A stretch of DNA of 64,000 bases from a virus. The translations under genes were made by a program, and so were the position numbers. Location: the UHGV virus genome UHGV-1421865. One strand, given 5' to 3'. Positions 1-64,000 of the stretch are shown here, piece by piece; positions within the stretch are counted from its first letter, which is position 1; each line of letters begins with the position of its first letter. The notes beneath the pieces were generated by a model. The model searched no databases. It worked only from the letters and a program-made list of their open reading frames with translations, and had not been told where the DNA came from.

Positions 1-2436
1 TATCTTCACGTCGCCCGGAAATATACTATACAAATTCAAGTTTGTATCGTTCTCGTTTTTTATAACAAGATTAAATCGTTTTTGTGCATACCCCGATGTC
101 AGTTCTTCGTGGTCGAACGAGATATAAGCCCGGTTATTACGATGTAGTTCTACTTTCTTGTCGTCGTATTCCAGGTACACCTTCAGATTAGAATGTAGCT
201 CCGATTCGATAAGAGCTTTGTACTGTTGTAGTTCAGAATTCAGATCTGTTAGTTTATCCTTTAACGACAACATTTTACTGTCCTTGTCCATAAATCCGGA
301 ATAGATGTTCTCCGGTGTATGATAGAACTTACGGTCTTTGGCTAAAATCTTATCGTCGACATGTTCTTGATAACCTTCGTTCAGTAGGTGCCGTATAAAG
401 GCGGACTCTATTAAATCGGCGTTATTTTGTGTAACAATGTTGTATATACTGGTAACGTCGGCGTATTCGTGAGGGAACTGAATGACGAATTCTTCGCTCC
501 ACGGTGTATATAAATCGATAAACGGTTGTCCGATAGAGTATTTGTATCTGAAACGAATCGTAACGTCTTCACCGACGACGATAGGAATATCCAGTTGGTT
601 CCATCGTACACCGACGTCTTGCCCTTCTTTGAAGACTGGTTTGTATGCCCCGGTGACACTGTCGAAGACAATAGAACGTTCTCTTTCTATATTATACTGT
701 TTATTCCATACCGACAACGATGTCTCGCCTCGCGTATTGATACCGGTAATAGCTGTGTTGTTAGAACTTGTATTCGAATACTTGTATTCTATATCTAAAG
801 CGATAACATTGATTTCTTCGTTGTAGGTATCTTTTAACGCCAGTTCTAATGTATCGTACGCAGTAACACCACGGACAGCGAATTTAGGACTTTCAAAACC
901 GTAAACGTCGTCTTTTATGTTATTGATATTGTCTATAATAGAAATATACTGTTTCTGGAGCGCGATTCGGTCTGTGTATTTCTTGTCGATTTCCTTCTTT
1001 AGCTCCGTCGCATTTGTAGCACCTTTCAGTATTTTGGTCTGTGTATCGTCGATACTACTTTGCAACGCCGTTAATGACGCGTTGATGTTCTGTTTTTGTT
1101 TATGTAAGTTAATAACGTCTTTAGAACTGTTGTCGTCGATAAGGTGCTTGTTTATCTGCACAACTTGTACATTATCTCGAACAAAGGTAGCACTAACAAT
1201 ACTTTTTATGGTATCAGAAGTTACTATCTCACTGATAATGAAGTTGTTAAAGTTACGAATAGACGGGTAGGCTACTTCTGTTAGTCCTAATATAATATCG
1301 CCGATGTTACGACAGTATTTTTTATAGTACTGAATGTAGTTCATACGAACATCGTTGTCGTACACATACTGGTTGTTTCTATCCTTTACAAAGACCTTTT
1401 CGAGGTCGACCAGGAACGGTTTACTGAACTCGCCGCGGACGTTATTGACAACCGAGCCGATAAAGACACAAATGTACCTGTTTTCTTCCAGTGGGATGTC
1501 GACGTATCTAAATTCCGAAAAGCTTTCGTTATATAAGACAAAATACATATCCTTGTCCTCGTTAATAGGTTGAAGGACTGTGTGGCCGATTTCCTCTTCT
1601 ACCTCTATATAGAACTTTTTATCGTCGCGATTACTGTTTTCTAATTTAGTTATCTTATATATAACATTACGGCCCGGAATAGTCAGCTTATCGCCGATGC
1701 GAAGGTACTGCTCTATGGCGTTATCTTCTGTTCCGGTGTACTTAAAGGTATTTATTCTGATACGATAGGTGTTATTTAGTCCGTCGATATGAGTGTTGTC
1801 GAGACGGGTTACGTCCAAGATCTCGAATCGACTGTCGTACTTGTTGTATTTTGTCGGCGCGGTGATGTGTGCGTCGTATTCGTCGTAATCGCGACCTGGA
1901 ACATAGTTGAACAGCGCTTGTTTGTATTCTTTGTACGACTGTAGATTGTTCCCCGACAGCAACGTAAAGAGTTCCTGACTGTATATTACAATCTTTTTAT
2001 ATACATATTCGTTTATCGTATCAGGAATGTTCTGAACATTCAGTCGAAGGTACATATACGGCGATACAAGGTCTTTGAGGAAATTGTTATCGCGGATGTG
2101 GACATGTCCAGAGTCGACATATTCGGGTTTGTTCGGTGCCGAGTTCCCTACCGACAGTTCTATTTTGTGCATATTGTCGGCATGTGTCAACCACGCGGAA
2201 CCCGTCTTGTTTAGATTTACCAGCGACTCGATAGAACTACTCAGTTCCTCTACCTTATTGTCTAAATAAAGTAACGATGGAATACGATATTCTGTATCGT
2301 CTTCTAATTTAATAGAAATTTCAGGCGATCTCGACAGTAGACTTTGGTTGATACTAGTGAGCATATTCACCGCGTCGTTGTACATCGACTGCAGTTTTAT
2401 GTAGTATTCTTTTAGAGATGAATTTTCTGTGACCAT
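1..2436 (-). CDS. Hypothetical protein, C-terminus beyond window edge; 812 codons open from ATG at 2436 down to position 1. Possibly structural.
   Basis: Manual reverse-strand translation from ATG at 2436..2434 (MVTENSSLKEYYIKLQ...) found no stop codon through position 1. The frame ends exactly at base 1 (2436 nt = 812 codons). It is absent from the ORF track, presumably because there is no in-window stop. It is translationally coupled to the upstream gene, whose stop is at 2441-2443. Such a long open frame in AT-rich DNA is unlikely by chance. Confidence 0.5.
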   Translation of the reverse strand, partial: MVTENSSLKEYYIKLQSMYNDAVNMLTSINQSLLSRSPEISIKLEDDTEYRIPSLLYLDNKVEELSSSIESLVNLNKTGSAWLTHADNMHKIELSVGNSAPNKPEYVDSGHVHIRDNNFLKDLVSPYMYLRLNVQNIPDTINEYVYKKIVIYSQELFTLLSGNNLQSYKEYKQALFNYVPGRDYDEYDAHITAPTKYNKYDSRFEILDVTRLDNTHIDGLNNTYRIRINTFKYTGTEDNAIEQYLRIGDKLTIPGRNVIYKITKLENSNRDDKKFYIEVEEEIGHTVLQPINEDKDMYFVLYNESFSEFRYVDIPLEENRYICVFIGSVVNNVRGEFSKPFLVDLEKVFVKDRNNQYVYDNDVRMNYIQYYKKYCRNIGDIILGLTEVAYPSIRNFNNFIISEIVTSDTIKSIVSATFVRDNVQVVQINKHLIDDNSSKDVINLHKQKQNINASLTALQSSIDDTQTKILKGATNATELKKEIDKKYTDRIALQKQYISIIDNINNIKDDVYGFESPKFAVRGVTAYDTLELALKDTYNEEINVIALDIEYKYSNTSSNNTAITGINTRGETSLSVWNKQYNIERERSIVFDSVTGAYKPVFKEGQDVGVRWNQLDIPIVVGEDVTIRFRYKYSIGQPFIDLYTPWSEEFVIQFPHEYADVTSIYNIVTQNNADLIESAFIRHLLNEGYQEHVDDKILAKDRKFYHTPENIYSGFMDKDSKMLSLKDKLTDLNSELQQYKALIESELHSNLKVYLEYDDKKVELHRNNRAYISFDHEELTSGYAQKRFNLVIKNENDTNLNLYSIFPGDVKI

Positions 2437-2440
2437 AATG

Positions 2441-3643
2441 TTAGTTTATCGTTGTTGATGTTGTATCGAGATTCCAGCGTAAGGTATCTAAGATAGTTCT
2501 AAATTCGTCTAATTGCTTCTGGTTGTTCTGTTGTAGTTCTTTGAAGTTGGCCATCAACGTCTTTTGGACATTGTCTAACACAGTCTGTGACGACGACTGT
2601 GCCGTTATATTGTCTATTCTTGTATTTACGTCCATCAACTGACTCGATAAGGTATCTACTTTATTAGACAGAGCTGCAATCTGCGACAGTACCTGTGCGA
2701 AGGTGGCGAACGAATTGGTGATTTCTGAATTCCGTGCCTCCGAGGGCATTTGTTTAGAATATGGGAAGGGCTTGAACTGTGAGGCTATCGAAAGCGACCA
2801 TGTCGGTGCGAAGCCAGATACCTTGTCTCTTTTAAGGACAATATCGTCACCGAACCAGATACCGTACGGCACATTGATAGTACCCGTCGCTGGTAGTTGT
2901 TCACTGTCCTTAGAAAGTTCGCTTAGCGAGATATTATTCGTGACATAATTTGTATCGACCAAGTCGAACAGTGGTATAATACAGTTGAATACAAGCTCGT
3001 CTTTGACGGTACTGTTGTCTGTTACTTTAACATATTTGTTGGCTAATGTAGAATAGTAGTTTTTACCGTCTTGTGTAGTGTCAAATTCTGTTTCCAATGT
3101 AGACCATTCTGTGTTCGACAGCTCCTGTTCTGTCCAGCCGTACAGTCTTGTTTTGTTATCGGTTACTTCGATGAAACTTGTATTGTCTTGGGTTGTATCA
3201 GTAGGTTTGACTGTCCCACCAAGTTCAGTACTAACAATACTGTCTAAATTAACAATACAAATGGTGTCGGTATAGGTACCGTTATAGTCTTGTTCTGTTA
3301 TTTCGTTTATAGCACGTACTTCAAATCCGTCTATACTATCGTTGATAATACAGTCCAATAGATAGTTTAACGGTAGTAGCACATCGTTTGCCTTCGACCT
3401 ACTCTGACCGTCGAAATGGTCACGTAAGAATGCCAGTTTAGACTCGTAGTGTTTTATTAAGCTTTCTATTATAATAGGTTTATTCGTTTCAATGTTGGGA
3501 ATATAACAACAAAGGAATCTGGAGGGGTATAGTTTGGTATATGTCGACAAGAAATGACCCGTTAGTGCTTCGGTGTAATTACTAAACGTCAAAAACTTAC
3601 TGTCCGGACCGTCTTTATAAAATAAATTAGTTCTTCTTTTCAT
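2441..3643 (-). CDS. Hypothetical protein, 400 aa (possibly virion or structural)
   Basis: Long ORF with a coiled-coil-like C-terminus. It is preceded by a palindrome-rich upstream region. No recognisable catalytic motifs. Confidence 0.5.
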   Translation of the reverse strand: MKRRTNLFYKDGPDSKFLTFSNYTEALTGHFLSTYTKLYPSRFLCCYIPNIETNKPIIIESLIKHYESKLAFLRDHFDGQSRSKANDVLLPLNYLLDCIINDSIDGFEVRAINEITEQDYNGTYTDTICIVNLDSIVSTELGGTVKPTDTTQDNTSFIEVTDNKTRLYGWTEQELSNTEWSTLETEFDTTQDGKNYYSTLANKYVKVTDNSTVKDELVFNCIIPLFDLVDTNYVTNNISLSELSKDSEQLPATGTINVPYGIWFGDDIVLKRDKVSGFAPTWSLSIASQFKPFPYSKQMPSEARNSEITNSFATFAQVLSQIAALSNKVDTLSSQLMDVNTRIDNITAQSSSQTVLDNVQKTLMANFKELQQNNQKQLDEFRTILDTLRWNLDTTSTTIN

Positions 3644-3659
3644 GTGTTCTCTTTATAGT

Positions 3660-3790
3660 GATACAATTAAAAATCTCTATCAGAGATTTTATATTTGAAC
3701 TTTGTTCAAATCAAAAATCTGCGTCGCAGATTTCATATTTCAATTTATTGAAATCAAAAATCTATATCATCTGTTTTGTACCATCTTCTT
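3660..3790 (-). promoter_or_regulatory. Array of distinct palindromic hairpins with shared AAATC...GATTT arms, immediately upstream of gene 2441..3643
   Basis: aaaatctctatcagagatttt, tgaactttgttca, aaatctgcgtcgcagattt and ttcaatttattgaa are perfect palindromes flanked by A/T runs. The same architecture and the shared ttcaatttattgaaatcaaaaatc motif recur at 56038..56135. Confidence 0.35.
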
Positions 3791-3805
3791 ATAACTTATA
3801 AAACG

Positions 3806-3950
3806 CCCAAAAATTTGCTCTCTACCACACGATTTTTGTTGAGGCTTAGTAGTACCAAGGTAAGTGTATTTGAGTGCGTCAGAGAGCCTAAAAAGTGCCT
3901 TTATGGACGTGTTATGATTCTACTGTAGCCTACCCAGAACAGAAACCGTC
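3806..3950 (+). repeat. Conserved structured intergenic element, copy A (8-copy family)
   Basis: Shares the family core: caaaaatttgctctct...cgatttttNtt...ccaaggt...atttgagtgcgtcagagagcctaaaaagtgcctttatggacgtg ... aacagaaacc. It is followed by the hairpin cagacg...cgtctg at about 3961-4003. Confidence 0.6.
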
Positions 3951-4007
3951 AAAAAATCAACAAAAAACAGACGCATTCTAGTTAAAGAACACGTCTGCTT
4001 GTTCAAA

Positions 4008-4922
4008 TTATAATATAGAATAAATCAAAGATTCTGTTCTGTTCTGCCACTGTCCGGATTTAATACTTCTTCTGATAGGTATATATTCTATTTTGTATCG
4101 TTTGTCGTTATATAGTGTCTCGAAGAATTTATCTGAGCCACTCGTATCGGAATTCGACTGTACCGTACACCCGCCGTTACTTATAATGTAATCTGATAAT
4201 TCTTTAATTTGTTTTTGACAAGAGTCGTCAAACGAGTTAGCGGTATAGCTACTGTATTCCGAATTGGTTTTGACTACATAATACGGTGGGTCGAAATATA
4301 CAAACGTCTTTTCGTCTTTGTTGTATACTTCTTTTAACAGACTATTAAAGTCTTTATTGTACAGTTCTGCTCTTTGTAGTAACGTAGAACATTCCTTAAG
4401 TGTATCAACATCAAATACAGCTGGATTCTTTTTACAACCGTGAGATACATTATATAAACCTTTTGAGTTTTCTCTGTACAGGCCATTGAATCCTGTCTTA
4501 TTAATGAACATAAAAAGTGCAGCGGACCGTACTGTGTTTTTAGGTTCTGCATTGTACTCGTCCCGACAGCGATAGTACATGTCTTCTCTGTCTGTACTAC
4601 CAAATTCATAACCTACATATTCTAATCTAAGATCAGTAAGTAAGTCAATCAAAGCATCTACATTGTCTCTAATTTGTTTATATACGTTAATAAGACCGGT
4701 ATTGACGTCATTTATCACGACACGCTTACAGTTTTTATAATGTTTTAGTATATAAAGCGACAATGCAGCGCTGCCGGCGAAAGGTTCTATAAAAGTGAAC
4801 TCCGGTGAGTTTAATATGTCTTTGTTTGTATGTGACAGTATAGTATCGATAATAGTATGTTTAGAACCGACCCATTTCAACACTTTCGGAATATCTACTT
4901 TATATTGTTTTATATCATTCAT
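4008..4922 (-). CDS. dam: DNA N6-adenine methyltransferase (Dam/D12 class)
   Basis: Motif I FIEPFAGSAALSL and motif IV FDPPYY, in the order typical of Dam-like adenine MTases. Confidence 0.85.
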   Translation of the reverse strand: MNDIKQYKVDIPKVLKWVGSKHTIIDTILSHTNKDILNSPEFTFIEPFAGSAALSLYILKHYKNCKRVVINDVNTGLINVYKQIRDNVDALIDLLTDLRLEYVGYEFGSTDREDMYYRCRDEYNAEPKNTVRSAALFMFINKTGFNGLYRENSKGLYNVSHGCKKNPAVFDVDTLKECSTLLQRAELYNKDFNSLLKEVYNKDEKTFVYFDPPYYVVKTNSEYSSYTANSFDDSCQKQIKELSDYIISNGGCTVQSNSDTSGSDKFFETLYNDKRYKIEYIPIRRSIKSGQWQNRTESLIYSIL

Positions 4923-4942
4923 GTAACTTAATTTACGAAGTT

Positions 4943-5443
4943 TTAACCACGAAGTGTTATTATTCTCTGATTGACAGAGCCTCTAAACTTTAAGTTCAAG
5001 TCTTTCTGCGACTCTTCGAAACGCCCGTCGACTAAGGTACCGATATAGTCCAAATACGGTCGACACAGTTCGTTCTGTTGTAAGTCTTCTAACAAATAAC
5101 CTGTCCATACCCATACGTCGGTAGTGTACTTGTTAATTAGTTTGAACAGTTCTAGTACGTCTTCAGAAGCCTGCACATGCCCGTTCCATGCGTGGTAGAA
5201 AGGATCACCCCCTAAGATAGATACTTTTACAGGTGTCGACGTATATGATTTTAGAAGAGACTCTATATAAGGTAATTTGTCTGTCAACAAATCCCCTTTA
5301 TTCGGGTCCCAGGTATGTGGTGACCAACACCCTTTACAGGCATTAGAACAACCACTCAACCATATCGACAGTCGAATACCCGGACCGTTCTGTACGTCGT
5401 ATTTATGAATTGCTAAGACACGTGATTGCATTGTATCTGTCAT
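4943..5443 (-). CDS. nrdG: Anaerobic ribonucleotide reductase activating protein (radical SAM)
   Basis: Cysteine motif CSNACKGC, plus [15 protein letters not shown] and RGSVNQ, which match NrdG signatures (DIWVWTGY, VLVDGKF, RGSSNQ in E. coli NrdG). The 5' end overlaps the glyA 3' end by 41 nt, so the true start may be the internal Met. Confidence 0.9.
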
Positions 5444-6731
5444 CTTGATTTGGTATTATTTGATGTAGTTCGAATTGCTCGGCAAATTCCTTAACTTCCG
5501 TCTTAATAGCCTGCAAGGCATCGTCGTCATTCCACTTGTCGATAGCACGCACGATAAAGTTAGCGACCCATACCATATCCTCTTCGTCCATACCTCTTGT
5601 TGTTAGAGCTGCAGTACCAATTCTGATGCCAGATGTTTGGAACGGACTTCGCTTGTCGTACGGTATCATGTTCTTATTAACGGTGATACCGGCTTTTTCT
5701 AATGCGATTTCTACCTGCTTTCCTGTAAGGTCGGGATGTGCGTACGTTAGGTCGACCAAGAAAGAGTGATTGTCTGTACCACCCGACACAATTCGTTCAC
5801 CCCAGTGTTGTAGACTTGTAGCCAACGCTTGTGCGTTCTTAATTACTTGCTGTGCATATAATCGAAATTCTGGTTCACAAGCCTCTTCGAAACATACGCA
5901 TTTCGCTGCGATGACATTCTCCAACGGACCGCCTTGAATACCAGGAAAGACCATACTATCGATGACTTCCGACATCATTTTTACGCTGCCGTCTTTCTTT
6001 CGTAGACCTTTAGGATTTTCAAAGTCTTTTCCCATCAAGATAATACCGCCACGAGGTCCGCGCAATGTCTTGTGTGTCGTCGATGTTACAATATGTGCGT
6101 ACTTTACAGGGTTACTCAAACATTTACCGGCGATAAGTCCCGCGGTATGTGCCATATCGACAACAAGGACCGCACCGATACTATCGGCGATCTGTCGAAG
6201 ACGTTCCCAGTCCCATTCTCTGGAATATGCCGACGCACCTGTCATAATCATTTTGGGACGATGTGAGGTAGCTAACAATTCTAATTCGCTGTAGTCTACA
6301 CGTTCTGTGTTGGGGTCTACATGATACGGAATAGGTTTGTAAAGCATACCAGACAGATTAACAGGAGAGCCGTGAGTAAGGTGGCCGCCGTGTGCCAAGT
6401 CGAGACCTAAGAATTTATCACCTGGTTCCAGTACAGCATTGAAAACAGCCTGGTTCGCTTGAGACCCAGAGTGTGGTTGAACATTGGCATACGTCGCATC
6501 GAACAATTTACAAACAGTATCAATAGCTCGTTGTTCTATTTTGTCTATTACTTCACAGCCACCGTAGTATCGTCTGCCGGGATAACCTTCAGCGTACTTA
6601 TTAGTAAGTACAGAACCCAAGGCGTACAATACGCCATTCGATACATAGTTTTCTGAGGCAATCAGTTCGAGACCGAACAGCTGCCGCTGAGTTTCGTCTA
6701 ATATAAGATCGTATACATTTTTTTCAAGCAT
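5403..6731 (-). CDS. glyA: Serine hydroxymethyltransferase
   Basis: PLP-lysine motif [12 protein letters not shown], plus [12 protein letters not shown] and GGHLTHG. Full-length, 442 aa. Confidence 0.95.
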
Positions 6732-6737
6732 ATATTA

Positions 6738-7304
6738 TTAATCTTTAAGTTTTTCTATAAGTCTTTTGAAATTTTCTAATTTTACCGACAAGTCTTTCTC
6801 GATAGAGACAAAATTTATTCTTTTAAGCTTGTCGAAAAAATTAGTTGTGAAGTTTTCAAAACGTCTACTGTAGTCACCAAGTACATCGGTAGAGAGTATA
6901 TCAAAATTGGTATTGATACGAATTGGATCGTCATACATAACATTCATATAATATGACGTACTTAGACTACCTGTATTAGTGTTATAATAACAAACAACCT
7001 TAATAGAAGTTATGTCGGTACCGATAATGAATTTATCTGTTTCAAACGAATAAATATCATACTCACTATTTAAATCTATACGTTCTGTTTTATCATTTAT
7101 ATCATCACTGTAAATCTCGTAAAAGTCACGTAGCATTGTTGTGATAAGGATACCGTCAATAATAGCCTCTTTATTTGAATCGATGAACTCCTCGATTTGT
7201 TTTATACTACTATTGATACGCTCGATATAGATCGTCGCCCTGTCGTTTACGAACTTATTATAGTCTTCTATTGTATCATTAAACAAGTTTAGAATCTTGC
7301 TCAT
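6738..7304 (-). CDS. Hypothetical protein, member 1 of a 4-gene tandem paralog array
   Basis: Shares NKEA(I/L)IDG(I/L) near residue 45 and a C-terminal FxSx.DL.K.L...E.L. block with 7660..8253, 8264..8851 and 8848..9408. Confidence 0.5.
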   Translation of the reverse strand: MSKILNLFNDTIEDYNKFVNDRATIYIERINSSIKQIEEFIDSNKEAIIDGILITTMLRDFYEIYSDDINDKTERIDLNSEYDIYSFETDKFIIGTDITSIKVVCYYNTNTGSLSTSYYMNVMYDDPIRINTNFDILSTDVLGDYSRRFENFTTNFFDKLKRINFVSIEKDLSVKLENFKRLIEKLKD

Positions 7305-7660
7305 TTTGTTTTGGATTGTTTACTGTTTGGATTGTCTGTCATAGAAAAACCTGTAATGTGTTTTCTAGTAAACTGTTGCGCGTTATCGTCGCCACCGTAC
7401 AGTCTACGATACAGGTATTTGATAATTAGCCCTATCAACATACAACCACACCAAATACTTAAGAAAATACCGTACAGAAACGGAAATATCGATAGAAAGA
7501 CAATATGGTTATCTGTCGTCTCACTATAATAGGTAAATTCCGTGTCAGGTCCGATGTTGTTATACACGACGCGCAGTTTCAGAAACAGAAGAAAACACAC
7601 TATATTAAATACGACACCGACGATGTGCAGTAAGAAATATATAATTGTGGTCTGTGTCAT
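7301..7660 (-). CDS. Small membrane protein (2-3 predicted TM helices) embedded in the paralog array
   Basis: Hydrophobic stretches IIYFLLHIVGVVFNIVCFLLFL and FLSIFPFLYGIFLSIWCGCMLIGLII. Start and stop overlap the neighbouring genes. Confidence 0.45.
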   Translation of the reverse strand: MTQTTIIYFLLHIVGVVFNIVCFLLFLKLRVVYNNIGPDTEFTYYSETTDNHIVFLSIFPFLYGIFLSIWCGCMLIGLIIKYLYRRLYGGDDNAQQFTRKHITGFSMTDNPNSKQSKTK

Positions 7661-8253
7661 TATATGCTTGATTCTATTTCTTTCAAGTTCTTATTTAACT
7701 CATCTTTTACCGACTTAAAATTATAATAAAACTTTCGTTGTTCAACGTATGTAATCAACTTATCAAACGACTCGATGATACATGTTAGCAACTGTGTGCT
7801 ACAGGACGGAGCAATTACTTCTACTGTAAGACCGTCATTTAGCGCTTGTCCGTTATTGTCGGTAATAAGAAATTTAATCACATAATCATTCTCACCGTAA
7901 TAAAACACCGGTTTAACATAGATAAAACTGTTATTGAATTTAACAGTACAATCATCCGGTTTATTTATAATACAATATGATAAACCGTCAATTTGTTCAA
8001 ATTTATAAATACCGCAATTTGAATAGATAACAGACGGGTCTAAATTAGAATCCGGGTTGGCTAGTTTGAATTGGTTTAATAACTGCCATGCAGTAAGACC
8101 GTCAATAAGCGCTTCTTTGTTCGAAGAAAAGAACTTGATGAAATAATTCATCTGTTTAGACAGTGTATTTAACAGCGTCGATCTTCTATTTTCTTCTACG
8201 TTACTATATTGTTTAATAAGGTTACTAACCTTGTCAGTAATTTCGTAGTCCAT
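7660..8253 (-). CDS. Hypothetical protein, paralog array member 2
   Basis: NKEALIDGLTAWQLLNQF and C-terminal YNFKSVKDELNKNLKEIE motifs shared with the other array members. Confidence 0.5.
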   Translation of the reverse strand: MDYEITDKVSNLIKQYSNVEENRRSTLLNTLSKQMNYFIKFFSSNKEALIDGLTAWQLLNQFKLANPDSNLDPSVIYSNCGIYKFEQIDGLSYCIINKPDDCTVKFNNSFIYVKPVFYYGENDYVIKFLITDNNGQALNDGLTVEVIAPSCSTQLLTCIIESFDKLITYVEQRKFYYNFKSVKDELNKNLKEIESSI

Positions 8254-8263
8254 TTGGTTTGTA

Positions 8264-8851
8264 TTATTGTAATTGTAGTTTAATGTCTTCGAATGTTTTA
8301 TTTAACTCGTTGTACACCGACAGAAAACCGCTGCATCTTAGGATTTCTCTGAATTTATTCACCATCTTTTCAAGACATTTATCGATAGCGTGCAACTCTT
8401 CTTTGGTATATGTCATGTTATCCAAATCACCATAGCTCAAATTTATGTACCCACTATTGCGATAAATAGTCAGGTAAGACGTAAATTCATTAGTAGGGGG
8501 ATTTACAACCGTAGTAAACGATACTCTAAACATATCGTTTGTACCGACCGGTGCAACATCGATAGAATAATAGTTTATAATAAAGCCATTTTCCTCGGGT
8601 ACGAATTTATATAAACCAGATTTGTGGTCTAGCGCTGTTCGAAAGTCTTTATTTGTAACAGTTTTGTATTCGTTCGAAAACTTACGAAGTACATCTAACG
8701 TCTTCAAACTTTCGACAATACCTTCTTTTTGTCCGTCACAGAAATCGTTAAAGTGATTAAACTTTTCTTTAATACGTTCTATAAGTGTACTTTCCTGTTG
8801 GTTTTGTTTGTACGTCTTAAACAAGGATTCCATTTCGCTTGCAATGTTCAT
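8264..8851 (-). CDS. Hypothetical protein, paralog array member 3
   Basis: GLYKF, IDKCLEKMVNKF and LSVYNELNKTFEDIK blocks are shared with 8848..9408. Confidence 0.5.
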   Translation of the reverse strand: MNIASEMESLFKTYKQNQQESTLIERIKEKFNHFNDFCDGQKEGIVESLKTLDVLRKFSNEYKTVTNKDFRTALDHKSGLYKFVPEENGFIINYYSIDVAPVGTNDMFRVSFTTVVNPPTNEFTSYLTIYRNSGYINLSYGDLDNMTYTKEELHAIDKCLEKMVNKFREILRCSGFLSVYNELNKTFEDIKLQLQ

Positions 8852-9408
8852 AGTAGTTCTTTTTTAATTTGTTCTAATGTTTTCTTTAGTTCGTCGTTCA
8901 CCGATTTGAAATTACTGCTGTATTTGATCTCGTTAAATTTCTTAATCATCTTATCAAGACACTTTTCGATAGTACACAACTCTGCGTTGTTATAGCAGTC
9001 CATTTTCTTTATATCGGCATAGTTTACTATTCTATGACAACCGTAGCGATAAATTACAAGACGCGTAATAAATTCGTTATTTTCTTCACCATTTACAGTA
9101 AAATCGACTACCACACTAAATCCCTCGCCTGTCGAAGGTACTGTTTCATAATTTTCACCGTAGCGTATAATAACACTTCTATTTTCACGCTGGAATTTGT
9201 ACAAACCATTTTTATGATCTAACTCACTGGGAAGTATTTCTGCGGAGAAGTCATTGATAACATCCAACATATTCAATCCGTCGGCGATAGCTTCTTTGTT
9301 TTCCAAAAAGAATTTACGAAAGAAATTGAACTTTTCTTGTATACGACTTATAATAACAAGCTTATTTTCTTTTTTCTTGTTTTTGTGTTCTTCCAACACC
9401 GCTATCAA
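8848..9408 (-). CDS. Hypothetical protein, paralog array member 4
   Basis: NKEAIADGLNMLDV, GLYKF, IEKCLDKMIKKF and FKSVNDELKKTLEQIK. Confidence 0.5.
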   Translation of the reverse strand: MIAVLEEHKNKKKENKLVIISRIQEKFNFFRKFFLENKEAIADGLNMLDVINDFSAEILPSELDHKNGLYKFQRENRSVIIRYGENYETVPSTGEGFSVVVDFTVNGEENNEFITRLVIYRYGCHRIVNYADIKKMDCYNNAELCTIEKCLDKMIKKFNEIKYSSNFKSVNDELKKTLEQIKKELL

Positions 9409-9454
9409 TTCACTTGTGATACTTATATTCTGAGGACTTTATTGTTATATATAT

Positions 9455-9540
9455 ATTATATAGTCTACTTTGTGAACAAAATCAGCATGTAAAACATACA
9501 AAATCAGTGTACTTGTGCACAAAAATCAATGTACCAAATT
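9455..9540 (+). promoter_or_regulatory. Divergent intergenic region carrying three copies of the TTTGTGA-N-AAAATCAGTGTA-type motif
   Basis: tttgtgaacaaaatcagcatg, aaaatcagtgtac and gtgcacaaaaatcaatgtacc lie between the divergent genes 8848..9408(-) and 9586..9867(+). The same motif family recurs at 25885, 26905, 29595, 34265, 39020, 39250, 52640 and 58010-58130. Confidence 0.35.
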
Positions 9541-9585
9541 AGAATAGAGTGATTTTCAAATAAGACGTATATAAAGAACACCGAC

Positions 9586-9867
9586 ATGTCTATCACCGAG
9601 ACTAATACACACACCAGTACGAGCGCCATACAGTGGCCCGGTTATGTCTTTATATATAAGAACGAAAACAATCGCATTGTAATATATTTCTATAAAGGTC
9701 TGGAATACAATGAGTTAGACTTGTCTGAAATAGACGTACCGTATGAAATAGAATATATAAGTGACGGTGCTGTCAAACTATCGTTTTTAACTGATATTTC
9801 TTATATAAAATGTAAGTTAGTAAAAACAGACGGGTCATACGAGTATATCCGATATAAATCAAACTAA
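9586..9867 (+). CDS. Hypothetical protein, 93 aa
   Basis: ORF directly downstream of the motif cluster. No recognisable domain. Confidence 0.45.
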   Translation: MSITETNTHTSTSAIQWPGYVFIYKNENNRIVIYFYKGLEYNELDLSEIDVPYEIEYISDGAVKLSFLTDISYIKCKLVKTDGSYEYIRYKSN

Positions 9868-9880
9868 AACGAATCAAAAT

Positions 9881-10186
9881 ATGGACATCACAGAATATCA
9901 AGAAACAATAAAGAACTTTGCAACATACAATCACGATTTGGGTGCGTTCTTAGTACCGTATAACATCGGTGCCGCTGTGGGTACATTGCAGACCAAAATA
10001 GCTAATATAATGAACACGGACAGTACGGCGATAACAGAACGCGACAAGATCAGTTTAGCTATCAGCATAGGCGATATATTACAGCAACTGTCTTATATGA
10101 CATCCGAACTGGGTCTGTCGTTAGAAGAAGTAATCGCTCTTAATATAAAGAAAAACGCATCGCAGCAACCGAAACGAGAATTCTAA
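9881..10186 (+). CDS. Possible MazG-like nucleotide pyrophosphohydrolase (T4 gp56-like C-terminal helix)
   Basis: C-terminal LGLSLEEVIALNIKKNASQQ resembles the MazG/gp56 C-terminal helix (LGMNAEEIFKLYYLKNAENFARQ). The N-terminal EExxE metal motif is not clear, so the call is tentative. Confidence 0.35.
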   Translation: MDITEYQETIKNFATYNHDLGAFLVPYNIGAAVGTLQTKIANIMNTDSTAITERDKISLAISIGDILQQLSYMTSELGLSLEEVIALNIKKNASQQPKREF

Positions 10187-10189
10187 TCT

Positions 10190-10642
10190 ATGAACAAAAG
10201 AAGATACAAAGAGTACAGTGTTGTTATAAATACGAATCCAAATAATTCCGTACTAAATTACGAGTACGATCCGGAGAAGAACATTCATATAACAAACATC
10301 GGTTCGGGTACATTCTATAAAACTTACTATAAAAAAGAACTAGTCAACACCGGTACAGCCAATACTGGTACAGTCAACACCAATACGAACAACACTACAG
10401 TCTACCCGACGTCACTAACCGACGTTTTTAATAAGTACAAAACCGAACTAGAAAATGACAAGTTAAATGCCTATCGACTGTACAACAACGTCGATGAGGA
10501 GGCTATATTAAAGGTAATAAAGAACGGTAACGGACATATTTATCTTAAAAGAATGCCCTCCGGTCACTACTACGACGACACTGTTATCGACCGTCTCGAA
10601 CTATTACTGACAAATACCGAAAATGATGTCAAAAATAAGTGA
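10190..10642 (+). CDS. Hypothetical protein, 150 aa
   Basis: ORF with an N/T-rich central low-complexity region (TGTANTGTVNTNTNNTT). Confidence 0.45.
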   Translation: MNKRRYKEYSVVINTNPNNSVLNYEYDPEKNIHITNIGSGTFYKTYYKKELVNTGTANTGTVNTNTNNTTVYPTSLTDVFNKYKTELENDKLNAYRLYNNVDEEAILKVIKNGNGHIYLKRMPSGHYYDDTVIDRLELLLTNTENDVKNK

Positions 10643-10707
10643 TTTATTTGTTGTTTCGATCTATTATATAAATAGATTTATTTGTAACTAATTCAGAACA
10701 ATATAAC

Positions 10708-12606
10708 ATGGGAAAAATTCATATCACAGACTGGTCACGCGACGTGTGTGGAGAATACCAGGCAAAAGAAAAGGAACGTCATGAACGCGAAGACGAACAG
10801 TATCATTTTGCTGCAAAGCATTACGAGGAAGAGAACCCCAACCATATTTCCGACGAGGAGTTTTTGAAAATGATTCCTTATAAGATAGTACATCTCACTA
10901 ATAACAAGTTGTACTATGCCGTTTCGTTTGCCGCTATCCTTCAAAATATGCAAGGACAGGTGAATCCGTTTGATACTTTCTTTTTGCTTATCGACAATAC
11001 ATGGGACGCAAACAAACGATTCGGTTTCTTCCCGTTCTTTAAGCGACTCGCAAAGGCCAAGGACTTCAATGAAGTATCGACGATTCTCCGAAATAAACTC
11101 GACTACATCAAAAATTATGAATTCGGTTTTTATGTAGCTCCGATGGAACGTCACCTCGAAGTTATCTATATGGATAAAGACTCGTTTAAGATGCCGAACC
11201 TCACCGGTGATACCCCCCAGTACGAAGACGGTGTTGATTATAAGAAGATTTTACCTAAAATGGTTACACCGCGCGGTGACAAATTTACGAACAAGACGAT
11301 TGAAGAACAGATTAAGTTAGGTGTAGTACCGGAACTCTCCACCGATTTCGTCGGACGAACTATTCCCGCTATTTCTGAAGAAGCAGAACGACTAATCGCA
11401 GAACGTAACGCTCGCCGTGCTACAGATGTGCCTCATACTGTTTCTGACAGTGCTGTTGATACTACTAATGATACAGCCGGTGATACACTCAATGATACAG
11501 TACATGATACTACTAAAGATGCTGATTTACAAGCCGTTAACTCAACCAATAATGTAAGCGGTGATACAGTAGATGATACAGTCATTGATACAACGACTGA
11601 TATGTCGACGACGACGGCCACTATTAAAGACACTAATATAGTTAACAATACAGGCCGTACAAGTTCAGTACCAGATACCGATGTAGGACATGTCGATAAC
11701 ACAGTTGTAGACAGTAATAGAGACGATACAAGCGCAAAACAAGTACCGAAACTAGTATTGCCGGGTATTAAAATGGAAAGTTTGTATATCGACGATCAAT
11801 TTACATTGAATCAAAAGTATAAATTGCTAAATATCACGTTAAGTAATGCTATATTAGAAGCTCGTAAAAACGGACTGGTATTTTCCAAACAAGACTTGTT
11901 GAACCTTAATAAGACGTTTAATAAAACAATACTAGATAATATCTTGGACGACCCGGAAGAAGGGCCACCCAAGACACCGAAGACGGACTTTTATCGGTCT
12001 ATAATGTCTTATTATAAGAACAACAAAACAGACTGTGTCGTACTGGGTCTACAACAACTGGAGACTTTTAAGAATGCCAAGGCACCCCCTACAGATAGAT
12101 CAAAGTTCGACAACAGTATGCCGAAACGTGCCGGGTGTGTGACAATGGTACAACCCACACCGATGCAACCAAGCCCGACAGTGCAAGTTTCGTGTACGGA
12201 GCAGTACAAAAAAGACATGGATGAGGCTTACAAGAAAATGTTAGGTGACTGTGAATTTTATTGTATGTTTATAAATCCTGTGTTGAACAGTATGCTGCAA
12301 CAACTTTTAGGGGACTATATAAAAGCTGTATCACAAAATCCAGAATTTGCAGATCCCAATTCGTCCAGTGGTATACAAAAGTGTGCATCTAATTATACGA
12401 ACAATGTAAATAGATGTCCTGACATTTGTAAGTCACAGTTTATGACGGGTGCCGTACAATATCAAGTACAGTTCAATGCAATCAGTACAGTAACTGCAAT
12501 GTCAGAACTATTAAAGCGTATTGCTAGTGGTGAAAGCCCGATGGACATGTGTAATTCATTTATGATTACCGGTACGCAGTTCGCAGACTTTTTGTTACAG
12601 CACTAA
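10708..12606 (+). CDS. Hypothetical protein, 632 aa, with internal D/T-rich short tandem repeats
   Basis: Central region DTTNDTAGDTLNDTVHDTTKD...GDTVDDTVIDTTTD (6-aa periodicity) and a Cys-rich C-terminal domain. Probably virion-associated. Confidence 0.5.
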   Translation: MGKIHITDWSRDVCGEYQAKEKERHEREDEQYHFAAKHYEEENPNHISDEEFLKMIPYKIVHLTNNKLYYAVSFAAILQNMQGQVNPFDTFFLLIDNTWDANKRFGFFPFFKRLAKAKDFNEVSTILRNKLDYIKNYEFGFYVAPMERHLEVIYMDKDSFKMPNLTGDTPQYEDGVDYKKILPKMVTPRGDKFTNKTIEEQIKLGVVPELSTDFVGRTIPAISEEAERLIAERNARRATDVPHTVSDSAVDTTNDTAGDTLNDTVHDTTKDADLQAVNSTNNVSGDTVDDTVIDTTTDMSTTTATIKDTNIVNNTGRTSSVPDTDVGHVDNTVVDSNRDDTSAKQVPKLVLPGIKMESLYIDDQFTLNQKYKLLNITLSNAILEARKNGLVFSKQDLLNLNKTFNKTILDNILDDPEEGPPKTPKTDFYRSIMSYYKNNKTDCVVLGLQQLETFKNAKAPPTDRSKFDNSMPKRAGCVTMVQPTPMQPSPTVQVSCTEQYKKDMDEAYKKMLGDCEFYCMFINPVLNSMLQQLLGDYIKAVSQNPEFADPNSSSGIQKCASNYTNNVNRCPDICKSQFMTGAVQYQVQFNAISTVTAMSELLKRIASGESPMDMCNSFMITGTQFADFLLQH

Positions 12607-12623
12607 GTGCATTGTGAATAAAT

Positions 12624-13076
12624 ATGCTAATAAAAATGCAATCATTACAGAATTGGGTAGATACTAGGCAGTCTATCACAAAACCTAAGATAACCGGTGA
12701 CAGATACTGTTTATTGTACGACGAATACAAAGATGTCACGACAGAAACCAATACCCGTCACCGTGTGTACAGAATATGTGCTATTATCGATATGCCGGAA
12801 ATCGATGTTTATAAAGGCGACGTCGGTGGTTATATCGAAGAGGAAGCTAATTTAGACAATGACGAACTAAGCGGTAACACACCGTGGATATACGACGATG
12901 CCATGGTATACGCCGGTGCTCGTGTTACAGACTATGCTACAATTCACGATAGTATAAAAATAGTAGGCAATGTCTTGGTGTCCGGTTCGAGTGTGCTGGA
13001 AGGTGATGGTGTACTACAAAACTTCAAACCCGAAAGAACAGAGTTCTGTGACATGTTTATCAATCAAAATAAATAA
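12624..13076 (+). CDS. Hypothetical protein with hexapeptide/beta-helix-like repeats; paralog of 29717..30511
   Basis: Repeats of the type VYAGARVTDYATIHDSIKIVGNVLVSGSSVLEGDGVL. Similar to the repeats in 29717..30511. Confidence 0.45.
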   Translation: MLIKMQSLQNWVDTRQSITKPKITGDRYCLLYDEYKDVTTETNTRHRVYRICAIIDMPEIDVYKGDVGGYIEEEANLDNDELSGNTPWIYDDAMVYAGARVTDYATIHDSIKIVGNVLVSGSSVLEGDGVLQNFKPERTEFCDMFINQNK

Positions 13077-13085
13077 GACCAACAA

Positions 13086-13904
13086 ATGTCCGATAGACTA
13101 CAAAACAAAGAAAATACGGACTTAAAACGAATCAAGAAGTGGGTAAAGCCGTGGAACAAAGCAAAGTTCGACGACTTGTACGATAGAGACGATAGATTCT
13201 TTGCTGTTATCACTAAGGGCATACTGTCTTATCTAAATGAACATATCGTTCTGTACGACAAATCTATCAATCATTTTATCTTCAATACAGGTTCGTCCTA
13301 TCTTTATATAGAGAAGAACGGTTATCAGTACAAGATGAACGAAGTAACCGGAGAGGACAATCTGTATATGAAGATGCCCCGCGGTATGGTAGAACTATCT
13401 AGTATTTCTGTTGATACTGCCGAACTGAGTAATCCTTTCGTAAGAGGACAGTACGAACGACTTAACGGCGACGTGATACAAGGATTCAATGCGACGATGC
13501 GACGTCTTCCGATAGAAATAAGTATGGAAATAAAGTACGTGCTTAGTAATTACAACGAGTCGATAGTATTGTTACAAGAACTGTACGACAAGTTGATATT
13601 CCAACGGTACTTTTATATAACATATTTAGGTGAAACAATTCAGTGTTCGATAGAGTTCGGTACCGACGCGAAACCTGAGTTTAACAAAGTTGATCTAACG
13701 TCGACGGATGTCAATCAACGTAATTTGACTATCGGTATCAAAGTAGCTACAAATTATCCGATTATAGACGAACGAACAGAGCTACTTAATGATATGATAA
13801 TTGATAATGGCACCAGGCAACAAATGACTATCAATCATAACAATGCCGATACTGGGCAGCATACAACAGACAAATTGCCCATAAGAAATATAGATAGAAC
13901 TTGA
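13086..13904 (+). CDS. Hypothetical protein, 272 aa
   Basis: ORF translationally coupled to the 1601-aa gene. No recognisable motifs. Confidence 0.5.
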   Translation: MSDRLQNKENTDLKRIKKWVKPWNKAKFDDLYDRDDRFFAVITKGILSYLNEHIVLYDKSINHFIFNTGSSYLYIEKNGYQYKMNEVTGEDNLYMKMPRGMVELSSISVDTAELSNPFVRGQYERLNGDVIQGFNATMRRLPIEISMEIKYVLSNYNESIVLLQELYDKLIFQRYFYITYLGETIQCSIEFGTDAKPEFNKVDLTSTDVNQRNLTIGIKVATNYPIIDERTELLNDMIIDNGTRQQMTINHNNADTGQHTTDKLPIRNIDRT

Positions 13905-16900
13905 ATGATAACTAATATAGATAAATTTAGTAATCTTAGATTCATTACGTCGTCGTTAAATCCGCTGGAGCTTATTGGAAAGGTATTAAAGGATGCACAA
14001 AACAGTATTATAATAAATACCTACGGAGGTCATATCGGTATCTTTGTTTGTGACGGTGTCGGTAACATCCAACGTGCAACGGCCGAATTTTCTAATGACT
14101 TCAATATCGACGGTAATGTCGCGTCTATATCCGGTGCGGTAAATGAGTTGAAACAACAAATCAAGGACCTTAGAGATGCTTTCAATAAACTAAGTGAAAA
14201 TGGAGGTAATGTTCATGTACCGTTGATTACCAATCCTCCGCTACCGAAACCGGTTGATGTGAACTTATCTACTTCGAATGTTGTTATATTGGGGGATGAA
14301 GTGGCAAAAGTCACGATTACAGTCAGGTACGATAAGAACATTCGTTTTGATAGCGATGTAATTACACCGTCTATACATAAGAAGCACAGTGATATTCGGA
14401 CTGGTCTAAAGCTGGAGAATAGAGGTAGCAATACATGTCAATATACACTAACCATTTCTAAAGGCGATGCTACAGTCAGTAATAATACTATAACGGTTAA
14501 TGTAGGTGATCTGCACGCTAGGTTAGATGTAACTGTAACCAGACAAAATGATGTATTAGCTAAAATAACAAGATTACGTGTCACACCGGATAAAATAGTA
14601 TTTAATAACGATAATCAGTCGGCAATTATAAAGGTACATAAAGACTTATCGGCGGGTACCCAAAATATCAATCAATTAAAGACAGAAATTATCTCTTCCT
14701 CTGGTATAACAATTTCTAAAGTTGAATACAGCGAGCAAGTCGATAAGTACTATGTATCGGCTTCCGGGGGTGGTGGTACAGTAGTCTTCGGTGTGGCCGA
14801 TAGAAATTGGAATCCGGGTGTAGATAACACAAGTATTTCTATTACCGATAACAGAACAGTCGTTACACCGTCTGTAGTTCCAACACCCCCAACACCGAAA
14901 GCATTGCGTCGTATATCGAAGGTGATAGTAGAAGGTAATACTGGTATTGCTAATTCAGTACAATTCAAGGCAGGTACAGTTAAGACATTTAAGTATACTG
15001 CAGACTATGTAGGTGAACAAGAAGACGACTATACTAATAACATCTATATTGCATCTAAGGACGGTATCACAGTTGAAGTAGACAAAAAAACTAAAACAAT
15101 TACGTTCACTACACCGCGCACTTTAAGTGCTAAATCAGATGTCATATTTGACGTAATGTCTAATAACAAAGTAGTAGGTACAATACATGTTAACGTAACG
15201 GCACTTGAAATTCAACGTATATCGTCTGTAAGGGTAAACAACGGTGAACCTATAAGTATCACAGCGGGTACCGACAAGAAAGTATCGTACGAGATTGTGT
15301 CTTATAATGGCGAACTACCTGATAACGATACTAATAACATTGAGATTGCATCTAAGGATAATATAAACGTTACAGTAAATACAAAAGAAAAGACGATTAC
15401 ATTCCATACGGAAAGGACTTTAAGTGCTAAACAAGTCGACTTTGATATAACATCTAATAACAAAGTAGTAGATACAATACATGTTAATGTTAAGGCACTG
15501 CCTCTTAGACGTATAACTAAGATAACGGTAAATACTACTAATTCAGTACAATTCAAGGCCGGTACAGACACTACTGTTAACTACACTGTAACATACAACG
15601 GTAGCCCAGAAGACACTATTAGTGACAACAATACAGACAACATCGAGATTGCGTCAACACCCGACGTCATGGTTGGTATAAATCCTGTAGGAAAACAAAT
15701 TATGTTTAGTACAGAAAGCAATCTGGGTAAAAAATCAGTCGACTTTACTGTAACGTCGAACGGGGAAATAGTAGGTACAGTGCATGTTGATGTGACAGCT
15801 CAAGAGCCTCGACGTATAAGTGAAGTCCGAGTAAACGACAATAAACCGGTAAGTATCACAGCGGGTACCGACAAGAAAGTATCGTACGACATTATAGCTT
15901 ATAAAGGTGAACTACCAGATAACAATACAGACAACATTGAGGTTGTATCACCGGACAGTAGCATCACTGTTAAAGTAGACAAAACAAATAAGTCAATTAC
16001 GTTCACTACACCTCGCACTTTAAGTAGCCAATCGCATACCTTTAATGTGACATGTAACGGTAATAAAGTAGGCACAGTAAATGTTAACATTACGGCATTG
16101 CCAATTAGACGTATAACTAATGTAAGTGTAAACGGTGGTAGACCTGTAAGTCTCGCGGCCGGTGACGGTACTACTGTGGACTATACTGTAGCATACAACG
16201 GTAGCTCAGAAAACACCAATAGTGACAACAATACAGACAACATTGAAATCGTATCAAAGGACAATATCAATGTTATATTAGACCCTCGGAGAAAAAAAAT
16301 CACGTTCAGATTATCGCTCGATGTAATAAGTGCTAAATCGGTTAGCTTTGATATAATGTCTAACGGTACGAAAGTAGGTGAGGTAAATGTTGTGTTGCGT
16401 TATAATATAGTTCTTAAAAACGGATTAGGTGAGAATCCTATGATTCTGGTTCAGAATAGACGTGTCGCATTATCTGACTTAGCAAAGATTACCGGTACCT
16501 ACGGTACGCTTAAATACAAGTCATCTGTCTTTGCTTTAGAGAATCTTGATAATGAGTTGCAGTTTACAGAAAATGAAAACAAGCAGGGTACAGTTACGCT
16601 TTATGTAAAGGAAGACCCGACAGTCGAAAAATCGTTTACCGTTAAAATGTATAAGGCTTCGAGGGCAGAGATATATGCAGACGGAAAAGATTTAACAAGC
16701 GGTGTATTACGACGTGATCTACCGTTACAGTTAGCTACTAGATTTATTGACGGTGGTGTTACATTCTTTAATGATACCAATACGTTTAGAAAAGAAGTTA
16801 CATGGTCAGTTGAAAATGTCCATGGTAATACTAAAGTTGTAGATGCAATAGATCAAAACGGTCAGTTTAGAGTAGACAATGCTAGTGAATATAATATAAC

Positions 16901-18710
16901 GGGTATACTTACATATAAGTTGGCTAATGGCCGTGAAGTTTACAGAGAAAGTCTTTTTAAGCGAATTACAGTGTCCAACGATGAACTGAAGCGTCCTCGA
17001 TTTATATCATTAGACCCCGAGAATATCGAAATCACAGCCGGTACATCTAAAGAAATAGGATATAAGATAACATCACATAAAGGTACAGATATTACCGACG
17101 GTCAACAAGATACTATAACTGTAAAGCCTAAAAACGCTGAAGATAACAGACTTGTCGACATTACTGTAATGTTGGGTGATAATAAAATACGAATAACACC
17201 GAAAGTTACAGATAAAAATAAAACTGTTACATTAGGCATTTATGACGCGGACGATCGCCTAGTAAGAAATTTTGACGTGAAAATTAAAGGTGTTCAGAGG
17301 CACGGTCTGATACTAAAAGAAGGTGTAAAAACGCCGCTTGTTTTGTTTAAGGACAATACTATAGACTATAATGATTTAGTAACTGTTACAAATCGTTACG
17401 GTAATGAGAAAGAAAACCTAGTAGTTACATCACAGGATTTCAAGTTGGGTGGAGCATCTACTAGTTACTATATAATTGGAGATGAAACAAAACGTGGTAC
17501 TATAACGGTCAGCCTTCCTGGTGACGATAGTATGTCCTTAGATATAGATGTTCAACAGTATAAACGACCTGAAGTAACAATCAATGAAGGCAATCAGACT
17601 ATATTCAGGGATGAAAAGAAGCGGTTTACAGTAACATATCATATAGATTCGGATAATATCGACGTGCGAACTCGAGATGAATTTAGGTATGAAATAGAAT
17701 GGTCTGTACGTAAAGAGTTTAATAAACCAATTATCGGTACTATAAATCAAAATACTGGTGAATTTATACCGCAGGCAGAAGGTGAATGTACAGTAGAAGC
17801 AACGGTAACACACTTTAAGCTTAACAACGTTATATATACTCAAACGATTACTAGAAAGGTAACAGTAAAGGCATCTGACAATGCGAATTATGTATTACGT
17901 GCTACACAACCAGTTAAAAAAGTGGAAATCAACCAATTTAATATAACTGATACAATTGGTGTATCTGCGGACGTTATCTTAACATCTACACGTAACGGTA
18001 ATTATGAAATACCTAGTGTTGAAGTAATAACTAATAACGGTGCTCCAAAATCAGCTATAAATTATTATTTAACACGAGTAGAAGGTACTAATAATTGTAA
18101 ATTAACAATAGCATCTGCGACACATTCTACTACAAATGGACAAAATCTAAAGGGTGCTACAGGTATTGTTAAATTAACATTAGGTAAGGGTAGTAGGAAT
18201 GAACAAAATGTAGAAATACCCTTTGTGAAGAACTACGACACACCACTTAACGGTATATATGCAGACGATAAGACCGTAGTAATACGTAATACAGATAAAG
18301 ACAAGTCTGCAACTATTAGCGGCACAATTCGTTATAGTGATAAAGTTAATAATGTTGTACAAAGAGATGCCAATGGTGTCGTAAGACCAGTGAGTAACTT
18401 ATATACTATAAATACAACACTGAATGAGTGGAACGAACGTAATCCTAATGACAACAAATGGAATGATTGGCAAATAGGTAAAATTAGTAGTGGTGATAGA
18501 TTTAGTATACCTGTATCAGTAATGTATCCGAATGAATCGACTGGTTATGAATCTAATATGAGAATCTACTCAGAGGTCGACCCGAACTGGTCTGCAGATG
18601 TACATTTAGTTTATTGGAGCGAAAACGGTGATAATTCACTTATCGAACCGACAGTATCACCTTCACCGGTACCGACGGGAGATACATCTGCGTCCACACC
18701 AAAACCATAA
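13905..18710 (+). CDS. Large structural protein (1601 aa) with about six tandem Ig-like (Big_2-like) repeats; candidate decoration, fiber or adhesin protein
   Basis: Repeats of about 95 aa: RRIS.V.VN.G.P.SITAGTDKKVSYEIVSYNGELPDNDTNNIEIASKDNINVTVN.KEKTITF.T.RTLSAKQVDFDITSNNKVVDTIHVNV.AL, at approximately aa 335-900. The C-terminal region is beta-rich. Confidence 0.65.
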   Translation: MITNIDKFSNLRFITSSLNPLELIGKVLKDAQNSIIINTYGGHIGIFVCDGVGNIQRATAEFSNDFNIDGNVASISGAVNELKQQIKDLRDAFNKLSENGGNVHVPLITNPPLPKPVDVNLSTSNVVILGDEVAKVTITVRYDKNIRFDSDVITPSIHKKHSDIRTGLKLENRGSNTCQYTLTISKGDATVSNNTITVNVGDLHARLDVTVTRQNDVLAKITRLRVTPDKIVFNNDNQSAIIKVHKDLSAGTQNINQLKTEIISSSGITISKVEYSEQVDKYYVSASGGGGTVVFGVADRNWNPGVDNTSISITDNRTVVTPSVVPTPPTPKALRRISKVIVEGNTGIANSVQFKAGTVKTFKYTADYVGEQEDDYTNNIYIASKDGITVEVDKKTKTITFTTPRTLSAKSDVIFDVMSNNKVVGTIHVNVTALEIQRISSVRVNNGEPISITAGTDKKVSYEIVSYNGELPDNDTNNIEIASKDNINVTVNTKEKTITFHTERTLSAKQVDFDITSNNKVVDTIHVNVKALPLRRITKITVNTTNSVQFKAGTDTTVNYTVTYNGSPEDTISDNNTDNIEIASTPDVMVGINPVGKQIMFSTESNLGKKSVDFTVTSNGEIVGTVHVDVTAQEPRRISEVRVNDNKPVSITAGTDKKVSYDIIAYKGELPDNNTDNIEVVSPDSSITVKVDKTNKSITFTTPRTLSSQSHTFNVTCNGNKVGTVNVNITALPIRRITNVSVNGGRPVSLAAGDGTTVDYTVAYNGSSENTNSDNNTDNIEIVSKDNINVILDPRRKKITFRLSLDVISAKSVSFDIMSNGTKVGEVNVVLRYNIVLKNGLGENPMILVQNRRVALSDLAKITGTYGTLKYKSSVFALENLDNELQFTENENKQGTVTLYVKEDPTVEKSFTVKMYKASRAEIYADGKDLTSGVLRRDLPLQLATRFIDGGVTFFNDTNTFRKEVTWSVENVHGNTKVVDAIDQNGQFRVDNASEYNITGILTYKLANGREVYRESLFKRITVSNDELKRPRFISLDPENIEITAGTSKEIGYKITSHKGTDITDGQQDTITVKPKNAEDNRLVDITVMLGDNKIRITPKVTDKNKTVTLGIYDADDRLVRNFDVKIKGVQRHGLILKEGVKTPLVLFKDNTIDYNDLVTVTNRYGNEKENLVVTSQDFKLGGASTSYYIIGDETKRGTITVSLPGDDSMSLDIDVQQYKRPEVTINEGNQTIFRDEKKRFTVTYHIDSDNIDVRTRDEFRYEIEWSVRKEFNKPIIGTINQNTGEFIPQAEGECTVEATVTHFKLNNVIYTQTITRKVTVKASDNANYVLRATQPVKKVEINQFNITDTIGVSADVILTSTRNGNYEIPSVEVITNNGAPKSAINYYLTRVEGTNNCKLTIASATHSTTNGQNLKGATGIVKLTLGKGSRNEQNVEIPFVKNYDTPLNGIYADDKTVVIRNTDKDKSATISGTIRYSDKVNNVVQRDANGVVRPVSNLYTINTTLNEWNERNPNDNKWNDWQIGKISSGDRFSIPVSVMYPNESTGYESNMRIYSEVDPNWSADVHLVYWSENGDNSLIEPTVSPSPVPTGDTSASTPKP

Positions 18711-18720
18711 TGTACAGAAC

Positions 18721-19173
18721 ATGGGATTTGATATTAAAACGTTAAAACCGAATAAAAATGGTCGATATAAACAAGGTTATTTAGATAAATCACAATGTAA
18801 GAAATTAGTATGTGAAAATAATGAGCCTGTTATATATCGTTCCGGTCTGGAATTAAAGTTTATTAAATACTGTGAGACGAATCCGCTGATCAAACGTTGG
18901 GGGTCTGAAATAATCAAAATAGATTACTACAACCCCCTTCGTGAGAAGATGTGTGAGTATTTTCCGGATTATGTGATAGAACATACCGACGGGCAGAAGT
19001 TTATTGTTGAAATTAAACCGTACGAGCAAACCAAGAAGCCACGGAAGAAAGCGTCACAATGGTTGAAAGAGCAATATGTTATCAACGTTTCTAAATGGCG
19101 TGCAGCTCAGGCATACGCTACGGCAAATAACGTTAAGTTCGTTGTTGTCACAGAACGGTTCTTCGGTCACTGA
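18721..19173 (+). CDS. Hypothetical protein, possibly a PD-(D/E)XK/TnsA-N-like nuclease fold
   Basis: FIVEIKPYEQTKKP...KWRAAQAYA..NNVKFVVVTE resembles a nuclease core (E-x-K). The track ORF 18628.. has an upstream extension overlapping the previous gene, so the ATG at 18721 (MGFDIKTL) is taken as the start. Confidence 0.4.
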   Translation: MGFDIKTLKPNKNGRYKQGYLDKSQCKKLVCENNEPVIYRSGLELKFIKYCETNPLIKRWGSEIIKIDYYNPLREKMCEYFPDYVIEHTDGQKFIVEIKPYEQTKKPRKKASQWLKEQYVINVSKWRAAQAYATANNVKFVVVTERFFGH

Positions 19174-19195
19174 TTTTTACTATTGAAAAAATAAA

Positions 19196-19230
19196 AAGAG
19201 ACTGTGCAGTTACTTGTACAGTCTCTTTTT
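19196..19230. terminator. Rho-independent-type hairpin (bidirectional: A-run / stem agagactgt...acagtctct / T-run)
   Basis: aaaaagagactgtgcagttacttgtacagtctctttttt. A near-identical hairpin recurs at 19430..19462, and together they flank element copy B. Confidence 0.6.
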
Positions 19231-19249
19231 TGTCAACTTATCAAAACAT

Positions 19250-19395
19250 ACAAAAATTTGCTCTGTATCGCATTATTTTTCTTAGCCTTGGTGTAACTAA
19301 GGTCACTACATTTGAGTGCGTCAGAGGGCCTTAAAAGTGCCTTTATGAAGACGTAGGGTATTTACATACCAGTATGCAAAACAGAAACAACACAA
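19250..19395 (+). repeat. Conserved structured intergenic element, copy B
   Basis: aaaaatttgctctgtatcgcattatttttcttagccttggtgtaactaaggtcactacatttgagtgcgtcagagggccttaaaagtgcctttatgaagacg...acagaaac. Confidence 0.6.
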
Positions 19396-19429
19396 AAACT
19401 ATAAAATTAGATTGAAATATAAAGAAAAA

Positions 19430-19462
19430 AGACTGTACAAGTAACTGTACAGTCTCTTTTTA
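19430..19462. terminator. Rho-independent-type hairpin (bidirectional), twin of 19196..19230
   Basis: aaaaaagactgtacaagtaactgtacagtctcttttt. Confidence 0.55.
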
Positions 19463-19464
19463 GT

Positions 19465-19938
19465 TTAGTAAAATACCAGACCCAGTGATCTGTCGATGAT
19501 ATAATTACTGTCGTTGATAGTTTGTTCGTTCGGTGCTCTGGTATCTGAAAGTAGCTTCTTGAAATTGTCCGATTCGTTATTGACACTGATATTTACATCG
19601 TCGTCTTTATCTGGTGTAACAAATTCAGATGCTTTCCGTGTCTTTTTGATAAATTCCATAACAGTCTCTACACTTGGTATATAAAGAATATCGTCTTCAT
19701 TTATCTCGAACGGATTACTAATACCGTTTACCTTACAAATTATATCGGCATAATCGTCTTCACCGTACATTGCCAAGGATATAAGATCAGGACGGGCGAC
19801 ATAATGTGCATTCACTACTATCGGTTGTCCCGACATTATATCTAACGGTATAACGTTATCTGTTAGTAGGTCGATAAATTCTTCACCGTCGACATTAACA
19901 GTTGCTTTGGTGTCCAAAATCTTATATTCTAACGCCAT
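19465..19938 (-). CDS. Hypothetical protein, 157 aa
   Basis: ORF with a clean start and stop. No recognisable domain. Confidence 0.45.
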   Translation of the reverse strand: MALEYKILDTKATVNVDGEEFIDLLTDNVIPLDIMSGQPIVVNAHYVARPDLISLAMYGEDDYADIICKVNGISNPFEINEDDILYIPSVETVMEFIKKTRKASEFVTPDKDDDVNISVNNESDNFKKLLSDTRAPNEQTINDSNYIIDRSLGLVFY

Positions 19939-19950
19939 TGTTTTATATTA

Positions 19951-20424
19951 TCATTTCACTACTAACGTAGACGGCTCACCTACTACACTTTCAGACACTG
20001 TTTCTGTGGCTTTATGATCTTCAGGTTCAGGCACAACGGGAGACGACAAGACACTGTCATGTACGTCAGCTTTATGATCCTCAGGTTCAGGTGCTGTGAG
20101 AGAAGTTACTACAGTGTCATGTACATTGGCTTTATGTTCTTCTGATGCTACTGCCGCCACGGTTACTGTCTCTCCAGCAACGTCGCCTAAAACGGGCACT
20201 GTAGGTGTCACTAAACTGTCACCATCAGTATCTGTTAATGTAGTGTCAATAGCTTTTCTAAATGCAGCAGCTTCTGCATTGGCATCTGTTTTACCGACAG
20301 ACCATTTGATAAAGTCGTGTAGTGCCTTTTGTTCGTCTGTTTTAGGATCCAGTGCTGTGTTAAAATCGGCTTCACTGATGTGTACAAGACCGGTTAGATC
20401 AAGAAATTTTTGGTATAGTGTCAT
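19951..20424 (-). CDS. Hypothetical protein with three tandem ~18-aa repeats (PEPEDHKA[D/N]VHD[S/T]V)
   Basis: Repeat units are visible at both protein and DNA level (ttcaggttcaggcaca...tgtcatgtac repeated). Confidence 0.45.
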   Translation of the reverse strand: MTLYQKFLDLTGLVHISEADFNTALDPKTDEQKALHDFIKWSVGKTDANAEAAAFRKAIDTTLTDTDGDSLVTPTVPVLGDVAGETVTVAAVASEEHKANVHDTVVTSLTAPEPEDHKADVHDSVLSSPVVPEPEDHKATETVSESVVGEPSTLVVK

Positions 20425-20510
20425 TATCTTAAAGTATATATACGTTACTATATAAATAATCCGAATACGCCTGATTTTTGATATATAAGATAAATTATAG
20501 TATAAACAAG

Positions 20511-22901
20511 ATGTTATCGTTCCCCAATGGTCTAAATGTAGGCGGTGTCAATATGCACCCAGAAGGCAAGTCGCAAGCGACGAAAGTAAAAACACAGAAC
20601 GTAAAGGTTCCTATGCAGTCGGCGTTGGAGCGTCTTCGCGCTGTGAATATCAATATGAATCCTTATATTAAAACCAGTCTTTATGACAGTCAATACGTCG
20701 ATATTACATCAAATACAGAATATACACCACAATCAATACTTCAAAGCGGTAGTAATAGACCCGGTGACCCATTTATAGAGAACCCGTTTACAGAGCCTCA
20801 ACGCTTCATTGCCGGAATGAACAGATACCGTTTTGTATATAATGCTAAATTGAAACAACTCGTCGACGCTGGTTTATTAAAAGATTCCAAAACGCCACAG
20901 GCGCGGTATGTAGAAAGCGGGCCGAATACGATAGTAACATCTATATTTAATCCTCTTTATTGTGTACAGGTTCGCGGTATCGCACCGAATGTGCCCCTAC
21001 TCGACACACATAAGTCCGACGGTGTATCGGTCGCCGATAATATATCAAATTGTACTATCCGAGAACTTGTCGGTCTATCGCAGAAGAGATCGTCGGTACT
21101 GGGACAGGCACGTTATAAGTTCGCGGATTTCATGTACTGTTACGATTTAGGTAAATTTGCCAATAACCATCTTATAACACTGAGGAAGTTCGCTCACCCT
21201 GTCGGCGATAATATCTTTAAGTACACATCGGGTAAGCACAGAAAAAATACCAGAATGGATAACGGACAAGATGTCGCTCGTCTTGTTACCTGGTTCGGAA
21301 CAGAAGATAACAAACTAGAAAATATCTTAAGATACAGTTATAAAGCAACATGGAAACCCTTGAATTCAGAAATCCAAGAGATCGATACCGACTCAGAGAG
21401 CCAGGACAGAGGCATTGTCGGTTATATCGGTAACTCTATCAATGCGGCACACAATACCTACCAAGGCGGTGATTACGTGTCTGGTAAGAGCGTCTGGACT
21501 GATTTAGGTAGCTGGGTGATGAAAGCTACACCGTTGAGTAAGTTACTTAATACAGAGCCACACGGTACAGCAAACGACGCAGTACTTAGAAATTACGACA
21601 GTAATAAAGTATACACACCGAAAGATACGGTACAGAGTACGCATATCTACGAAGGTAAATTAGAAATGTCACAAGACATCACGTTGGTTTTTCGTTATAA
21701 GCTACGGTCGTACGACAATATCAATCCGAAATCGGCATTTTTGGACCTTATCGGTAATATATTAGAATTAACCTACCGACGAGGACATTTCTGGGGTGGT
21801 TCTAGAAAAATGATAGGTCCGCCTCAAAATATGGCGGTATACAAGAAGGTGAACGCTTTTATCGATAACAGCTTTGATAAATTAGGTGGTTTCGCCGCCG
21901 CTTTGGGTAACGGTACATTAGACTTGGGAAGTGTTGTCGCGTCAATCAGCTCCGCCATAACATCGGGTGCCGGTAAGGTTGTTGATGCCGCATCGAAGGC
22001 TGCGTCGGGTATCGCGTCCGGAAAAGTGAATATCGTACAGTCTATCTTCAGTGGTCTAAATAATATAAATAACAAATTCGGTGTATCGCATGCCTTAAAG
22101 GGACAGTTAAAGGCTGCATTGGGACGCCCTGCACTGTACGCGATGAATTCCTTACTGAGCGGTGATAACGTCGGTCTATGGCACCTTACTATCGGTAATC
22201 CTAAGAATCCTATCGCCGCTATCGGTAACCTTATATTAGAAGACTCTACCATAGAACATACCGGGCCGTTGGGTATCGATGATTTCCCTACTGAGATTAA
22301 AGTAACGGTGAAATTAAAGAACGCAAAACCTCGCGACCTTACAGAAATCAGTCGCATGTACACCCACGGTGTTAATTCTATTTATATGTCGAACGCTCGT
22401 AATAAACTCGGTGACTTTTATAGTTATAGTGGTTTCGACGAAGATAAATTAGACCAAGCACAAGCCAATGCACATGCCGCGGCGGTGCGGGCAGAAAGAA
22501 GTCGTGCTAAAGATGCAGCGTCCGTCGCAAAGAGTGCAACCGATGCACAAAAGAATGCCGACAGTGTAAATGCGGCATCGGGAACACCTCAAAAAACAAA
22601 GGATGTAAAACGACAGAATCAGCAACAATCACCGGTACAAACCCCCGACGACGGTCAACAAACACCGGTACAGGACAGTAAAGAAACAAAATCAGCCGAT
22701 AGTGCAGCAGAAACCGCCGATGTCGCCGTAGCAAAAGAATTAGATGCAGCATACGAAAAGGCCGATGATTTAGCTGTGAACGACGTAGATACATTTGATG
22801 ACATTGACCCTGAAATAACTAGTAAGAATAATGAGTTACACCATCAAGGGGGTTACGAACGTGCGATAGAACTTCGACAAAATATCGATGAGATCGCTTG
22901 A
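20511..22901 (+). CDS. Large hypothetical protein (~797 aa), likely a virion protein; Lys/Ala/Gln-rich C-terminus
   Basis: The track ORF starts at TTG 20478, so the ATG at 20511 (MLSFPNGLNVGG) is used instead. Gly/Ser/Ala-rich internal segment and a low-complexity charged C-terminal tail. Confidence 0.5.
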   Translation: MLSFPNGLNVGGVNMHPEGKSQATKVKTQNVKVPMQSALERLRAVNINMNPYIKTSLYDSQYVDITSNTEYTPQSILQSGSNRPGDPFIENPFTEPQRFIAGMNRYRFVYNAKLKQLVDAGLLKDSKTPQARYVESGPNTIVTSIFNPLYCVQVRGIAPNVPLLDTHKSDGVSVADNISNCTIRELVGLSQKRSSVLGQARYKFADFMYCYDLGKFANNHLITLRKFAHPVGDNIFKYTSGKHRKNTRMDNGQDVARLVTWFGTEDNKLENILRYSYKATWKPLNSEIQEIDTDSESQDRGIVGYIGNSINAAHNTYQGGDYVSGKSVWTDLGSWVMKATPLSKLLNTEPHGTANDAVLRNYDSNKVYTPKDTVQSTHIYEGKLEMSQDITLVFRYKLRSYDNINPKSAFLDLIGNILELTYRRGHFWGGSRKMIGPPQNMAVYKKVNAFIDNSFDKLGGFAAALGNGTLDLGSVVASISSAITSGAGKVVDAASKAASGIASGKVNIVQSIFSGLNNINNKFGVSHALKGQLKAALGRPALYAMNSLLSGDNVGLWHLTIGNPKNPIAAIGNLILEDSTIEHTGPLGIDDFPTEIKVTVKLKNAKPRDLTEISRMYTHGVNSIYMSNARNKLGDFYSYSGFDEDKLDQAQANAHAAAVRAERSRAKDAASVAKSATDAQKNADSVNAASGTPQKTKDVKRQNQQQSPVQTPDDGQQTPVQDSKETKSADSAAETADVAVAKELDAAYEKADDLAVNDVDTFDDIDPEITSKNNELHHQGGYERAIELRQNIDEIA

Positions 22902-22915
22902 TTTAGAAGAAGTCA

Positions 22916-23055
22916 GAAAATCTGCCCTCTAACGCACGATTTTTCTTTGACCTTGGTACTACTAAGGTCGCTACATTTGAGTGCGCCAGAGAGCCTAAAA
23001 AGTGCCTTTACGTGGACGTCAGATATTTACACATCAGTATGCAAAACAGAAACGT
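22916..23055 (+). repeat. Conserved structured intergenic element, copy C
   Basis: aaaatctgccctctaacgcacgatttttctttgaccttggtactactaaggtcgctacatttgagtgcgccagagagcctaaaaagtgcctttacgtggacg...acagaaac. Followed by a terminator. Confidence 0.6.
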
Positions 23056-23082
23056 CAAAATAACCAACCCAACATAACAAAA

Positions 23083-23130
23083 ATGCCTGTCGAAGGAACT
23101 TGTTGATTCCTTTAGACAGGCATTTTTATA
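23083..23130. terminator. Rho-independent-type hairpin
   Basis: aaaaatgcctgtcgaaggaacttgttgattcctttagacaggcatttttatatttt. Confidence 0.55.
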
Positions 23131-23160
23131 TTTTGTTGTTTGTCACAGATATAAAGCTAT

Positions 23161-23300
23161 AAAAACTTGCCCTCTAACGCACGATTTTTCTTTGACCTTG
23201 GTGTTGGTAAGGTCAACTAATTTGAGTGCGTCAGAGGGGCTAAAAAGTGCCTTTACGGACGTGTGATGATTCTGTACGTCGGTGTACAAAACAGAAACCA
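23161..23300 (+). repeat. Conserved structured intergenic element, copy D (tandem with copy C)
   Basis: aaaaacttgccctctaacgcacgatttttctttgaccttggtgttggtaaggtcaactaatttgagtgcgtcagaggggctaaaaagtgcctttacggacgtg...acagaaacc. Followed by a hairpin at about 23323-23372. Confidence 0.6.
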
Positions 23301-23522
23301 CCCAATCAGCCCCAATATATAACAAAAATGTCTGCCGAGGAACGAACAAGAAACCCTCGACAGACAAATAATAGCAATTCTTAAGTCAGGATAAGTAATA
23401 ACTTTCCTAACACCCATGATGTTGTTATTAGTCATCTAGATATACGTTGATCTATATCAGTTTTACGTGATAATGGTACGATTCTATTGCCTCTGCAGCG
23501 ACAATAGACATTCTCATTTTAG

Positions 23523-23595
23523 TACGGCCACTGGGATTCAAACCCAGGTAGTCCCTTTAGAAGAGGGATATTCTATTCAATTGAATTATAGCCGC
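23523..23595 (-). tRNA. tRNA-Arg (anticodon UCU), reduced D-arm
   Basis: Manual fold of the reverse complement: acceptor GCGGCTA/TGGCCGT (two G-U pairs), anticodon arm TCCCT-CTTCTAA-AGGGA, T-arm CTGGG-TTTGAAT-CCCAG. Confidence 0.45.
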
Positions 23596-23600
23596 ATGTA

Positions 23601-23703
23601 AGTGTGGTATCTACAAGAATTGAACTTGTGACACACGGATTTTCAGTCCCACGCTCTGGTCAACTGCGTTGACTTACTTTGTCACCAACTGAGCTACATC
23701 ACC
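23601..23703 (-). tRNA. Atypical or degenerate tRNA-like element (5' half GGTGATGTAGCTCAGTTGGT; Phe-like CTGAAAA loop), with a 26-nt hairpin inserted in the D-loop
   Basis: The 5' acceptor/D-arm and the T-arm (ACAAG-TTCAATT-CTTGT) are canonical. The acceptor 3' strand does not pair and the anticodon stem has only 3 bp, so this is a possible pseudo-tRNA. Confidence 0.25.
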
Positions 23704-23705
23704 GA

Positions 23706-23779
23706 TGGTTGCCTTGCAAGGATTCGAACCTCGACTATTTGAACCAAAATCAAATGTGCTAAACCATTACACCACAAGG
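23706..23779 (-). tRNA. tRNA-Gln (anticodon UUG), CCA encoded
   Basis: Acceptor TGCCTTG/CAAGGCA perfect; D GTGT..GCAC; anticodon TTTGA-TTTTGGT-TCAAA; T-arm CGAGG-TTCGAAT-CCTTG; 3' ACCA. Confidence 0.7.
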
Positions 23780-23811
23780 CAAGACAATTATTGTGTACTA
23801 TACACAATCAG

Positions 23812-23885
23812 TCACGCCGGTGGGACTCGAACTCACAACTCCTTGCTCCCAAAGCAAGTACCTTAACCGATTAGGCTACAGCGTG
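23812..23885 (-). tRNA. tRNA-Pro (anticodon UGG)
   Basis: Acceptor CACGCTG/CGGCGTG; anticodon CTTGC-TTTGGGA-GCAAG; T-loop TTCGAGT. Confidence 0.65.
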
Positions 23886-24022
23886 GGATCTTATAGTGTT
23901 CATGACCACATATAAGATCTGTACGATGAAAGGCTACACATCGCCATGTAAGATTTGTATTTTATACAAATCACCGACCGTTAGGCTATATTTTTATAAA
24001 AAATAGCTGTCGGGCACTGTCG

Positions 24023-24109
24023 CGGAAGGTGCAAGATTCGAACTTGCGGTACAGTTACCTGTACATCTCCTTAGCAGGGAGACGGTTTAAGCCACTCACC
24101 CAACCTTCC
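24023..24109 (-). tRNA. tRNA-Ser (anticodon GCU), type II with a long variable arm
   Basis: Acceptor GGAAGGT/ACCTTCC; anticodon TCTCC-CTGCTAA-GGAGA; variable-arm hairpin TGTACAGGTAACTGTACC; T-arm GCAAG-TTCGAAT-CTTGC. Confidence 0.65.
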
Positions 24110-24118
24110 TAAAAATAG

Positions 24119-24195
24119 TCCCAGGCCAGGATTCGAACCTGAATTTCGTCTCCAATGAGACGTGTATTAGCCTTTATACTAACTGAGTAATATAG
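24119..24195 (-). tRNA. tRNA-like element (T-arm CAGG-TTCGAAT-CCTG present; anticodon arm not resolvable)
   Basis: Canonical T-arm and tRNA-cluster context, but an internal hairpin CGTCTC-ATTG-GAGACG (4-nt loop) sits where the anticodon arm should be. Not fully foldable by hand. Confidence 0.3.
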
Positions 24196-24197
24196 TT

Positions 24198-24272
24198 GCG
24201 GGAGGGGGACTCGAACCCAACCGATCTTCAGCTTATGAGGCTGACGAGATGCCATCTTCTCTATCCCGCGAT
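24198..24272 (-). tRNA. tRNA-Met/Ile2 (anticodon CAU)
   Basis: Anticodon arm TCAGC-CTCATAA-GCTGA; T-arm TTGGG-TTCGAGT-CCCCC; acceptor GCGGGAT/CTCCCGC. Confidence 0.6.
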
Positions 24273-24280
24273 ATTTTGAT

Positions 24281-24580
24281 TTAGTTTTCCATTTTTGGTT
24301 TATAAGATACTGTCTTAATTTCTTCACCTTCAAAAGCATAGCAATTAACATCACAATCAGAAGCCAGCATGTATTCACTGTATACATTAGATAAACCTTC
24401 AATACCCAAAATACCGTCTTCTAATTGAAAGTAAGAAGTGCTGGTTTCGTACCATCTATGACGGTTTATATCAATGTTACTTGCTAATTGTGTTTCGTAG
24501 TCAATTACACTTTCTGCATCGTCTATATAATAGAGTTCTTCAGAATTATTTATTCGTTCTATTGCTTCTTTTAGTTTCAT
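24281..24580 (-). CDS. Small hypothetical protein (99 aa); paralog of 39260..39618
   Basis: Shares an EDGILGIEGL / KDGILGLRG block and an AFEG motif with the ORF at 39260..39618. Confidence 0.4.
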   Translation of the reverse strand: MKLKEAIERINNSEELYYIDDAESVIDYETQLASNIDINRHRWYETSTSYFQLEDGILGIEGLSNVYSEYMLASDCDVNCYAFEGEEIKTVSYKPKMEN

Positions 24581-24593
24581 AATTAAATTGAAT

Positions 24594-24770
24594 TAAAAAC
24601 AAATGTCGTCATGCCAATTGCTTAACATATCACTACGGAATTCTTTCGCATCATCTAAATACTCAGACAAAAACGAAGACACTTCCTTAAAGTTGCTTAT
24701 GTCACCATTAAAGGGTACGTTAAGTACATCTTGACAAAATCTAACGGCAGCTTTTTGTCTTTCTGTTGTC
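24594..24770 (-). CDS. Small hypothetical protein (58 aa), below the track cutoff
   Basis: Manual translation gives MTTERQKAAVRFCQDVLNVPFNGDISNFKEVSSFLSEYLDDAKEFRSDMLSNWHDDICF, then a stop. It lies immediately upstream of 24281..24580 on the same strand. Confidence 0.3.
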
Positions 24771-24773
24771 ATA

Positions 24774-24848
24774 AGTTCGCTCGCTGGAACTCGAATCCAG
24801 GACTCCTTGATTAAAAGTCAAGTGCTCTACCAACTGAGCTACGAGCGA
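24774..24848 (-). tRNA. tRNA-Lys (anticodon UUU)
   Basis: TCGCTCG-TA-GCTCAGTTGGTAGAGC-A-CTTGA-CTTTTAA-TCAAG-GAGTC-CTGGA-TTCGAGT-TCCAG-CGAGCGA-A; acceptor perfectly paired. Confidence 0.75.
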
Positions 24849-24869
24849 TTCTATAAACTATACAAGTTG

Positions 24870-24943
24870 CGGACAATGCAGGATTCGAACCTGCGACCTA
24901 CTGATTAACAGTCAGCCGCTCTAACCATCTGAGCTAAATGTCC
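24870..24943 (-). tRNA. tRNA-Asn (anticodon GUU)
   Basis: GGACATT-TA-GCTCAGATGGTTAGAGC-G-GCTGA-CTGTTAA-TCAGT-AGGTC-GCAGG-TTCGAAT-CCTGC-ATTGTCC-G. Confidence 0.7.
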
Positions 24944-24957
24944 ATACTCTATTATAG

Positions 24958-25029
24958 AGCTTCCTGTCAGAGTCGAACTGACAACCTCTTCATTACAAGT
25001 GAAGCGCACTGCCATTGTGCTAAGGAAGC
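24958..25029 (-). tRNA. tRNA-Thr (anticodon UGU); no encoded CCA
   Basis: Acceptor GCTTCCT/AGGAAGC perfect; anticodon CTTCA-CTTGTAA-TGAAG; T-arm TGTCA-GTTCGAC-TCTGACA. The 5' end abuts the tandem 40-bp repeats. Confidence 0.7.
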
Positions 25030-25150
25030 GAATGCTTCCAGTATATCACGTTAGTGACATTAAGGAAGCGAATGCTTCCAGTATATCACGTTAGTGACAT
25101 TAAGGAAGCGAATGCTTCCAGTATATCACGTTAGTGACATTAAGGAAGCA
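25021..25150 (-). repeat. Three perfect tandem 40-bp repeats (plus a partial fourth) directly upstream of tRNA-Thr; each unit holds a GGAAGC-ATTC-GCTTCC hairpin and a TATACT -10-like hexamer
   Basis: taaggaagcgaatgcttccagtatatcacgttagtgacat x3, then taaggaagca. The first 10 nt of each unit equal the tRNA-Thr 5' end. The minus-strand reading of a unit is GCTTCCTTAATGTCACTAACGTGATATACTGGAAGCATTC. Confidence 0.8.
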
Positions 25151-25215
25151 GGTGTAGTCTAAATTAGACTTTGATTGTGGTGTAAAATCACGCTAATTAA
25201 ACTACATTCATTGAG

Positions 25216-25290
25216 GGTGTCCTATGGGATTCGAACCCATGACCTTCAGAACCACAATCTGACGTTCTAACCGTCTGAACTAAGGACAAC
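25216..25290 (-). tRNA. tRNA-His (anticodon GUG) with an extra 5' G(-1)
   Basis: G-TTGTCCT-TA-GTTC-AGACGGTTA-GAAC-G-TCAGA-TTGTGGT-TCTGA-AGGTC-ATGGG-TTCGAAT-CCCAT-AGGACAC-C. Confidence 0.7.
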
Positions 25291-25388
25291 ATGATGGTGG
25301 AAAAACGACTGCGCCCCACCTACGCAAGGTCTTCAAAGACCACCGACCGTGTTTTATAGTTAACTATAAAAGTAATCAGGTACTGTCG

Positions 25389-25487
25389 TGGACCAGGTAG
25401 GACTTGAACCTACGACTCTGGAAAACAAACTAGAGAAAGGAGGTTAAACTAGTGTGAATTCGGCTCTGGCCATCTGAGCTACTGGTC
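25389..25487 (-). tRNA. tRNA with a ~26-nt insertion between the D-arm and T-arm (intron-like or disrupted); identity unassigned
   Basis: Perfect acceptor GGACCAG/CTGGTCC, D-arm GCTC-AGATGGCCA-GAGC and T-arm GTAGG-TTCAAGT-CCTAC. However, 49 nt (expected ~23) lie between them, containing the hairpin ACTAG-(TTTAACCTCCTTTCT)-CTAGT. The 3' half resembles tRNA-Met 28636..28709. Confidence 0.4.
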
Positions 25488-25564
25488 CGGTTGACGGTCA
25501 AACGCTCCACACCGTCGGGTGGATGTCTGTACTAAACAGACAACAAACAGTATGCTTGAATCAG

Positions 25565-25640
25565 AGGCCGTTGTGCTTATTGACAGTGTTATAGGATTCG
25601 AAACTACATCTCTTGATTCAAAACATCAAGGCTCTACCAA
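25565..25640 (-). tRNA. tRNA-like gene (anticodon loop GTTTTGA, possibly UUU; acceptor pairing imperfect)
   Basis: D-arm GCTC-AAAGATTGGTA-GAGC; anticodon arm TTGAT-GTTTTGA-ATCAA; T-loop TTTCGAAT. The acceptor could not be paired cleanly by hand. Confidence 0.35.
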
Positions 25641-25923
25641 TCTTTGAGCTAGACACCGCGCATGTAGTTTTTCTATGCCCACATAAACTACAAAAATGTT
25701 CTGTTTGCTATGTATTCTTTGAACACGTAGTGTTCATACGTTGAACAGCTGTCTGTTTGAGGTTAATTCTGTGCACAGAAACATAGCCTTAACATGGGTC
25801 TTTACAATATGATTTGCAACGCAATACGATTCGTACTAAGCACGACACCAGTATTGTTCTATTTATAATAATAGCGAACTTTGTGAGGTAAATCAGCGTA
25901 ATTTACAAGAAAAATCAGTAAAG

Positions 25924-26271
25924 TCAATCATTAAATTCATAATTTAGTACCTTACGGACTTTTTTATAAGTGCTAATTACTATCTGGTCGTTATAGACCC
26001 AATAGGTTTCCTCTTCATTGTGAGGGGGGATTCCACTGTTTATTTTCTTTAGATAAAAGAGAATGAATATCAGCAGCGTAACGAAACAAAGGTAGTGTAC
26101 GTTACCGATAAGCAACAACAGTATATGCCACAGTTTAACTCGGAAATTCCTATTAGGGTACCTGTGTACATTAAAACCTCGGTGGTCTACATCGAAATCG
26201 TAGTACTGTGTATTGAACAACACACGTAGTTCTATTAGAAACAGAACAATACCTGGTACATACCACATCAT
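25924..26271 (-). CDS. Small membrane protein (115 aa)
   Basis: Hydrophobic helices IVLFLIELRVLF and LWHILLLLIGNVHYLCFVTLLIFILFYL. Confidence 0.45.
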   Translation of the reverse strand: MMWYVPGIVLFLIELRVLFNTQYYDFDVDHRGFNVHRYPNRNFRVKLWHILLLLIGNVHYLCFVTLLIFILFYLKKINSGIPPHNEEETYWVYNDQIVISTYKKVRKVLNYEFND

Positions 26272-26302
26272 ATTTTAAGAACTTAATTAAACTTCAACGT
26301 AT

Positions 26303-26500
26303 TTAGTCATAGCCTTTATAGACTCTTTTGAACTTGTGAACGTCACAGTCTTCAAAGACGACTCTGTTTCTGTGTCTGATGTACCGATTCAATTGATTCT
26401 TCAACCATTTTCTTTCACCGGCCTTGATGTACTTTCTTTTCTTGTGGTCTTTATTGTAAGGCAATAAAGTTGAACACAGTTGTAGTCTACGTAATGCCAT
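26303..26500 (-). CDS. Small highly basic protein (65 aa)
   Basis: K/R-rich (KDHKKRKYIKAGERKWLKNQLNRYIRHRNR). Possible nucleic-acid binder. Confidence 0.35.
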   Translation of the reverse strand: MALRRLQLCSTLLPYNKDHKKRKYIKAGERKWLKNQLNRYIRHRNRVVFEDCDVHKFKRVYKGYD

Positions 26501-26505
26501 ATCTA

Positions 26506-26862
26506 CTAATATAATCCAGCATGTCGCTTAATAGGTTCATAATACAACTCGTCTACTCGTTCGTTGCTGTACTTATCGTTTATTGCGACAACCAGCTTAC
26601 CATCTTTTTCTGAAACAACATACTCAGCAATGGTCCGACCGAACACATAAAGTACGATGTGTAGGTTTTTATAGTTCGAATGATCGAACATCACTTCAAT
26701 TTCATCGAGCAGGGCACATTCATTATGATACAGATACGGCAATGTTTCTACGAAATCGATGATGCTATCGGTATTGGTGAATTTTGAATATGCGCAAAAC
26801 ATAACAAACTCGTCTCTGTCACTATCGACAGGATAACCTGACTTCATTTCTGTGTACAACAT
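26506..26862 (-). CDS. Hypothetical protein, 118 aa
   Basis: ORF with no HuH/Y1 transposase motifs. Checked because of the adjacent TnpB. Confidence 0.45.
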   Translation of the reverse strand: MLYTEMKSGYPVDSDRDEFVMFCAYSKFTNTDSIIDFVETLPYLYHNECALLDEIEVMFDHSNYKNLHIVLYVFGRTIAEYVVSEKDGKLVVAINDKYSNERVDELYYEPIKRHAGLY

Positions 26863-26994
26863 ACTGTGTAATTTTTACTGGTCTTGTTTCTAACTTGATT
26901 TGTTATATATTATATAGTCTACTTTATGAATAAAATCAACTTATGTAGTACCAGAAGCGGGACTCATCGTACATGAAAATCTAAATCATTACAT

Positions 26995-27095
26995 TTAGTT
27001 TTCACTTCTTGCTTCAATCTATCACTACTAATTGTAATCAATATCACAATCCCATAGGAGGATAGTCCACAAGCGTAAATTCGGTACTACGAATA
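26995..27095 (-). repeat. IS200/IS605-family right-end-like sequence downstream of TnpB; second copy at 38395..38470
   Basis: tagttttcacttcttgcttcaatctatcactactaat...agtccacaagcgtaaattcggtactacgaatacct, with the sub-terminal hairpin TTCG-GTACTA-CGAA. The 38395 copy lacks a 31-nt internal segment. Confidence 0.4.
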
Positions 27096-27111
27096 CCTAC
27101 TAGTTTTGTTC

Positions 27112-28251
27112 TTATACTGCACTTATCCTACGACCCTCGTAGAGGATATTTAGTGCTGCATTGTAATCTCTATCATGGTTTGTGCCACATTTAGGACAAC
27201 ACCAATAACGGTCTTGTAACTTCAAGTCATTGTGTACATAACCACATTGTGAACAAGTCTTTGAGCTGGGATAAAATCGATCAATAAGTACAACCTTCTT
27301 GTCGTTTTGTAAAGCCTTAGTTGATAGCACAGTCTTGAACTTAAAAAATCCAACTTCTTGGATTGCCTTGGCAAGTTTATGATTTTTCATCATCCCTTAT
27401 ACATTCAAGTCTTCCATGTAGACAGTATCATACTGTGACAATAACTCATTTACTACAGAATGTATATAGTTTTCCTTCTTATTCGTAATAGTCTCAAACA
27501 CTTTCGCTATCCTCTTACACTGTTTATAGAAGTTGTTTGAACCTTTACGTTTCCTCGACAACTGTCGTTGTAGCTTTACAAGTCGCTTTTCTTCTTTATT
27601 ATAGAAATGTTTGTTGTCAAATGTAGTGTCATCTGATGTTATAACAAAATCCTTAACACCTAGATCGATACCGACATCACGACCTGTTTTATTGAACTTA
27701 GTAAGTTCGTTATCATTCATATCAATAAGAATAGATAAGAAGAAATTCCCACTCTTGGTTTTCGATAAGGTTGCACTTCTTATATTGTTCTTATATCTAC
27801 GCAATCTTGCCAAGTACAAATCAGAACATCTAAATGATATGTCTTTTAATTTGGTTGTAAGTGTTATCTTACGTGTCACAAATGTATTTTTCTTGGATAT
27901 TGTACCTTTCGGGAACAACGCAGATTGGTTATTCTTCTTCGACTTGAACTTTGGAAACCCATTATGTTGTTTGAAGAATTTTTGGTAGCCACTATCCATT
28001 TGTCTAATAGCTTGATTCATTATCTTTGTATTCTGTTCCTTCAACCAAGCATATTGTTCATCTTTCAATAACTCATGATGAAAATGTTTGGATAGTTGAG
28101 TTGTTCCAAGATTTGTTTTATCTGTGTTATACGCTTCTTGTTTACGAGCAAGCATGTAGTTATAAACAAAACGATAACACCCAAGCACACTATTTAGTAC
28201 CTGTTCTTGTGTTTTATTTGGATATAACCTTATTTTGATTGCTCGTAACAT
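27112..28251 (-). pseudogene. tnpB: IS200/IS605-family TnpB (OrfB) interrupted by a single in-frame TAA at 27397-27399; no tnpA present
   Basis: N-terminal RLYPNKTQEQ...RFVYN; RuvC-I DVGIDLGVKDFVITSDD; zinc finger CSQCG...CPKCG; RuvC-III DRDYNAALNI. The minus-strand reading ...GAC TTG AAT GTA TAA GGG ATG ATG AAA... shows the two track ORFs 27397..28251 and 27112..27393 are the same frame separated by one stop codon. Confidence 0.85.
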
Positions 28252-28293
28252 TGATTTCCTTATTTAACTACTTGATTGTTTACTGTTACTATT

Positions 28294-28382
28294 TGGTGCC
28301 CGAAGTGGGGGTCGAACCCACACGAACATTACTGTTCAAGAGATCCTAAATCTCTCATGTATACCAATTTCATCATTCGGGC
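28294..28382 (-). tRNA. tRNA-Leu (anticodon UAG), type II, CCA encoded
   Basis: GCCCGAA...anticodon arm AGAGA-TTTAGGA-TCTCT, variable arm GAACAGTAATGTTC, T-arm GTGGG-TTCGACC-CCCAC, TTCGGGC-ACCA. Its 3' trailer is duplicated at 29197..29240. Confidence 0.7.
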
Positions 28383-28635
28383 AACTAAGTATGGTTATAA
28401 CGTTACCAACGCAGCTCACTAAGACTAATTCGCGACTTAGCAAATAATGATTACTCCGAGATTTGGAATGTATAATTACTCTATCTTCTACGGCTGTATG
28501 ATAGAAACCTAATTAGTTTAGGATACTCTGGGTCCCAATGTGCCCAAATTTTGCATACTCTTATCGTACGTTATATATGTTAATAGTATGCGAAAAACAT
28601 ATACACGCCAGTTTCTAGTGACTTGGGTACTGTTG

Positions 28636-28709
28636 TGGACCAGGTAGGGATTGAACCTACGACCTTCGCCTTATGAGGGCGCCGCTCTGTACCACTGAGC
28701 TACAAGTCC
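28636..28709 (-). tRNA. tRNA-Met (anticodon CAU)
   Basis: GGACTTG-TA-GCTC-AGTGGTACA-GAGC-G-GCGCC-CTCATAA-GGCGA-AGGTC-GTAGG-TTCAATC-CCTAC-CTGGTCC-A (two acceptor mismatches). Confidence 0.6.
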
Positions 28710-28714
28710 TTATT

Positions 28715-28790
28715 CAAGACAGTATAGGATTCGAACCTATGACGTTGGTATAATCACCTTAAGCATTCGTCCACTCTGCCAAGCTGTCTT
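28715..28790 (-). tRNA. tRNA-like gene, identity unassigned
   Basis: Acceptor AAGACAG/CTGTCTT and T-arm ATAGG-TTCGAAT-CCTAT are clear. The D and anticodon arms were not resolvable by hand. Confidence 0.35.
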
Positions 28791-28809
28791 GTTATAAATG
28801 TGTATTAGT

Positions 28810-29193
28810 TTAGTAAGTAAAAGTAATACTATAGATATAATCGTCGTTATAGTTTTCAAGAATCTCTTGAAATACAGTTAAGACTTTCTTCACATCCTTA
28901 AAATAATTATTATTGTATTTTGACGGTACAAATAAGAAATGATCTGTTGTCGGTAACAATTCAGTACACATGCTGTGATCTTCTAATACAAGTGTACAAT
29001 CCTCAACTAAATACTCAATTTCTTCTTTTGTAATTGGTGTATTATGAATACAATTTTCTCCGTACGGATGTCCAGCGAAATACCTATAAAGAAAGTTAAT
29101 ATCAGTAAGAAGACTAATATCTTCATATTCAGAACCCATACCCGTACGGTGTTCTTCTTTAAGTCCTCTACCAATCTCAATTTTCAAACTCAT
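28810..29193 (-). CDS. Hypothetical protein (127 aa) embedded in the tRNA cluster
   Basis: ORF immediately downstream (minus strand) of the duplicated tRNA-Leu trailer. No recognisable motifs. Confidence 0.45.
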   Translation of the reverse strand: MSLKIEIGRGLKEEHRTGMGSEYEDISLLTDINFLYRYFAGHPYGENCIHNTPITKEEIEYLVEDCTLVLEDHSMCTELLPTTDHFLFVPSKYNNNYFKDVKKVLTVFQEILENYNDDYIYSITFTY

Positions 29194-29239
29194 AACCTAC
29201 TTGATTGTTTACTGTTACTATTTGGTACCCGAAGTGGGG

Positions 29240-29326
29240 GTCGAACCCACATGGTCTACTGACCAAAAGATTTTAAATCTTTCATGTATACCGATTTCAT
29301 CATTCGGGCATTGTATATACTATAAT
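29240..29326 (-). tRNA. tRNA-Leu (anticodon UAA), type II, CCA encoded
   Basis: GCCCGAA...AAAGA-TTTAAAA-TCTTT...GTGGG-TTCGACC-CCCAC-TTCGGGT-ACCA. Paralog of 28294..28382. Confidence 0.7.
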
Positions 29327-29468
29327 CCGTCCCCAACCGCTATTATAGTATATGATTCATTACAAATTTATGGCTTCTGACTGGACGGTTTTGTAATTAC
29401 GCAGGAAATGTTCTTCATCTTAGGAAGACAAATCCCGAAACTGAATGTATTTATACATCAGCGAGTAG

Positions 29469-29540
29469 TATTCAGGCTGGGACTTGAACCCAGATTGGAT
29501 GTGTATAAGACATCTAGCCTAACCTTTAACTGACCTGAAC
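29469..29540 (-). tRNA. tRNA-Ile (anticodon UAU, reads AUA)
   Basis: Acceptor GTTCAGG/CCTGAAT; anticodon arm GATGT-CTTATAC-ACATC; T-arm CTGGG-TTCAAGT-CCCAG. Confidence 0.55.
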
Positions 29541-29716
29541 GTGCAACCTACTTTAGAGTAGGTCTTGATTGCGTTACATACTTGATGTGTTACATATCTA
29601 AAATAGTACACTTTATGAGAAAAATCAATGTAGGCTCTAAAAATTTATTGCCATATTGTTTTGTTGTAACTCACATTCATAATAATAGTCTATATTAGTA
29701 GCAAAATCAATACAGT

Positions 29717-30511
29717 CTACACATTTTGTTGTTTTGTATCGAAATAAATTGCCTTCACAACACCAACGTATTGCTGTGCAAGCCGGTACGCATGCTCACT
29801 AACGGTCTTTTCGTGCTTCAAAAATTCCTCCGTAGTCAAACTACCCAACCAGTCGAGTGACCACATCATATTTGATGCACTATACGTTACAACATGCTTA
29901 CGTTCATCATCTTCATTTACAACAAAGGTTATAAACGACTTATTACTGTCGATAACGGCATCGCCGCAGATAATATCGTCAGAACCTAAAACAACGTCCC
30001 CGTAGATTACAACATCATCTTCGACGTAAGTAAATCCAGTAAGCATAGCGTGTCCGTAAATGTTGACATTGTCACCGACATATACATCACCGCTAAGACT
30101 AGCATTACCGTGGATATGTGCGCGGTTACTGACAGTAACTCTATCTGATATATTAGCATTTTCATATACCTGTACAAAATACTGTAGGATTACATCACCG
30201 AATACCCTTGCATTGTCTTTAATAATAACATTCTCACTACATTTTACACTGCCGCCGATATACGCATTGCCGAAAACACAAACATTATCTCTTAACGTCG
30301 CATTTTTCTCTACCTTAGCATCGTCGTACACCTTGGCGTCATTGTATAGCCAACATAAGCCGTCCTGGGATAGATTTTCCTCTGTTTGAATCCACCCACC
30401 CTTATCACCCGACTTGACATCGTTGAAGTCTTTTACAGCCTGAACGCGGTACAGCGTACGACCTTCATGCCGAATAGTCTCGTCTACCAGCATTACATAT
30501 TTTCCTCCCAT
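29717..30511 (-). CDS. Left-handed beta-helix / hexapeptide-repeat-like protein (264 aa); paralog of 12624..13076
   Basis: Repeated [VI]xGxAx[IV] units: NVCVFGNAYIGGSVKCSENVIIKDNARVFGDVIL...GNASLSGDVYVGDNVNIYGHAMLTGFTYVEDDVVIYGDVVLG. Confidence 0.5.
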   Translation of the reverse strand: MGGKYVMLVDETIRHEGRTLYRVQAVKDFNDVKSGDKGGWIQTEENLSQDGLCWLYNDAKVYDDAKVEKNATLRDNVCVFGNAYIGGSVKCSENVIIKDNARVFGDVILQYFVQVYENANISDRVTVSNRAHIHGNASLSGDVYVGDNVNIYGHAMLTGFTYVEDDVVIYGDVVLGSDDIICGDAVIDSNKSFITFVVNEDDERKHVVTYSASNMMWSLDWLGSLTTEEFLKHEKTVSEHAYRLAQQYVGVVKAIYFDTKQQNV

Positions 30512-30684
30512 ATCTTATTATTTAATTTCAAAATCGTTCAATTGAACGAGTAAATCACTCATAATGCTATCTAATTCACTAAACGCGTCCGGTGAAATTA
30601 GTCCCCTATTATCTTGTAAACAGACATTTAGTTGTTGTGCACTTTCTTTTATTGAGTTGAATAGCCCTTGTTTGTACATATTAA

Positions 30685-31041
30685 TCACTTGAATTTTGGT
30701 TTATATGCATCATCTATATGACAATTATCGAACATAAAACGATGGTATTTTACATTGCTGACGTCCCACTTAGACAAGTCACAGCTGAATTCTTTACAAC
30801 CAGAAAACATTTTGTCCATGTTCGTAACGTTAGAGACGTCCCATTCGTCGATTTTGATGTTTCTAATACCAACCCAAACAAATAAAAACGACATGTCTGT
30901 AATCAACGACGTATCAATGAAATTGAGATCAGCATCTGGACCTTGTCGCTTAATTTCTTCCATTATAATAGAAGTAAGTTCATCTTTTGATGTAGGCGTC
31001 AATGTTGCCGATTTTGTATTTGATGTGATATGTATTGCCAT
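30685..31041 (-). CDS. DUF285-type repeat protein family member (118 aa)
   Basis: Family N-terminal module MAIHITSNTKS...ELTSIIMEEIKRQGPDADLNFIDTSLITDMSFLF, then IDEWDVSNVTNMDKMF and CDLSKWDVSNV repeats. Confidence 0.7.
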   Translation of the reverse strand: MAIHITSNTKSATLTPTSKDELTSIIMEEIKRQGPDADLNFIDTSLITDMSFLFVWVGIRNIKIDEWDVSNVTNMDKMFSGCKEFSCDLSKWDVSNVKYHRFMFDNCHIDDAYKPKFK

Positions 31042-31059
31042 TACTATTTAATCTAAATA

Positions 31060-31560
31060 TCATCTATATCCAAATAACTGTCTCATAATCCTATTTAATT
31101 CATCAACACGGTCAGACGACATTGCGTCATTGTTAAATTTTGGTTTATATGACTCCATTATAGGACAGTTATAGAACATACCAGACATATCTGTCACATT
31201 AGAAACGTCCCACTTAGACAAGTCACGGTTGAATTTGATACAACAATCAAACATGTTTTCCATGTTAGTCACATTAGAGACGTCCCACTTAGACAAGTCA
31301 CAGTTGAATTTTAGACAACCACAAAACAGGTGGCGCATATTTGTCACATTAGAGACTTCCCACTGGTCTACTTTAATGTTACCAATGGTAATCATACCAA
31401 ACAACATAGACATGTCTGTTATAAGCGACGTATCGATATGATTCAAATCGGCATCCGGACCTTGCCGCTTAATTTCTTCCCAGATAATGTCTCTGAGTTC
31501 GTATTTTGTTGTTGGTTTTATTGTTAATGATCTCGCATTTGATGTAATGTGAATCGGCAT
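31060..31560 (-). CDS. DUF285-type repeat protein family member (166 aa)
   Basis: MPIHITSNARS...KRQGPDADLNHIDTSLITDMSMLF, then three WDVSNVTNM..MF repeats. Confidence 0.7.
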   Translation of the reverse strand: MPIHITSNARSLTIKPTTKYELRDIIWEEIKRQGPDADLNHIDTSLITDMSMLFGMITIGNIKVDQWEVSNVTNMRHLFCGCLKFNCDLSKWDVSNVTNMENMFDCCIKFNRDLSKWDVSNVTDMSGMFYNCPIMESYKPKFNNDAMSSDRVDELNRIMRQLFGYR

Positions 31561-31576
31561 AGTAAAACTGTGTTAA

Positions 31577-31933
31577 TCAATAAAATTTTGGTTGCAGTTC
31601 CGGTGTCATATTAGGACAATCCTCAAAAATACCATCATATCGTTCTACATTGCTAACATCCCAACCAGACAAGTCACACTTGAAATTTTGATTTGTAAAC
31701 ATGGCGATCATATTCGTGACATTGGATACGTTCCATTCGTCTATCTTAATGTTTCCAATCTCAATCCACCAAAACAACATAGACATATCTGTAATAAGCG
31801 ATGTATCGATAAAGTTCAAATCAGCATCGGGACCTTGACGTTCCAATTCTTGTTCTATAATAGACCTCAGTTGTTTTTTCGATGTTGGTTTCAGTCTTAA
31901 TAATTTGCTGTTAGATGTGATGTGAATTGGCAT
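31577..31933 (-). CDS. DUF285-type repeat protein family member (118 aa)
   Basis: MPIHITSNSKL...ERQGPDADLNFIDTSLITDMSMLF...WNVSNVTNMIAMF...WDVSNV. Confidence 0.7.
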   Translation of the reverse strand: MPIHITSNSKLLRLKPTSKKQLRSIIEQELERQGPDADLNFIDTSLITDMSMLFWWIEIGNIKIDEWNVSNVTNMIAMFTNQNFKCDLSGWDVSNVERYDGIFEDCPNMTPELQPKFY

Positions 31934-31935
31934 GG

Positions 31936-32392
31936 CTACATAAATTTAGGTTTTAGATCATCTGTCATCTTGTCACAAAACGTGAACATACCTGCTGCAT
32001 AAATCAAACTATTATTAGACCAACGAGACAGGTCACAATTGAGATTAGAACAACCATAGAACATCTCTGACATAGTGAACCTCGTGAACTTCGGTAAATT
32101 GTACATTGGATGTATTCCAAAGAGACAAATCACAGTTAAAATACTTACAATCGTAGAACATGCCGTGCATATCAGTGACATTACTGACATCCCATCCATC
32201 GATTTCAATGTACCTTATATTTTTCCTATAAAATAAGCATTCCATATTATCTATTTCAGATACATCAATGAAATTCAAATCAGCATCCGGACCTTGACGT
32301 TCCAGTTCTTGTTCTATGATAGTCTTGAGTTCATCTTTTGTCGATGGTTTAACTATACATGATTTTGTTGTAGATGTGATGTGAATTGCCAT
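31936..32392 (-). pseudogene. Frameshifted DUF285 family member (the track splits it into 32045..32392 and 31936..32208)
   Basis: The N-terminal part MAIHITSTTKS...WNTSNV and the C-terminal part MSEMFYGCSNLNCDLSRW... are in different frames. The junction carries a ~22-nt insertion with the 9-bp tandem duplication GAAGTTCAC-GAGGTTCAC. Confidence 0.6.
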
Positions 32393-32413
32393 TTGTTCAC
32401 TGTTTATACTACA

Positions 32414-32722
32414 TCATTTCTCAAAAACACATTCAATACCGTATGCATCTGCAGCCTGGTGTTCAATCACACAACCACGTGCTTTCTCCCAACCTTTACA
32501 AAAGTAAACAAGGTCGGCCTGTGCCATCAATTTCAACGACTCTCCCAAGTACAACAATCCTTTGTTCGGTACGTTAGAATTTTCAAAGTCATTACCAAAG
32601 TAGGATTCCAGTACAGTCCAACCTATAGACTCATACCGTTCTTTGACACGATTGCGCACCGCACTGATTTCGATATTAGAAAGACCGTTCATCGGTTGAC
32701 TGATAAATACTTTCTTTTTCAT
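32414..32722 (-). CDS. Small protein, possibly DUF4406 / nucleoside 2-deoxyribosyltransferase-like (102 aa)
   Basis: MKKKVFISQPMNG...GESLKLMAQADLVYFCKGWEKARGCVIEHQAA resembles DUF4406-type phage proteins. Tentative call. Confidence 0.4.
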   Translation of the reverse strand: MKKKVFISQPMNGLSNIEISAVRNRVKERYESIGWTVLESYFGNDFENSNVPNKGLLYLGESLKLMAQADLVYFCKGWEKARGCVIEHQAADAYGIECVFEK

Positions 32723-34239
32723 TTGTTATTTTTTAATTTAATTAGACTATCGATATACGTAAGTAGTTCAGAATCAATACGTTGACCTGTATACTTAAAC
32801 TCGTCGCGTTGCTTTTTCATACGACGCTGCATTTTCTTGAACGTATATTCTTTGTCATTTTTGTACACATTCCCGTTCACCGTAACGAAATAATTCGGAT
32901 CTTTTCTGAACTTTTCTAGTTCCTCTTCGTCGAACTTTTCGCCATTTTCGTCGATTACAATGTTGTCGAACGACAGATTACAAGTTTGGATCTGTGACGG
33001 GTAAAGTGACGCGAAGTCATAACACACGTTCCATGTGTAGTGTCCGGAGATGCACTCACAGAAAGCACCTTTGTACGGTTTCTTTTCTCGAACGGTATGA
33101 TCCCAGTTGTATACAATTACTTTATTGTTATCGTAAAACTCATAGAACATGTTCGCATTGGTAATGGCTACCTGTCCGAAAGCATCTTTCAACGTAATCA
33201 TTGTACTGGTCGACATAGAACATGGTACTTCCAGTGACTTCAGTTTTCTATGAATCAGCTGTACCAACAAACTGTCGACAGCATTATAGAAATAATACCA
33301 TTCTACATCACGCTCGTAGAGTTGTTGCAACGAACCGTCGTACTTGATCTTATGTGCGTCGACTGCCCTGGACGATACATAATCCAACGAAAACGACTCG
33401 TACGGTACCAAAATTCTGTCGTACTGTTTACAGATTTCCATATAATCCAACACAACACTATGTTGAGGCGCCGGCAGGCTGTACGACGTACCGTCGAGTT
33501 CTTTCCATGCAATCTTAGTGACTTCCCTTGTCGGTGACGCATTATAGATCATGTTCTTGGCTGTAGTAGCACCGAACAGTCGCTTAATGCGTGTCGTAAG
33601 ATACATCCAGTCGAAACGATATGAATTCCACCCTGCAAGTACCGGTGTATTCGGAACTACCTTATTAAAGAATTCCTCTAACAATTCCTCTTCTGAAGAA
33701 AATGCTTTATAATATACTTTAATATAATCTTCTACTTTCTGTCCCGACTGTTCTACAATCGACATTGCAAATTTGTTGTCGCGGATCCATGAAATATATC
33801 GTTCTTTCAGTAAGTTGATAGACTCCTGCGATAGTCGATGTAGACCGTATACGATACAACTCAAATTATGTCCTACTACAGAGATAGCGGTCACTCGTTG
33901 GTCTGCGACTTCGGGGTCAGGGAACTCGTCCGATACCTCTGTTTCAATATCGAATGTATATAGATTAGGATAATTGTTCTCAAACAACGGAGCGAACTCC
34001 TCCTTGTTATTATAAATGTATTCTAATATATCAAACGTATTAGGGTTGTACTCAGATGTCTTCTTATTTACACGTTTTGCCCTTTGTCCGTCCCAGGTAT
34101 CGTACTCCCCGTCCGGGTCATATTCGTACGACGGCATATAACTAAGGTACTTAGTGATAAAGTCGCGTTTACCTTCTTTTGTAATATATGAAATACTGAG
34201 TTTTTTGTCTCGCTTATTCCAGGTTCTATCTAAGATCAT
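32719..34239 (-). CDS. Family B DNA polymerase, N-terminal half only (T4 gp43-like: N-terminal and 3'-5' exonuclease domains through polymerase motif A), 506 aa; polymerase motifs B and C absent
   Basis: Exo I YTFDIETEVSDEFPDPEVADQRVTAIS (compare T4 gp43 FDIEV..FPEP...IDAIT), Exo II WNSYRFDWMY, Exo III YNAVD and polymerase motif A CYDFASLYPSQI. The ORF stops ~85 aa after motif A. No KxxxNSxYG or YGDTDS is found downstream on this strand. Confidence 0.8.
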   Translation of the reverse strand: MILDRTWNKRDKKLSISYITKEGKRDFITKYLSYMPSYEYDPDGEYDTWDGQRAKRVNKKTSEYNPNTFDILEYIYNNKEEFAPLFENNYPNLYTFDIETEVSDEFPDPEVADQRVTAISVVGHNLSCIVYGLHRLSQESINLLKERYISWIRDNKFAMSIVEQSGQKVEDYIKVYYKAFSSEEELLEEFFNKVVPNTPVLAGWNSYRFDWMYLTTRIKRLFGATTAKNMIYNASPTREVTKIAWKELDGTSYSLPAPQHSVVLDYMEICKQYDRILVPYESFSLDYVSSRAVDAHKIKYDGSLQQLYERDVEWYYFYNAVDSLLVQLIHRKLKSLEVPCSMSTSTMITLKDAFGQVAITNANMFYEFYDNNKVIVYNWDHTVREKKPYKGAFCECISGHYTWNVCYDFASLYPSQIQTCNLSFDNIVIDENGEKFDEEELEKFRKDPNYFVTVNGNVYKNDKEYTFKKMQRRMKKQRDEFKYTGQRIDSELLTYIDSLIKLKNNK

Positions 34240-34316
34240 TGTTTATACTTAATGTTATATATAAGATATAGTACACATCGCGTGATAAATCAGTATTCCG
34301 AAACTAGTCTAATAGT

Positions 34317-34883
34317 TTAATGCCTAGTACGAATCTCAAATTGAGGATAGTATTCCTCTGGCATCTTATAACAAGCTGCAAACATTAGAAGCGCTTCAAC
34401 CTTATTGGATATATACCAACCAGACAAATCACAATTAAAGTTTTCACACATATAGAACATATTAGACGTGTCTGTCACATTCGATACATCCCAACTGGAC
34501 AAATCGCAATTAAACTTCCAACAATTACTGAACATGCCGCTCATGTTTCTAACATTAGAGACGTCCCATTCGTCTATTTTGATATTTCGGATGTCAAGTG
34601 AATTAAATAAATTAGACATGTCCGTGATCTTCGATGTGTCGATGAAATTGAGATCTGCATCTAGACCTTGATGATACAGTTCTTGTTCTATCAACGAACG
34701 TAACTCATCTTTCGTCGCAGGTCTCACTACAAGCGATTTCGTCTGAGATGTGATGTGTATTGACATGCTGATCAAATTTAGGATAATATTCAGGTAGCAT
34801 CTTAGTATACTTGTCAAACATGAATTTGTTGTGCTGAACGTTCGATGTGTTCCAACCAGACAAGTCTGATTTGAATTTTTCAC
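34317..34883 (-). CDS. DUF285-type repeat protein family member (likely start at ATG 34766, MSIHITSQTKS)
   Basis: The family N-terminal module begins at residue 40 of the track ORF. Repeats IDEWDVSNVRNMSGMF, CDLSSWDVSNVTDTSNMF and CDLSGW. It overlaps the 3' end of 34705..35409 by 62 nt. Confidence 0.65.
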   Translation of the reverse strand: MKNSNQTCLVGTHRTFSTTNSCLTSILRCYLNIILNLISMSIHITSQTKSLVVRPATKDELRSLIEQELYHQGLDADLNFIDTSKITDMSNLFNSLDIRNIKIDEWDVSNVRNMSGMFSNCWKFNCDLSSWDVSNVTDTSNMFYMCENFNCDLSGWYISNKVEALLMFAACYKMPEEYYPQFEIRTRH

Positions 34884-35409
34884 AACAGTAGAACATCGCA
34901 GACATATCCCTCACATTGGACACATTCCAATAGGACAGGTTACCGTTGAATTTTCTACAATTAAAGAACATGCACCACATACTACGTACATTAGAAACGT
35001 CCCAATAGATCAGGTCGGAATTGAAGATGCCACAATTGTAAAACATGTGTGACATGTTGGTGACATTGGACACATTCCAACTAGACAAGTCGCTGTTGAA
35101 AAATAAACACCAATCAAACATGTGTGACATATCCGTCACTTTCGATACATCCCATTTAGACAGATTACAATCTAAACAGGTACAATGACAGAACATCCAA
35201 GACATGTTTGTCACGTTGCTGACATCCCACTCGTCGATTTTGATGCTTCTGGGATTGAGTAACCAAAATAAATTAGACATGTCTGTAATCAGCGATGTGT
35301 CGATATGGTTCAAGTCAGCATCCCAACCTTGACGTTCCAGTTCTTGTTTTATGACAGAACGTAACTCGGCTTTTGTAGTTGGTCTCACTGTTTTAGTACT
35401 ACCATTCAT
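34705..35409 (-). CDS. DUF285-type repeat protein family member (234 aa, 6-7 repeats)
   Basis: MNGSTKTVRPTTKAELRSVIKQELERQGWDADLNHIDTSLITDMSNLF, then WDVSNVTNMSWMF, WDVSKVTDMSHMF, WNVSNVTNMSHMF, WDVSNVRSMWCMF, WNVSNVRDMSAMF and WNTSNV. Confidence 0.7.
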   Translation of the reverse strand: MNGSTKTVRPTTKAELRSVIKQELERQGWDADLNHIDTSLITDMSNLFWLLNPRSIKIDEWDVSNVTNMSWMFCHCTCLDCNLSKWDVSKVTDMSHMFDWCLFFNSDLSSWNVSNVTNMSHMFYNCGIFNSDLIYWDVSNVRSMWCMFFNCRKFNGNLSYWNVSNVRDMSAMFYCCEKFKSDLSGWNTSNVQHNKFMFDKYTKMLPEYYPKFDQHVNTHHISDEIACSETCDER

Positions 35410-35417
35410 ATATGAAA

Positions 35418-35696
35418 TTAAATAAAAGATGAAAGCTGTGGGTTAAGCTTAGTAAACAATTTTTGATATTCTTGTATATTCTTTTTCCATAATCCTACAG
35501 GTGTATTGTCAAGCCCACGTTCTATTATACCTTTTAATGTTTTCCACTCCTCAACAGTTAATGTTACAGTTTGCTCCGAACTTCTGTTTTCACTTCGTGG
35601 TCCACTACTTGGAGAGGAGAGGTCTTGTAGATCACATCCTGACGTCCTTTGTTCGTTAGAAGTAGGTCTTAAAATCTGCTTATTTGATACGGGCAT
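35418..35696 (-). CDS. Hypothetical protein, 92 aa
   Basis: Ser/Pro-rich N-terminus. No motif. Confidence 0.4.
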   Translation of the reverse strand: MPVSNKQILRPTSNEQRTSGCDLQDLSSPSSGPRSENRSSEQTVTLTVEEWKTLKGIIERGLDNTPVGLWKKNIQEYQKLFTKLNPQLSSFI

Positions 35697-36171
35697 AGTT
35701 TACAAATGTATAAGGTTGTTCGTTGTGCTCGTCGGCTGGATGTGACTCTCTGAATGTACACTCCCAATCATTGTAGTCGACTTTCGGGAAAAAAGTATCG
35801 GCTTCCAGTGCTACCCCTTCAATGTGTGTCAAACATAGTCTGTCTGCCAGGGGCAATGCCGCTTTGTAGATAGACGCGCCACCGATAATGAATACTCGGT
35901 CGTCATCGTACGCTCCTACTAATGCAGTCTCTAAAGAATGAAACAGATGAGTACCGGGCGGTGCTTCACGGAGCGAACGACTAACCACAAAATTACGACG
36001 ATTAGGAAGAGCACCGTTCGGTAGCGACTCGAAAGTCTTCCGTCCCATAATTACAGTGTGTCCCGAAGTGAGTGTTTTGAAACGTTGTAGATCGCCTCGC
36101 AAATGAAAAAGCATGTGACCTTCGAAGCCGATAGCTCTGTTCTCATCGAGAGCGCAAATTATTGTGATCAT
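35680..36171 (-). CDS. frd: Dihydrofolate reductase
   Basis: MITIICALDENRAIGFEGHMLFHLRGDLQRFKTLTSGHTVIMGRKTFESLP...FIIGGASIY matches the DHFR signature. The track ORF has a 13-codon upstream extension, so the start is taken at the ATG at 36171. Confidence 0.9.
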   Translation of the reverse strand: MITIICALDENRAIGFEGHMLFHLRGDLQRFKTLTSGHTVIMGRKTFESLPNGALPNRRNFVVSRSLREAPPGTHLFHSLETALVGAYDDDRVFIIGGASIYKAALPLADRLCLTHIEGVALEADTFFPKVDYNDWECTFRESHPADEHNEQPYTFVNYARIK

Positions 36172-36209
36172 ATTATATAAATTGAATCCACGATGTCGAT
36201 TTATTGACA

Positions 36210-36719
36210 TTATTTTTCAAAAACAATATACGCTATTATAGGAATGACTATGGCGCCTATAAATAATAAAACTAAAGTAGCCAGAACCCAATAAAACTCA
36301 TCTTTACTATCATTGCCTGAATTATGATCTAAGTCAACAAAGTCGGTATACCAACGAGGTAGTTTAACAATGGCATTACAATCACGGAACATGTTTGTCA
36401 TTATCGCAACATTGTTAGTGTCCCAATTGTCTAAACCGGCACCCGTAAACCTATCACAACCGTTGAACATGGATTCCATCGTCTGCACATTGCTAACATT
36501 CCAACTGTCGATTTTGATGTCACGTACATCAAGGCAACAGAACAACCAAGACATGTCGGTGATCTCTGATACGTCAATATGATTCAAATCAGCATCCGGA
36601 CCTTGACGTCGTAGTTCCTGACGTATTAGTTCCTTCAATTCATCTCGTGAAGTAGGCCGCCCGTATGCTGGTTCTGGAACATATAAAGGTCTAGTTTTTG
36701 ACGTGATGTGTAGCGCCAT
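36210..36719 (-). CDS. DUF285-type family member with a C-terminal transmembrane anchor (169 aa)
   Basis: MALHITSKTRPL...RRQGPDADLNHIDVSEITDMSWLF...WNVSNVQTMESMF, then a C-terminal hydrophobic helix WVLATLVLLFIGAIVIPIIAYIVF. Confidence 0.65.
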   Translation of the reverse strand: MALHITSKTRPLYVPEPAYGRPTSRDELKELIRQELRRQGPDADLNHIDVSEITDMSWLFCCLDVRDIKIDSWNVSNVQTMESMFNGCDRFTGAGLDNWDTNNVAIMTNMFRDCNAIVKLPRWYTDFVDLDHNSGNDSKDEFYWVLATLVLLFIGAIVIPIIAYIVFEK

Positions 36720-36734
36720 TGTAAACTACCGAAT

Positions 36735-37064
36735 TTATTGTGCTTTTACCAGATTATCTTTATTTTCTGGCTTAACCGGATTGTTGTGTCTGTCCGTTGC
36801 ATGTACACATGTACCGTCTTCTGACCATCTGTAATCACACAGCTTACCGAACTGACTGACACTACCGACAATCTCGTTGGGTACTTTTTCCATATCGACT
36901 TCTGTGATGATCACTTGTCGACCATCAGCGGTCATCATCGGTCGTTCGTCGTTAACCCATTGCATATCAACAGGTTCACCTCTTCGTTCGCTTACAACAT
37001 GTGCATCGCACCACTGTTCTAAAATGTCTCGCAATCTTCCCATATTTTTACTTAAAAATTTCAA
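36735..37064 (-). CDS. Hypothetical protein, 109 aa
   Basis: ORF overlapping the start of 37048..37476 by 17 nt. Confidence 0.4.
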   Translation of the reverse strand: MKFLSKNMGRLRDILEQWCDAHVVSERRGEPVDMQWVNDERPMMTADGRQVIITEVDMEKVPNEIVGSVSQFGKLCDYRWSEDGTCVHATDRHNNPVKPENKDNLVKAQ

Positions 37065-37476
37065 ACATCGATGCCTTATGACTCTTTACCTTTGCATACT
37101 GCTTAGGGTCGCCGTCGTCGAGCAACAACGTCATATTACGCTTATTATTGTATTCTTCTGTACACGGTACAGTAAATAGTCGGCTCAATTCAGAACACCA
37201 TACTGCGATAAAGTCACATTCACCGACGTAGTTTCTTGTCTTTTCTGTACTACCGGCCCACGATGCGGTGTTGAACTTTATATAGTCTTGTCCGTGGATT
37301 GTTCTTACACGACCGTGTTTTACTTGTACCTTATATAGCTTACCATATTCCGATTCTACGATAAAGTCATAACGTGCGTCACAGCCGTAAGGTACGTTGA
37401 CTGTATATCCTGCCTCTACAAAGCGTGCAAGAACGGCGAGTTCGGCTGCATTGCCGATTTGTTGTTGTTTTGTCAT
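37048..37476 (-). CDS. Probable PD-(D/E)XK nuclease (YraN/UPF0102-like)
   Basis: IGNAAELAVLARFVEAGYTVNVPYGCDARYDFIVE...LYKVQVKHG matches the YraN-like pattern G..aE..a..fl...Gy.v...........D.i......l..VEVK. Confidence 0.45.
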   Translation of the reverse strand: MTKQQQIGNAAELAVLARFVEAGYTVNVPYGCDARYDFIVESEYGKLYKVQVKHGRVRTIHGQDYIKFNTASWAGSTEKTRNYVGECDFIAVWCSELSRLFTVPCTEEYNNKRNMTLLLDDGDPKQYAKVKSHKASMFEIFK

Positions 37477-37479
37477 ATT

Positions 37480-37610
37480 TTTATAGTTTACAAAAATCTT
37501 ACAAAGTACTATTAAAGTCTTAAATTGATATTAAAGACCACAAGACTTACAAAGTACTACTAAATACTGTTGTAGACTACCGACGTAGACTACTGCTGTC
37601 TATATAAGAC
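37480..37610. repeat. Iteron-like direct repeats in the intergenic region (cttacaaagtacta x2; tagactac x2)
   Basis: aaatcttacaaagtactattaaag...agacttacaaagtactactaaatac and tagactaccgacgtagactactgctg. Confidence 0.3.
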
Positions 37611-37612
37611 TA

Positions 37613-38371
37613 CTAGAGGCCACAGAGGGATCTCAATACGGTTTTGAATTCACCCGACATATTACATTTGTCACTGAGACACCAGTCGATGTAGCTCGGA
37701 TCGATTTTATGAATTTTTTGTACGTCACAACTCCGATATTTACCGAAATTGAACACCACTGCACCGTCGCGGAATGTCTTCAACGAATTGTCGGTAACGA
37801 TAATCGGTACCATTAAGTTATCGGTTTGCTCTTTTTGTTTATTAAATACTTCAAACGTAGCTTTCACGTCCGAAAGTGCGTCGTGGGCGTTTAGTCCGGA
37901 CTCTTCCATTGAATGGCCTGTGTATTTTTCATAAATACCTTCCAGGTCGGTCGGATTGATTCTGTTGTTAATCAAGAAAGAGTCGAAAATAACACGGTCA
38001 GTGAAATTAATAGACTTACCGTATCGTTTGAGTTCCTCGTTCAAGAATGGAATATCAAAGCTATTGCCATTGAATGTCAATACAGCATTCTCTTTCGGAT
38101 TACCGAAGAATTCAACAATTTGGTCTGCGACTTCTTCAAAATGGGGGTATTGTTCCAATTGTTTCGGTGTGATACCGTGTTTGAAATATGCACCCATACT
38201 AATCTTATAAGGTTGTACAGGTTGGATTTTAAGGTCGAGTTCATCAACTACCTCATTTGTTTTCGCATCGTATTTAATAGCCGAGAACTGGATAATCTGA
38301 TCCGTCTCACGATACAGTCCGGTACATTCAATGTCAAATGCGACGATATACTTGTAATTTTGACTTTTCAT
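37613..38371 (-). CDS. DEDDh 3'-5' exonuclease (DnaQ/RNase T-like; T4 DexA-like)
   Basis: Exo I IVAFDIECTGL; Exo III-like H-x4-D block GLNAHDALSDV. Confidence 0.75.
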   Translation of the reverse strand: MKSQNYKYIVAFDIECTGLYRETDQIIQFSAIKYDAKTNEVVDELDLKIQPVQPYKISMGAYFKHGITPKQLEQYPHFEEVADQIVEFFGNPKENAVLTFNGNSFDIPFLNEELKRYGKSINFTDRVIFDSFLINNRINPTDLEGIYEKYTGHSMEESGLNAHDALSDVKATFEVFNKQKEQTDNLMVPIIVTDNSLKTFRDGAVVFNFGKYRSCDVQKIHKIDPSYIDWCLSDKCNMSGEFKTVLRSLCGL

Positions 38372-38394
38372 CGTATATGAAAACCTAAATTGTT

Positions 38395-38470
38395 TAGCTA
38401 AAATAGTTTCACTTCTTGTTTCAACCTATCACTACTAATAGTCCACAAGCGTAAATTCGGTACTACGAAT
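38395..38470 (-). repeat. Second copy of the IS right-end-like sequence (solo; no adjacent tnpB)
   Basis: tagtttcacttcttgtttcaacctatcactactaatagtccacaagcgtaaattcggtactacgaatacct is near-identical to 26995..27095, minus a 31-nt segment. Confidence 0.4.
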
Positions 38471-38559
38471 ACCTATTTAATTTCTTTATTTATTATGCAA
38501 CATTTATCATACAACCTTCATAGAATAAATGTTGTGTTCTTATCTATATCCTCAATTGA

Positions 38560-38814
38560 CTATTGTAGTTCAATCACTGTTTCATCATGGTCCAATTTAA
38601 GCGCTTTACGATCGCCTGCCATAATAGTACCACATTTAGTACAGGTGAAAACTGACATAGGATAGTTAATATCTTCACCGGCTTTACCTACTACGACGCC
38701 CGGAATCTTCTTTACGACCATCGCAGGCATAAATACATCGTGTCCGCATTTGTCACACTTTACATTAGGATAGTCTCTGGGGTCTACCGACCTATTCAAA
38801 TTTGGTTGTTCCAT
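38560..38814 (-). CDS. Zinc-ribbon protein (84 aa)
   Basis: Two CxxC pairs: CDKCGH ... CTKCGT. Confidence 0.45.
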   Translation of the reverse strand: MEQPNLNRSVDPRDYPNVKCDKCGHDVFMPAMVVKKIPGVVVGKAGEDINYPMSVFTCTKCGTIMAGDRKALKLDHDETVIELQ

Positions 38815-38828
38815 TTAATATAAGAAAT

Positions 38829-38978
38829 TTAATTGTCATTGTTAAAAACATACGTCGATACAGCTACACATGTCAGTACAAATACACCCATTGCGTTTAC
38901 AACAAAAGAGTCTGCACAGCATAAAAGTACACCGATAGTGATAAAAAGACTCATAAAAAATGATTTGAACTTTTCCAT
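38829..38978 (-). CDS. Small membrane peptide (49 aa), below the track cutoff
   Basis: Manual translation gives MEKFKSFFMSLFITIGVLLCCADSFVVNAMGVFVLTCVAVSTYVFNNDN. Confidence 0.3.
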   Translation of the reverse strand: MEKFKSFFMSLFITIGVLLCCADSFVVNAMGVFVLTCVAVSTYVFNNDN

Positions 38979-39095
38979 ATCTTTAATGTATGTTTAATTG
39001 GTTTACTTGTTCGTATATTTGTATTATAGCGAACTTTGTGAGCAAAATCAGTGCAGTTACAATCAACTTGTAATATACATACAAAAACTCAAGAA

Positions 39096-39235
39096 AATCT
39101 CGTCTGTATCGCGTCGAAATCTTCTAGCCTTCACATACCCAGGTAAGTACGTTTGGACGCGACAGAGAGGCTAAAAAGTGCCTCTATGGACGTGTAATAG
39201 TTCAGCATACCGGTACACGCAACATAAACTCGAGA
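39096..39235 (+). repeat. Conserved structured intergenic element, copy E (divergent; compensatory stem changes)
   Basis: The stem ctgtatcgcgtc...gacgcgacagag pairs, whereas other copies use ctctaacgcac...gtgcgttagag. The conserved 3' block ggctaaaaagtgcctctatggacgtg is present. Confidence 0.55.
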
Positions 39236-39259
39236 AATCAACGTAGTTTGTGCACAAAA

Positions 39260-39618
39260 TCAGCCTCTCGCCTCGGCATAAACTATATCCTGTTTTGGTA
39301 CATAACGATTTCCTGAAAGCCTTTTACCTTCAAACGCTACACATTTTTGTTTTCTTACTTCGTCCCATACAGGATCCCAAATATCGGTTGCGTGCACATA
39401 ACATACACCTCGCAGTCCTAAAATACCGTCTTTCAAGTTGTAATACTCAGTACAAACATCGTATCCTTTATATTTTGTTGTATCAATATCACGGGCTAGT
39501 GTATCGTTAAGATTTATTCGTAGCACACCAATTGCCTCTTGTATGGTACTATAACAGTATTCTGAGTCATTTATTGCTTTTATTGCCGTAGTTATACTTA
39601 TGTCAGTAAATGGTTTCA
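39260..39618 (-). CDS. Small hypothetical protein (~119 aa from MMKPFTD); paralog of 24281..24580
   Basis: Shared KDGILGLRG and AFEG blocks. The track ORF extends upstream into element copy F, so the start is placed at the internal ATG. Confidence 0.4.
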
Positions 39619-39673
39619 TCATAATTATTTTTCTATAGTATAGTACATTTGTACAGGACAAATCAAAACCTCT

Positions 39674-39812
39674 AAAAATTTGCTCTCTGACGCACGATTT
39701 TTGTTGGACCTTACACATACTAAGGTCACTACATTTGAGTGTGTTAGAGAGCCTTAAAAGTGCCTTTACGAGGACGTTAGGTATTTACATACCAGTGCGC
39801 AAAACAGAAACT
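39674..39812 (+). repeat. Conserved structured intergenic element, copy F
   Basis: ctaaaaatttgctctctgacgcacgatttttgttggaccttacacatactaaggtcactacatttgagtgtgttagagagccttaaaagtgcctttacgaggacg...acagaaac. Confidence 0.6.
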
Positions 39813-39884
39813 GTCTAAATCAGTGCATTTTACAGAATCTACACGTACAGATTTTTACATATACAACAAATATAAACCGACACA

Positions 39885-42800
39885 ATGGCACGATCGTTAA
39901 TGGATACAATACGACAACGAGGAATTAGAACACCGTCTGGAGAAGAACCCGGATCCGAGGAACGCCCGTCGCTTGTAGACTCTATTATTTCCGGTGCGTT
40001 GGTGTCTTTGTTGTACGGCGTCGACGTATCACCCCGTGATGGAGACGACTTGTCTCGTCAAAGTCAGGCTCTTGGATCGAACAGAAACTCGTTATATAGT
40101 CTTATCGCAGATATTAAACGTACTCTGGAAAGTAGAAATGACGGTACACAACCTACTCTCGTTGAATTCAGTCCTACAACACAGTCTAAAATGGACAACA
40201 TCGTTAGATCGTTAGATAGACTAATTGATATTAAAGGTGTATTAGATACAACGGCTGTAGAATTAGAGTTTATACGTCGACTTTTAGAAAATTCTAATGT
40301 ATTATCTACATTGCCAGATAACAGAAACAGTATACAGCAATTAGATATTGTATTAAGATCCGACGGTAACGGTATAGATAAGTTGGTCGAGCTACTTGAT
40401 AAACTTAAAAATTTTAATATAGACGATGAAACAGCACAAAGACAGATTGTCGGTTTAACAGAAGTAGCTCGTGTTGTAAATACACTGAGTGATGTCAATA
40501 TAAATAGAGACGTACAAAATAATGTAAGTGTACTAAACGACATTATAAAAAACTTATCTAGTATACAAATACCGTCATCCGACACTAAACAAAAACAAAA
40601 CGCTACAGATTTCGGCGAAAGAATAACCAACATCATAAAAGCAATAAATAAGATATTTGAAGATGATACTTTTAAGAACTTAGCTAACAATATAAAGTCT
40701 ATAGAAGAAATTAAACATAAAAACGACCGCGACACTTTCGGTATCGGTATGATCGTCGGCTTCTTGGCATCTTTATCGGCCTTTATCGACAATGCAAATG
40801 TTATATCTAAAAAGAAAGTAAATAAAGGATTTAACAAGGTTTTAGTAAGCATGTCCTCTGAAATAGTAGATTCCCTATCAAAAGTAGCGCATAATATGGG
40901 ATCTGCAAAAAATGACATACTTGTCGTATCAGAAATGTTTTCCGGGTATGCTTCTTTTGTAGATACTGCATTGAAAATATCAGATAGATCGTTAGTATCG
41001 TTGTTATTGTTACATGTTAAATTAAAACTATCGTCGTCTGTATTTAATAAGGCATTTCTGGAACTTGTAACGTCTATAAAAGACATATCTATACAAATGG
41101 GTACTATCAGTGCCGTTACTAGAAGTGACTATAGACAACAAATCAATAACATTAAAGAAACATATTCGCAATTTAACGATACTATAGAAGCAATCGGTGA
41201 CGTTATTAGTATACGGTCGATGATAAAGACGATGCTGAAGTTGAAAGCGGCTAAGGGTACTGTCGACAGTGTTAATAAACTACTTACAGAAATGTTCACT
41301 GTTAGTATACCCCCGCGGGATGCTATGCAAGATCGTTTAGACTATTATATAGAACTCGCAACCGGTCTAAAACTAGTATTCGACGAATTACGACTAGTCA
41401 ACGACGCGGGTATCGGTAGACTCGACAAGTCCATAAAGAACCTCGTCGGTGCCGTTAAAGGACTAGATGCACTTGATAAAGTCGTCGGTAAGAAGACGGG
41501 TAAGAATGTAGGTCGTTTCATCCGAGGTTTCATGCACACCTTGTCTACTATCGACGAAAATGCCATCAATAATGCAGAGGAAACAAGTAAGACCTTCGCG
41601 TTGGTCGTCGGTGTCGCAGTCGGTGCATTACTCGTCGTTAGTGCAGCGTCCCTACTAATATCTTGGAAAGCTGTAGTAATGTTCGCTGCGGCGTTACCGT
41701 TGTTTATCTTAGGTGTATCGAAAGCGGCAGCGAAGATGAGCGGTCTTGATATTGACGACAGATCTATGAGTGCTTTTACTGATTTTGTTCTATCGTCTAC
41801 AATAGCGATGGCAGTCGGTAGTTTCTTGATGCGTTTTGTCCAACTTACCGACCTTACAATGTTCGTAGGAGGACTTATTGCTATGACAATCGGTGTCGGT
41901 ACGGCATATCGTATTATCTCCGCTATAGCAAATGCAGATACTATAAAGAATGTTGAAGCATTCAACCAGATGGTCTTGATGTCTGGTACAGTATTAGTTA
42001 TAGGTTCTTATATAACACAATATACCAATAAAGACGGTATATATAAGTTCCTCGGTATGCTCGGTGGCTTTACAGCCGGCGTCTCGTTAATCTATTTAGG
42101 ACTAGCAAAGATACTTAAAGACGACGTACTCAATGTATCAGAGCAATTTGTTGTGTTAGTCGCTGTATCAGGTGCTATTATGTTCGCCGGTGCATTGGTA
42201 TCTAAACTAATCGACCCCGTCGGTCTTATAACATTCACTGCATCGTTAGGTGCATTCTTGTTCGCCGTCAGCGGTATCTACATATTGCTGTCGAAGAAGA
42301 TTGGTAAGGAAGCCGTACAGATCGGTCGTGATTTCATGGTCTTGTTAGTCGTCTCGGGTGCTATCTTATTAGGCGCCGGTATGTTAATGCCTCTTGTTAA
42401 TAAAGAAGGTCTTATAACATTTACTGTGACACTCGGACTGTTCCTCTTAGGGGTCGGACTTGTATATAAGATAATGGGGTCTGTAGTCGACGACGCATTA
42501 AAGCACGCTCGTGACTTTACTATCCTCATCGCAGTGTCCGGTGCTGTACTCTTAGCCGGTGGTGCTATATTAGAAGCAATGGGTCCGAAAGGTATCGCAC
42601 ATGTTATACTGTTCGGTGTACTGTTATTCGGTTTTGTATACGGACTAACATGGATATACAAGAAGAATGCTAAAGATATAACCACTGCATTCGGTGTAGC
42701 GACAGGTCTTGCATTGTTAGTTGCTGTGTCCGGTGCTGTACTGTTAGCCGGTGGTGCTATACTTGAATTGATGGGCAAAGAAGGTGCCTGGTATACCGTC

Positions 42801-45800
42801 TTGTTCGGTGTCATGCTACTGGGCTTTGTCGCTGCACTAACATGGATATATAAGAAGAACGCTACAGATATTGCGATGTCGATACCGACGGCACTAGCAC
42901 TAGGTATACTCGTTGCTATTTCGGGTGCTGTACTACTGGCAGGGGGCAAAGTCATTGCCGATAACAAAGACATGTGGTGGGCAGTTCCTGAATTTGCGGC
43001 GATAACGGTGTTGTTCGTCGGCGGCATGTCGACTGTAATGTACTTATTAAGTCAAATAAAGGGTAATCTAGTCCAAGGTGGTTTAGCGATGTTGGCTATC
43101 GCAGGCATCACATGGTTGATGGGTAAAGCCCTCCAAGAGGTTGCCCTGGTTGCTCGTATCGCATCCGTCGATGAGGTAAAGCAAGTAATGTTGATAGGGG
43201 GTGTCCTAATTACGGGTGTGACGGCTATCGCCGCTGCATTGGGCGCTATCATAACAAGCGGTGTCGGAGCACTACTGTTGGGGGCCGGTGCCGCCGCACT
43301 TGCTGGTGTAATCGGCTTTGTATTCGCTATCAGTGAAATGGTGCGAAATGTCGTAGTGACAGCTACAATACTAAACAATGCACCTGAAATAGACTTTGAT
43401 AAGGTAAATGGTCTCGTCACCGGTATGTTCGGCATCGCTAAAAATATGGTAGAGGCGGCACCGTGGACGCTGATGGTGAAAGCAAAACTTGTGAGTAGTA
43501 CCATAATGGATCTTATCGGATCACTGGGTACTGTTGCTCAAGTAGTAAAAGACTTGGCAGACTTGAAGATTCCTATATATAACGGTACTAAATTATCCGG
43601 TTATATTACAATAGGCGACGAAACATTCGCTACTGTTGCCTCTAATATAGAAAAAATAATAACGGCGGTAACACGACCGCTTGTCGATACGATAAAAAAG
43701 AACCCAGATCTGTTCGGCACAGGTGATTTCTTCTCGAACCCATTTGTCGATACACCGGCTGTAGCCGCTGCGAAGATGGTAGGACATGTCGGTAATTCGT
43801 TAAGTAAGGTGGCACAGGGTGTTAAAGACTTAGCCGAACTTAAGATTCCTGTATATAACGGTACTACATTAACTAAGTATGTTACATTAGGCAACGAGAC
43901 GTTCAGTAAGGTCTCTACAAACGTAAAGAGTCTTATACTGGCAGTAGCTCGTCCGATTGTGTCGACTATTAAAGACAATCCAGATCTATTCAAAGAAGGT
44001 GCATTCAACGACAGTCCGGCTGTGAATGCGGCGAAAGCCGTCGGTGAAATAGGAAAAACGTTGACGCCGTTGGCACAGGGTGTTCAGTTCTGGTCGATGT
44101 TGAAGGTACCCGTTTACGAAGGTGAAAAGATAAAAGAATACATCACATTAGGAGACGATCAATTTGCACAGGTTGCTATAAATATAAAACGTGTAATCGA
44201 AGCTGTTGGCGGCGCACTTGTCACCACAGTAAAAAACAGTACGTTTATATTCGGTAGCTGGAACGGTGGTCTGATTAGTTCAGATGCACCAGCGTTGAAT
44301 GCGTCCAAGTCTATCTTACTGATTTCCAATTCGTTATCTCCAATAGCACAATGTCTGGCATATTATGCGTCTGGTAAATTCCCTATTATAACAGGATATG
44401 ATGCTCATGGCAAACCGATAATCGACTTGTCGACTACGATAACACAGGACACGATGAAGGTTGCACAACAGAACATCAAAGACGTTCTCACAGCTATATT
44501 AGATGTATTAAAAGACGTACAAGGCGATTTCGGAGGCGACTGGTTCGGTAGCGGTTCGGATGTAGAAAGAGCAAGTAAGGCTGTTACAGAAGTAGCGAAT
44601 TCGTTAAAGACAATGGTCGACGTCGTCGGTAATATGAGTAAAACGGACTTTGCAACTGTTAATGCTCAAGTAAATACGACACAGAAAAACATCAAGAGTC
44701 TATTAGAAGGTGTTGTTAGTATATTCACATTATTTAATAGTACAGCTAAAGATGCCGAGGGTAAAGACATGACAAACGGTTGGTTGAGTCGTATTTGGAA
44801 TGGTAAGAATAAGACAATAGAACAATTCTTAAACGACACTGCCGGTGATATTAAGTCGGCTATTGGTGGTATAGTAGATGCTTCTAAGGAAATAAGTAAG
44901 TTATTTACTGAAATAAGTGATCTTCAAAAGACAATTACCGATAACCAGAATTCAGTTACTAGCTTTATTAAACAAACACCTGTTGAGAAGGGTAGTAAAG
45001 AGATGCAATATGTTATTGTCAAGAACATAGGTAATATACTGTCTACGTTCACTGCGATAGTTAGTAGTATAGACAAAGAAGAACTCTCAAGCAACGCTTC
45101 GGATATTAAAACGATTGCTAAAGACGTTGATACATTCACCGACGGGTTCGGAGATATTCTAAAGTCACTTACCAAGGCGATGCAGTCGACCAATAGTTTT
45201 GTGAGTGCCGATCGCAGTGCGTTGGGTAACTTACAAGCGGTATTAAATGAATACAAGAACAGTATGTTGAAAATGGTAACTGTATTTAAGGGTATCGGAT
45301 CTGTTTCGATGCGAGATATTGCAGACACCACAATGTACCAGGACAGAGCGTTTAATCTACTTATAAGAACAGCACAGAACGCTTCGAACGCCGGAGGTAA
45401 CGGTTATTCTATCCTCGCGAAGGGTATTCTCGAGATTGCTGAAGCCGAAGCACAGCTTGGTCAGAACCAGACATTCGCTCAGCACGCCGCTGTCATGGAA
45501 CGGTATGTACAGACTATCAATGCGGTGAAGGTCGGCAACTTAGACAGGCTGAACAGTTTCGCTATCAGCTTAAACAACCTGGCAGAAAAGTTAGGAAATG
45601 TCGATAAACTCACTCATGCGTTAGCTGTGCATTTGACCGGTGTTCTTAATAGACTGGTTAAGGAAATAGAACGTGCCGAAAAGACCATCAATAACGCCGA
45701 TAAGATGCAGGTTCGTCGCTTCGATATGATCAAGAAATCTGTTAAGGACGTACAAAAGATTATGGACAAGAAGCTCGTTGTAGAAGTGAACCAAGGCATG

Positions 45801-46022
45801 GCTGGCGATGCCACATTAGAAGGCGGGGGTGTAGACTACGGTGGTACATCTAATTCAAGCACGACGATGAACGTTTCGGCGCCGTCCGGTTCTAGCACCG
45901 ACACTACTCCTACCACTAATAAAGCAAATAAAAAGAACGGTAGTATAGGTCTTACAGAACTCAACGAAGCACTCAGTGCAAACAACGACGTACTTGTTCG
46001 TAAATTAAAAGGTCGAAAATAG
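39885..46022 (+). CDS. Giant protein (2045 aa): putative tail tape-measure-like protein with N-terminal coiled coils, about seven tandem ~60-aa transmembrane-hairpin repeats and four C-terminal ~80-aa repeats
   Basis: TM-hairpin repeats (FMVLLVVSGAILLGAGMLMPLVNKEGLITFTVTLGLFLLGVGLVYKIMG x~7, aa ~720-1010). C-terminal repeats (LAQGVKDLAELKIPVYNGTTLTKYVTLGNETFSKVSTNVKSLILAVARPIVSTIKDNPDLF x4). Large size, alpha-helical and coiled-coil regions. No enzymatic motif recognised. Confidence 0.5.
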   Translation: MARSLMDTIRQRGIRTPSGEEPGSEERPSLVDSIISGALVSLLYGVDVSPRDGDDLSRQSQALGSNRNSLYSLIADIKRTLESRNDGTQPTLVEFSPTTQSKMDNIVRSLDRLIDIKGVLDTTAVELEFIRRLLENSNVLSTLPDNRNSIQQLDIVLRSDGNGIDKLVELLDKLKNFNIDDETAQRQIVGLTEVARVVNTLSDVNINRDVQNNVSVLNDIIKNLSSIQIPSSDTKQKQNATDFGERITNIIKAINKIFEDDTFKNLANNIKSIEEIKHKNDRDTFGIGMIVGFLASLSAFIDNANVISKKKVNKGFNKVLVSMSSEIVDSLSKVAHNMGSAKNDILVVSEMFSGYASFVDTALKISDRSLVSLLLLHVKLKLSSSVFNKAFLELVTSIKDISIQMGTISAVTRSDYRQQINNIKETYSQFNDTIEAIGDVISIRSMIKTMLKLKAAKGTVDSVNKLLTEMFTVSIPPRDAMQDRLDYYIELATGLKLVFDELRLVNDAGIGRLDKSIKNLVGAVKGLDALDKVVGKKTGKNVGRFIRGFMHTLSTIDENAINNAEETSKTFALVVGVAVGALLVVSAASLLISWKAVVMFAAALPLFILGVSKAAAKMSGLDIDDRSMSAFTDFVLSSTIAMAVGSFLMRFVQLTDLTMFVGGLIAMTIGVGTAYRIISAIANADTIKNVEAFNQMVLMSGTVLVIGSYITQYTNKDGIYKFLGMLGGFTAGVSLIYLGLAKILKDDVLNVSEQFVVLVAVSGAIMFAGALVSKLIDPVGLITFTASLGAFLFAVSGIYILLSKKIGKEAVQIGRDFMVLLVVSGAILLGAGMLMPLVNKEGLITFTVTLGLFLLGVGLVYKIMGSVVDDALKHARDFTILIAVSGAVLLAGGAILEAMGPKGIAHVILFGVLLFGFVYGLTWIYKKNAKDITTAFGVATGLALLVAVSGAVLLAGGAILELMGKEGAWYTVLFGVMLLGFVAALTWIYKKNATDIAMSIPTALALGILVAISGAVLLAGGKVIADNKDMWWAVPEFAAITVLFVGGMSTVMYLLSQIKGNLVQGGLAMLAIAGITWLMGKALQEVALVARIASVDEVKQVMLIGGVLITGVTAIAAALGAIITSGVGALLLGAGAAALAGVIGFVFAISEMVRNVVVTATILNNAPEIDFDKVNGLVTGMFGIAKNMVEAAPWTLMVKAKLVSSTIMDLIGSLGTVAQVVKDLADLKIPIYNGTKLSGYITIGDETFATVASNIEKIITAVTRPLVDTIKKNPDLFGTGDFFSNPFVDTPAVAAAKMVGHVGNSLSKVAQGVKDLAELKIPVYNGTTLTKYVTLGNETFSKVSTNVKSLILAVARPIVSTIKDNPDLFKEGAFNDSPAVNAAKAVGEIGKTLTPLAQGVQFWSMLKVPVYEGEKIKEYITLGDDQFAQVAINIKRVIEAVGGALVTTVKNSTFIFGSWNGGLISSDAPALNASKSILLISNSLSPIAQCLAYYASGKFPIITGYDAHGKPIIDLSTTITQDTMKVAQQNIKDVLTAILDVLKDVQGDFGGDWFGSGSDVERASKAVTEVANSLKTMVDVVGNMSKTDFATVNAQVNTTQKNIKSLLEGVVSIFTLFNSTAKDAEGKDMTNGWLSRIWNGKNKTIEQFLNDTAGDIKSAIGGIVDASKEISKLFTEISDLQKTITDNQNSVTSFIKQTPVEKGSKEMQYVIVKNIGNILSTFTAIVSSIDKEELSSNASDIKTIAKDVDTFTDGFGDILKSLTKAMQSTNSFVSADRSALGNLQAVLNEYKNSMLKMVTVFKGIGSVSMRDIADTTMYQDRAFNLLIRTAQNASNAGGNGYSILAKGILEIAEAEAQLGQNQTFAQHAAVMERYVQTINAVKVGNLDRLNSFAISLNNLAEKLGNVDKLTHALAVHLTGVLNRLVKEIERAEKTINNADKMQVRRFDMIKKSVKDVQKIMDKKLVVEVNQGMAGDATLEGGGVDYGGTSNSSTTMNVSAPSGSSTDTTPTTNKANKKNGSIGLTELNEALSANNDVLVRKLKGRK

Positions 46023-46107
46023 TACTTATCAATAACAAAATAAGACGGTCTCTGGAATGAACGAGATCGTCTTATTTCAGTTATATATCGACTAAACTCT
46101 AAACGTC

Positions 46108-46250
46108 CAAAAATCTCCTCTCTAACGCACGATTTTTCTTTGACCTTCACTAGGCTAAGCCTAGTATATTTGAGTGCGTTAGAGAGCCTTAAAAGTGCCT
46201 TTACGGGCTTGTAATGTATTTGTACGTCCCTGCCCAAAACAGAAAACGTA
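46108..46250 (+). repeat. Conserved structured intergenic element, copy G
   Basis: aaaaatctcctctctaacgcacgatttttctttgaccttcactaggctaagcctagtatatttgagtgcgttagagagccttaaaagtgcctttacgggc...aaaacagaaaac. Confidence 0.6.
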
Positions 46251-46322
46251 CAAATCAGGACAAAAAGTATGATTTATCATATAAAAACAGCTATTGTAAA
46301 TATACAAATATAGTAAATAAAT

Positions 46323-46883
46323 GTGATAACAATCGGAATCGACCCGAGTATAAACTCTACCGGCATCTGCGTTAACGAACGAGATGTGAACGGAAAACAA
46401 AAAATAAAGTTCTATATTATAAGACCTAATAACCTTACAAAGAAAGAACAAAATATCAAGTTGAGTAACTTTAAGTTCTTATTGTACGATAAGGTATCGA
46501 GTACAGACAAGCATGAAAACGAGGTGTGTAAAACAAGAAATTTATTATATATAACAGATCATATTAAAACAGTACTAAAATCGGCTGTTCGAAAGGTAGG
46601 TACAGAGAACGTAAAAGTATACATGGAAGGTATCTCATACGGTTCGTTACAGACACTTTCGGTGTTTGACTTGGCCGGTCTAAATTATCTTATTCGCGGT
46701 ACTTGTGAATCGCTTAATATATCATATACCATAGTACCGCCGTCGGAAGCAAAGAAGCACGCCACCGGTAAAGGTAACGCATCGAAGGAACTAATATCGA
46801 AAACTTTCTTGACGTTGTATCCTAAAATGGGTGTACTAAAGAAGGTAGACGACATCGCAGATGCCTATTTCATGTCTATCTAG
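46323..46883 (+). CDS. RuvC-like Holliday junction resolvase (phage type)
   Basis: N-terminal (V/M)ITIGIDPSINSTGICV (RuvC GIDPG-like) and C-terminal DDIADAYFMSI (compare DAADALAIAI). GTG start per the track. Confidence 0.75.
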   Translation: MITIGIDPSINSTGICVNERDVNGKQKIKFYIIRPNNLTKKEQNIKLSNFKFLLYDKVSSTDKHENEVCKTRNLLYITDHIKTVLKSAVRKVGTENVKVYMEGISYGSLQTLSVFDLAGLNYLIRGTCESLNISYTIVPPSEAKKHATGKGNASKELISKTFLTLYPKMGVLKKVDDIADAYFMSI

Positions 46884-46904
46884 ATTTTATAGATAAGTTT
46901 TATA

Positions 46905-47270
46905 ATGAAAGAAAAGAAAATTTTATATCTTTCACTCAAGAAAGAATGGTACAACTTAATCGATGACGGTGTAAAGACTGAGGAATATCGTGAGATTAAA
47001 TCGTATTGGGTTAAGAGATTGTTGTATATGACAAATGGTAAAATGGATGCAACCAATGTTGAGGATATTACAAATAGTATTAAAGAATTTGGTGATATTC
47101 CAACCGATATGTGTTTCGTGCCATATACTGATGTTTGTTTCTCTTATGGCTATATGAAAAAACGTATGACGTTTAAGATTGATGGCATTAGTATTTCCAA
47201 TGGGAAGACAGAATGGGGTGCACCTGAGCAGGACAAAGTATTTGTAATTAAATTAGGAGAACGAATTTAA
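46905..47270 (+). CDS. Hypothetical protein (121 aa), possibly an ASCH-like fold
   Basis: Small K/E-rich ORF. Assignment is weak. Confidence 0.35.
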   Translation: MKEKKILYLSLKKEWYNLIDDGVKTEEYREIKSYWVKRLLYMTNGKMDATNVEDITNSIKEFGDIPTDMCFVPYTDVCFSYGYMKKRMTFKIDGISISNGKTEWGAPEQDKVFVIKLGERI

Positions 47271-47494
47271 TGAAAAAAGATACAAAAGTATTTGGAAAAA
47301 TACTCCAAGTAAAGTATAATAGATTTGTAAGTTAAATGTTAAATTAAAAATTAAGGTAATGAGAGTTATGACAGTTAATGAACGTATTACCCAAGATGTA
47401 GTATTTTGGTAATGTCCCCAATTACGATACGTTCCTGGGAGAGGCGGTACATGATGATGTGCAATACCTTATTGATTCTTTGAAAGAACATAAG

Positions 47495-47540
47495 AAAGAA
47501 AACACGTAATGGAGGATTAATAGTCCTCCAACTTACATTT
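47495..47540. terminator. Hairpin ggagga-ttaatag-tcctcc followed by a T-rich tract, within the 350-bp noncoding region
   Basis: taatggaggattaatagtcctccaacttacatttgttttaatg. Confidence 0.35.
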
Positions 47541-47627
47541 GTTTTAATGTTTACATTACATAATTTTATAAGTTTTGTTGGTTTTAACCAATCATTATAG
47601 TAAAATAAATAAAAAGACTTAAGATAT

Positions 47628-48893
47628 ATGGATATTATTGAAATGTTTGCGGGTGTTGGTGGTTTTAGAGTTGGCTTTGAACGTGTGAATGAAAATCATA
47701 AAGAAGAGCCGAAGTTCTTTAACACAATATGGAGTAATCAATTTGAACCTTCAACAAAAATACAACACGCTTCACGTACATACCAACGAGTTTTTGGCCA
47801 AGACGGTCATTTTAATCAAGATATTGCAACAGTGAAAAGTGATGATATTCCTATTCACGATATGTTGGTCGGTGGTTTTCCTTGTCAGGATTATAGTGTT
47901 GCACGTGTGCTTAGTCAAGCATCGGGTATTGAAGGAAAGAGTGGTGTATTATGGTGGCAAATTGTTAGAATTATTAAAGATAAAGGAGACAAAGGTCCAA
48001 AGATTTTGTTTTTGGAGAATGTAGACAGACTACTAAGTTCTCCTGCCAAACAACGAGGCCGTGATTTTGCCATTATTTTAGAATCATTGAATGATTTAGG
48101 TTATATTGTCGAATGGAGAATAATTAATGCAGCTGAATATGGTATGCCTCAACGAAGAAAACGTACCTACATTCTTGCATACAAGAAAGGAACAACAATT
48201 GCAAAAAAAATAAAAGAACCAACAGAATGGCTGTTTAATGATGGAGTATTTGCAAAAGCCTTTCCTGTTAGTGATTACTGTGAAGAAACACCAATTGTTG
48301 GTATTCCTTTGAAAAGTAACCCTAATTGGGACTTGGTCGATTTATCACAAGAATTCAATAATGGTGGAAAGAAAACGCCATTTCTAAATGCAGGGTTGAT
48401 GATTGATGGTGTCTTTTACACATACAAGACAAACCCATCATATAATGGAAAATTCACATTCTTAGGGGACATTCTTGTAAGTGGTAAAGATAGAGAATTA
48501 ATTACAGAGGATTTTTATATTTCAGAAAATGAGTTACCCAAGTGGAAATACTTAAAAGGTTCAAAACGTGAAATTCGTAAAACGAAAGATGGTAATGAAT
48601 TTACTTACACAGAGGGAGCAATGGTTTTTCCTGACCCACTTGATAAGGCATCAAGAACTATTATAACATCTGAAGGTGGTAAGACACCATCTCGTTTCAA
48701 ACACGTCATTAAAGACCCAATAAACGGAAGATATAGAAGACTTGTTCCATTAGAACTTGAACGATTAGATATGTTTCCTGACAATCACACAGAAGGAGAA
48801 AACGACGTAAAACGAGCATTCTTTATGGGCAATGCGCTTGTTTGTGGTGTAATCACAAAAGTTGGTGAAGAAATACGGAAAAGATTGATATGA
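47628..48893 (+). CDS. dcm: DNA cytosine-5 methyltransferase
   Basis: Motif I EMFAGVGGFRVGF, motif IV GGFPCQDYS, motif VI FLENV, motif VIII QRRKRTYIL. Confidence 0.95.
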   Translation: MDIIEMFAGVGGFRVGFERVNENHKEEPKFFNTIWSNQFEPSTKIQHASRTYQRVFGQDGHFNQDIATVKSDDIPIHDMLVGGFPCQDYSVARVLSQASGIEGKSGVLWWQIVRIIKDKGDKGPKILFLENVDRLLSSPAKQRGRDFAIILESLNDLGYIVEWRIINAAEYGMPQRRKRTYILAYKKGTTIAKKIKEPTEWLFNDGVFAKAFPVSDYCEETPIVGIPLKSNPNWDLVDLSQEFNNGGKKTPFLNAGLMIDGVFYTYKTNPSYNGKFTFLGDILVSGKDRELITEDFYISENELPKWKYLKGSKREIRKTKDGNEFTYTEGAMVFPDPLDKASRTIITSEGGKTPSRFKHVIKDPINGRYRRLVPLELERLDMFPDNHTEGENDVKRAFFMGNALVCGVITKVGEEIRKRLI

Positions 48894-49082
48894 TTTGGAT
48901 TATTAACCAACACCGTGGTATAATGATTTAAACTATAATGGTTGATTTATGTTACTCTTCCTTAATAGAACTACCAAAAGGTTCAAAGGTAAAAGGTATA
49001 TGTCAAAACGACACAGGTACAGTAGAGTTCAAATTTACACACAGAGCATCGTTGAGATTATTATTTATAACTAGTATAATAT

Positions 49083-49781
49083 ATGTCAAATTTAGGAACA
49101 GCACATATCCTTGTCGGTGAACTGGCAAAGGATTATAGTAAACTTTCTACAGAAGAAAAAAATAAACTAGCACGTACCTTGTTCGGCATTTCCGATAAGG
49201 CGTCGTCTGAGTCTACACCAAAACCTACACTACCTACTAGTGATCTATCGTCTATCACAGAAATAACATCCGGCGATGCCGTTGCAACTGTTAAACCTGT
49301 AGCAGTTACTGAACCTACAGTTGTAGTAGGAGAAACAAAAGAGATTACCATATCGGCTGTGAAAGTATCTACTTTTTATAGCGATAAAGCGATGAAACTC
49401 CCCGAAGGGATTGTCGCAAACGCCGTAGAGGTCAATAAAGAGAACGGTACAGTCAAACTTAAAGACATCGGTCGTGTAGTACCTGCAAATACCGGTGTTA
49501 TCCTCACAGGAGAGTCCGGAACCTATACACTAACGTCGACTACAGAAGCTGCAAAGGAATTCGGTAAAAACGACCTTAAAGGTTCATTGACAGACATTCC
49601 TGCAAGTGAAGTATCCACATCGTCTGATGTTTATTATGCGCTGGCTGTTAATAAAGGAACTCCTTGTTTCGGTATTGTAGAAACCGATATTCCGGCAGGC
49701 AAAGCTTACTTCACTGTTCCTAAGTCTGATTCGACGGATAGTCGATTCCCCAATGGTTTTACTATTTCAAATCAAGACTAA
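49083..49781 (+). CDS. Hypothetical protein, 232 aa (T/S/V-rich)
   Basis: ORF followed by a strong bidirectional terminator. Confidence 0.45.
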   Translation: MSNLGTAHILVGELAKDYSKLSTEEKNKLARTLFGISDKASSESTPKPTLPTSDLSSITEITSGDAVATVKPVAVTEPTVVVGETKEITISAVKVSTFYSDKAMKLPEGIVANAVEVNKENGTVKLKDIGRVVPANTGVILTGESGTYTLTSTTEAAKEFGKNDLKGSLTDIPASEVSTSSDVYYALAVNKGTPCFGIVETDIPAGKAYFTVPKSDSTDSRFPNGFTISNQD

Positions 49782-49802
49782 CTTTGTACACAGAAAAAAA
49801 AT

Positions 49803-49842
49803 AACAGTCGAGCAACTCATTATGAATTGTTCGACTGTTATT
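49803..49842. terminator. Bidirectional rho-independent-type hairpin
   Basis: aaaaaaaataacagtcgagcaactcattatgaattgttcgactgttattatg. Confidence 0.6.
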
Positions 49843-49845
49843 ATG

Positions 49846-50958
49846 TTAATACAGTTCTATACGTAGACCTAACTTATTGGCTTTTAACATCTTAGATGAT
49901 GTAGAGTTTATATCACCCGTGAAGAGTACTTTCGCGTCTGACCAACTGTTTGTTTGAACGTACTGTGGATTCTTCTCCAGAAATTCTTTCTTAGACGCAT
50001 ATTTAGACGGACTACCCGTCAACATCACAGGCACTTGTGTAGTCTTGCTTGTACCGACGTGTAAGTTTGTAAGTTGACACATACCAATGCCGTAGTCAGT
50101 AAGTGCGTTAACCAACGCATTGAATTGCAACCATTTAGGTGATTGGTGATTATAGACCCAACTGTACCCTTCCGATGCGACACCACTGAAATCGGCTTGT
50201 CCAGTACCGATGAACTGCGCACATTTCTTAGCGCATGTGGAACCACATTTGTTGAAATTCAACGACTTGATGATGTCTACTAATGTGATTTGTCGTCGGT
50301 AATTCTTAAACGATTCGGCGGCTTTCTGCCCTCGTTTACCTTTCAACGCTTGTTCTATCTGTTCCGGTCTTACTTGGAGTATATTTGTTAAACTCTCGAA
50401 GTTATGTTGTAAAGTGTCGTACAACGCAGCCGCTACAGACGGACCGATGTTAGGTATCTTCAGAGTTTGTGCAGACGCGATGAACTGCCCACGGTTACTC
50501 ACAAGACCCACCAGATGACAACCTTCTACAACAGCATCATTTGGTAAACTACCGAGGTCCTTTGATGGATTGTCAAGTACAGAATAAAGAAACGGAATAA
50601 TGTCACCGGCTAAGGAAACTTCAATCTCCGTACCTATACCTACTTGATTATCAATAAGATAGCCGTAGTTATGTCCAGAACATTTAGTGACTATTTTATC
50701 AAGTAGTACAACAGGTTCAAAGACAATCACCGGTGTATACTCTCCGGTCTTACCTTGGTTCCATACAATATCTACTACCTTCGTCTTTTGAATTTCCGGA
50801 ACAAATTTCACAGCAACGCAGTCCGACGGTCGAACTTTATCGGTATTCTGTTCTCTGACAGGGAGTATAGGCTTGATAACAAACCCGTCCAGAGCATATT
50901 CACACTCTTCGGTACGGTATTTGTTAAAGTCGTTATATAGTTCTTGTAAGGTACTCAT
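49846..50958 (-). CDS. ligA: NAD-dependent DNA ligase, C-terminal fragment (from 20 aa before nucleotidyltransferase motif IV, through the OB-fold and HhH region)
   Basis: ALDGFVIKP (motif IV DGVVIK), VAVKFVPE (motif V), OB-fold WNQGKTGEYTPVIVFEPVVL, HhH-like GIGPSVAAALY. Its start ATG overlaps the thyA-family stop in a TAATG arrangement. Confidence 0.85.
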   Translation of the reverse strand: MSTLQELYNDFNKYRTEECEYALDGFVIKPILPVREQNTDKVRPSDCVAVKFVPEIQKTKVVDIVWNQGKTGEYTPVIVFEPVVLLDKIVTKCSGHNYGYLIDNQVGIGTEIEVSLAGDIIPFLYSVLDNPSKDLGSLPNDAVVEGCHLVGLVSNRGQFIASAQTLKIPNIGPSVAAALYDTLQHNFESLTNILQVRPEQIEQALKGKRGQKAAESFKNYRRQITLVDIIKSLNFNKCGSTCAKKCAQFIGTGQADFSGVASEGYSWVYNHQSPKWLQFNALVNALTDYGIGMCQLTNLHVGTSKTTQVPVMLTGSPSKYASKKEFLEKNPQYVQTNSWSDAKVLFTGDINSTSSKMLKANKLGLRIELY

Positions 50959-51926
50959 TATACTGCGATAGGTGCTTTAATAACAGGGGGTGTATAAGAA
51001 CCGTCGAAATGTTTCTTTACCTTTATCTGTCGGCTTTCGTACATCTCCAAAATATAACACAAATAAGCGTCTAAGGACATCGGTACATTCACAGTAGACA
51101 TGGTCATATCCAAGGTGCATTCTACGGTATGATAACATTGCGTCACATAGTCATCGGTATTAGTAAAGAACGAATCGATATATTCCTGTACAGCATCTTT
51201 ATGATTGTCGTAGATATGGAAATTATCGGCGGTATAGTATATATTTCCGCATTTTACTTTATCGATACCATATTTCTTTTTGAACCATTCATGGTTGACC
51301 TTAAAATAGCCGTTTATAAACCAGTTGAACCAAGAACAGAATATGAAATTATACGGCGCACCCAAGAACGCGTCGTTACTGCGAATATGAGCATGTAGGT
51401 TGTGTGTAAGTACTGTATTCCCAGCGTCGTCTGTGTCCAACTGAAATGTAACGTTATATTCGAACATACAAGGTGCCAGTGCCATTTCCGGTAGGTCGTT
51501 CACATTCCAAAGTGAGATAATATGTCGGCGCGAGAATAAATTGTTATTGAAACCTTCAAATAGTTGTTTCAACTGATCAATACCGTTAAAGTTTCGAAAC
51601 TGATAACCGTACGCCTTACCGATAGTACCATCTTCCTGTACCCATTCATCCCAATAGGTAACACCGTGGTCGCGAAGCCACTGTACGTCGGTCCGTCCTT
51701 GCAGCATCCAGAGTAGTTCGGTGAGTGCCATTCGAGGATAAACACGTTTTCCGTTCACCACCATCAGTCGAACTTCGTCGGACGGTGAAGGAGACTGTTC
51801 AAATACAAAGTTGATACCGTAAGAGTTCAACGTACTGATGTCGGTTCTATTCGACATTTTCTGTGTGACAGTCGACAATATGTTAGTAAGCTGTCTTACA
51901 TAGTCTGTTTCAAATAGTTGTGTCAT
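50958..51926 (-). CDS. thyA: ThyA-family enzyme (thymidylate synthase or dUMP hydroxymethylase), 322 aa, nested between the two ligase fragments
   Basis: ELLWMLQGRTDVQWLRDHGVTYWDEWV; RRHIISLWNVNDLPEMALAPCMFEYNVTF (E. coli [29 protein letters not shown]); IRSNDAFLGAPYN (RSxD...N, the dUMP-type Asn); TADNFHIYDNH; C-terminal KAPIAV. The His next to the catalytic Cys is Met here. Confidence 0.85.
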   Translation of the reverse strand: MTQLFETDYVRQLTNILSTVTQKMSNRTDISTLNSYGINFVFEQSPSPSDEVRLMVVNGKRVYPRMALTELLWMLQGRTDVQWLRDHGVTYWDEWVQEDGTIGKAYGYQFRNFNGIDQLKQLFEGFNNNLFSRRHIISLWNVNDLPEMALAPCMFEYNVTFQLDTDDAGNTVLTHNLHAHIRSNDAFLGAPYNFIFCSWFNWFINGYFKVNHEWFKKKYGIDKVKCGNIYYTADNFHIYDNHKDAVQEYIDSFFTNTDDYVTQCYHTVECTLDMTMSTVNVPMSLDAYLCYILEMYESRQIKVKKHFDGSYTPPVIKAPIAV

Positions 51927-52602
51927 TGTTTAATGGATATTCTAGTTTATAAAATTTAGGTGTCTTGGGAAGTCCGTACCATTCTCGTTCTGTCCACTTA
52001 CCGTTTTCTAATACTCTATAATCGTATATGATAATGTCTAAATCATCGTCGTATTCGTGAGATGTACTATTCAAGACACCCGATACCATCGAACGAGGAC
52101 TCGAGAACTTATCTTTGTATTTCTCTTCAAATGTCTTCAGTTTTACCAGCACCTCACCACGTATAACTGCCTGTGCACCATATACATAGTAGTCTGGATA
52201 AACCGATCGAATTTGCTTAATAAGGTGGCTACGCAAGTCTTTACCGTAATTCCCGTCGCCCCGAGACGATATGCTGCCAACAGTACCGTTCGCATTGATA
52301 ACACATTCGAAAGAACAACCGTCGAATTTCGGGGTCACTTCTATGGCATTATCACCGACATATTTTTTAATATCTTCTGTATAATTAGAAAAATCATCTA
52401 AGCTATGAACTTGGACCTTGTAGAGGGATCCCATTATAAACGGATGCCGTACAGTATATGTTGTACTGGATTTAGTACCGATATAAGACTTGTTCTCGAG
52501 ACCTAGCTCTTTCTCTAACGCGTCAAATTCTGTGTCAGACATTATCTCCTGCCCATTGTAGTATGCTTCTTTTGCTTTATGGTATAATTCTTCTTTTGTC
52601 AT
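51910..52602 (-). CDS. ligA: NAD-dependent DNA ligase, N-terminal fragment (Ia domain plus adenylation motifs I-III), 230 aa
   Basis: KxDG adenylation motif TPKFDGCSFE; motif III VIRGEVLV. It ends in a TGA, 17 nt after the thyA-family start in another frame. Confidence 0.85.
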   Translation of the reverse strand: MTKEELYHKAKEAYYNGQEIMSDTEFDALEKELGLENKSYIGTKSSTTYTVRHPFIMGSLYKVQVHSLDDFSNYTEDIKKYVGDNAIEVTPKFDGCSFECVINANGTVGSISSRGDGNYGKDLRSHLIKQIRSVYPDYYVYGAQAVIRGEVLVKLKTFEEKYKDKFSSPRSMVSGVLNSTSHEYDDDLDIIIYDYRVLENGKWTEREWYGLPKTPKFYKLEYPLNNDTTI

Positions 52603-52682
52603 CTTATCATCATATAGTTTATACTTTATATAGTATAGTTTACAAGAAAAATCAGCTACTTAAAACATTGTTTTGGGTCTAC

Positions 52683-52835
52683 TTTGACAGTTTCTATTTC
52701 GTGTACCGACGTGTACAAATCTAGAATCGTCATAAAGGCACTTTAGAGCTCCTGTATCGCGTCGAAATTATCTAGCCTTACTACAACCAAGGTCAACTAA
52801 TTTGTACGCGATACAGGAGAGATTTTTATTGAGTT
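52683..52835 (-). repeat. Conserved structured intergenic element, copy H (reverse orientation)
   Basis: The reverse complement matches the family: ...aaaaatctctcctgtatcgcgtacaaattagttgaccttggttgtagtaaggctagataatttcgacgcgatacaggagctctaaagtgcctttatgacgattctagatttgtacacgtcggtacacgaaatagaaactg. Confidence 0.55.
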
Positions 52836-53001
52836 TCAAATGGGTACACTGACGCCGTGTGGGACACGTTGTGTGTACCGTCTTGATGCTTTGCATCAAA
52901 TTGTTCACAAAGTGAACATAATTAAGACCTCAGTAGACTTATAACAATCTACTGAGGTCTCTAACTATGACTACTAAATCAATTTATAAATCAATCAAAT
53001 T

Positions 53002-53151
53002 TCGGCAGTTTATAAGTCAGTAGGGACCTTGGTTTTTAATCTCTTGCTCTATTAGTACACGCAACTCGTTGTAAGTAGCAGGTTTTAATTTAGCCGATTT
53101 CGTATTCGATGTGATCTTTAGACGTTCGTTAATGAAATTTTGTAGACTCAT
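53002..53151 (-). pseudogene. DUF285 family 5' gene remnant (49 codons, ends after KNQGP)
   Basis: Manual translation gives MSLQNFINERLKITSNTKSAKLKPATYNELRVLIEQEIKNQGPY, then a stop. The family N-terminal module is truncated before DADLN. Confidence 0.5.
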
Positions 53152-53171
53152 TTATTCGCTAGTATTGTTTA

Positions 53172-53810
53172 TCAGTCTTTGAATTTTGGTTGAAGTTGTG
53201 GATTAGTTCCCATATTAGGACATTTATCAAATGTCATATAATACTTGATTACTTTCGACACATCCCACTCAGACAAGTCACAATTGAAACGTTCGCAAAA
53301 ATAGAACATATAACTCATATTTTTAACATTGGTGACATTCCAAGAACTTAAATCTACATTTAGCTTTTTACACCAAGAGAACATATCTTCCATGTTTTCT
53401 ACTTTACTAACGTTCCAATTTTCTATACCTTTGCCTTCAAATTTTTTACATTCATAAAACATGAAAGACATGTTCGTTACATTAGAGGTGTTCCAATTTT
53501 CTACTCCATCGCCTCTGAAGTTATCTTGACCTACAAACATGTTTTGCATAGTAGTTACATTTGATGTATTCCACTGGTCAATTTTGATATTTCCGATGTT
53601 TAATTTATAAAACAAACTAACCATATCTGTAATCTCCGATGTATCTATAAAGTTCAAATCGGCGTTCGGACCTTGTTCTTTTAGTTCTTGTTCTATAATA
53701 GATCTGAGTTCGTCTTTTGTTTTAGGTCTCAATCTTAATGGTTGGGTATCGGGCGTAATCTTTAATCGTTCTGTGATTAAACTATCGTGAATGTATCGTG
53801 AAAGTGACAT
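53172..53810 (-). CDS. DUF285-type repeat protein family member (212 aa); 3' ~215 bp identical (inverted) to the 3' end of 58151..58696
   Basis: MSLSRYIHDSLITERLKITPD...EQGPNADLNFIDTSEITDM, then repeats. The C-terminal 70 aa are identical to the paralog 58151..58696. Confidence 0.7.
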   Translation of the reverse strand: MSLSRYIHDSLITERLKITPDTQPLRLRPKTKDELRSIIEQELKEQGPNADLNFIDTSEITDMVSLFYKLNIGNIKIDQWNTSNVTTMQNMFVGQDNFRGDGVENWNTSNVTNMSFMFYECKKFEGKGIENWNVSKVENMEDMFSWCKKLNVDLSSWNVTNVKNMSYMFYFCERFNCDLSEWDVSKVIKYYMTFDKCPNMGTNPQLQPKFKD

Positions 53811-53827
53811 TGAAGTAAATATGTATG

Positions 53828-55525
53828 TTAAACACCAGTACCGTCTAAAATCTTTCTAGCAACGTCATTTATTATTAAATGTTGGTTATTAGGAAACATT
53901 TGAAGTACTTCGCTTAAGTTGTCGACATAGTAGTCGTACACTTTGATATTTGTTATATTGCCAGGAAATGAATACAATACTATCTCCGATTTCTGTAATA
54001 TAGGAATATCCATGGTATATTGTTCGTGAAGCGTACTATTATCGCCGGCGGCATTGTCCATATCGAAGAAATAATGAACCGGTGCTAACTTATATATCGG
54101 TAATCGTTTATCGAAAGTGTATTTATAAGATGAAAACTCTACTGTTTTCAAATCGGGACAACATCTAAACACGACAAACCAGGTATCGCCTGTTTCCAAT
54201 TTAAGACCGCCGCTCTTCATTTTGTTTACCTTTAACGTACCGTTTTTGATATTGAATTTGAAGTCTCCAATAGAAAATAAAGGACCGTCATAGAGGTCGT
54301 CTGTCATACTGACAATAAATGATATAGTAAAAGCCTGCCCACAGAACTTTCGTTGGTATATCGTCGACGGTCGACCGAAGATCTTACTCATGTCGACATT
54401 CGGATCTTGTATATAATTAGACGAACGAACAAAATTGTACTGTGAGTCTGCGATTAAGGTTCCTTTATAATAGAGATTTTCACCCGTATTGATGTGTGTC
54501 GTTACGGTATCAACATATTTTCGTATCGCATCGCTTTCGTATACCGGTGTTAGGGTATTCGGTGCAGGTAACGGTGCTGATAATGTCTGGGTACCGGCGT
54601 CAACAGTGTCGTCGTATTCTGTAAACAAGTCCTCGTATTTCTTAGTAACAAAACTGTCTACCATCACCGAAAACTCGTCTTTCATATTAACACTGTCTTT
54701 CTCTTGGTATTTTACCAGTGCTAATTTGAACGTTGTGCCTATCCACATCAGCCCTTCCGATTTCTCTTCGTACGCACCGTTTACCATCCACATTCTCTTT
54801 GTTAACGGTATATAAATAAGATCACCTTCCATAGGTTGCACAGTATCACCAAAAGCCGTTGCAAAAGCCTCTTTTGTGACTTCTGTTTCCCAGTCGAGTT
54901 GAAAGTCCATTCCGAAGTCGGCAAATTCTGGTTTCGACGACGGCATCCTACCTTCCGGAACGACGAGTTTAATCATCTTAACACTTTCGACGTCCATCAA
55001 GGCGTATTCTTTGAATGTAAGATCCTTCGAACCGACATTGGGACTGAGTTTGAAATAGTAAACGGGAATACCGAAAAGGTCCCCTACCATATTCACCAGT
55101 TTGTTCTGTAATGCGACAGCGCCGTCGAGATTAGAATAAGGATTGAAATTGGCAGGTGTTGATTTACCGTACAAGAACTCAAAACATGACTCTTGACTAG
55201 TATTGTAGTCAATAACGTCTTCGCTGTTTATCTTTATTCCGCTAACAAGGCCTTTTATTTTAATACGAACATACAGGTCTTGACCTACTGCATTGATACC
55301 TGACAAGAACTCTTCCCACGACATATAGCACGACCAGGTAACAGTATCTAACGAATAAGCATATTCTAAACATGTCTCGTCGTACTGTGCTCCTTTATCG
55401 TCATACAAGTATATAGACGACAATTTTGACGGTGACAGCGGGAGATTGATGTTGATCACCTGGGGTACCGTCAAACATCCGGTGGCTGCATTTGTCGTTA
55501 CATCTTCCGGAATCGTAGAAATCAT
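53828..55525 (-). CDS. Hypothetical protein (565 aa), probably structural; translationally coupled to the CHAP peptidase
   Basis: Long ORF overlapping the CHAP gene start by 4 nt. No recognisable catalytic motif. Confidence 0.5.
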   Translation of the reverse strand: MISTIPEDVTTNAATGCLTVPQVININLPLSPSKLSSIYLYDDKGAQYDETCLEYAYSLDTVTWSCYMSWEEFLSGINAVGQDLYVRIKIKGLVSGIKINSEDVIDYNTSQESCFEFLYGKSTPANFNPYSNLDGAVALQNKLVNMVGDLFGIPVYYFKLSPNVGSKDLTFKEYALMDVESVKMIKLVVPEGRMPSSKPEFADFGMDFQLDWETEVTKEAFATAFGDTVQPMEGDLIYIPLTKRMWMVNGAYEEKSEGLMWIGTTFKLALVKYQEKDSVNMKDEFSVMVDSFVTKKYEDLFTEYDDTVDAGTQTLSAPLPAPNTLTPVYESDAIRKYVDTVTTHINTGENLYYKGTLIADSQYNFVRSSNYIQDPNVDMSKIFGRPSTIYQRKFCGQAFTISFIVSMTDDLYDGPLFSIGDFKFNIKNGTLKVNKMKSGGLKLETGDTWFVVFRCCPDLKTVEFSSYKYTFDKRLPIYKLAPVHYFFDMDNAAGDNSTLHEQYTMDIPILQKSEIVLYSFPGNITNIKVYDYYVDNLSEVLQMFPNNQHLIINDVARKILDGTGV

Positions 55526-56037
55526 GCGAAACGAAATATATTACAAACACCGTCACCGGAATACGGCCACATTTTGTTCTGAATAAAATCGCTAATCCAT
55601 CGCTTTCCTGTCCACATACAGATATGACCGTGTTGACCGTGGTTCATTACGGCAATATCACCGGGCACGGCGCTGGTATTCGTCCATTCCGCCTGTTTTG
55701 TGACACCGGACAGCATAGCAACGTGTTTGAAACCGATCTTGGGTAAGAATTCGGTGTATTTATACGCCGACGTAGGACGACCTGCGGTAGAAAGACCTCC
55801 GGCTTCTATTGCCTGACGAACATACATCGCACACCGCCCTACAGAAGACACATTCGCCGCAGATGTTAGGTGTGTTAGCGCTTTACGAATATCCCATCCT
55901 GTTTTCGACGGAATATAATTTCCTATAAGACTATTTCCTGACATAGATACATTTTGTCCTAAATTTATAGACGAGAGTATTCCGGATAGGATACCCTCTT
56001 TTGTATAACCTTCCATATACTTAAAAATCAGATACAA
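55522..56037 (-). CDS. CHAP-domain peptidoglycan hydrolase (endolysin or virion-associated lysin)
   Basis: The Cys...His arrangement CAMYVRQAIEAGG ... GDIAVMNHGQHGHICMW is typical of CHAP/NlpC-P60 amidases or peptidases. Confidence 0.7.
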   Translation of the reverse strand: MYLIFKYMEGYTKEGILSGILSSINLGQNVSMSGNSLIGNYIPSKTGWDIRKALTHLTSAANVSSVGRCAMYVRQAIEAGGLSTAGRPTSAYKYTEFLPKIGFKHVAMLSGVTKQAEWTNTSAVPGDIAVMNHGQHGHICMWTGKRWISDFIQNKMWPYSGDGVCNIFRFA

Positions 56038-56135
56038 TCTGATTCAACATTTCAATTTATTGAAATCAAAAATCCATCGCATGTGGATTTCACAATTAGG
56101 CTCTACAGAAATCTACTTCGTAGTTATTTAGTATA
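56038..56135 (-). promoter_or_regulatory. Palindromic hairpin array (AAATC...GATTT arms plus ttcaatttattgaa) upstream of the CHAP gene; same architecture as 3660..3790
   Basis: aatcagattgtatctgatt, ttcaatttattgaaatcaaaaatc and aaatccatcgcatgtggattt. Confidence 0.35.
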
Positions 56136-57998
56136 TCACACAGAAGCAGATCGTCTGTCGGAGATATTGTCTTTATCGAACCATAATGTAATAGCGGCAT
56201 CCGCAGCGTCGTCTTTTGTGAAATAGAGATAGTTCTTACTTCGCATCATCTCTTTGTACTGTGCCGTATTCTGTCCACCGAGACCTTTGATGTGTTTGAT
56301 GTCGCAGCCTTTCAATTTTGACGGATACTTCTTTTGGAAATCCCTAAATTCGTCTAATGTATAGAAATTATAACTATCTTTCTTCGACGATGCGATGATA
56401 ATAGGACTGATAACACGGCAGATTAGTTTCTGTTCGAACAGTTCGGGGAAATGATTAAAGAACACTAACAACAGCGACGCAATCTTATCCCCGTCATAGT
56501 CCATATCGGTAGAGATAACGATACGAGAGAACTTTAGATCTTTTTTATTATTGTATTTGCCCCATTGTAGACCTATCACTTTTACGATGTCGTTAAAGAC
56601 TTGGTTCGTCATCACCTTGGTTGGTTTAAGCCCATAGGTATTGAGGGGAACACCGCGCATTAGATAACCGGCTTGATTATCCGGATTTCTACCGGCTCTG
56701 AATCCCGATGCCGCGGAATCGCCTTCGAAAATCCATAGTTCGTTGTCCTGAGTCTTTTTAGAGTTACAGTTGATGAACTTGTCGTTACGAAGTAGCTTAC
56801 CGGCGTCTTTATTTAGTTTTCGTAGCTTCTTTGCGTCTTCGGCTTGCTCTTTCTTGGTATACCAGTCTAAGATGTTGTCGATAATCTCAGACTTCAGAAC
56901 TTTGTTTATAACATCTTGCGATAGTTCGTAATTGGGGTCCTTCGACAGGTTGTTGGTAAGACATTCTTTCGTCTGTGAGTCGTAAGTCGGATTATATACG
57001 GTGAATTTACAAAACAAGCTATACTGTGCGTCTATGGACTGCAATGTCGTTTGTATTTTCTTCTTTTTAAGTAAGAACTCTTGAATAGCCTTATTAAGTA
57101 CGCTCTTAATAGACTGAATGTGTGTGCCTCTGGAACATTCTACACCGTTTACAAAGCCTACTGTTACTTGTTTATCGTCCGACGGCAGTATGGTGTATTC
57201 TTTAATTGTATCCTTATATGATACTACTTTATTAGATACATCAAGACCGTACAGTTTAATATAGTCGTCAAAGTTGCCGAATTTGAATTTGTGGTGCTCG
57301 GTATTGTCGTTATAAGTCACTTCGAGACCTGGATTCGCAGCGGCGGCGTCGGCACATCGTTTGATAATAAGCGGTACAATGTCTTTAATAGAGAAAGCTT
57401 CGAATCTACTGTCGTCGATAACAAATATCGTCCGCATATAATGTTTCTTAGACGGCTTTACTTTTAGATCGTCGCAGAGCTCCCGCATATTGTTCTTCCA
57501 TGTACGATGGTATGCTTTCTTGCCGTCGGCACATTCGATAACAAATTCTTTAGAGAAGATATTGGCCAGCGACGCACCGACACCGTTTGTTCCGACAACA
57601 TTGCGGGACTCATCGTCGTTATAATTAGAAGATGTACGAAGTCGACCGAAAATGAACTCGGGAAGATAACAACCGGCGGTGCTGTGCTTTTGAACGGCGA
57701 TACCCCCGTTGTCTTCTACCGTTACCTTGTTTGTCTTCAAGTCGATTGTAACATTGATTTTATTAAGCCCCATATTAGAATCGCGACGGTATTCGTCGCA
57801 CGAGTTTGAGATAACTTCGTCGATAATCTTCAACACACCCGGTACGTAACTAATTTCCGACTGAACTATTACGTCACCCGACCAATGATAGGTATTAGAC
57901 TGCGTTAGTTTAGTCGATCCGATGTACATACCCGGACGGAGGAGGATATGATCTAGTTCGTCTAATTCTTTATATATATCTTCAATTTTCTTTTTCAT
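56136..57998 (-). CDS. Type II DNA topoisomerase ATPase/Toprim subunit (T4 gp39-like / GyrB-like), 620 aa
   Basis: N-terminal LDHILLRPGMYIGS (GHKL ATPase) and Toprim ELWIFEGDSAASG. There is no breakage-reunion domain, so the partner subunit must be encoded elsewhere. Confidence 0.9.
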   Translation of the reverse strand: MKKKIEDIYKELDELDHILLRPGMYIGSTKLTQSNTYHWSGDVIVQSEISYVPGVLKIIDEVISNSCDEYRRDSNMGLNKINVTIDLKTNKVTVEDNGGIAVQKHSTAGCYLPEFIFGRLRTSSNYNDDESRNVVGTNGVGASLANIFSKEFVIECADGKKAYHRTWKNNMRELCDDLKVKPSKKHYMRTIFVIDDSRFEAFSIKDIVPLIIKRCADAAAANPGLEVTYNDNTEHHKFKFGNFDDYIKLYGLDVSNKVVSYKDTIKEYTILPSDDKQVTVGFVNGVECSRGTHIQSIKSVLNKAIQEFLLKKKKIQTTLQSIDAQYSLFCKFTVYNPTYDSQTKECLTNNLSKDPNYELSQDVINKVLKSEIIDNILDWYTKKEQAEDAKKLRKLNKDAGKLLRNDKFINCNSKKTQDNELWIFEGDSAASGFRAGRNPDNQAGYLMRGVPLNTYGLKPTKVMTNQVFNDIVKVIGLQWGKYNNKKDLKFSRIVISTDMDYDGDKIASLLLVFFNHFPELFEQKLICRVISPIIIASSKKDSYNFYTLDEFRDFQKKYPSKLKGCDIKHIKGLGGQNTAQYKEMMRSKNYLYFTKDDAADAAITLWFDKDNISDRRSASV

Positions 57999-58009
57999 AC
58001 ATTTATTTA

Positions 58010-58140
58010 TAGCGATTTTTGTGAACTGAATCAGTGCATATCATGTAGTGAATCAACATGTTTACATACAAAAAATCAATGTAGCCAATATAATTAAAAT
58101 GTGAAATCCGTTATACACTGATTTTTACATATAAGAACAA
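58010..58140 (+). promoter_or_regulatory. Cluster of TTTGTGA-N-AAAATCAGTGTA-type motifs upstream of the DUF285 gene block
   Basis: tttttgtgaactgaatcagtgcat and aaaaatcaatgtagcc, plus an inverted copy tacactgatttttac, all within 130 bp upstream of 58151. Confidence 0.35.
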
Positions 58141-58150
58141 AAGAATTCTA

Positions 58151-58696
58151 ATGTCACTTTCAACATTCATCACAGAACGATTAAAGATTACATCTAACTC
58201 TAAATCAGCTATACACAAACCATCGTCGAGAGACGAACTCAAATCTATTATAGAACAAGAACTGGAACGTCAAGGTCCGGATGCCGATTTGAACCATATT
58301 GACGTATCTTACATTACAGATATGTCTTATTTATTTTACAAATTAAACATCGAAAACATTAAAATCGACCAGTGGGACGTTTCCAATGTCACTAATATGG
58401 AAGGGATGTTTTATGAATGTAGTAATTTTGAAGGCAACGGCCTAGAAAACTGGGACGTATCGAACGTCACTACTATGGAAGATATGTTCTCTTGGTGTAA
58501 AAAGCTAAATGTAGATTTAAGTTCTTGGAATGTCACCAATGTTAAAAATATGAGTTATATGTTCTATTTTTGCGAACGTTTCAATTGTGACTTGTCTGAG
58601 TGGGATGTGTCGAAAGTAATCAAGTATTATATGACATTTGATAAATGTCCTAATATGGGAACTAATCCACAACTTCAACCAAAATTCAAACAGTAA
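58151..58696 (+). CDS. DUF285-type repeat protein family member (181 aa)
   Basis: MSLSTFITERLKITSNSKSA...ERQGPDADLNHIDVSYITDMSYLF, then repeats. The 3' 215 bp are identical to 53172..53810 in inverted orientation. Confidence 0.7.
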   Translation: MSLSTFITERLKITSNSKSAIHKPSSRDELKSIIEQELERQGPDADLNHIDVSYITDMSYLFYKLNIENIKIDQWDVSNVTNMEGMFYECSNFEGNGLENWDVSNVTTMEDMFSWCKKLNVDLSSWNVTNVKNMSYMFYFCERFNCDLSEWDVSKVIKYYMTFDKCPNMGTNPQLQPKFKQ

Positions 58697-58702
58697 TCAA
58701 CA

Positions 58703-59299
58703 ATGGCAATACACATCACATCAAATACAAAATCTCTCAGAGTAAAACCTACGGACGAAACAGAATTACGTGACATTGTCGAACAAGAGTTAGACAGTCA
58801 AGGTCCAGATGCCGACCTGAACTTCATTGATACGTCTCTTATAACAGATATGAGGGGGCTATTTTATAGTTTTAGAGGTATTAGAAATATCAAGATAGAC
58901 AAGTGGGACACTTCAAATGTTTTGGACATGCGTTCTATGTTCGGCAAATGTTACGAATTAAACACTGATCTATCTAAGTGGGACGTTTCAAATGTTAAAA
59001 ATATGTCACACATGTTCATCGAATGTTATAAATTCAATTCGGACCTATCCGGTTGGGACACATCAAGTGCGGTTAACATGGAATCTATGTTCGACAGCTG
59101 TACAATTTTTGAATCCGACTTATCCGAATGGAATACCAGTAAAGTTACCCACATGTCTAGTATGTTTCAAAAATGCTCTAAATTCGAGTCTGACCTATCC
59201 GCTTGGGATGTATCGAATGTCAAAAAGAACGGTGGGATGTTTTATATGTGTACTAAAATGATGGGTAAAAAACATCTACAACCTAAATTTAATATATAA
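58703..59299 (+). CDS. DUF285-type repeat protein family member (198 aa)
   Basis: MAIHITSNTKSLRVKPTDETELRDIVEQELDSQGPDADLNFIDTSLITDM, then five repeats. Confidence 0.7.
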   Translation: MAIHITSNTKSLRVKPTDETELRDIVEQELDSQGPDADLNFIDTSLITDMRGLFYSFRGIRNIKIDKWDTSNVLDMRSMFGKCYELNTDLSKWDVSNVKNMSHMFIECYKFNSDLSGWDTSSAVNMESMFDSCTIFESDLSEWNTSKVTHMSSMFQKCSKFESDLSAWDVSNVKKNGGMFYMCTKMMGKKHLQPKFNI

Positions 59300-59304
59300 A
59301 TAAT

Positions 59305-60081
59305 ATGTCACTTTCAAAATACATCACAGAACGGTTAAAGATTACGTCGAATACAAAATCGGCCAATAACCAACATACATTGTTTCCTAAAGATTTAAAG
59401 GAGCTCCTACCGATATTAGAAGATGAAATTAAAAAACAAGGTCCAGATGCTGACTTGAATCACATTGACGTATCGCAAATTACAGAAATGCACGATTTAT
59501 TTTATAGAATTTACATTAGAAACATCAAAGTCGACAAATGGGACGTGTCGAATGTAGTGAATATGCGTAAAGCGTTTACTGGTCATAAAGACTTTAACGC
59601 TGACCTATCATCCTGGGATGTATCAAATGTAGAGAATATGCGTAGTATGTTTGAAGGATGCCCGAACTTCAATGCTGACCTGTCAGAATGGGATGTATCT
59701 AAGTGTAGAGATTTCTGTAACGTATTTAATGGATGTGAAAAATTCAACCATGATCTGTCTAATTGGGATGTTTCTAAGGCTTGGATTACAGCAGGTATGT
59801 TTCAGGATTGTAATAGTTTTGAATCAGATTTATCTTCTTGGAATGTATCTAATGTAAAGGACATGAATAGGATGTTCCAAAACTGTTGGAAATTCAATTC
59901 CGATCTGTCTGGTTGGAATGTATCAAAAGTTGAAACAGTATCACAAATGTTCGAGAATTGTACAAGATTTAGAAGTAATTTATCTAAATGGGATGTAAAT
60001 CGTGTAAAAACTTGGTATAAGTTCAGTGCTGAGTGTCCAAATTTTAATGATAAGAGTAATTTGCCTGAAAAACTTAGATAG
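59305..60081 (+). CDS. DUF285-type repeat protein family member (258 aa)
   Basis: MSLSKYITERLKITSNTKSA...KKQGPDADLNHIDVSQITEM, then seven repeats (WDVSNVVNMRKAF ... WNVSKVETVSQMF). Confidence 0.7.
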   Translation: MSLSKYITERLKITSNTKSANNQHTLFPKDLKELLPILEDEIKKQGPDADLNHIDVSQITEMHDLFYRIYIRNIKVDKWDVSNVVNMRKAFTGHKDFNADLSSWDVSNVENMRSMFEGCPNFNADLSEWDVSKCRDFCNVFNGCEKFNHDLSNWDVSKAWITAGMFQDCNSFESDLSSWNVSNVKDMNRMFQNCWKFNSDLSGWNVSKVETVSQMFENCTRFRSNLSKWDVNRVKTWYKFSAECPNFNDKSNLPEKLR

Positions 60082-60113
60082 ATTTAAACAATACTAACTA
60101 TATTTAATACACT

Positions 60114-60965
60114 ATGTCACTTTCAAAATACATCACAGAACGATTAAAAATTACGTCAAATAGCAAATCGGCTACTAGACTAAAACCTAAAACAAGATAT
60201 GAGCTTAGTTCGTTGATAGGGGAAGAATTAGAACGTCAAGGTCCCGATGCCGATTTGAACTTTATCGACACATCGGATATTACAGACATGTCTGAGTTGT
60301 TTTCTGGGTTTAACATAGAAAACATCAAAATAGACCAGTGGGACGTTTCTAATGTCGATAATATGTATCGTATGTTTAATTTATGTACTAGCTATAATGG
60401 TGACTTGAGCAATTGGGACGTTTCTAATGTTGAGAACATGTATGGTATGTTTAACGGTTGTATGTCATTTACCGGAGAAGGTATAGGAAATTGGAATGTC
60501 TTAAATGTTACTAATATGTCGACAATGTTTATGGGTTGTAAAGTATTGAATCCTGACCTATCTGGATGGGACGTTTCTAATGTCAATGACATGCGCGCTA
60601 TGTTCGATATGGCAAATTCTTTTGAAGGGAAAGGTTTAGATAAATGGCGTACCACCAAGCTTACTGATACAAAACAGATGTTTTATGGTTGTGATAATTT
60701 CAATTGTGACTTGTCTGACTGGGATGTGTCTAACGTAACAACCATGTTATCTATGTTTGAGTCTTGTTATAAATTTGATTCTAATTTGGGTAAGTGGGAC
60801 GTTAGCAATGTGACGGATATGAAATTTATGTTCAGAAACTGTTATAATTTCAAAGGCATCGGTTTGGAAATGTGGAATACTTCAAATGTAATTACAATGA
60901 ATTCAATGTTCGACGGTTGTAAGAAATTAAATGTCGATTTAAGTTCTTGGAATGTTTGTTTCTAA
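60114..60965 (+). CDS. DUF285-type repeat protein family member (283 aa), 3'-truncated relative to its paralogs
   Basis: MSLSKYITERLKITSNSKSATRLKP..., then eight repeats. It ends abruptly at ...KKLNVDLSSWNVCF-stop, where paralogs continue TNVKNMSYMF... Confidence 0.65.
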   Translation: MSLSKYITERLKITSNSKSATRLKPKTRYELSSLIGEELERQGPDADLNFIDTSDITDMSELFSGFNIENIKIDQWDVSNVDNMYRMFNLCTSYNGDLSNWDVSNVENMYGMFNGCMSFTGEGIGNWNVLNVTNMSTMFMGCKVLNPDLSGWDVSNVNDMRAMFDMANSFEGKGLDKWRTTKLTDTKQMFYGCDNFNCDLSDWDVSNVTTMLSMFESCYKFDSNLGKWDVSNVTDMKFMFRNCYNFKGIGLEMWNTSNVITMNSMFDGCKKLNVDLSSWNVCF

Positions 60966-61044
60966 AGTAGGACCTTATAATACATTTAAGCTAAAATCTG
61001 GCACCCACCCAAATTCAATATCTAAAAATAACACAGTTTCACTA

Positions 61045-61506
61045 ATGTCACTTTCACAATACATCACAGAACGACTAAAGATTACATCTAATAGTAAATC
61101 TGCAACAGTGACACCAAAGTCAAGAGACGAACTCAGATCTCTTATAGAAAAAGAATTAGAACACCAAGGCCCAGATGCTGATCTAAATTTCATTGATACA
61201 TCTGAGATTACCGATATGTCATACCTGTTCGAAGACTGTAATATCAGAAACATCAAAATAGACGAATGGGATGTCAGCAATGTAACTGATATGCGCGGCA
61301 TGTTTGTTTGGCGTAAAGATTTCAATTGTGACTTGTCTCGTTGGGACGTATCTAACGTCACAAACATGACTGATATGTTCAACACCTGTAAAGAATTTAA
61401 CTGTGACTTATCCGGTTGGGATGTATCTAATGTTGTTAAGCATTTTAGTGTATTTTTTAACTGTGATAAGATACAAGATAACATGACTCCTAAATTCAAT
61501 AAATAA
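61045..61506 (+). CDS. DUF285-type repeat protein family member (153 aa; the track ORF 60952.. has a spurious 5' extension)
   Basis: MSLSQYITERLKITSNSKSATVTPKSRDELRSLIEKELEHQGPDADLNFIDTSEITDM, then three repeats. Confidence 0.7.
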   Translation: MSLSQYITERLKITSNSKSATVTPKSRDELRSLIEKELEHQGPDADLNFIDTSEITDMSYLFEDCNIRNIKIDEWDVSNVTDMRGMFVWRKDFNCDLSRWDVSNVTNMTDMFNTCKEFNCDLSGWDVSNVVKHFSVFFNCDKIQDNMTPKFNK

Positions 61507-61523
61507 ATAAATAAATCAAAAAT

Positions 61524-62051
61524 ATGAGTTTACAAAAATACATCAAAGAAGCACTGTCGCCCGGTAGCTTTAATAACAAACCTACTACGACACAAGAACT
61601 CAGAGATCTTATAAAAGAGGTGTTTGATAAACAAGGACACAATGCCGACCTGAACTTCATCGATACGTCGTTGATTACTGATATGTCCGAACTATTCAGA
61701 GACCTTTATCCCCAAAACATCAAAATCGACAAATGGGATGTCTCTAATGTGACGAAGATGAACCACATGTTTGTCGATTGTATGTATCTTAAAACAGATA
61801 TTTCTGATTGGGACACCAGCAATGTTACAGATATGCAATATATGTTCTGTAATTGTAGTTACTTCAACGGTGACTTGTCCGGTTGGGACGTATCTAACGT
61901 TACTAACATGGATTTGATGTTCAAAGGTTGTGCGCGACTGGAATGCGACTTATCCTATTGGGATGTCGACAATGTAGAAACTCACTTCGACGCTTTTGAA
62001 GGTTGTGAAAAGATGACCGATGAAATGCTACCGAAATTTGAATTTTCATAA
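61524..62051 (+). CDS. DUF285-type repeat protein family member (175 aa; variant N-terminus)
   Basis: MSLQKYIKEALSPGSFNNKPTTTQELRDLIKEVFDKQGHNADLNFIDTSLITDM, then four repeats. Confidence 0.7.
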   Translation: MSLQKYIKEALSPGSFNNKPTTTQELRDLIKEVFDKQGHNADLNFIDTSLITDMSELFRDLYPQNIKIDKWDVSNVTKMNHMFVDCMYLKTDISDWDTSNVTDMQYMFCNCSYFNGDLSGWDVSNVTNMDLMFKGCARLECDLSYWDVDNVETHFDAFEGCEKMTDEMLPKFEFS

Positions 62052-62840
62052 ATGAAACTACAAAAATTCATCACAGAACGGTTAAAGATTACGTCTAAGT
62101 CAAGACCACTCAAACTAACAGAACGTACATTGTTTCCGACTAACTCCGGGCAACTTAAAGCTGTAATAAAACATGAATTGAAACATCAAGGTCCGGATGC
62201 CGATTTGAACCATATCGATACTTTTAAGATCACCGATATGTCTAAATTATTTGAATCTCTACAAATCGGAAACATCAAAATCAACGAATGGGACGTCAGT
62301 AATGTCACTAATATGAGGTTCATGTTTAGCGGGCGTACTAAATTCAATTGCGACTTGTCCGGTTGGGACGTCAGTAATGTAACAGATATGGGGTTCATGT
62401 TTAGTAGTTGTACGTTATTTGAGGGTGGTGGTTTAGATCATTGGGATACGTCCAACGTGGCAGATATGGAACAGATGTTTTACGGTTGTGAGAATTTCAA
62501 TTGTGACCTATCTAGTTGGTCTTCGCGTGTCTCTAATGTGACAAATATGAACGGTATGTTTTCTGGAGCTGATAAATTTGAAGGTAATGGTTTAGATCAT
62601 TGGGATACGTCCAACGTGACACGCATGCGTGCTATGTTTAAGGGTTGTAAGGTTTTTGAAAGCGACATATCCGGTTGGGATACGTCAAATGTTGAGGACA
62701 TGTCGTATATGTTTATGGACTGCGGTAAGTTCAAATCAAATCTATCAGGCTGGAACGTATCTAAATTAGGCGGTCCTCAGATTAATATATTCAAAAATTG
62801 TCCTAAGATGATACCTCCGTTGAGACCTCGATTTGAATAG
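62052..62840 (+). CDS. DUF285-type repeat protein family member (262 aa)
   Basis: MKLQKFITERLKITSKSRPLKL...KHQGPDADLNHIDTFKITDM, then seven repeats. Confidence 0.7.
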   Translation: MKLQKFITERLKITSKSRPLKLTERTLFPTNSGQLKAVIKHELKHQGPDADLNHIDTFKITDMSKLFESLQIGNIKINEWDVSNVTNMRFMFSGRTKFNCDLSGWDVSNVTDMGFMFSSCTLFEGGGLDHWDTSNVADMEQMFYGCENFNCDLSSWSSRVSNVTNMNGMFSGADKFEGNGLDHWDTSNVTRMRAMFKGCKVFESDISGWDTSNVEDMSYMFMDCGKFKSNLSGWNVSKLGGPQINIFKNCPKMIPPLRPRFE

Positions 62841-62868
62841 TGAAATCTAACTTAGCTGATTTTCATAT

Positions 62869-63381
62869 ATGAAACAGGAATTCATATATAACCGAAACAC
62901 AATGCCCGCGTCGTTTAAGGATATTATTTCTGAACGACGCGGTCGTCTTTATACACAGTATCTCGATATTTGTCTGTATCGGTACTTTTTAGACTCGAAA
63001 CAACTACGGGCTATTATAACCAGTACAAATCCGGACATCAAGACCGACAAAGACTATATTAAGGAGATATATAACAAGTTTACTATAATAAACCGTTCTA
63101 AAGCGAACTATGTCGAATGCCCAAGAATTCTACTGATGCCGAAAGACGTTCGTATATCGTCACCTATCGACGTCGACTTGACAGATTATTGGAACGACGT
63201 GATTGAGATAGAACCCAGCAAGCTGACTGCACAGGAGATAGGTCATAAAGAATTAGTGTATCTTGATTATGTTAACGGGCAAGCGCGACTGCGAGACAAG
63301 ATAGAACAGGACATTACTAATTACGATTTTGACGTGATACCCGACGAGCTGCACATTGCAGACGAATATAAACTTAATTAA
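62869..63381 (+). CDS. Hypothetical protein, 170 aa
   Basis: ORF with no recognised motif. Confidence 0.45.
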   Translation: MKQEFIYNRNTMPASFKDIISERRGRLYTQYLDICLYRYFLDSKQLRAIITSTNPDIKTDKDYIKEIYNKFTIINRSKANYVECPRILLMPKDVRISSPIDVDLTDYWNDVIEIEPSKLTAQEIGHKELVYLDYVNGQARLRDKIEQDITNYDFDVIPDELHIADEYKLN

Positions 63382-63387
63382 AACAAT

Positions 63388-64000
63388 ATGAGCTTATTTA
63401 GTAGTTTAGGCGGTGCGTTGCGGAACGGACTGCGTCTCGGTGTCGCACAAGGTATCAAAGACGGGCTCAAATTAGCGACTAACGAATCGGCCGGTGGTAA
63501 TGGGTACGAATACTATAAACATGCCGATTCTATACCAGTTAACTTGTATTCGCTACGCAGTGCAGGTATTTCGGCTAATGATAAGTCTACAGTAGAAAAC
63601 GACGACAGCACCAATCCTGGTATGAAACCCGTCAATGCACAAAACATAAAAGAAAACGGTGATGTACTTGTTACAAAGTATATTAAAAACGATGCGTACA
63701 GAGATTCCGATAAAATGGACATCGCCGTTCCTTCTTGGGGGTACGATGACTTTATAAATACCCGGGCTATATTCCAAAAAGGGATTCACTCGCCGTTTTC
63801 TTTGCCTGGCTTCTTTTATTTTAAGGTATTCTTTAAGTTCGATACACAGCACGGTCTTTTCGGCGGCATCTTAAATAATGGCAACTCAAAAAGCGATCAC
63901 AATTATACAACACAAAACGTAGAGCAAGACAAAGACGGTAATAAAAAAATAGTAGATAAAAAGCACACGGAAAGTGTAGATGGTATTTATGTCGGCACAA
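63388..64000 (+). CDS. Hypothetical protein, N-terminal 204 codons (runs off the window edge; not in the track)
   Basis: Manual in-frame reading from ATG 63388 gives MSLFSSLGGALRNGLRLGVAQGIKDGLKLATNESAGGNGYEYYKHADS..., with no stop through position 63999. Confidence 0.5.
   Translation, partial: MSLFSSLGGALRNGLRLGVAQGIKDGLKLATNESAGGNGYEYYKHADSIPVNLYSLRSAGISANDKSTVENDDSTNPGMKPVNAQNIKENGDVLVTKYIKNDAYRDSDKMDIAVPSWGYDDFINTRAIFQKGIHSPFSLPGFFYFKVFFKFDTQHGLFGGILNNGNSKSDHNYTTQNVEQDKDGNKKIVDKKHTESVDGIYVGT

Follow-up and report, generated by a model that had tools for sequence, protein, structure and literature searches.

Intergenic, imperfect long palindromes in many copies make up the REP/BIME, ERIC/IRU, Correia, BOX and RUP classes, ERIC being about 127 bp long, and elements of the REP/ERIC class may influence termination, mRNA stability or the binding of gyrase. 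The RNase III sites of phage T7 are similar intergenic hairpins of about 50-60 nt that are repeated along the genome and all point with transcription. Folded single-strand DNA sites include attC sites, the ends of IS200/IS605 and the N4 hairpin promoters, and small-RNA genes are usually enclosed by terminators. Also close to the case described here are the promoter-early stem-loop (PeSL) cassettes of T4-type phages (Arbiol et al. 2010, PMC2839356; Comeau et al. 2014, PMC4122927), whose defining feature is a strong sigma-70-type promoter that leads into a Shine-Dalgarno sequence and a start codon.

Here we describe a real multi-copy, intergenic, hairpin-forming family in a window of 64,000 nucleotides, the whole stretch of UHGV virus genome UHGV-1421865 that was analysed (Table 1). 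An initial annotation had reported eight copies, each lying between genes, and both statements hold: a covariance model built from the eight and run unfiltered on both strands of the window returns exactly these eight matches (136-168 bits, E-values 1e-23 to 1e-29) and nothing else credible, the remaining matches above 16 bits being only reverse-strand echoes of the palindromic hairpin, while open reading frames and sequence place all eight copies outside genes. Repeat detection on the window finds the family independently, as repeat groups D7 and D13, and AAAGTGCCTYTAYG has 8 exact occurrences against 1.4 expected. The copies, first put at ~140-150 nt, are slightly longer, at 157-158 nt, and both orientations are used, seven copies (A-G) being on the plus strand and one (H) on the minus strand.

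Table 1. Copies of the element in the window, the parts of copy C, and associated terminators and promoter-like motifs
Feature	Position	Strand	Basis or remark
Copy A	3801-3958	+	149.8 bits, covariance model
Bidirectional terminator left of B	19193-19231	.	A-run, hairpin GAGACTGTGCAG..TTGTACAGTCTC, T-run
Copy B	19244-19400	+	Covariance model
Bidirectional terminator right of B	19425-19460	.	Sequence family of the left one, inverted
Copy C	22908-23065	+	Covariance model
C: A-run	about 22916-22921	+	Alignment columns
C: outer stem arms	22924-22937 and 22981-22994	+	Alignment columns
C: inner hairpin arms	22949-22954 and 22964-22969	+	Alignment columns
C: block AAAGTGCCTTTACG	22999-23012	+	Alignment columns
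C: AAACAGAAAC	23044-23053	+	Alignment columns
C: end box	about 23058-23065	+	Alignment columns
Bidirectional terminator between C and D	23079-23128	.	Sequence
Copy D	23153-23310	+	Covariance model
Promoter-like motif (CTGATTTTG..N..CTATAAT) outside E	39023-39051	-	Motif search
Copy E, minor stem type	39085-39241	+	Covariance model
Phage promoter-like motif abutting 5' edge of F	39637-39665	-	Motif search
Copy F	39666-39823	+	Covariance model
Copy G	46101-46258	+	Covariance model
Phage promoter-like motif 12 nt beyond G	46270-46295	+	Motif search; predicted to drive RuvC-like gene
Phage promoter-like motif 24 nt beyond H	52629-52654	-	Motif search; predicted to drive gene 51910-52602
Copy H, minor stem type	52678-52835	-	Covariance model

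Most of the architecture given in the initial annotation is found in the copies, namely an A-run block at the 5' end, an outer stem around a GACCTT...AAGGTC inner hairpin, and the 3' block AAAACAGAAAC. The outer stem has 14 bp and the inner stem 6 bp, with an 11 x 11-nt internal loop between them, and the conserved A-run stands 3-4 nt from the stem foot. Conserved blocks that remain unpaired are TTTAYG, AGAAAC and AAAATCAG. The block GCCTWAAAAGTGCCTTTAYG, which had been called almost invariant, is present and invariant within the major clade of related phages but varies in a deeper clade, and the proposed second hairpin is not conserved, GGTATTTACATACC occurring only in B and F, with the other copies pairing differently or weakly there. 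The loop of the inner hairpin is found in both orientations, as GGTACTACT in C, L035:3563 and L044 and as AGTAGTACC in A, L056:191, L061 and L064. When the complementary strand is read, every copy in both clades has the outer stem at its end, followed after 3-4 nt by U4-5, an offset that is poor for an intrinsic terminator.

Compensatory changes had been proposed for the outer stems of E and H, and the alignment bears them out: 8 of the 14 outer-stem pairs are altered on both sides, transversions included (C-G to G-C, A-U to U-A). Paired cells make up 86.9% of the hairpin as against 80.5% in shuffles, with 0 of 500 shuffles reaching the observed value, and 62 cells are altered on both sides where 32 are expected; slid controls give 22-48%. 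The further claim, that this covariation reflects selected RNA or DNA structure, stands insofar as pairing is kept by two-sided changes, but the signal comes essentially from two deep stem types and is strand-neutral. Because these two types dominate and paralogues homogenise one another, the number of independent covariation events is small. In the major clade 44 A.C stand against 16 G.U in the given sense, a wobble bias that favours the complement, whereas in the deeper clade the given strand is favoured, by its G.U pairs and by better folding of the plus strand; since the bias flips between clades, no strand can be assigned and covariation does not separate RNA from DNA. Fold z-scores for 150-nt pieces of B, C, D, G and H, each strand, range from -1.4 to -5.7, with values of -3 or below for D, G and H whichever strand is folded and for C on the minus strand, and folding is slightly better with a copy's own 3' half than with a chimeric one (p about 0.01-0.02).

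The surroundings of the copies are varied. Copy A sits between two genes of the minus strand, 2441-3643 and 4008-4922, so its complement is what local transcription reads. Copy B has convergent genes on either side and, as had been claimed, the same bidirectional terminator at both ends, once in each orientation, the right-hand one with a 16-pair stem on the minus strand and a 10-pair stem on the plus strand; the whole arrangement recurs in two related genomes (L064:5572, L062:336). Copy C begins 7 nt past the stop codon of an 807-aa gene (20478-22901) and stands in tandem with D, as first described, at a spacing of 245 nt with a terminator between, while D faces the 3' end of a minus-strand tRNA array. 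The minus-strand gene 39260-39622 stops 18 nt short of copy E, and the promoter-like motif 35 nt from E points away and is predicted to drive a 42-aa ORF. Copy F stands between divergent genes (39622 minus, 39885 plus), and the motif at its edge likewise points outward and is predicted to drive gene 39260-39622. A giant gene and then its terminator precede copy G, and a RuvC-like gene begins 65 nt past it; H is preceded by a terminator, with the minus-strand gene 51910-52602 lying 75 nt downstream. Terminator-like hairpins within ~60 nt, noted earlier for several copies, are there for A, B, C and D.

Across the family the element occupies the borders of genes or operons, whichever way it points, and is often enclosed by terminators; such enclosure is seen at B and its two orthologues, D/L038, L044, L060:11907 and L050:7027/L039. 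A conserved promoter of the -10/-35 or -7/-33 kind is absent from both strands of the element, and neither TAnnTTTG nor a generic sigma-70 pattern is enriched. The sole promoter-like arrangement is TTGACC-N19-TACATT, within the hairpin of the major clade and lost in the deeper one. A promoter-plus-terminator block was considered and rejected, there being no promoter kept across clades. In L061 and L050:2936 the next gene begins 13-21 nt past the element, which leaves a complementary-strand promoter no space outside it.

The family is restricted to one clade of T4-like phages of roughly 207-228 kb from human oral metagenomes, and one related genome holds at least 16 copies. The T4-like character of the large, uncultured phage studied here shows in topoisomerase II, Td, Frd and DNA polymerase B, and in the gp13-type neck protein of its relatives. 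The novelty suggested at first persists, with no match in Rfam and none outside the phage's own clade in phage, viral-contig and bacterial-genome collections. Copies flank the giant gene on both sides in 8 of 8 genomes examined, down to 58-61% protein identity; this is the identity of the deeper clade's giant protein, a multi-pass membrane and coiled-repeat protein rather than a polymerase. The copy at the F position, upstream of the giant gene, is kept in all relatives examined, the deeper clade included, and the position of G is kept in relatives; between clades the flank upstream of the element is unalignable and the downstream promoter-like stretch alignable. At the E site three related genomes have a short terminator hairpin alone, so E belongs to an indel, which carries a small ORF and represents an imprecise replacement. 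The copies also serve, as a side effect, as homology patches in the DNA for gene conversion and the swapping of adjacent gene cassettes: one pair within a genome is 97% identical, which is attributed to gene conversion at an old locus because its orthologue L039:790 is only 84% identical, and L032:3139 is a chimera that joins a G-locus 5' part to an L058-type 3' end, followed by the downstream gene of L058.

Of the roles named in the initial annotation, small RNA, transcript leader or processing site and protein-binding hairpin are each still candidates. Our tentative reading, drawn from the sequence, is that each copy may be an autonomous intergenic module yielding a structured non-coding RNA of ~150 nt, and that the copies would form a paralogous small-RNA family. 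The module would act in single-stranded, folded form; each copy would be transcribed, the hairpin would be the stable core of the RNA and, on the complementary strand, hairpin and UUUUU may double as a terminator-like 3' end, with the unpaired conserved blocks as a putative surface for recognition by a protein or nucleic-acid partner. Several observations speak for such an RNA: length is 157 or 158 nt in 35 of 36 full matches, with indels almost absent even across clades; all combinations of neighbour-gene orientation occur and placement is independent of them, as expected of an autonomous unit; and on the complementary strand each copy starts with CTGATTTTG, a sequence that also heads the phage's own promoter-like motif (12 found, 1.7 expected). 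An uncompensated G.G mismatch in the outer stem of 13 copies and a 3' half with no single conserved fold across copies speak against it.

Nearly as likely as a small RNA is a DNA-level site, at which a protein or complex would read the conserved blocks together with the hairpin, extruded as a cruciform or as a folded single strand, with possible roles in supercoiling or topoisomerase action, in the initiation of replication or recombination, or in regulating nearby outside promoters. The strand-neutral hairpin signal agrees with this, as do a fixed length of about 15 helical turns that admits no indels even in variable stretches, the inner-loop flip, a DNA-level event that is tolerated, and a 3' half kept as sequence blocks with little structure. 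Copies without a conserved promoter, many of them between two terminators where nothing would transcribe, point the same way, and so do their spacing (about one copy per 8-13 kb) and the type II topoisomerase subunit that the phage itself encodes. The end box AAATCAG, moreover, is the reverse complement of the CTGATTT box in the outward-facing promoter-like motifs 12-35 nt off, and the F locus of L078 and L079 has three such end boxes in succession, about 11-13 nt apart. No binding protein was identified, however, and terminator-enclosed copies have no promoter to regulate; duplex binding needs no 8 compensated pairs, which leaves an extruded or single-stranded form, an uncommon requirement, and the weak covariation of the 3' half is unexpected under duplex recognition. 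A cassette of the T4 PeSL kind, a composite of promoter and terminator that would insulate units and shuffle flanked genes through recombination, is a good deal less likely. The phage is T4-like, most copies stand 10-25 nt past an intrinsic terminator and about half precede a gene, the complement's stem and U-run resemble a terminator, and the -35-like TTGACC and TACATT of the major clade straddle the inner hairpin as in many PeSLs (PMC2839356); the E indel with its small ORF, the chimera and the gene conversion among paralogues also suit such a cassette. Yet its promoter-like boxes have a 19-nt spacer, with G at position -11 in about a third of copies and GTCCGG replacing the box in the deeper clade, adjacent genes own a separate promoter-like motif, half of the copies face a terminator or a convergent gene's 3' end, the 3' end offers no Shine-Dalgarno sequence or start codon, and of the 158 nt, 70 conserved nucleotides are superfluous to a promoter or terminator.

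Two further explanations are improbable. In one, the copies would be dispersed repeats of a MITE-, REP- or ERIC-like kind, selfish or neutral, that spread by transposition or recombination, are tolerated between genes and are transcribed only passively. Size, hairpin potential, both orientations, intergenic position and copy number are those of that class; there is one presence/absence difference (E), a 97%-identical pair inside one genome, a decayed copy (L062:3999) and an interrupted one (L060:12571, 27-nt insertion), and AAATCA, present at the 3' end, is often found immediately beyond the 5' edge too. The MITE-like option of the initial annotation fares poorly, the inverted repeat being internal rather than terminal and clean target-site duplications absent; no transposase was seen, the 97% pair reflects conversion rather than spread, the same loci are held at unchanged length across deep divergence, and a mean pairwise identity of 75% among 31 major-clade copies indicates no recent burst. 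In the other, the element would be a cis-acting RNA signal in neighbour transcripts, serving for T7-style RNase III processing, stabilising 3' ends or terminating transcription in one direction. Its lower stem, large symmetric internal loop and upper stem may be likened to the T7 sites, and a stop codon with no further terminator directly adjoins some copies: E (18 nt) and L060:6151 (9 nt) follow a gene read on the complementary strand, C and L061 (7 nt) one read on the given strand. In relatives a conventional terminator hairpin occupies the place that the element has at the E site. Co-directional gene runs, however, read the given sense at 8 loci and the opposite at 4, a poor fit for an RNA signal that is strand-specific and whose 70 conserved nucleotides are asymmetric, and many copies lie behind strong terminators.

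Set beside known systems, the element would resemble T7 RNase III sites in being a hairpin family, with lower stem, internal loop and upper stem, that recurs along a phage genome, but it occurs in both orientations inside gene runs and its unit is 158 nt. With the REP/ERIC class it appears to have in common size class, long palindrome, intergenic position, both orientations and multiple copies; those reside in chromosomes, and Correia and RUP, which are MITE-like, are bounded by terminal inverted repeats, whereas here the palindrome is internal, beside a long asymmetric conserved arm, and loci are stable across divergence. Sites of the attC type offer a possible parallel in stem, unpaired bubble, second stem, variable loop, kept pairing and movable gene cassettes, and function on a folded DNA strand would account for strand-neutral covariation, which we regard as a lead only; neither an integrase nor an HUH transposase nor a virion RNA polymerase was found, and attC is variable in sequence where the phage element is conserved. 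Small-RNA genes are matched, on the complementary strand, by a conserved 5' box, variable region, unpaired block, GC-containing hairpin and U-run, and by terminator-enclosed loci, but at least 16 paralogues per genome are unusual, and the element has no recognisable promoter, a U-run offset by 3-4 nt and no Rfam family. From PeSLs it differs in having no conserved promoter, in that half of its copies face no gene, and in a far longer hairpin with compensated changes and 70 further conserved nucleotides. Although it thus fails the promoter test that defines T4 PeSL cassettes, the element behaves like them, as a conserved motif of about 100-160 bp scattered between the genes of a large T4-like phage, with a stem-loop at transcription-unit boundaries, inter-copy recombination and a copy at indel or cassette-swap junctions.

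The initial annotation had reported a family of eight copies of a structured intergenic element (lettered A-H), and a covariance model built from these copies and run unfiltered over both strands of the window returned exactly eight full-length matches, the same eight, at 136-168 bits (E-values of 1e-23 to 1e-29). All remaining scores were at most 15 bits, except for reverse-strand echoes of the palindromic hairpin. Over the intervals as first delimited, the copies align with a mean column identity of 70-74% and long invariant runs, and one block, AAAGTGCCTYTAYG, has eight exact occurrences against 1.4 expected. Every copy in the window lies between open reading frames (8 of 8), as had been stated, and the tandem arrangement of C and D holds, with one terminator separating the two.

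Positions of element copies and neighbouring features (plus-strand coordinates of the window unless a contig of a related genome is named)
Feature	Position	Strand	Basis or remark
Copy A	3801-3958	+	covariance model
Copy B	19244-19400	+	covariance model
Copy C	22908-23065	+	covariance model
Copy D	23153-23310	+	covariance model
Copy E	39085-39241	+	covariance model
Copy F	39666-39823	+	covariance model
Copy G	46101-46258	+	covariance model
Copy H	52678-52835	-	covariance model
Phage promoter-like motif, starts listed	9484, 10640, 25895, 26938, 29627, 29709, 34292, 39050, 39665, 46270, 52654
42-codon ORF next to E (MEKFKSFFMSLFITIGVLLL...)	38850-38978	-	own promoter-like motif; in extra sequence lacking at this site in three related genomes
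Iterated end boxes, deeper clade	L078:9925-9975, L079:9915-9975
Inverted terminator pair around B	19193-19231 / 19425-19460
Giant gene	39885-46022	+	2045 aa
Internal direct repeats within the 1601-aa gene	15012-16309	+	families D16, D19, D20
Topoisomerase subunit	56136-57998
NAD-dependent DNA ligase	49846-52602	-	N-terminal adenylation part 51910-52602; C-terminal part 49846-50958
Thymidylate synthase gene	50958-51926
tRNA array	23523-29540	-	16 Rfam-called genes
Long tRNAs	23605-23703; 25389-25488		99 nt; 100 nt
Extra ARAGORN tRNA call	24118-24188		two-base anticodon
Clusters of short paralogous genes	30680-36720; 53170-53810; 58150-63380	-; -; +
BspA-type gene pair	53164-53495 and 58373-58704		89% inverted repeat

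Read in the orientation of the first description (the given sense), the element begins with a conserved leader, AAAC..AAAAAT(Y)T, followed by an outer stem of 14 bp (columns 17-30 with 74-87), an internal loop of 11 x 11 nt that is T-rich in the major type, and an inner stem of 6 bp (GACCTT/AAGGTC) with a 9-nt loop. After the stem come a conserved block (GCCTWAAAAGTGCCTTTAYG), a variable stretch of about 30 nt, a 3' conserved block (AAAACAGAAAC) and an end box (AAAATCAG); the length is 157 or 158 nt in 35 of 36 full matches. Across 37 aligned copies, standard pairs fill 86.9% of stem cells, compared with 80.5% after shuffling, and none of 500 shuffles reached the observed value. Both-sided differences occupy 62 stem cells where 32 are expected, and sliding the partner by 1-3 columns lowers pairing to 22-48%. 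In the outer stem, both-sided change affects 8 of the 14 pairs, and stem changes fall mainly between two types: a major one (GCCCTCTAACGCAC/GTGCGTCAGAGGGC), and a minor one (CTCCTGTATCGCGT/ACGCGATACAGGAG) found in E, H and the entire deeper clade, a group of relatives 58-61% identical in the giant protein to the window phage, which with its close relatives forms the major clade. The compensatory changes claimed for E and H are borne out as the both-sided differences that separate these types, transversions (C-G to G-C, A-U to U-A) being among them. Since such changes are compensated, pairing itself appears to have been kept, beyond sequence, and in this respect the initial annotation is upheld; an uncompensated G.G mismatch is present in the outer stem of 13 copies. 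The inner loop reads GGTACTACT in some copies and the exact reverse complement, AGTAGTACC, in others. To judge from these sequences, the inversion is a DNA-level flip of the kind that hairpins undergo, which would mean that the inner-loop sequence is not read.

Conservation beyond the hairpin is more limited than first described. The block called almost invariant is indeed invariant within the major clade, but in the deeper clade it is replaced by TAAAGCACGTTTATG, TATAGTACCTTTACG and TATGGCACTATTATG, and the second hairpin said to be shared (GGTATTTACATACC) is present in B and F only. Single-sequence folds of the 3' half disagree among copies on both strands, and RNAalifold predicts no structure there. 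Own 3' halves fold 0.7-0.9 kcal/mol better than chimeric ones (p ~0.01-0.02, marginal), and a proposed closing helix reaches a likewise marginal p of ~0.03-0.05; with individual folds in conflict and own-versus-cross tests marginal, a conserved second hairpin or closed 3' domain was rejected. As for the strand, two stem positions of the major clade are mostly A.C in the given sense, equivalent to G.U on the complement (44 versus 16), and the complement folds better (alifold -10.4 versus -2.8). In the deeper clade it is the given sense that has the G.U wobble pairs, and 4 of 6 copies fold better on this strand. An RNA on the complement, proposed from the A.C to G.U bias, was withdrawn because the deeper clade is biased oppositely.

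Three related genomes, reached through homologues of the small gene that separates E from F, carry a copy at the F and G positions, which flank the giant gene, and none at the E position; their giant gene encodes about 2000-2255 aa. A pattern scan of metagenome contigs led to two contigs (143 kb and 69 kb) of one related genome, bearing 16 full or nearly full copies and two partial or weak ones, in both orientations and at one copy per ~10-20 kb, with one contig ending inside a copy. The deeper clade, found via giant-protein homologues at 58-61% identity, retains copies at F, at G and at further positions (59-97 bits with the covariance model), and all clade-member genomes examined have a copy on either side of the giant gene. 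Relatives at 22-26% identity have no copies and no space for one. Scans of IMG/VR gave chance single matches only, and a scan of GTDB, with one genome per bacterial species, chance matches only, all of which the covariance model rejected. Rfam, the comparison suggested by the initial annotation, holds no family matching the element: at the gathering threshold, Rfam 15 matched only 16 tRNAs in the whole window, and in E-value mode over C-D, on both strands, it gave chance-level miRNA/sRNA matches, mostly on the flanking terminator. The family is absent from the RNA and sequence libraries searched (Rfam, INPHARED, IMG/VR and GTDB), and from the observed distribution the element is restricted to a single phage clade, within which it is old. 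The 8 copies in the 64-kb window and the 16 or more in the related 212-kb genome extrapolate to roughly 15-30 copies per genome; the family takes up about 2% of a ~220-kb genome.

The window encodes a family B DNA polymerase, a GyrB-like topoisomerase subunit, thymidylate synthase, an NAD-dependent ligase, methyltransferases and a RuvC-like nuclease, and relatives carry a T4 gp13-type neck protein, DHFR and dUTPase, a gene content that points to an uncultured T4-like jumbo phage of ~207-228 kb. No INPHARED sequence resembles the region in DNA and protein searches, and the topoisomerase subunit is present on human oral metagenome contigs, among them contigs of 0.2-1 Mb. Shine-Dalgarno-like motifs precede 3 of 190 start codons (predicted genes of the window and related loci), which suggests a host with Shine-Dalgarno-independent initiation, such as a member of the Bacteroidota. 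The ligase is apparently split, with the thymidylate synthase gene between its two parts. Within the tRNA array two genes are unusually long, and ARAGORN adds a call over whose interval Rfam has no match. The three clusters of short paralogous genes encode 25-residue BspA-type leucine-rich repeats (DUF285, PF03382, in relatives), with more than 15 paralogues in 64 kb, many sharing the N-terminus MSLSKYITERLKIT, and one gene pair forms an inverted repeat. Direct repeats with periods of ~300 and 600 nt (63-74% identity) indicate a repetitive domain in the 1601-aa protein, which matches no family. No family, PHROG or PDB entry matches the giant protein, which comprises hydrophobic repeated segments (~residues 570-1130) and long coiled repeats; its homologues span 1789-2474 aa (2001-2255 aa in the clade members examined). 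It aligns with distant homologues via these repeated hydrophobic segments and coiled repeats and looks like a multi-pass membrane and coiled-repeat protein; the idea that this neighbour is a hairpin-reading virion RNA polymerase of the N4/crAss style was dropped for want of a family or structure match.

The genomic surroundings of the copies are varied, all four combinations of neighbouring gene orientation being seen. Many copies begin 10-25 nt downstream of an intrinsic terminator. For the terminators said to follow several copies closely, terminator-like hairpins were found within 60 nt after A, B, C and D, and the twin bidirectional terminators around B proved to be the same terminator twice, in opposite orientations. 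This terminator (GAGACTGTACAGTTACTTGTACAGTCTC) forms a repeated family in its own right, with further members beside other copies of the element in related genomes (loci L060, L062 and L064, the L numbers denoting contigs of relatives). About half of the copies have an outward promoter-like motif and a gene 12-35 nt past the 3' edge (F, on both sides, G, H, L058/L032:3139, L059 and L060:12571), and others are followed by a terminator or convergent gene (B and two orthologues, C, D/L038, L044, L060:11907 and L050:7027/L039). Some copies are squeezed in between genes in the absence of any other signal. Among these, in the given sense, L061 has a stop codon 7 nt before it and a start codon 13 nt after it, L050:2936 overlaps a stop codon and has a start 21 nt beyond it, and C has a stop codon 7 nt before it; E and L060:6151 lie 18 and 9 nt after a stop codon in the opposite sense. 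In co-directional gene runs the given sense goes with transcription at 8 loci and against it at 4, and this 8:4 split, with the mixed orientations along the related genome, led us to reject orientation set by replication or local transcription. The element is context-independent, which speaks for an autonomous unit or a DNA site and makes a leader, 3' UTR or strand-specific processing signal less likely.

Copies are old and stable at their loci, as comparisons between genomes indicate, with a mean pairwise identity of 75% in an alignment of 31 copies from major-clade genomes. At the F locus the alignment of the two clades has no gap within the element; upstream of it the flanks cannot be aligned, and downstream only the promoter region can. 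Exchange between copies is also evident. L050:7027 shares 97% identity with L056:191, a paralogue from the same genome, compared with 84% with its orthologue L039:790, and the tract converted by L056:191 coincides with the element. L032:3139 is a chimera of the 5' two-thirds of a G-locus copy and the 3' end of L058, followed by the downstream gene of L058. H has the minor stem type, the same-locus copy in a relative being of the major type; L062:3999 is decayed and hybrid, and L060:12571 is interrupted by 27 nt. E lies within an indel, where it and an extra 42-aa ORF occupy the place of a short terminator hairpin in relatives; at this site, the sole filled/empty pair, ~200 nt replace 12-15 nt imprecisely.

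Several promoter types were sought in the element. A promoter-like motif specific to the phage, TGATTT(T)-N11-18-CTAT[AT] followed by AT-rich sequence, has 12 occurrences where 1.7 are expected, most of them immediately before genes and tRNA groups; reverse-complemented, its first box gives the end box of the element. Read on the complement, the end box (CTGATTTTG) is identical to the upstream box of this motif, but neither clade shows a -10-like element following it at constant spacing. In the deeper clade GTCCGG stands in place of the ATTTG box, so no promoter is conserved across the family. At the F locus of that clade the end box occurs three times at ~11-13-nt spacing (CAAAATCAG, CAAAATCGAC, TAAAATCGAC), in iteron-like fashion. 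A Bacteroidota-type promoter across the inner hairpin (TTTG-N22-TAcaTTTG) was attractive given the near-absence of Shine-Dalgarno motifs; it was rejected as not enriched, with its TA not conserved but carrying a G in a third of the copies, and lost in the deeper clade. Its -7 box, TAnnTTTG, occurs 35 and 41 times in the window against 34 and 35 expected, the full motif (-33 TTTG / -7 TAnnTTTG) is found in 2 of the 8 window copies, and the spacing within the element is 22 nt, compared with 19-21 nt for this promoter type. No consistent -10 of sigma-70 type was found on either strand, and the generic pattern is not enriched (30 matches versus 32 expected); the sole candidate, TTGACC-N19-TACATT, draws on the same bases, has G at -11 in about 9 of 28 copies and loses its box in the deeper clade, and this promoter too was rejected. 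On the complement, all copies of both clades present the 14-bp stem, then AAA or AGA, then UUUUU (U4-5). The U-run is offset by 3-4 nt from a stem enclosing 43 nt; the given strand has no U-tract, and a consensus terminator scan does not call the long stem.

We tentatively regard each copy as an autonomous structured small RNA, the single most likely reading; RNA and DNA readings fit the sequences nearly equally well. The RNA reading is favoured by the usual inference from compensated stems, and because the loci are terminator-enclosed and the complement would have a coherent layout of promoter-type box, body, long hairpin and U-run. Against it stand the lack of a recognisable promoter and the wobble bias that is opposite between clades. 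A site acting as DNA ranks next and is a real possibility: the stem is strand-neutral, the loop flip is tolerated, length is strict, the 3' half is conserved block-wise and promoters were not found in the element, and the end box is the reverse complement of adjacent promoter boxes and is iterated at the deeper-clade F locus. Such a site would need hairpin extrusion or a single-stranded form, plus a protein partner. The transcript leader or processing site of the initial annotation, or any other cis-acting RNA element, is improbable, the context-independence of the copies arguing against it.

The copies may represent ~15-30 paralogues per genome of a new ~150-nt structured RNA class, or attC-like folded single-strand DNA sites, whose partner would be a phage or host machine (polymerase, topoisomerase, recombinase or defence system) and which would double as cassette crossover points in T4-like oral jumbo phages. 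Should the element prove to be RNA, a virus from the human oral microbiome would carry a paralogous small-RNA family of unusual size; should it be a DNA site, it would point to a genome-organising or recombination system that has gone unrecognised in T4-like jumbo phages. The element sits exactly where gene cassettes were exchanged, its length is kept base for base though neighbouring proteins are only ~60% identical, and further study is warranted by its size, its copy number, its strict length and its deep conservation.

To our knowledge, phage genomes seldom carry dispersed, conserved non-coding modules. The few understood cases, T7 RNase III sites, T4 PeSLs and mycobacteriophage stoperators, each showed how a phage organises transcription or reshuffles genes. 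A CRISPR-repeat mimic, an idea prompted by Cas13b repeats, was rejected because the GTDB scan gave no host-genome match. A selfish MITE-like repeat, among the roles first proposed, is about as improbable as a cis-acting RNA: unlike in MITEs, the inverted repeat is internal, spanning columns 17-87 of 158, complementarity between the two ends (AAAC.. and ..AAAATCAG) is lacking, the sole filled/empty pair shows neither a target-site duplication nor precise junctions, and position and length have been stable over the long term. The AAATCA box at both edges of the element is the phage promoter box as well. In contrast to IS200/IS605-derived PATEs, which have subterminal hairpins at both ends and go with a Y1 (HUH) transposase in the genome, the element has one robust hairpin that is not subterminal, and no transposase was seen among the proteins scanned or the precomputed Pfam lists of relatives; with no terminal repeats and an imprecise filled/empty site, MITE or IS200/605-like mobility was rejected.

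The closest likeness is to the PeSLs of T4-related phages, recombining intergenic cassettes described at indel and replacement junctions (PMC2839356, PMC4122927). Sequence comparison places the element at such junctions too, with recombination between copies (E, L032:3139, L050:7027). Unlike a PeSL, it has no strong sigma-70-like -35/-10 within it and no Shine-Dalgarno motif and start codon of a downstream gene at its 3' end, and a terminator or convergent gene lies ahead of about half of the copies. PeSLs have a stem-loop acting as terminator or attenuator; in the element the long stem is followed, on the complement alone, by an offset U4-5. A promoter/terminator cassette of PeSL type is accordingly unlikely, if less so than a selfish repeat, its defining promoter test having failed. 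The element would fall outside the nearest kinds, PeSL, MITE/REP-like repeats and, compared by description, T7 RNase III sites; its behaviour is a variant of a known theme, that of dispersed intergenic hairpin cassettes in large lytic phages.

Follow-up and report, generated by a model that had tools for sequence, protein, structure and literature searches.

Members of a DUF285/PARCEL gene family

The window, the whole 64-kb stretch of DNA analysed here, belongs to a jumbo phage of ~220 kb whose source is metagenomes only; it has a split DNA polymerase, and the closest DNA polymerase among cultured phages is that of PAU (30% identity). A six-frame scan with an HMM profile of the N-terminus preceding the repeats found exactly 16 copies of this N-terminal module in the window (E 8e-26 to 3e-11; next-best match 0.028). 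They correspond to 15 genes and one 44-codon remnant; a preliminary description had counted 16 genes plus a further remnant. DUF285 repeats directly followed the module in every copy except the remnant, and all 50 repeat cores detected by a regular expression lay within 30685-36719, 53172-53810 and 58151-62840, with none elsewhere in the window. Pfam DUF285 (PF03382, cut-off 25 bits) scored 62-260 bits in 10 of 10 members tested, E-values of family members ranged from 1e-17 to 1e-78, and NCBIfam TIGR02167 (PARCEL repeat) was above its cut-off in all four longer members tested. The N-module HMM, the Pfam search suggested earlier and the repeat search thus confirmed the proposed DUF285-type paralog family in three blocks; LRR_5 (BspA-type), named as the other Pfam expectation, gave no match among the members at E <= 0.01.

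The proteins are 115-283 aa long, acidic (pI 4.3-6.5) and cysteine-rich, with one framework cysteine per repeat, and none has a signal peptide. The two N-terminal sub-variants described previously proved to be two leader variants. The short leader follows the pattern M-[APS]-[IL]-H-I-T-S-N-T-K-S. The long leader (MSLSK[FY]ITE-RLKITSNTKS) contains [FY]-[IV]-[TN]-E and follows the pattern M-x-L-x-x-[FY]-[IV]-[TN]-E, then R-L-[KH]-I-T-S-N-T-K-S. Seven of the 15 genes carry the short leader, without the protease-site motif, and in one more the leader is truncated.

On the minus strand, a 118-aa member (30685..31041; Pfam DUF285 6.8e-19) has the short leader MAIHITSNTKS, repeats R0 and R1 and a C-cap, and is followed by short-leader members of 166 aa (31060..31560; Pfam DUF285 1e-30, N-module HMM 8.6e-18) and 118 aa (31577..31933; translation, N-module HMM). 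The frameshifted member of the preliminary description was located by its translations at 31936..32392: its N-terminal part is ORF 32045-32392 (115 aa), a product also called on seven contigs, and its C-terminal part lies in another frame at 31936-32208. A 149-aa member with the short leader MSIHITSQTKS (34317..34766; translation, N-module HMM) starts at an internal ATG of ORF 34317-34883, and the L020 call is also 149 aa. The 234-aa member at 34705..35409 (Pfam DUF285 7.5e-58) has the truncated leader (MNGSTKTVRP) and has lost its stop codon, and its C-terminal extension overlaps the next gene by 62 nt. The 169-aa short-leader member at 36210..36719 (Pfam DUF285 4.2e-17) ends in a 25-residue hydrophobic stretch (YWVLATLVLLFIGAIVIPIIAYIVF), in agreement with the membrane anchor assigned to it before. 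Further along this strand lies the 5' remnant with a long leader (53017..53151; MSLQNFINERLKITSNTKS...), the best N-module HMM match (8e-26); its presence had been recognised, but as 49 codons (53002-53151) instead of an ORF of 44. Three-frame reading of the ~400 nt after it revealed no repeat relics. A 212-aa member whose long leader has a 5-aa insertion (53172..53810; Pfam DUF285 2.6e-49) is directly downstream of a T4-neck-like gene (53828-55525; PHROG head closure 1.4e-8; Pfam T4_neck-protein 18.1 bits, below the 25-bit cut-off).

The third block, on the plus strand, starts with a 181-aa long-leader member (58151..58696; MSLSTFITERLKITSNSKS; N-module HMM, TIGR02167 69.3 bits), followed by the only short-leader form of the block (58703..59299; 198 aa; Pfam DUF285 6.4e-52). 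The other members have long leaders: 258 aa (59305..60081; Pfam DUF285 2.4e-61), 283 aa (60114..60965; 4e-69), 153 aa (61045..61506; start at an internal ATG of ORF 60952-61506), 175 aa with a variant leader (61524..62051; MSLQKYIKEALSPGSFNNKP; 2e-46) and 262 aa (62052..62840; MKLQKFITERLKITSKSRP; 1.7e-78). The 283-aa member is 3'-truncated (...LSSWNVCF*), as had been reported. A long antisense ORF (60975-61499) passes through a member of this block.

Anatomy of the N-terminal module and fold

The first 60 residues had been regarded as one identical module that might act as a signal. Column identity in the first ~62 residues averaged only 55%, and the module is a composite of a flexible leader of 10-25 aa, a strand and helix cap, and a degenerate repeat 0. 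That a conserved segment exists beyond the first repeat was borne out by N-terminal comparison and the N-module HMM. Since the Pfam DUF285 match begins at about residue 37, DADLNFIDTSxITDMSxLF is repeat 0 of the DUF285 domain and not an extra module. Structure prediction, as had been recommended, gave a flexible leader and a cap packed on the solenoid. In the AlphaFold model of member 30685..31041 (pLDDT 90.9) residues 1-10 are disordered and the cap helix spans 19-33. In that of 61045..61506 (pLDDT 90.8) the cap helix (27-41) is confident, and the leader contains a weak helix at 3-11 (pLDDT ~64) followed by disordered residues 12-19. Both models place PxTKxELxxIIxQELxRQG as a strand and helix on the solenoid, with DADLN...LF as the first repeat. 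The same cap motif (PxTKxEL...IDTSxITD) is present in Campylobacter phage CP21_043 and in a Lak phage; the cap occurs mid-protein in 401-412-aa ORFs of IMG/VR phages L007-L010, and phage L014 has nine tandem DUF285 genes with the cap and no leader. Judged by the two models and by their occurrence in DUF285 proteins of unrelated phages, the cap and repeat 0, which make up most of the supposed signal, are structural. The sole part of the module that could be a signal is the leader.

Each protein is a short LRR-like solenoid. Across ~70 repeats, most framework positions had an entropy of 0-1.2 bits, and 10 variable positions one of 2.4-3.7 bits, giving a fixed framework (NxDLSxWDVSNVxxMxxMFxxCxxF) with about 10 hypervariable surface positions per 25-aa repeat. 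This fits a diversified protein-binding scaffold, and the family proteins probably bind other proteins. Our confidence is very high for the DUF285/PARCEL assignment and the module anatomy, taken by themselves.

The same 25-26-aa amphipathic repeat, with HMM scores above cut-off, is found in PARCEL/DUF285 proteins (PF03382, TIGR02167) of Mollicutes, Listeria and others (Roske et al. 2010, PMC2996958), which likewise vary in repeat number, have hypervariable hydrophilic positions, form multi-copy families and are associated with recombination and horizontal transfer (PMC2996958). However, most of the bacterial proteins are lipoproteins or membrane proteins and have signal sequences, whereas the window proteins are small, lack signal peptides and carry a phage-specific leader and N-cap, and only one has a membrane anchor, at its C-terminus. 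DUF285 repeats also occur in other jumbo myoviruses (Vibrio pir03 ORF200, C-ZP2022_115, PAU gp103, OBP_145, Aeromonas D3_0120). In these cultured phages the repeats are joined in one protein of 1,700-6,100 aa, in contrast to the 15 or more small genes of the window, each with its own leader and caps.

Turnover and recombination

The small window proteins form a clade-wide multigene DUF285/PARCEL family whose turnover, judged from genome comparison, is fast. At the same locus of one relative the flanking core genes are 81-87% identical, while the family members are different (<=58% identical) and differ in number. This comparison with a related phage, which had been proposed as a check, together with the chimera described below, agrees with the fast evolution expected earlier and not with a static conserved feature. 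The metagenomic protein P0011 is a chimera that joins two neighbouring window genes cleanly: residues 1-43 match the frameshifted member 31936..32392 (43/43) and residues 44-118 match member 31577..31933 (72/75). The conserved N-module would provide the homology tract for unequal recombination, by which members would be shuffled and deleted. A repeat search also found a 332-nt inverted repeat, 89% complementary, with arms at 53164..53495 and 58373-58704 that cover the 3' halves of members 53172 and 58151. It is the family's only recent duplication or conversion tract, and metagenome assemblies break at it.

The long leader and candidate packaging

In an alignment of the two leaders the Met of the short forms stands opposite the P1 Glu of the long forms, and residue 2 of the short forms is always A, P or S. 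The motif [FYW][IVLT]xE[ARSG] was found near the N-terminus of 8 of the 537 ATG ORFs in the window, six of them long-form members. Of 120 homologues of the clade's major capsid protein, 108 start with M[FY][ILV][TN]E, and the T4 protease sites FLTE|A, LLRE|S, FIAE|A and TITE|A, taken from NC_000866, belong to the same motif class. In L012/L013, a more distant gp21/gp23-type phage, a leader MK..K.F..F[IL]NE is carried by five DUF285 and three non-DUF285 ORFs 3-11 kb downstream of the capsid gene, and the capsid protein of that clade starts with M.L[LI]NE in 118 of 119 homologues. A non-DUF285 ORF just after the capsid gene of L029 starts with MLTLKDYIYE|S. Within the window clade only DUF285 proteins were found to carry the full leader, bar one head-module ORF of loose similarity. 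Divergent relatives keep L3, an aromatic residue at 6, [IV] at 7, [NT] at 8, E9, R10 and L11, and the peptide pattern is kept while codons and flanking residues change, even with leader insertions of 5-15 aa. In the window long forms pS was 0.19 over the first ~10 codons versus 0.55-0.82 downstream; this low value, about equal to the pN of the leader extension (0.22), points to nucleotide-level constraint or 5' gene conversion and not only to peptide selection. Moreover, [IL]-x-E is a low-information motif, which counts against a propeptide.

The two forms are segregated: long forms cluster at head and neck genes, and short-leader genes lie among replication genes. Two relatives, L027 and L029, have genes for a Peptidase_S77 protease and for a Gp23 capsid protein, genes not seen in the window itself, and six (L027) or nine (L029) DUF285 genes with long-type leaders are directly upstream of the gp21-type protease and gp23-type capsid gene. 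Neck genes (gp13-, gp14-like) are flanked by members in the window, L021 and L026. Because leaderless DUF285 arrays adjoin head genes in L014-type phages, proximity to head genes alone needs no targeting peptide.

Tentatively, and with a confidence that falls a little short of even for the mechanism as a whole, we read the family as diversified LRR-like binders whose long forms are probably processed by protease and packaged in the head. The long leader would be a T4-style capsid-targeting propeptide, cut after Glu by the prohead protease of the phage (gp21-type, S77); long forms would enter proheads and be delivered with the DNA. Short forms, which begin exactly at the proposed cleavage point, would be non-packaged versions active inside the infected cell. 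We infer cleavage and packaging from motifs and neighbouring genes; that the proteins are injected and target host proteins is likewise conjectural. The capsid targeting suggested in the preliminary description has real, though circumstantial, support for the first ~10 residues in the half of the family with long leaders, and not for the rest of the module. The acidic members, the short leaders of 7/15 genes, the truncated leader and the membrane tail-anchored member count against packaging.

In T4 the capsid-targeting sequence is all that the internal proteins share (PMC3012670, PMC9026906). Like IPI, IPII, IPIII and Alt (Mullaney and Black 1996; PMC3012670, PMC9026906), the window family has a short common leader on diverged bodies that ends in (L/I)-x-E, the gp21 cleavage logo, in a clade encoding a gp21-family S77 protease and a gp23-family capsid protein; its loci are polymorphic between related phages, and anti-host protein delivery with DNA is the role proposed. 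However, T4 bodies are unrelated folds and basic (pI 8.9-9.5), whereas the window bodies belong to one acidic repeat family, half of which lacks the cleavage motif, and packaging and cleavage are putative here. In SPN3US, a 20-member head paralog family is known, and gp53 and gp54 share an identical 15-aa N-terminal propeptide (PMC5694885). The window family resembles SPN3US families B (20 members) and A (gp53/gp54) and the phiKZ inner-body proteins in belonging to a jumbo phage with a split DNA polymerase (PMC5694885), in its size, in a copy number that varies between relatives and in a conserved, here presumed, N-terminal propeptide with protease motifs on paralogs that have diverged. It has no sequence relation to pfam12699 or family B, its motif class is T4-like ([ILV]-x-E after an aromatic residue) versus A/S/G-x-E in SPN3US, and it is known from sequence whereas the SPN3US families are backed by proteomics. 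The giant algal virus AaV (Kratosvirus quantuckense) also has a DUF285 multigene family with duplications, of 38 genes or more and 13% of coding regions (PMC10720644, PMC7507832); it is a eukaryotic nucleocytoviricot virus with larger proteins, for which a shared leader or protease-site logic is unreported.

It is unlikely, though a serious alternative to packaging, that all members act inside the infected cell only, as host-takeover or anti-defence binders. The leader would then be kept as an A-rich, G-poor translation-initiation region, duplicated and homogenised by gene conversion, and its likeness to protease sites would be coincidental. The first 11 codons are indeed 42% A and 10% G, and the 5' ends of other window genes are also 42% A; neither a Shine-Dalgarno sequence nor a shared upstream motif was found. 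The similar pS and pN of the extension, the acidic, cysteine-rich proteins, which suit the cytoplasm, and the many members embedded among replication and nucleotide-metabolism genes agree with it too. However, A-rich 5' ends elsewhere encode unrelated peptides, whereas the leader peptide pattern outlasts codon change and insertions, the capsid protein opens with the same motif, long forms cluster at head and neck genes, and the L013 leader is common to DUF285 and non-DUF285 ORFs.

External virion decorations or accessory adhesins (Hoc- or BspA-like), with the leader docking on capsid, neck or fibres and the solenoids binding host-cell or mucosal surfaces, are improbable. Bacterial DUF285/PARCEL proteins are surface proteins (PMC2996958; NCBIfam names), AaV virions contained two DUF285 proteins (PMC7507832), members flank neck genes, and of the giant repeat ORFs of other jumbo phages (OBP_145, PAU gp103, D3_0120, the pir03-type ORF; PMC7765460) OBP_145 lies amid virion structural and baseplate genes. 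Yet a flexible leader of 10-20 aa is small for a docking domain, the motif matches protease sites and a capsid propeptide, which are internal and transient, it would be unusual for one virion to carry 15 to 30 or more different small decorations, and the proteins have a single framework cysteine in each repeat and lack a secretion signal. More improbable still is that the family consists mainly of selfish or neutral repeat DNA (PARCEL elements), which recombination spreads and erodes in hyperplastic regions and which has little selected function for the phage. The frameshifted and truncated copies, the remnant, the origin of P0011 by unequal crossover, the antisense ORF and the counting of PARCELs in the mobilome (PMC2996958) would fit such DNA, but the majority of copies are intact and sit closely spaced in the same orientation as adjacent genes, and the family has been retained in phage clades with only ~60% identity between their capsid proteins. 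With synonymous sites saturated, pN across cap and framework is still 0.14-0.33, which indicates purifying selection on the protein.

The DUF285 family and its N-terminal module

A profile of the pre-repeat N-terminus, searched in six frames, detected exactly 16 copies of the N-module in the window (E 8e-26 to 3e-11). The preliminary description had counted sixteen genes; the sixteen modules stood, but they belong to 15 genes plus one 44-codon remnant. The repeat-core pattern gave 50 cores in the window, all confined to the three blocks (30685-36719, 53172-53810 and 58151-62840). The DUF285 identity was borne out, as all of the ten members tested scored 62-260 bits against Pfam DUF285 (PF03382; gathering threshold 25 bits) and the longer members passed the NCBIfam PARCEL model TIGR02167 (cut-off 30 bits), the four that were examined scoring 30.5-131 bits. 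Member 36210-36719 lay barely over this cut-off at 30.5 bits, and the 118-aa member fell under it (25.9 bits) because it contains too few repeats. Membership of the BspA-type LRR family (Pfam LRR_5, PF13306), which had been expected as an alternative, was rejected since none of the members tested gave an HMM match. PHROGs assigned the members to three families of unknown function.

In Mollicutes and other microbes, DUF285/PARCEL repeats are well known from surface proteins that have links to the mobilome (PMC2996958). The bacterial annotation 'BspA family surface protein' goes with an export or membrane signal, whereas no such signal (lipoprotein or signal peptide) was found at the N-termini of the window members, all of which begin with hydrophilic leaders. 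The previously described C-terminal anchor of member 36210-36719 was confirmed: this is the sole member with a hydrophobic segment, the segment is located C-terminally, and the protein is tail-anchored in the membrane. All members are acidic, with about one framework cysteine per repeat. In member 34705-35409 the leader is truncated and the stop codon has been lost. Member 61045-61506 is crossed by an antisense ORF of 174 codons (60975-61499, -) whose product has a periodic pattern of its own, LDTSQxDKSQLxSL. The ORF is probably not a gene; it is reminiscent of opposite-strand ORFs that have been considered in connection with PARCEL coding repeats, of which dyad symmetry in the coding DNA is a defining trait.

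Approximately 70 repeats with a period of 25/26 were delimited. The 55 canonical repeats gave the consensus NxDLSxWDVSNVxxMxxMFxxCxxF, in which W7 and F19 were invariant; framework entropy was mostly near zero to 1.2 bits, and the variable positions 2, 6, 13, 14, 16, 17, 20, 21, 23 and 24 showed 2.4-3.7 bits. Nei-Gojobori proportions, computed paralogue-wide over 15 paralogues, revealed saturated synonymous sites (pS 0.55-0.88) together with a pN of about 0.3 in the cap and 0.14-0.19 in the repeat framework. Saturated pS with low pN indicates purifying selection on the proteins, with variability concentrated at defined positions, and this is the pattern of a predicted binding scaffold. The family offers a compact, natural and highly diversified scaffold, 118-283 aa in size and probably LRR-like.

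The N-terminal module had been described as identical among the members; in fact its column identity averages 55%. The Pfam DUF285 alignment begins at about residue 37, corresponding to profile position 15. The segment DADLNFIDTSxITDMSxLF is patterned like the canonical xDLSxWDVSNVTNMxxMF and is therefore a degenerate repeat 0, and NIKIDxWDVSNV is the start of repeat 1. We obtained AlphaFold models of two members, built on alignments of homologues. The 118-aa short form (pLDDT 90.9) showed disordered residues 1-10 (below 50), a short strand, a confident helix at 19-33 and a single strand in each of the repeats that follow. In the 153-aa long form (pLDDT 90.8) there were a low-confidence helix at 3-11 (about 64), disordered residues 12-19 (KITSNSKS) and the cap helix at 27-41. 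The cap core P-x-TK-x-EL-x-x-II...ADLN-x-ID-x-S-x-ITD was also present in Campylobacter phage CP21_043 and in a Lak phage ORF, and in the IMG/VR phage loci L007-L010 it lay at about residue 226-258 within ORFs of 401-412 aa. Approximately 45 of the 60 module residues are the domain's N-terminal cap and first repeat, and only the first 10-25 are extra. The whole 60-aa module was rejected as a signal, since the cap occurs in other phages, is internal in L007-L010 and is structured in the AlphaFold models; the earlier idea of a shared signal was right in spirit only for some 10 residues in one half of the members, the remainder being the domain's own cap.

In L014, a locus of another phage lineage, nine tandem DUF285 genes start MEKKIVANNGNIKxIVxxEIxRLGNxADLNHIDVS, without a leader. 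This array (L014:2797-10543), in which the genes overlap successively by 16 nt, represents an independent expansion of DUF285 genes. It lies 2 kb upstream of genes for an S77 protease, a putative scaffold and a Gp23 capsid protein.

Leader forms and their possible link to head maturation

A short N-terminal leader is common to diverged proteins, with 16 copies in the window and dozens in relatives. The short form reads M-[APS]-[IL]-H-I-T-S-N-T-K-S and the long form M-S-L-S-K-[FY]-I-T-E-R-L-K-I-T-S-N-T-K-S. All eight long leaders contain an (L/I)-x-E-type motif, as [IV]-[TNK]-E, and the motif is absent from the seven short-leader genes and the one gene with a truncated leader. When 5.8 billion proteins were searched with a profile, 1,144 N-module proteins were recovered, many of them on contigs of 205-228 kb; the long leaders of those proteins keep x-L-x-x-[FY]-[IV]-[NT]-E-R-[LI]-[KH]-I even where 5-15 residues are inserted ahead. 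A tblastn search of GenBank phages with a 74-aa N-module returned no match; only metagenomic relatives have the full leader. It was found on none of the non-DUF285 ORFs of the window, where the best non-family match to the N-terminal profile had an E of 0.028. The first gene after block 3, at 62869-63381 (+), starts MKQEFIYN, loosely like the T4 capsid-targeting sequence (CTS) MKTYQEFIAE, and had no family match in Pfam or PHROGs; the resemblance is probably due to chance.

The neighbourhoods of the two forms were compared in the window and in loci of five relatives. Short forms cluster amid replication genes in block 1 of the window and in locus L022 (12 members within 20 kb), and long forms cluster at neck/head genes (window blocks 2-3, and the loci L021, L025 and L026). 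In L027 and L029, six and nine genes with long-type leaders, respectively, immediately precede the genes for the head protease and the capsid protein. When the two forms are aligned, the initiator Met of the short form falls on the putative P1 Glu of the long form, and residue 2 of the short form is always A, P or S. These residues at position 2 favour removal of Met, and therefore mature short forms (AIHITS...) would start where cleaved long forms (RLKITS...) start.

The S77 protease and Gp23 capsid genes were found in clade relatives and not inside the window: in L027, L029 and L030, Peptidase_S77 (T4 gp21 family) and Gp23-family capsid genes are followed by a tail sheath gene, the protease gene of L029 being at 7431-9347. 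This head module was reached via a DUF285 match, the metagenomic protein P0063; a search for it with the capsid protein of the more distant locus L013 returned the L013 clade only. The clade's capsid protein starts M-[FY]-[ILV]-[TN]-E in 108 of 120 homologues (MFLTE in 78, MFITE in 18 and MFINE in 8) and has two more conserved x-x-E sites, at about residues 18 and 43. At the level of sequence, the long DUF285 leader is very similar to the capsid protein's own N-terminus. The protease sites in the T4 record belong to the same class; with a slash at the cleaved bond, they are FLTE/A (residues 62-65) in gp23, LLRE/S in gp24, MKTYQEFIAE/A in IPII and IPIII and ...TITE/A in IPI. T4 cleavage positions are known from the literature (PMC9026906, PMC5694885). 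From the shared motif class, the long leader carries what is probably the motif of protease-processed head proteins in this lineage.

S77 and Gp23 genes are present in the distant clade L012/L013 too, where the capsid protein starts M.L[LI]NE[SA] in 118 of 119 homologues. Downstream of the capsid gene, at a distance of 3-11 kb, eight ORFs share the N-terminus MK..[KQ].F[ED].F[IL]NE[ASN]; five of these are DUF285 genes and three are not. The leader was seen on non-DUF285 ORFs only in this clade and, loosely, on one ORF of the L029 head module, which lies right after the capsid gene and starts MLTLKDYIYE/S. In L013, a SET-domain (protein methyltransferase-like) ORF at 6588-7070 adjoins the capsid gene and starts MDFKSFEEILE/S; judged by this CTS-like leader, the enzyme may be packaged.

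Several observations weigh against a role of the leader in head maturation. The motif (I/L)-x-E is short. Within the first ~10 codons of the long forms in the window pS was 0.19 and pN 0.22, whereas pS was 0.55-0.82 downstream; the low pS indicates nucleotide-level constraint or 5' gene conversion. The 5' ends are A-rich and G-poor, as in other window genes, and no shared promoter, Shine-Dalgarno or other motif was found upstream of the 16 starts. The pI of the family is 4.3-6.5, compared with 8.9-9.5 for T4 internal proteins; the basic charge that DUF285 members lack is typical of T4 internal proteins but not strictly defining. One member is tail-anchored, and leaderless DUF285 arrays adjoin head genes in L014-type phages.

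Turnover and a possible packaged repertoire

The paralogues are 60-78% identical at the DNA level, except for one 332-nt inverted repeat (89%; 53164-53495 and 58373-58704). Metagenome assemblies break at this repeat, and an exact-protein look-up beyond the right window end gave a 7.5-kb contig only. Comparison with L022 upheld the earlier claim of fast evolution: the flanking core genes are syntenic with 81-87% protein identity, but DUF285 pairs reach at most 58% and the genes at the same locus differ in number and length. In those parts of the relatives that were sampled, none of the window members was more than 58% identical to any counterpart. In P0011, a metagenomic DUF285 protein from another sample, residues 1-43 match window gene 32045 (43/43) and residues 44-118 match the adjacent gene 31577 (72/75), with the crossover within the shared EQELERQGPDADLNFID tract. 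This chimera provides direct evidence for unequal recombination through the conserved N-module. In scaffold_2 of ERZ28625903, the mere 40 kb that were sampled contained at least 20 members.

In poxviruses and giant viruses, genes for host range and immune evasion characteristically form multigene families of repeat proteins; to our knowledge, such families have hardly been described from phages. At least 38 DUF285 genes are present in the giant virus AaV, two of which were detected in virions (PMC10720644, PMC7507832). In cultured jumbo phages the repeats occur in single giant ORFs of 1,700-6,100 aa (PMC7765460). The capsid-targeting sequence is the only feature shared by T4 internal proteins (PMC3012670, PMC9026906), and SPN3US has a 20-member head paralog family as well as a paralogue pair with an identical 15-aa propeptide (PMC5694885). 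The known kinds nearest to it are the PARCEL family and CTS-type cargo; in a limited full-text literature search, small leader-bearing DUF285 proteins were nowhere described as a multigene family of phages.

We tentatively propose, as a possibility that we regard as rather doubtful in its entirety, that these metagenome-only jumbo phages carry an injected LRR-based repertoire. Dozens of diversified DUF285 binders per genome would be loaded into the prohead via a T4-type propeptide that mimics the capsid N-terminus; the S77 protease would trim them, and their delivery with the DNA would neutralise variable host factors. Paralogues that lack the leader peptide would act to the same end from inside the cell, and the conserved N-module would double as a recombination handle giving rise to new combinations. 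One gene family would then supply packaged and non-packaged forms that differ by about 10 residues. If true, phage heads would have a cargo system that is built on a repeat scaffold and combinatorially diversified, the first of its kind to be described. The idea that T4-type-headed jumbo phages may load a large, fast-changing binder set via a short propeptide is directly testable, and the candidate leader might be of use in loading cargo into phage heads. Should the leader be irrelevant, the family would still be a clean case of unequal recombination driving phage gene-family turnover.

Phage and genome setting

The window is apparently a portion of a jumbo phage genome. Metagenome contigs of 187-223 kb carry DNA nearly identical to it, and in megablast searches neither 6 kb nor 24 kb of the window had a nucleotide match among 50,697 GenBank phages, which indicates that the phage is uncultured. 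The polymerase is at most ~30% identical to those of Sphingomonas phage PAU, huge uncultured phages, Lak phages and Bacteroidota jumbo phages. From these relatives and the lack of Shine-Dalgarno sequences, a Bacteroidota host may be guessed. The enzyme is a split family-B DNA polymerase whose exonuclease subunit (37613-38371, -) and polymerase subunit (32719-34239, -) lie 3.4 kb apart, with DUF285 genes, DHFR (35680-36210) and a PDDEXK_5 gene (37048-37476) between them. Downstream of the exonuclease and PDDEXK genes, the content of L022 differs from that of the window. The window also encodes topoisomerase II, thymidylate synthase, an NAD-dependent ligase and methyltransferases besides DHFR, and a T4-neck-like protein gave a weak match only. 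The ligase gene is split as well (N-part 51910-52602 and C-part 49846-50958, both -), and the thymidylate synthase gene (50958-51926) sits exactly between its halves, overlapping each by 1-17 nt.

The sequence TATAAATA, the T4 late-promoter consensus, was observed 20 times in the window against 9.4 expected, a count reached in none of 100 shuffles. Examples are at 10667-10674, 20451-20458, 58004-58011 (-) and 59295-59302. Several copies lie immediately 5' of gene starts, which suggests T4-like late transcription; among the family members, one only is preceded by a copy.

A 164-nt direct repeat (39660-39823 and 46095-46258, 76% identical) flanks an ORF of 2,045 aa (39885-46022) that matched no PHROG family and nothing over the cut-off in Pfam. 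Fourteen tRNA genes are clustered at 23706-29540. Inside this cluster lies a TnpB / IS605 OrfB-like gene (27112-28251, -) split over two ORFs, one of 284 aa with HTH_OrfB_IS605 and OrfB_IS605 domains and one of 93 aa with a Cas12f1-like_TNB domain, and the ARAGORN tRNA call at 24118-24188 has an odd two-base anticodon.

Follow-up and report, generated by a model that had tools for sequence, protein, structure and literature searches.

Where is the other half of a replicative DNA polymerase whose gene ends soon after its first polymerase motif? The question is raised by a 506-aa open reading frame in the viral genome UHGV-1421865, of which a stretch of 64,000 nucleotides (here referred to as the window) was analysed. 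The frame begins like a T4 gp43-type family B DNA polymerase (PolB), with proofreading exonuclease and motif A, and then stops. As set out below, it is very probably the N cistron of a two-cistron T4/RB69-type PolB, with the C cistron located about 35.9 kb away and with two products that likely assemble non-covalently; we refer to the two products as the N piece and the C piece. The phage is a gut jumbo phage, represented by contigs of at least 187-207 kb, and the analysis covers about 71.5 kb of its genome, which is no smaller than 187 kb.

The N piece and its stop codon

The features of the locus are listed in Table 1. Within the N piece, Pfam places DNA_pol_B_exo1 at aa 86-288 (E 2.6e-15) and matches only positions 18-135 of the 453 positions of the DNA_pol_B profile, while phmmer aligns aa 88-481 with residues 105-485 of RB69 gp43 (E 1e-33). 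All three exonuclease motifs are present, namely Exo I (FDIETE, with D97/E99; DxE type), Exo II (N205...F209-D210; Nx3FD type) and Exo III (Y318...D322; Yx3D type), and they are followed by motif A in the stretch D408-FASLYPSQI (DxxSLYPS type). Across the relatives aligned, the residues of Exo I-III and motif A, including D408 and Y413, are invariant. The protein terminates 89 aa past motif A, with ...IDSLIKLKNNK as its C-terminal end, and Pfam detects no intein domain in it.

An earlier note, made from the letters of the window, had described a T4 gp43-like ORF with three exonuclease motifs and motif A, had it end about 85 aa past motif A and had seen neither motif B nor motif C in the ORF or anywhere in the 64 kb. 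These readings hold. Pfam, phmmer and the alignment agree on the first; the second corresponds to the 89 aa measured up to a TGA; and the third is borne out by a motif scan, which finds no credible motif B or C in any of the six frames of the whole window, and by tblastn, in which PAU gp110, MA9V1_138 and PTm1 ORF-239 as C-half queries yield nothing in the window, the best match (E 0.09) falling inside a Dam methylase gene.

The TGA of the N piece overlaps the ATG of the next gene in the tetranucleotide ATGA, which marks it as a genuine stop with translational coupling and not as a frameshift. Recoding of the stop codon was considered and rejected: other genes are normal in code 11, and the frame past the TGA is not polymerase. 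The identical 506-aa protein is called on 9 independent metagenomic contigs, three of which are 0.2-1 Mb in size. These observations bear on the suspicion that the split is an artefact of assembly or sequencing, for instance a contig chimera or an erroneous frameshift, a suspicion that draws on the metagenomic origin of the assemblies and on the fact that NODE_12, the contig carrying the C piece, breaks at a repeat near window position ~53 kb. Against it, the context of the N piece is repeated in several independent assemblies, contigs of 0.2-1 Mb among them, its stop forms the ATGA overlap with the downstream gene, the same gene structure is found in isolated, fully sequenced phages and a separation of more than 10 kb is repeated in independent relatives. 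The probability of an artefact is, in our view, negligible.

The partner gene and the break at the fingertip

The partner was traced via a gene near the left window edge (2441..3643), which led to NODE_12 of ENA assembly ERZ772909 (187,286 bp; L045), a record other than the window's own that adds 10 kb to the left of the window. NODE_12 and the window overlap by 13,643 bp with 100% identity and without gaps; the two records differ by a 40-bp indel at ~25.1 kb, a repeat-copy variation. The look-up with the gene at the right window edge returned only a 7.5-kb contig. On NODE_12, 3.2 kb past the left edge of the window and on the same strand as the N piece, lies the gene for the 410-aa C piece. 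It contains motif B (K52-KLAGNGAYG), motif C (FSD133-T-D135-S, that is FSDTDS), a KKKKY motif, the thumb region and a hydrophobic C-terminal tail ending ...QLELF, and it corresponds to RB69 residues 526-827. Its active-site residues are likewise invariant, both halves having been compared with relatives at 55-61% identity. The claim of a distant locus for the catalytic half is thereby supported, as a search beyond the window recovered, some 35.9 kb away from the N piece, a gene that has motifs B and C as well as the thumb. The partner is not among the 120 matches listed for a query with the mid-region of the unsplit relative P0053, and a comparison of the window with the neighbours of the relatives' C halves gave only unrelated common genes, a methylase and a 93-aa ORF. 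The phage itself had no match in INPHARED (megablast with 10 kb of the window) and was not found in an N-piece scan of IMG/VR.

Each of the two polymerase ORFs has its own ATG and stop. When aligned to intact homologues, the N piece is collinear with the first ~510 aa of the 926-aa proteins, and the C piece starts exactly where the N piece ends. Joined end to end they measure 916 aa, versus 926-928 aa for the intact IMG/VR relatives used as comparators (L025, L026, L041 and L044), with which they share 55-56% identity over 912 aligned columns. At the junction, ...IDSLIKLKNNK/MEFSPDIK... (the slash marks the break) faces a continuous ...IDNILNHSNDHIEFHQDIV... in the intact homologues, and because no residues are lost or gained there, the fingertip break contains no intein. 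With N-piece aa 481 aligned to RB69 residue 485, the N piece ending at aa 506 and C-piece aa 15 aligned to RB69 residue 526, the anchor residues on either side put the break at about RB69 residues 510-512. We take this to be the tip between the two long helices of the fingers, which would span residues ~469-572. A break at this point divides the enzyme so that finger helix 1 stays with the exonuclease and motif A on the N piece, and helix 2, which bears motif B, goes with motif C and the thumb to the C piece.

The precision of this division also bears on the proposal that the phage is replicated by another polymerase and that the 506-aa ORF represents either a gene in decay or a proofreading exonuclease that acts alone. 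Most of the genome lies outside the DNA read, which leaves room for a second, intact PolB elsewhere, and a separate DEDDh (RNase_T) exonuclease, encoded at 37613..38371, indicates that the phage has extra exonucleases. However, motif A and the finger helix are kept together with the Exo motifs in more than 100 protein clusters of the same length, the C piece, encoded on the same contig, takes up precisely at the break and has its motifs B and C intact, and independent samples yielded 9 contigs with the identical 506-aa protein. We consider a remnant or a free exonuclease very unlikely.

Alternatively, the two halves could be joined after expression, either as proteins, through trans-splicing of a split intein, or as RNA, through splicing or trans-splicing that involves a group I intron. 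The clade is rich in such elements, with relatives that carry a split intein at motif C and a free-standing ORF, and both split polymerase genes and numerous group I introns occur in the Jug gut jumbo phages (PMC12880540). At the present locus, in contrast, polymerase sequence continues up to both ends (916 versus 926 aa) and leaves no room for intein blocks, and Rfam, whose models cover a part of the group I subtypes, finds nothing but tRNAs in the window and L045 at gathering thresholds. In addition, a distance of 36 kb that includes genes on the opposite strand makes cis-splicing implausible, and the N-piece stop is coupled to the next start. Such joining is, in our estimate, extremely improbable.

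We thus favour two separate polypeptides that work as one enzyme. The N and C cistrons lie in different transcription units, and in this model their products would pair non-covalently to form a heterodimeric polymerase with a catalytic site built from both chains. The 506-aa piece would supply the N-terminal domain, the proofreading exonuclease, the metal-binding Asp of motif A and finger helix 1, and the 410-aa piece would supply finger helix 2 and its motif B, palm motif C, KKKKY, the thumb and the hydrophobic tail. Judging from published analogues, the two pieces most likely assemble into an active enzyme.

The interval between the halves and its DUF285 genes

From the stop of the N piece to the start of the C piece, the interval measures 35,863 bp on NODE_12 and 35,903 bp in window numbering, a difference accounted for by the 40-bp repeat-copy variation. 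Along it lie about 45 genes, two tRNA arrays, 16 tRNA genes, an opposite-strand gene block of 13 kb and an interrupted TnpB. A comparison of the regions upstream of the N and C cistrons revealed no obvious common promoter-like motif. DHFR and Dcm are also encoded in the window.

Table 1. Coordinates of the polymerase pieces and of neighbouring features (window numbering unless another record is named)
Feature	Position	Strand	Evidence or content
PolB N piece, 506 aa	32719..34239	-	N-terminal domain, Exo I-III, palm motif A, finger helix 1
Motif A, DFASLYP	32998..33018	-	Six-frame scan; sole polymerase active-site motif of the window
ATGA overlap of N-piece TGA with ATG of next gene	32719..32722	-	Coordinates and sequence …AACAAATGAAAAAG…
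DUF4406 gene, 102 aa, adjoining the N piece downstream	32414..32722	-	PF14359, E 1.9e-7, 31.8 bits
Four called DUF285 genes downstream of the N piece	30685..32392	-	ORFs and Pfam (L004 11848-13555)
Two DUF285 genes directly upstream of the N piece	34317..35409	-	PF03382, E 7.5e-58 for 34705..35409
In-window part of the interval	1..32718	.	Includes hexapeptide-repeat gene and Dam, NrdG-like and SHMT genes
tRNA arrays	28294-29540; 23523-25658		Within interval
Interrupted TnpB	27113-28251		Within interval
Plus-strand gene block	9.6-23 kb	+	Includes 1601-aa protein
PolB C piece, 410 aa	L045:16829-18061; extrapolated window -3185..-4417; NODE_12 ~130019-131251	-	Faint Pfam PolB match

Downstream of the N piece, the earlier note had read a DUF4406-like gene followed by five DUF285 genes, and it had suggested that the polymerase gene was split at the point where this block was inserted. 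The order of DUF4406 and a DUF285 array is correct; the number is not, as four DUF285 genes are called, the first of which looks frameshifted (the ORFs 32045..32392 and 31936..32208 overlap). The DUF4406 protein is presumably related to deoxyribosyltransferases. The idea of an insertion at the split found no support on closer inspection. The N piece has DUF285 genes both before and after it, with a further one upstream at 36210..36719 and more at 59-63 kb, so that the N piece lies inside a DUF285-rich region and not beside one inserted block. The interval between the halves is ~36 kb and not one cassette. In relatives, the genes that follow the split N piece vary by lineage, with a GT92 glycosyltransferase (L007) or DUF7487 (L009, L048) present instead of DUF4406 and DUF285. 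A DUF285 block as the cause of the split is thus not supported.

Split and intact polymerases in gut phages and in known systems

Jumbo and mega phages supply the nearest isolated relatives of the N piece, with 28-31% identity; among them are Sphingomonas phage PAU, Chryseobacterium phage MA9V-1, Tenacibaculum phages PTm1/PTm5, the Lak phages and several uncultured huge phages. The gut family is only ~30% identical to the T4-like enzymes, and in relatives a T4-type portal is found beside the N piece. Stand-alone N pieces of 507-518 aa, with 54-59% identity, account for nearly all of the 120 clusters listed of 1124 matches, and stand-alone C pieces of 411-425 aa for most of the 120 listed of 466 matches. 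With one exception, the N and C genes are separated by more than 10 kb in all split gut relatives examined. The exception is Ga0310690_10000452, with a spacing of 2.9 kb and two DUF7487 genes in between. The partner is absent from the 10-kb flank, on the side examined, of five N pieces (L007, L009, L029, L034 and L039) and of three C pieces (L014, L065 and the NCBI contig of P0280), and in IMG/VR 3300001525_000092 (148 kb) the N gene lies at 125.4-127.0 kb and the C gene at 0.8-2.1 kb on the same strand. Spacing of this kind in most of the split relatives indicates that dispersal is a frequent condition in the family and no peculiarity of this genome. Synteny around PolB is too weak for a reconstruction of the rearrangement that parted the halves.

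In addition to split genes, the family contains intact enzymes of 915-928 aa, which are encoded at seven IMG/VR loci. Other relatives (e.g. L024 and L043) are continuous through the fingertip and are broken at motif C by a split intein, in the layout YSDTD/S...TGDHS..., then a free-standing 415-aa ORF, then ...DILVHN/SVYTTYG. The N part of this intein reads SxxxSLLLIK...TGDHS at motif C. Stand-alone middle pieces of 254-266 aa are common; they start at the end point of the N piece and carry the N part of the intein, and their sequences suggest that in many members the polymerase may be in three pieces. With enzymes at 55-60% identity that are intact, in two pieces (adjacent or dispersed) or apparently in three, the family provides a natural series for studies of split-enzyme assembly and split-gene evolution.

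The direction of change was approached with bootstrapped NJ trees, for which PAU, PTm1 and MA9V-1 supplied the root. In the N-part tree, the unsplit genes are monophyletic in 95% of the replicates and lie two or more nodes deep in 100%; in the C-part tree, they are nested in 98% of the replicates and not monophyletic. The nesting of unsplit genes within split lineages suggests an old split, followed by fusion or by repeated switching, which we treat as a lead only, the trees being rough and the outgroups distant. A possible though rather doubtful scenario is that the fingertip split is ancestral to a large jumbo-phage clade (the gut family together with PAU, PTm1 and MA9V), that the cistrons subsequently drifted and that at least one sublineage re-fused them (926 aa). 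If true, this would be a rare documented healing of an essential split gene. More speculatively, an open fingertip might be retained for its tolerance of modified nucleotides, an idea based on the acceptance of bulky gamma-phosphate analogues by split Pfu polymerase, on the heavy modification of PAU DNA and on the SHMT, DHFR, Dam, Dcm and DUF4406 genes of the window.

The fingertip split itself is of a known kind and is partly annotated in related jumbo phages; new are its 36-kb dispersal across transcription units and the frequency of this dispersal in a large gut phage family. By analogy with published systems, an essential replicative polymerase would be able to work from two genes that are neither adjacent nor co-transcribed, and the amounts and timing of the dispersed halves would have to be matched by other means. 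For the annotation of gut jumbo phages, it follows that distant ORFs of ~510 aa (‘DNA polymerase exonuclease’) and ~415 aa (‘faint PolB’) should be read as one enzyme; in some relatives it may consist of three pieces and a split intein.

Among isolated phages, PAU, MA9V-1 and PTm1 come closest to the N piece (28-30% identity); their halves (PAU gp105/gp110, MA9V-1 135/138 and PTm1 ORF-236/239/241) are separated by 2-2.5 kb and 2-4 genes. As in the present genome, the break is located in the fingertip loop, within about 5-15 aligned residues, and the pieces are similar in size (N, 487-497 aa in all three; C, 404-425 aa in PAU and MA9V-1). In PTm1, however, the C part is itself split, with a split intein at motif C and a Vsr endonuclease gene, and in comparison with the three phages the genome described here has no intein and an interval ~15 times longer. 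Fractured genes with split inteins, reportedly recognized by Dassa et al. in 2009, are a further point of reference, and L024, L043 and the middle pieces of 254-266 aa show this arrangement at motif C. The fingertip break differs in that it is without intein blocks A/B or F/G, so that no protein splicing is expected. A fractured PolB gene with a split intein is also found in Pseudomonas phage MIJ3 (PMC6892783).

The nearest counterparts in organization are found among T4-like phages. According to published accounts, gp43 is naturally split at the fingertip in phages 133, 44RR, 31, 25 and 65, the distance between the cistrons being 2 bp to 3 kb (PMC3061061), the 43A/43B spacer is either untranslated or encodes a seg-like endonuclease (Petrov et al. 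2006, via PMC2988022 and PMC3061061), and gp43A and gp43B of phage 25 co-purify and polymerise DNA (PMC2988022). The likeness to the 43A/43B genes of Aeromonas phages, which the earlier note had pointed out, is apt: the cut lies between the finger helices, the motifs are divided in the same way, no sequence is lost and each cistron has its own start and stop. In contrast to the spacing of at most 3 kb in those phages, ~35.9 kb and ~45 genes lie between the cistrons here. When Pfu polymerase was divided near the fingertip and its fragments, made separately, were brought together again, the enzyme behaved like the wild type, and its C fragment folds only with the N fragment (PMC3061061). Although this was an artificial bicistronic, ATGA-coupled construct from a hyperthermophilic archaeon, the full activity of a reconstituted PolB cut near the fingertip supports the mechanism proposed above. 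As for distance, the same source describes the PolB of Methanothermobacter thermautotrophicus as composed of two subunits with genes ~85 kb apart (PMC3061061). While that enzyme is archaeal and not of the T4 type, with a split in the palm ~83 residues C-terminal to the fingertip, it is, like the polymerase described here, a family B enzyme derived from two distant genes.

Split state of the polymerase in relatives

In neighbour-joining trees of both the N- and the C-part of PolB, the relatives whose polymerase is continuous at the fingertip (the tip of the fingers domain) sit nested inside lineages with split genes, a pattern suggesting that the halves fused again or that the gene switched repeatedly between split and unsplit. 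In relatives, DUF7487 genes lie immediately 3' of split N pieces and immediately 5' of C pieces, and they occupy the gap in a relative whose polymerase halves are 2.9 kb apart. They may be marks of the original fingertip insertion, or recombination substrates.

A split intein is found at motif C in two IMG/VR relatives (L024 and L043), where the PolB N part ends with intein blocks A/B after YSDTD|S and is followed by a free-standing 415-aa ORF and then by a 322-aa piece, which starts with blocks F/G (…DILVHN|S). Stand-alone PolB middle pieces of 254-266 aa (proteins P0121-P0240) are common, which suggests that many gut relatives may have a polymerase in three pieces.

Features in the window and at polymerase loci of relatives
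Feature	Position	Strand	Remarks
Nucleotide/DNA-modification gene set	window 4008-6731, 35680-36210, 47628-48893		
tRNA arrays (two)	window 23523-25658 and 28294-29540	-	Rfam, ARAGORN
TnpB/OrfB_IS605 gene	window 27113-28251	-	in-frame TAA at 27397-27399
PDDEXK_5 protein	window 37048-37476	-	
DEDDh exonuclease	window 37613-38371	-	RNase_T/ExoX-like; separate from PolB
2045-aa ORF	window 39885-46022	+	long runs of hydrophobic, repeat-like segments
Inverted repeat	window 53164-53393 and 58475-58704		230 bp, 98% identity
DUF7487 genes	L009:11539-13693, L048:11568-14421, L065:8852-9994		relatives
PolB split intein at motif C	L024:10001-14551 and L043		relatives, not window

tRNA arrays, TnpB and the inverted repeat

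Together, the two tRNA arrays hold 16 genes according to Rfam versus 14 according to ARAGORN. Two calls made by Rfam only (23605-23703 and 25389-25488) are unusually long, at about 100 nt, and may contain insertions, and one ARAGORN call (24118-24188) has a 2-nt anticodon. Between the arrays lies the TnpB gene, whose Cas12f1-like TNB part continues in an unchanged frame past the TAA; the stop stands at a position where TnpB homologues have a Lys (...MEDLNV[K]GMMKN). The gene has either decayed recently into a pseudogene or is expressed by read-through. Compared with NODE_12, an ENA contig (ERZ772909) of the same phage, the window has an additional 40 bp at about 25061-25109, inside a short repeat of the tRNA array, and is otherwise nearly identical (1 mismatch/19 kb). 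The NODE_12/NODE_3332 assembly break falls at the same place as the inverted repeat, which encloses a 5-kb segment with a gyrase B-like gene.

Modification genes and nucleases

The nucleotide/DNA-modification set consists of a Dam methylase, an NrdG-like radical SAM protein, serine hydroxymethyltransferase, DHFR and a Dcm-type C5 methylase. Together with DUF4406, these genes are a hint that the phage modifies its DNA or has a pyrimidine pathway that depends on folate. The 2045-aa ORF has no Pfam match among the precomputed annotations on record. The DEDDh exonuclease and the PDDEXK_5 protein are encoded 3-4 kb upstream of the polymerase N piece; in the Jug phages, the PDDEXK_5 family is numbered with the free-standing homing endonucleases.
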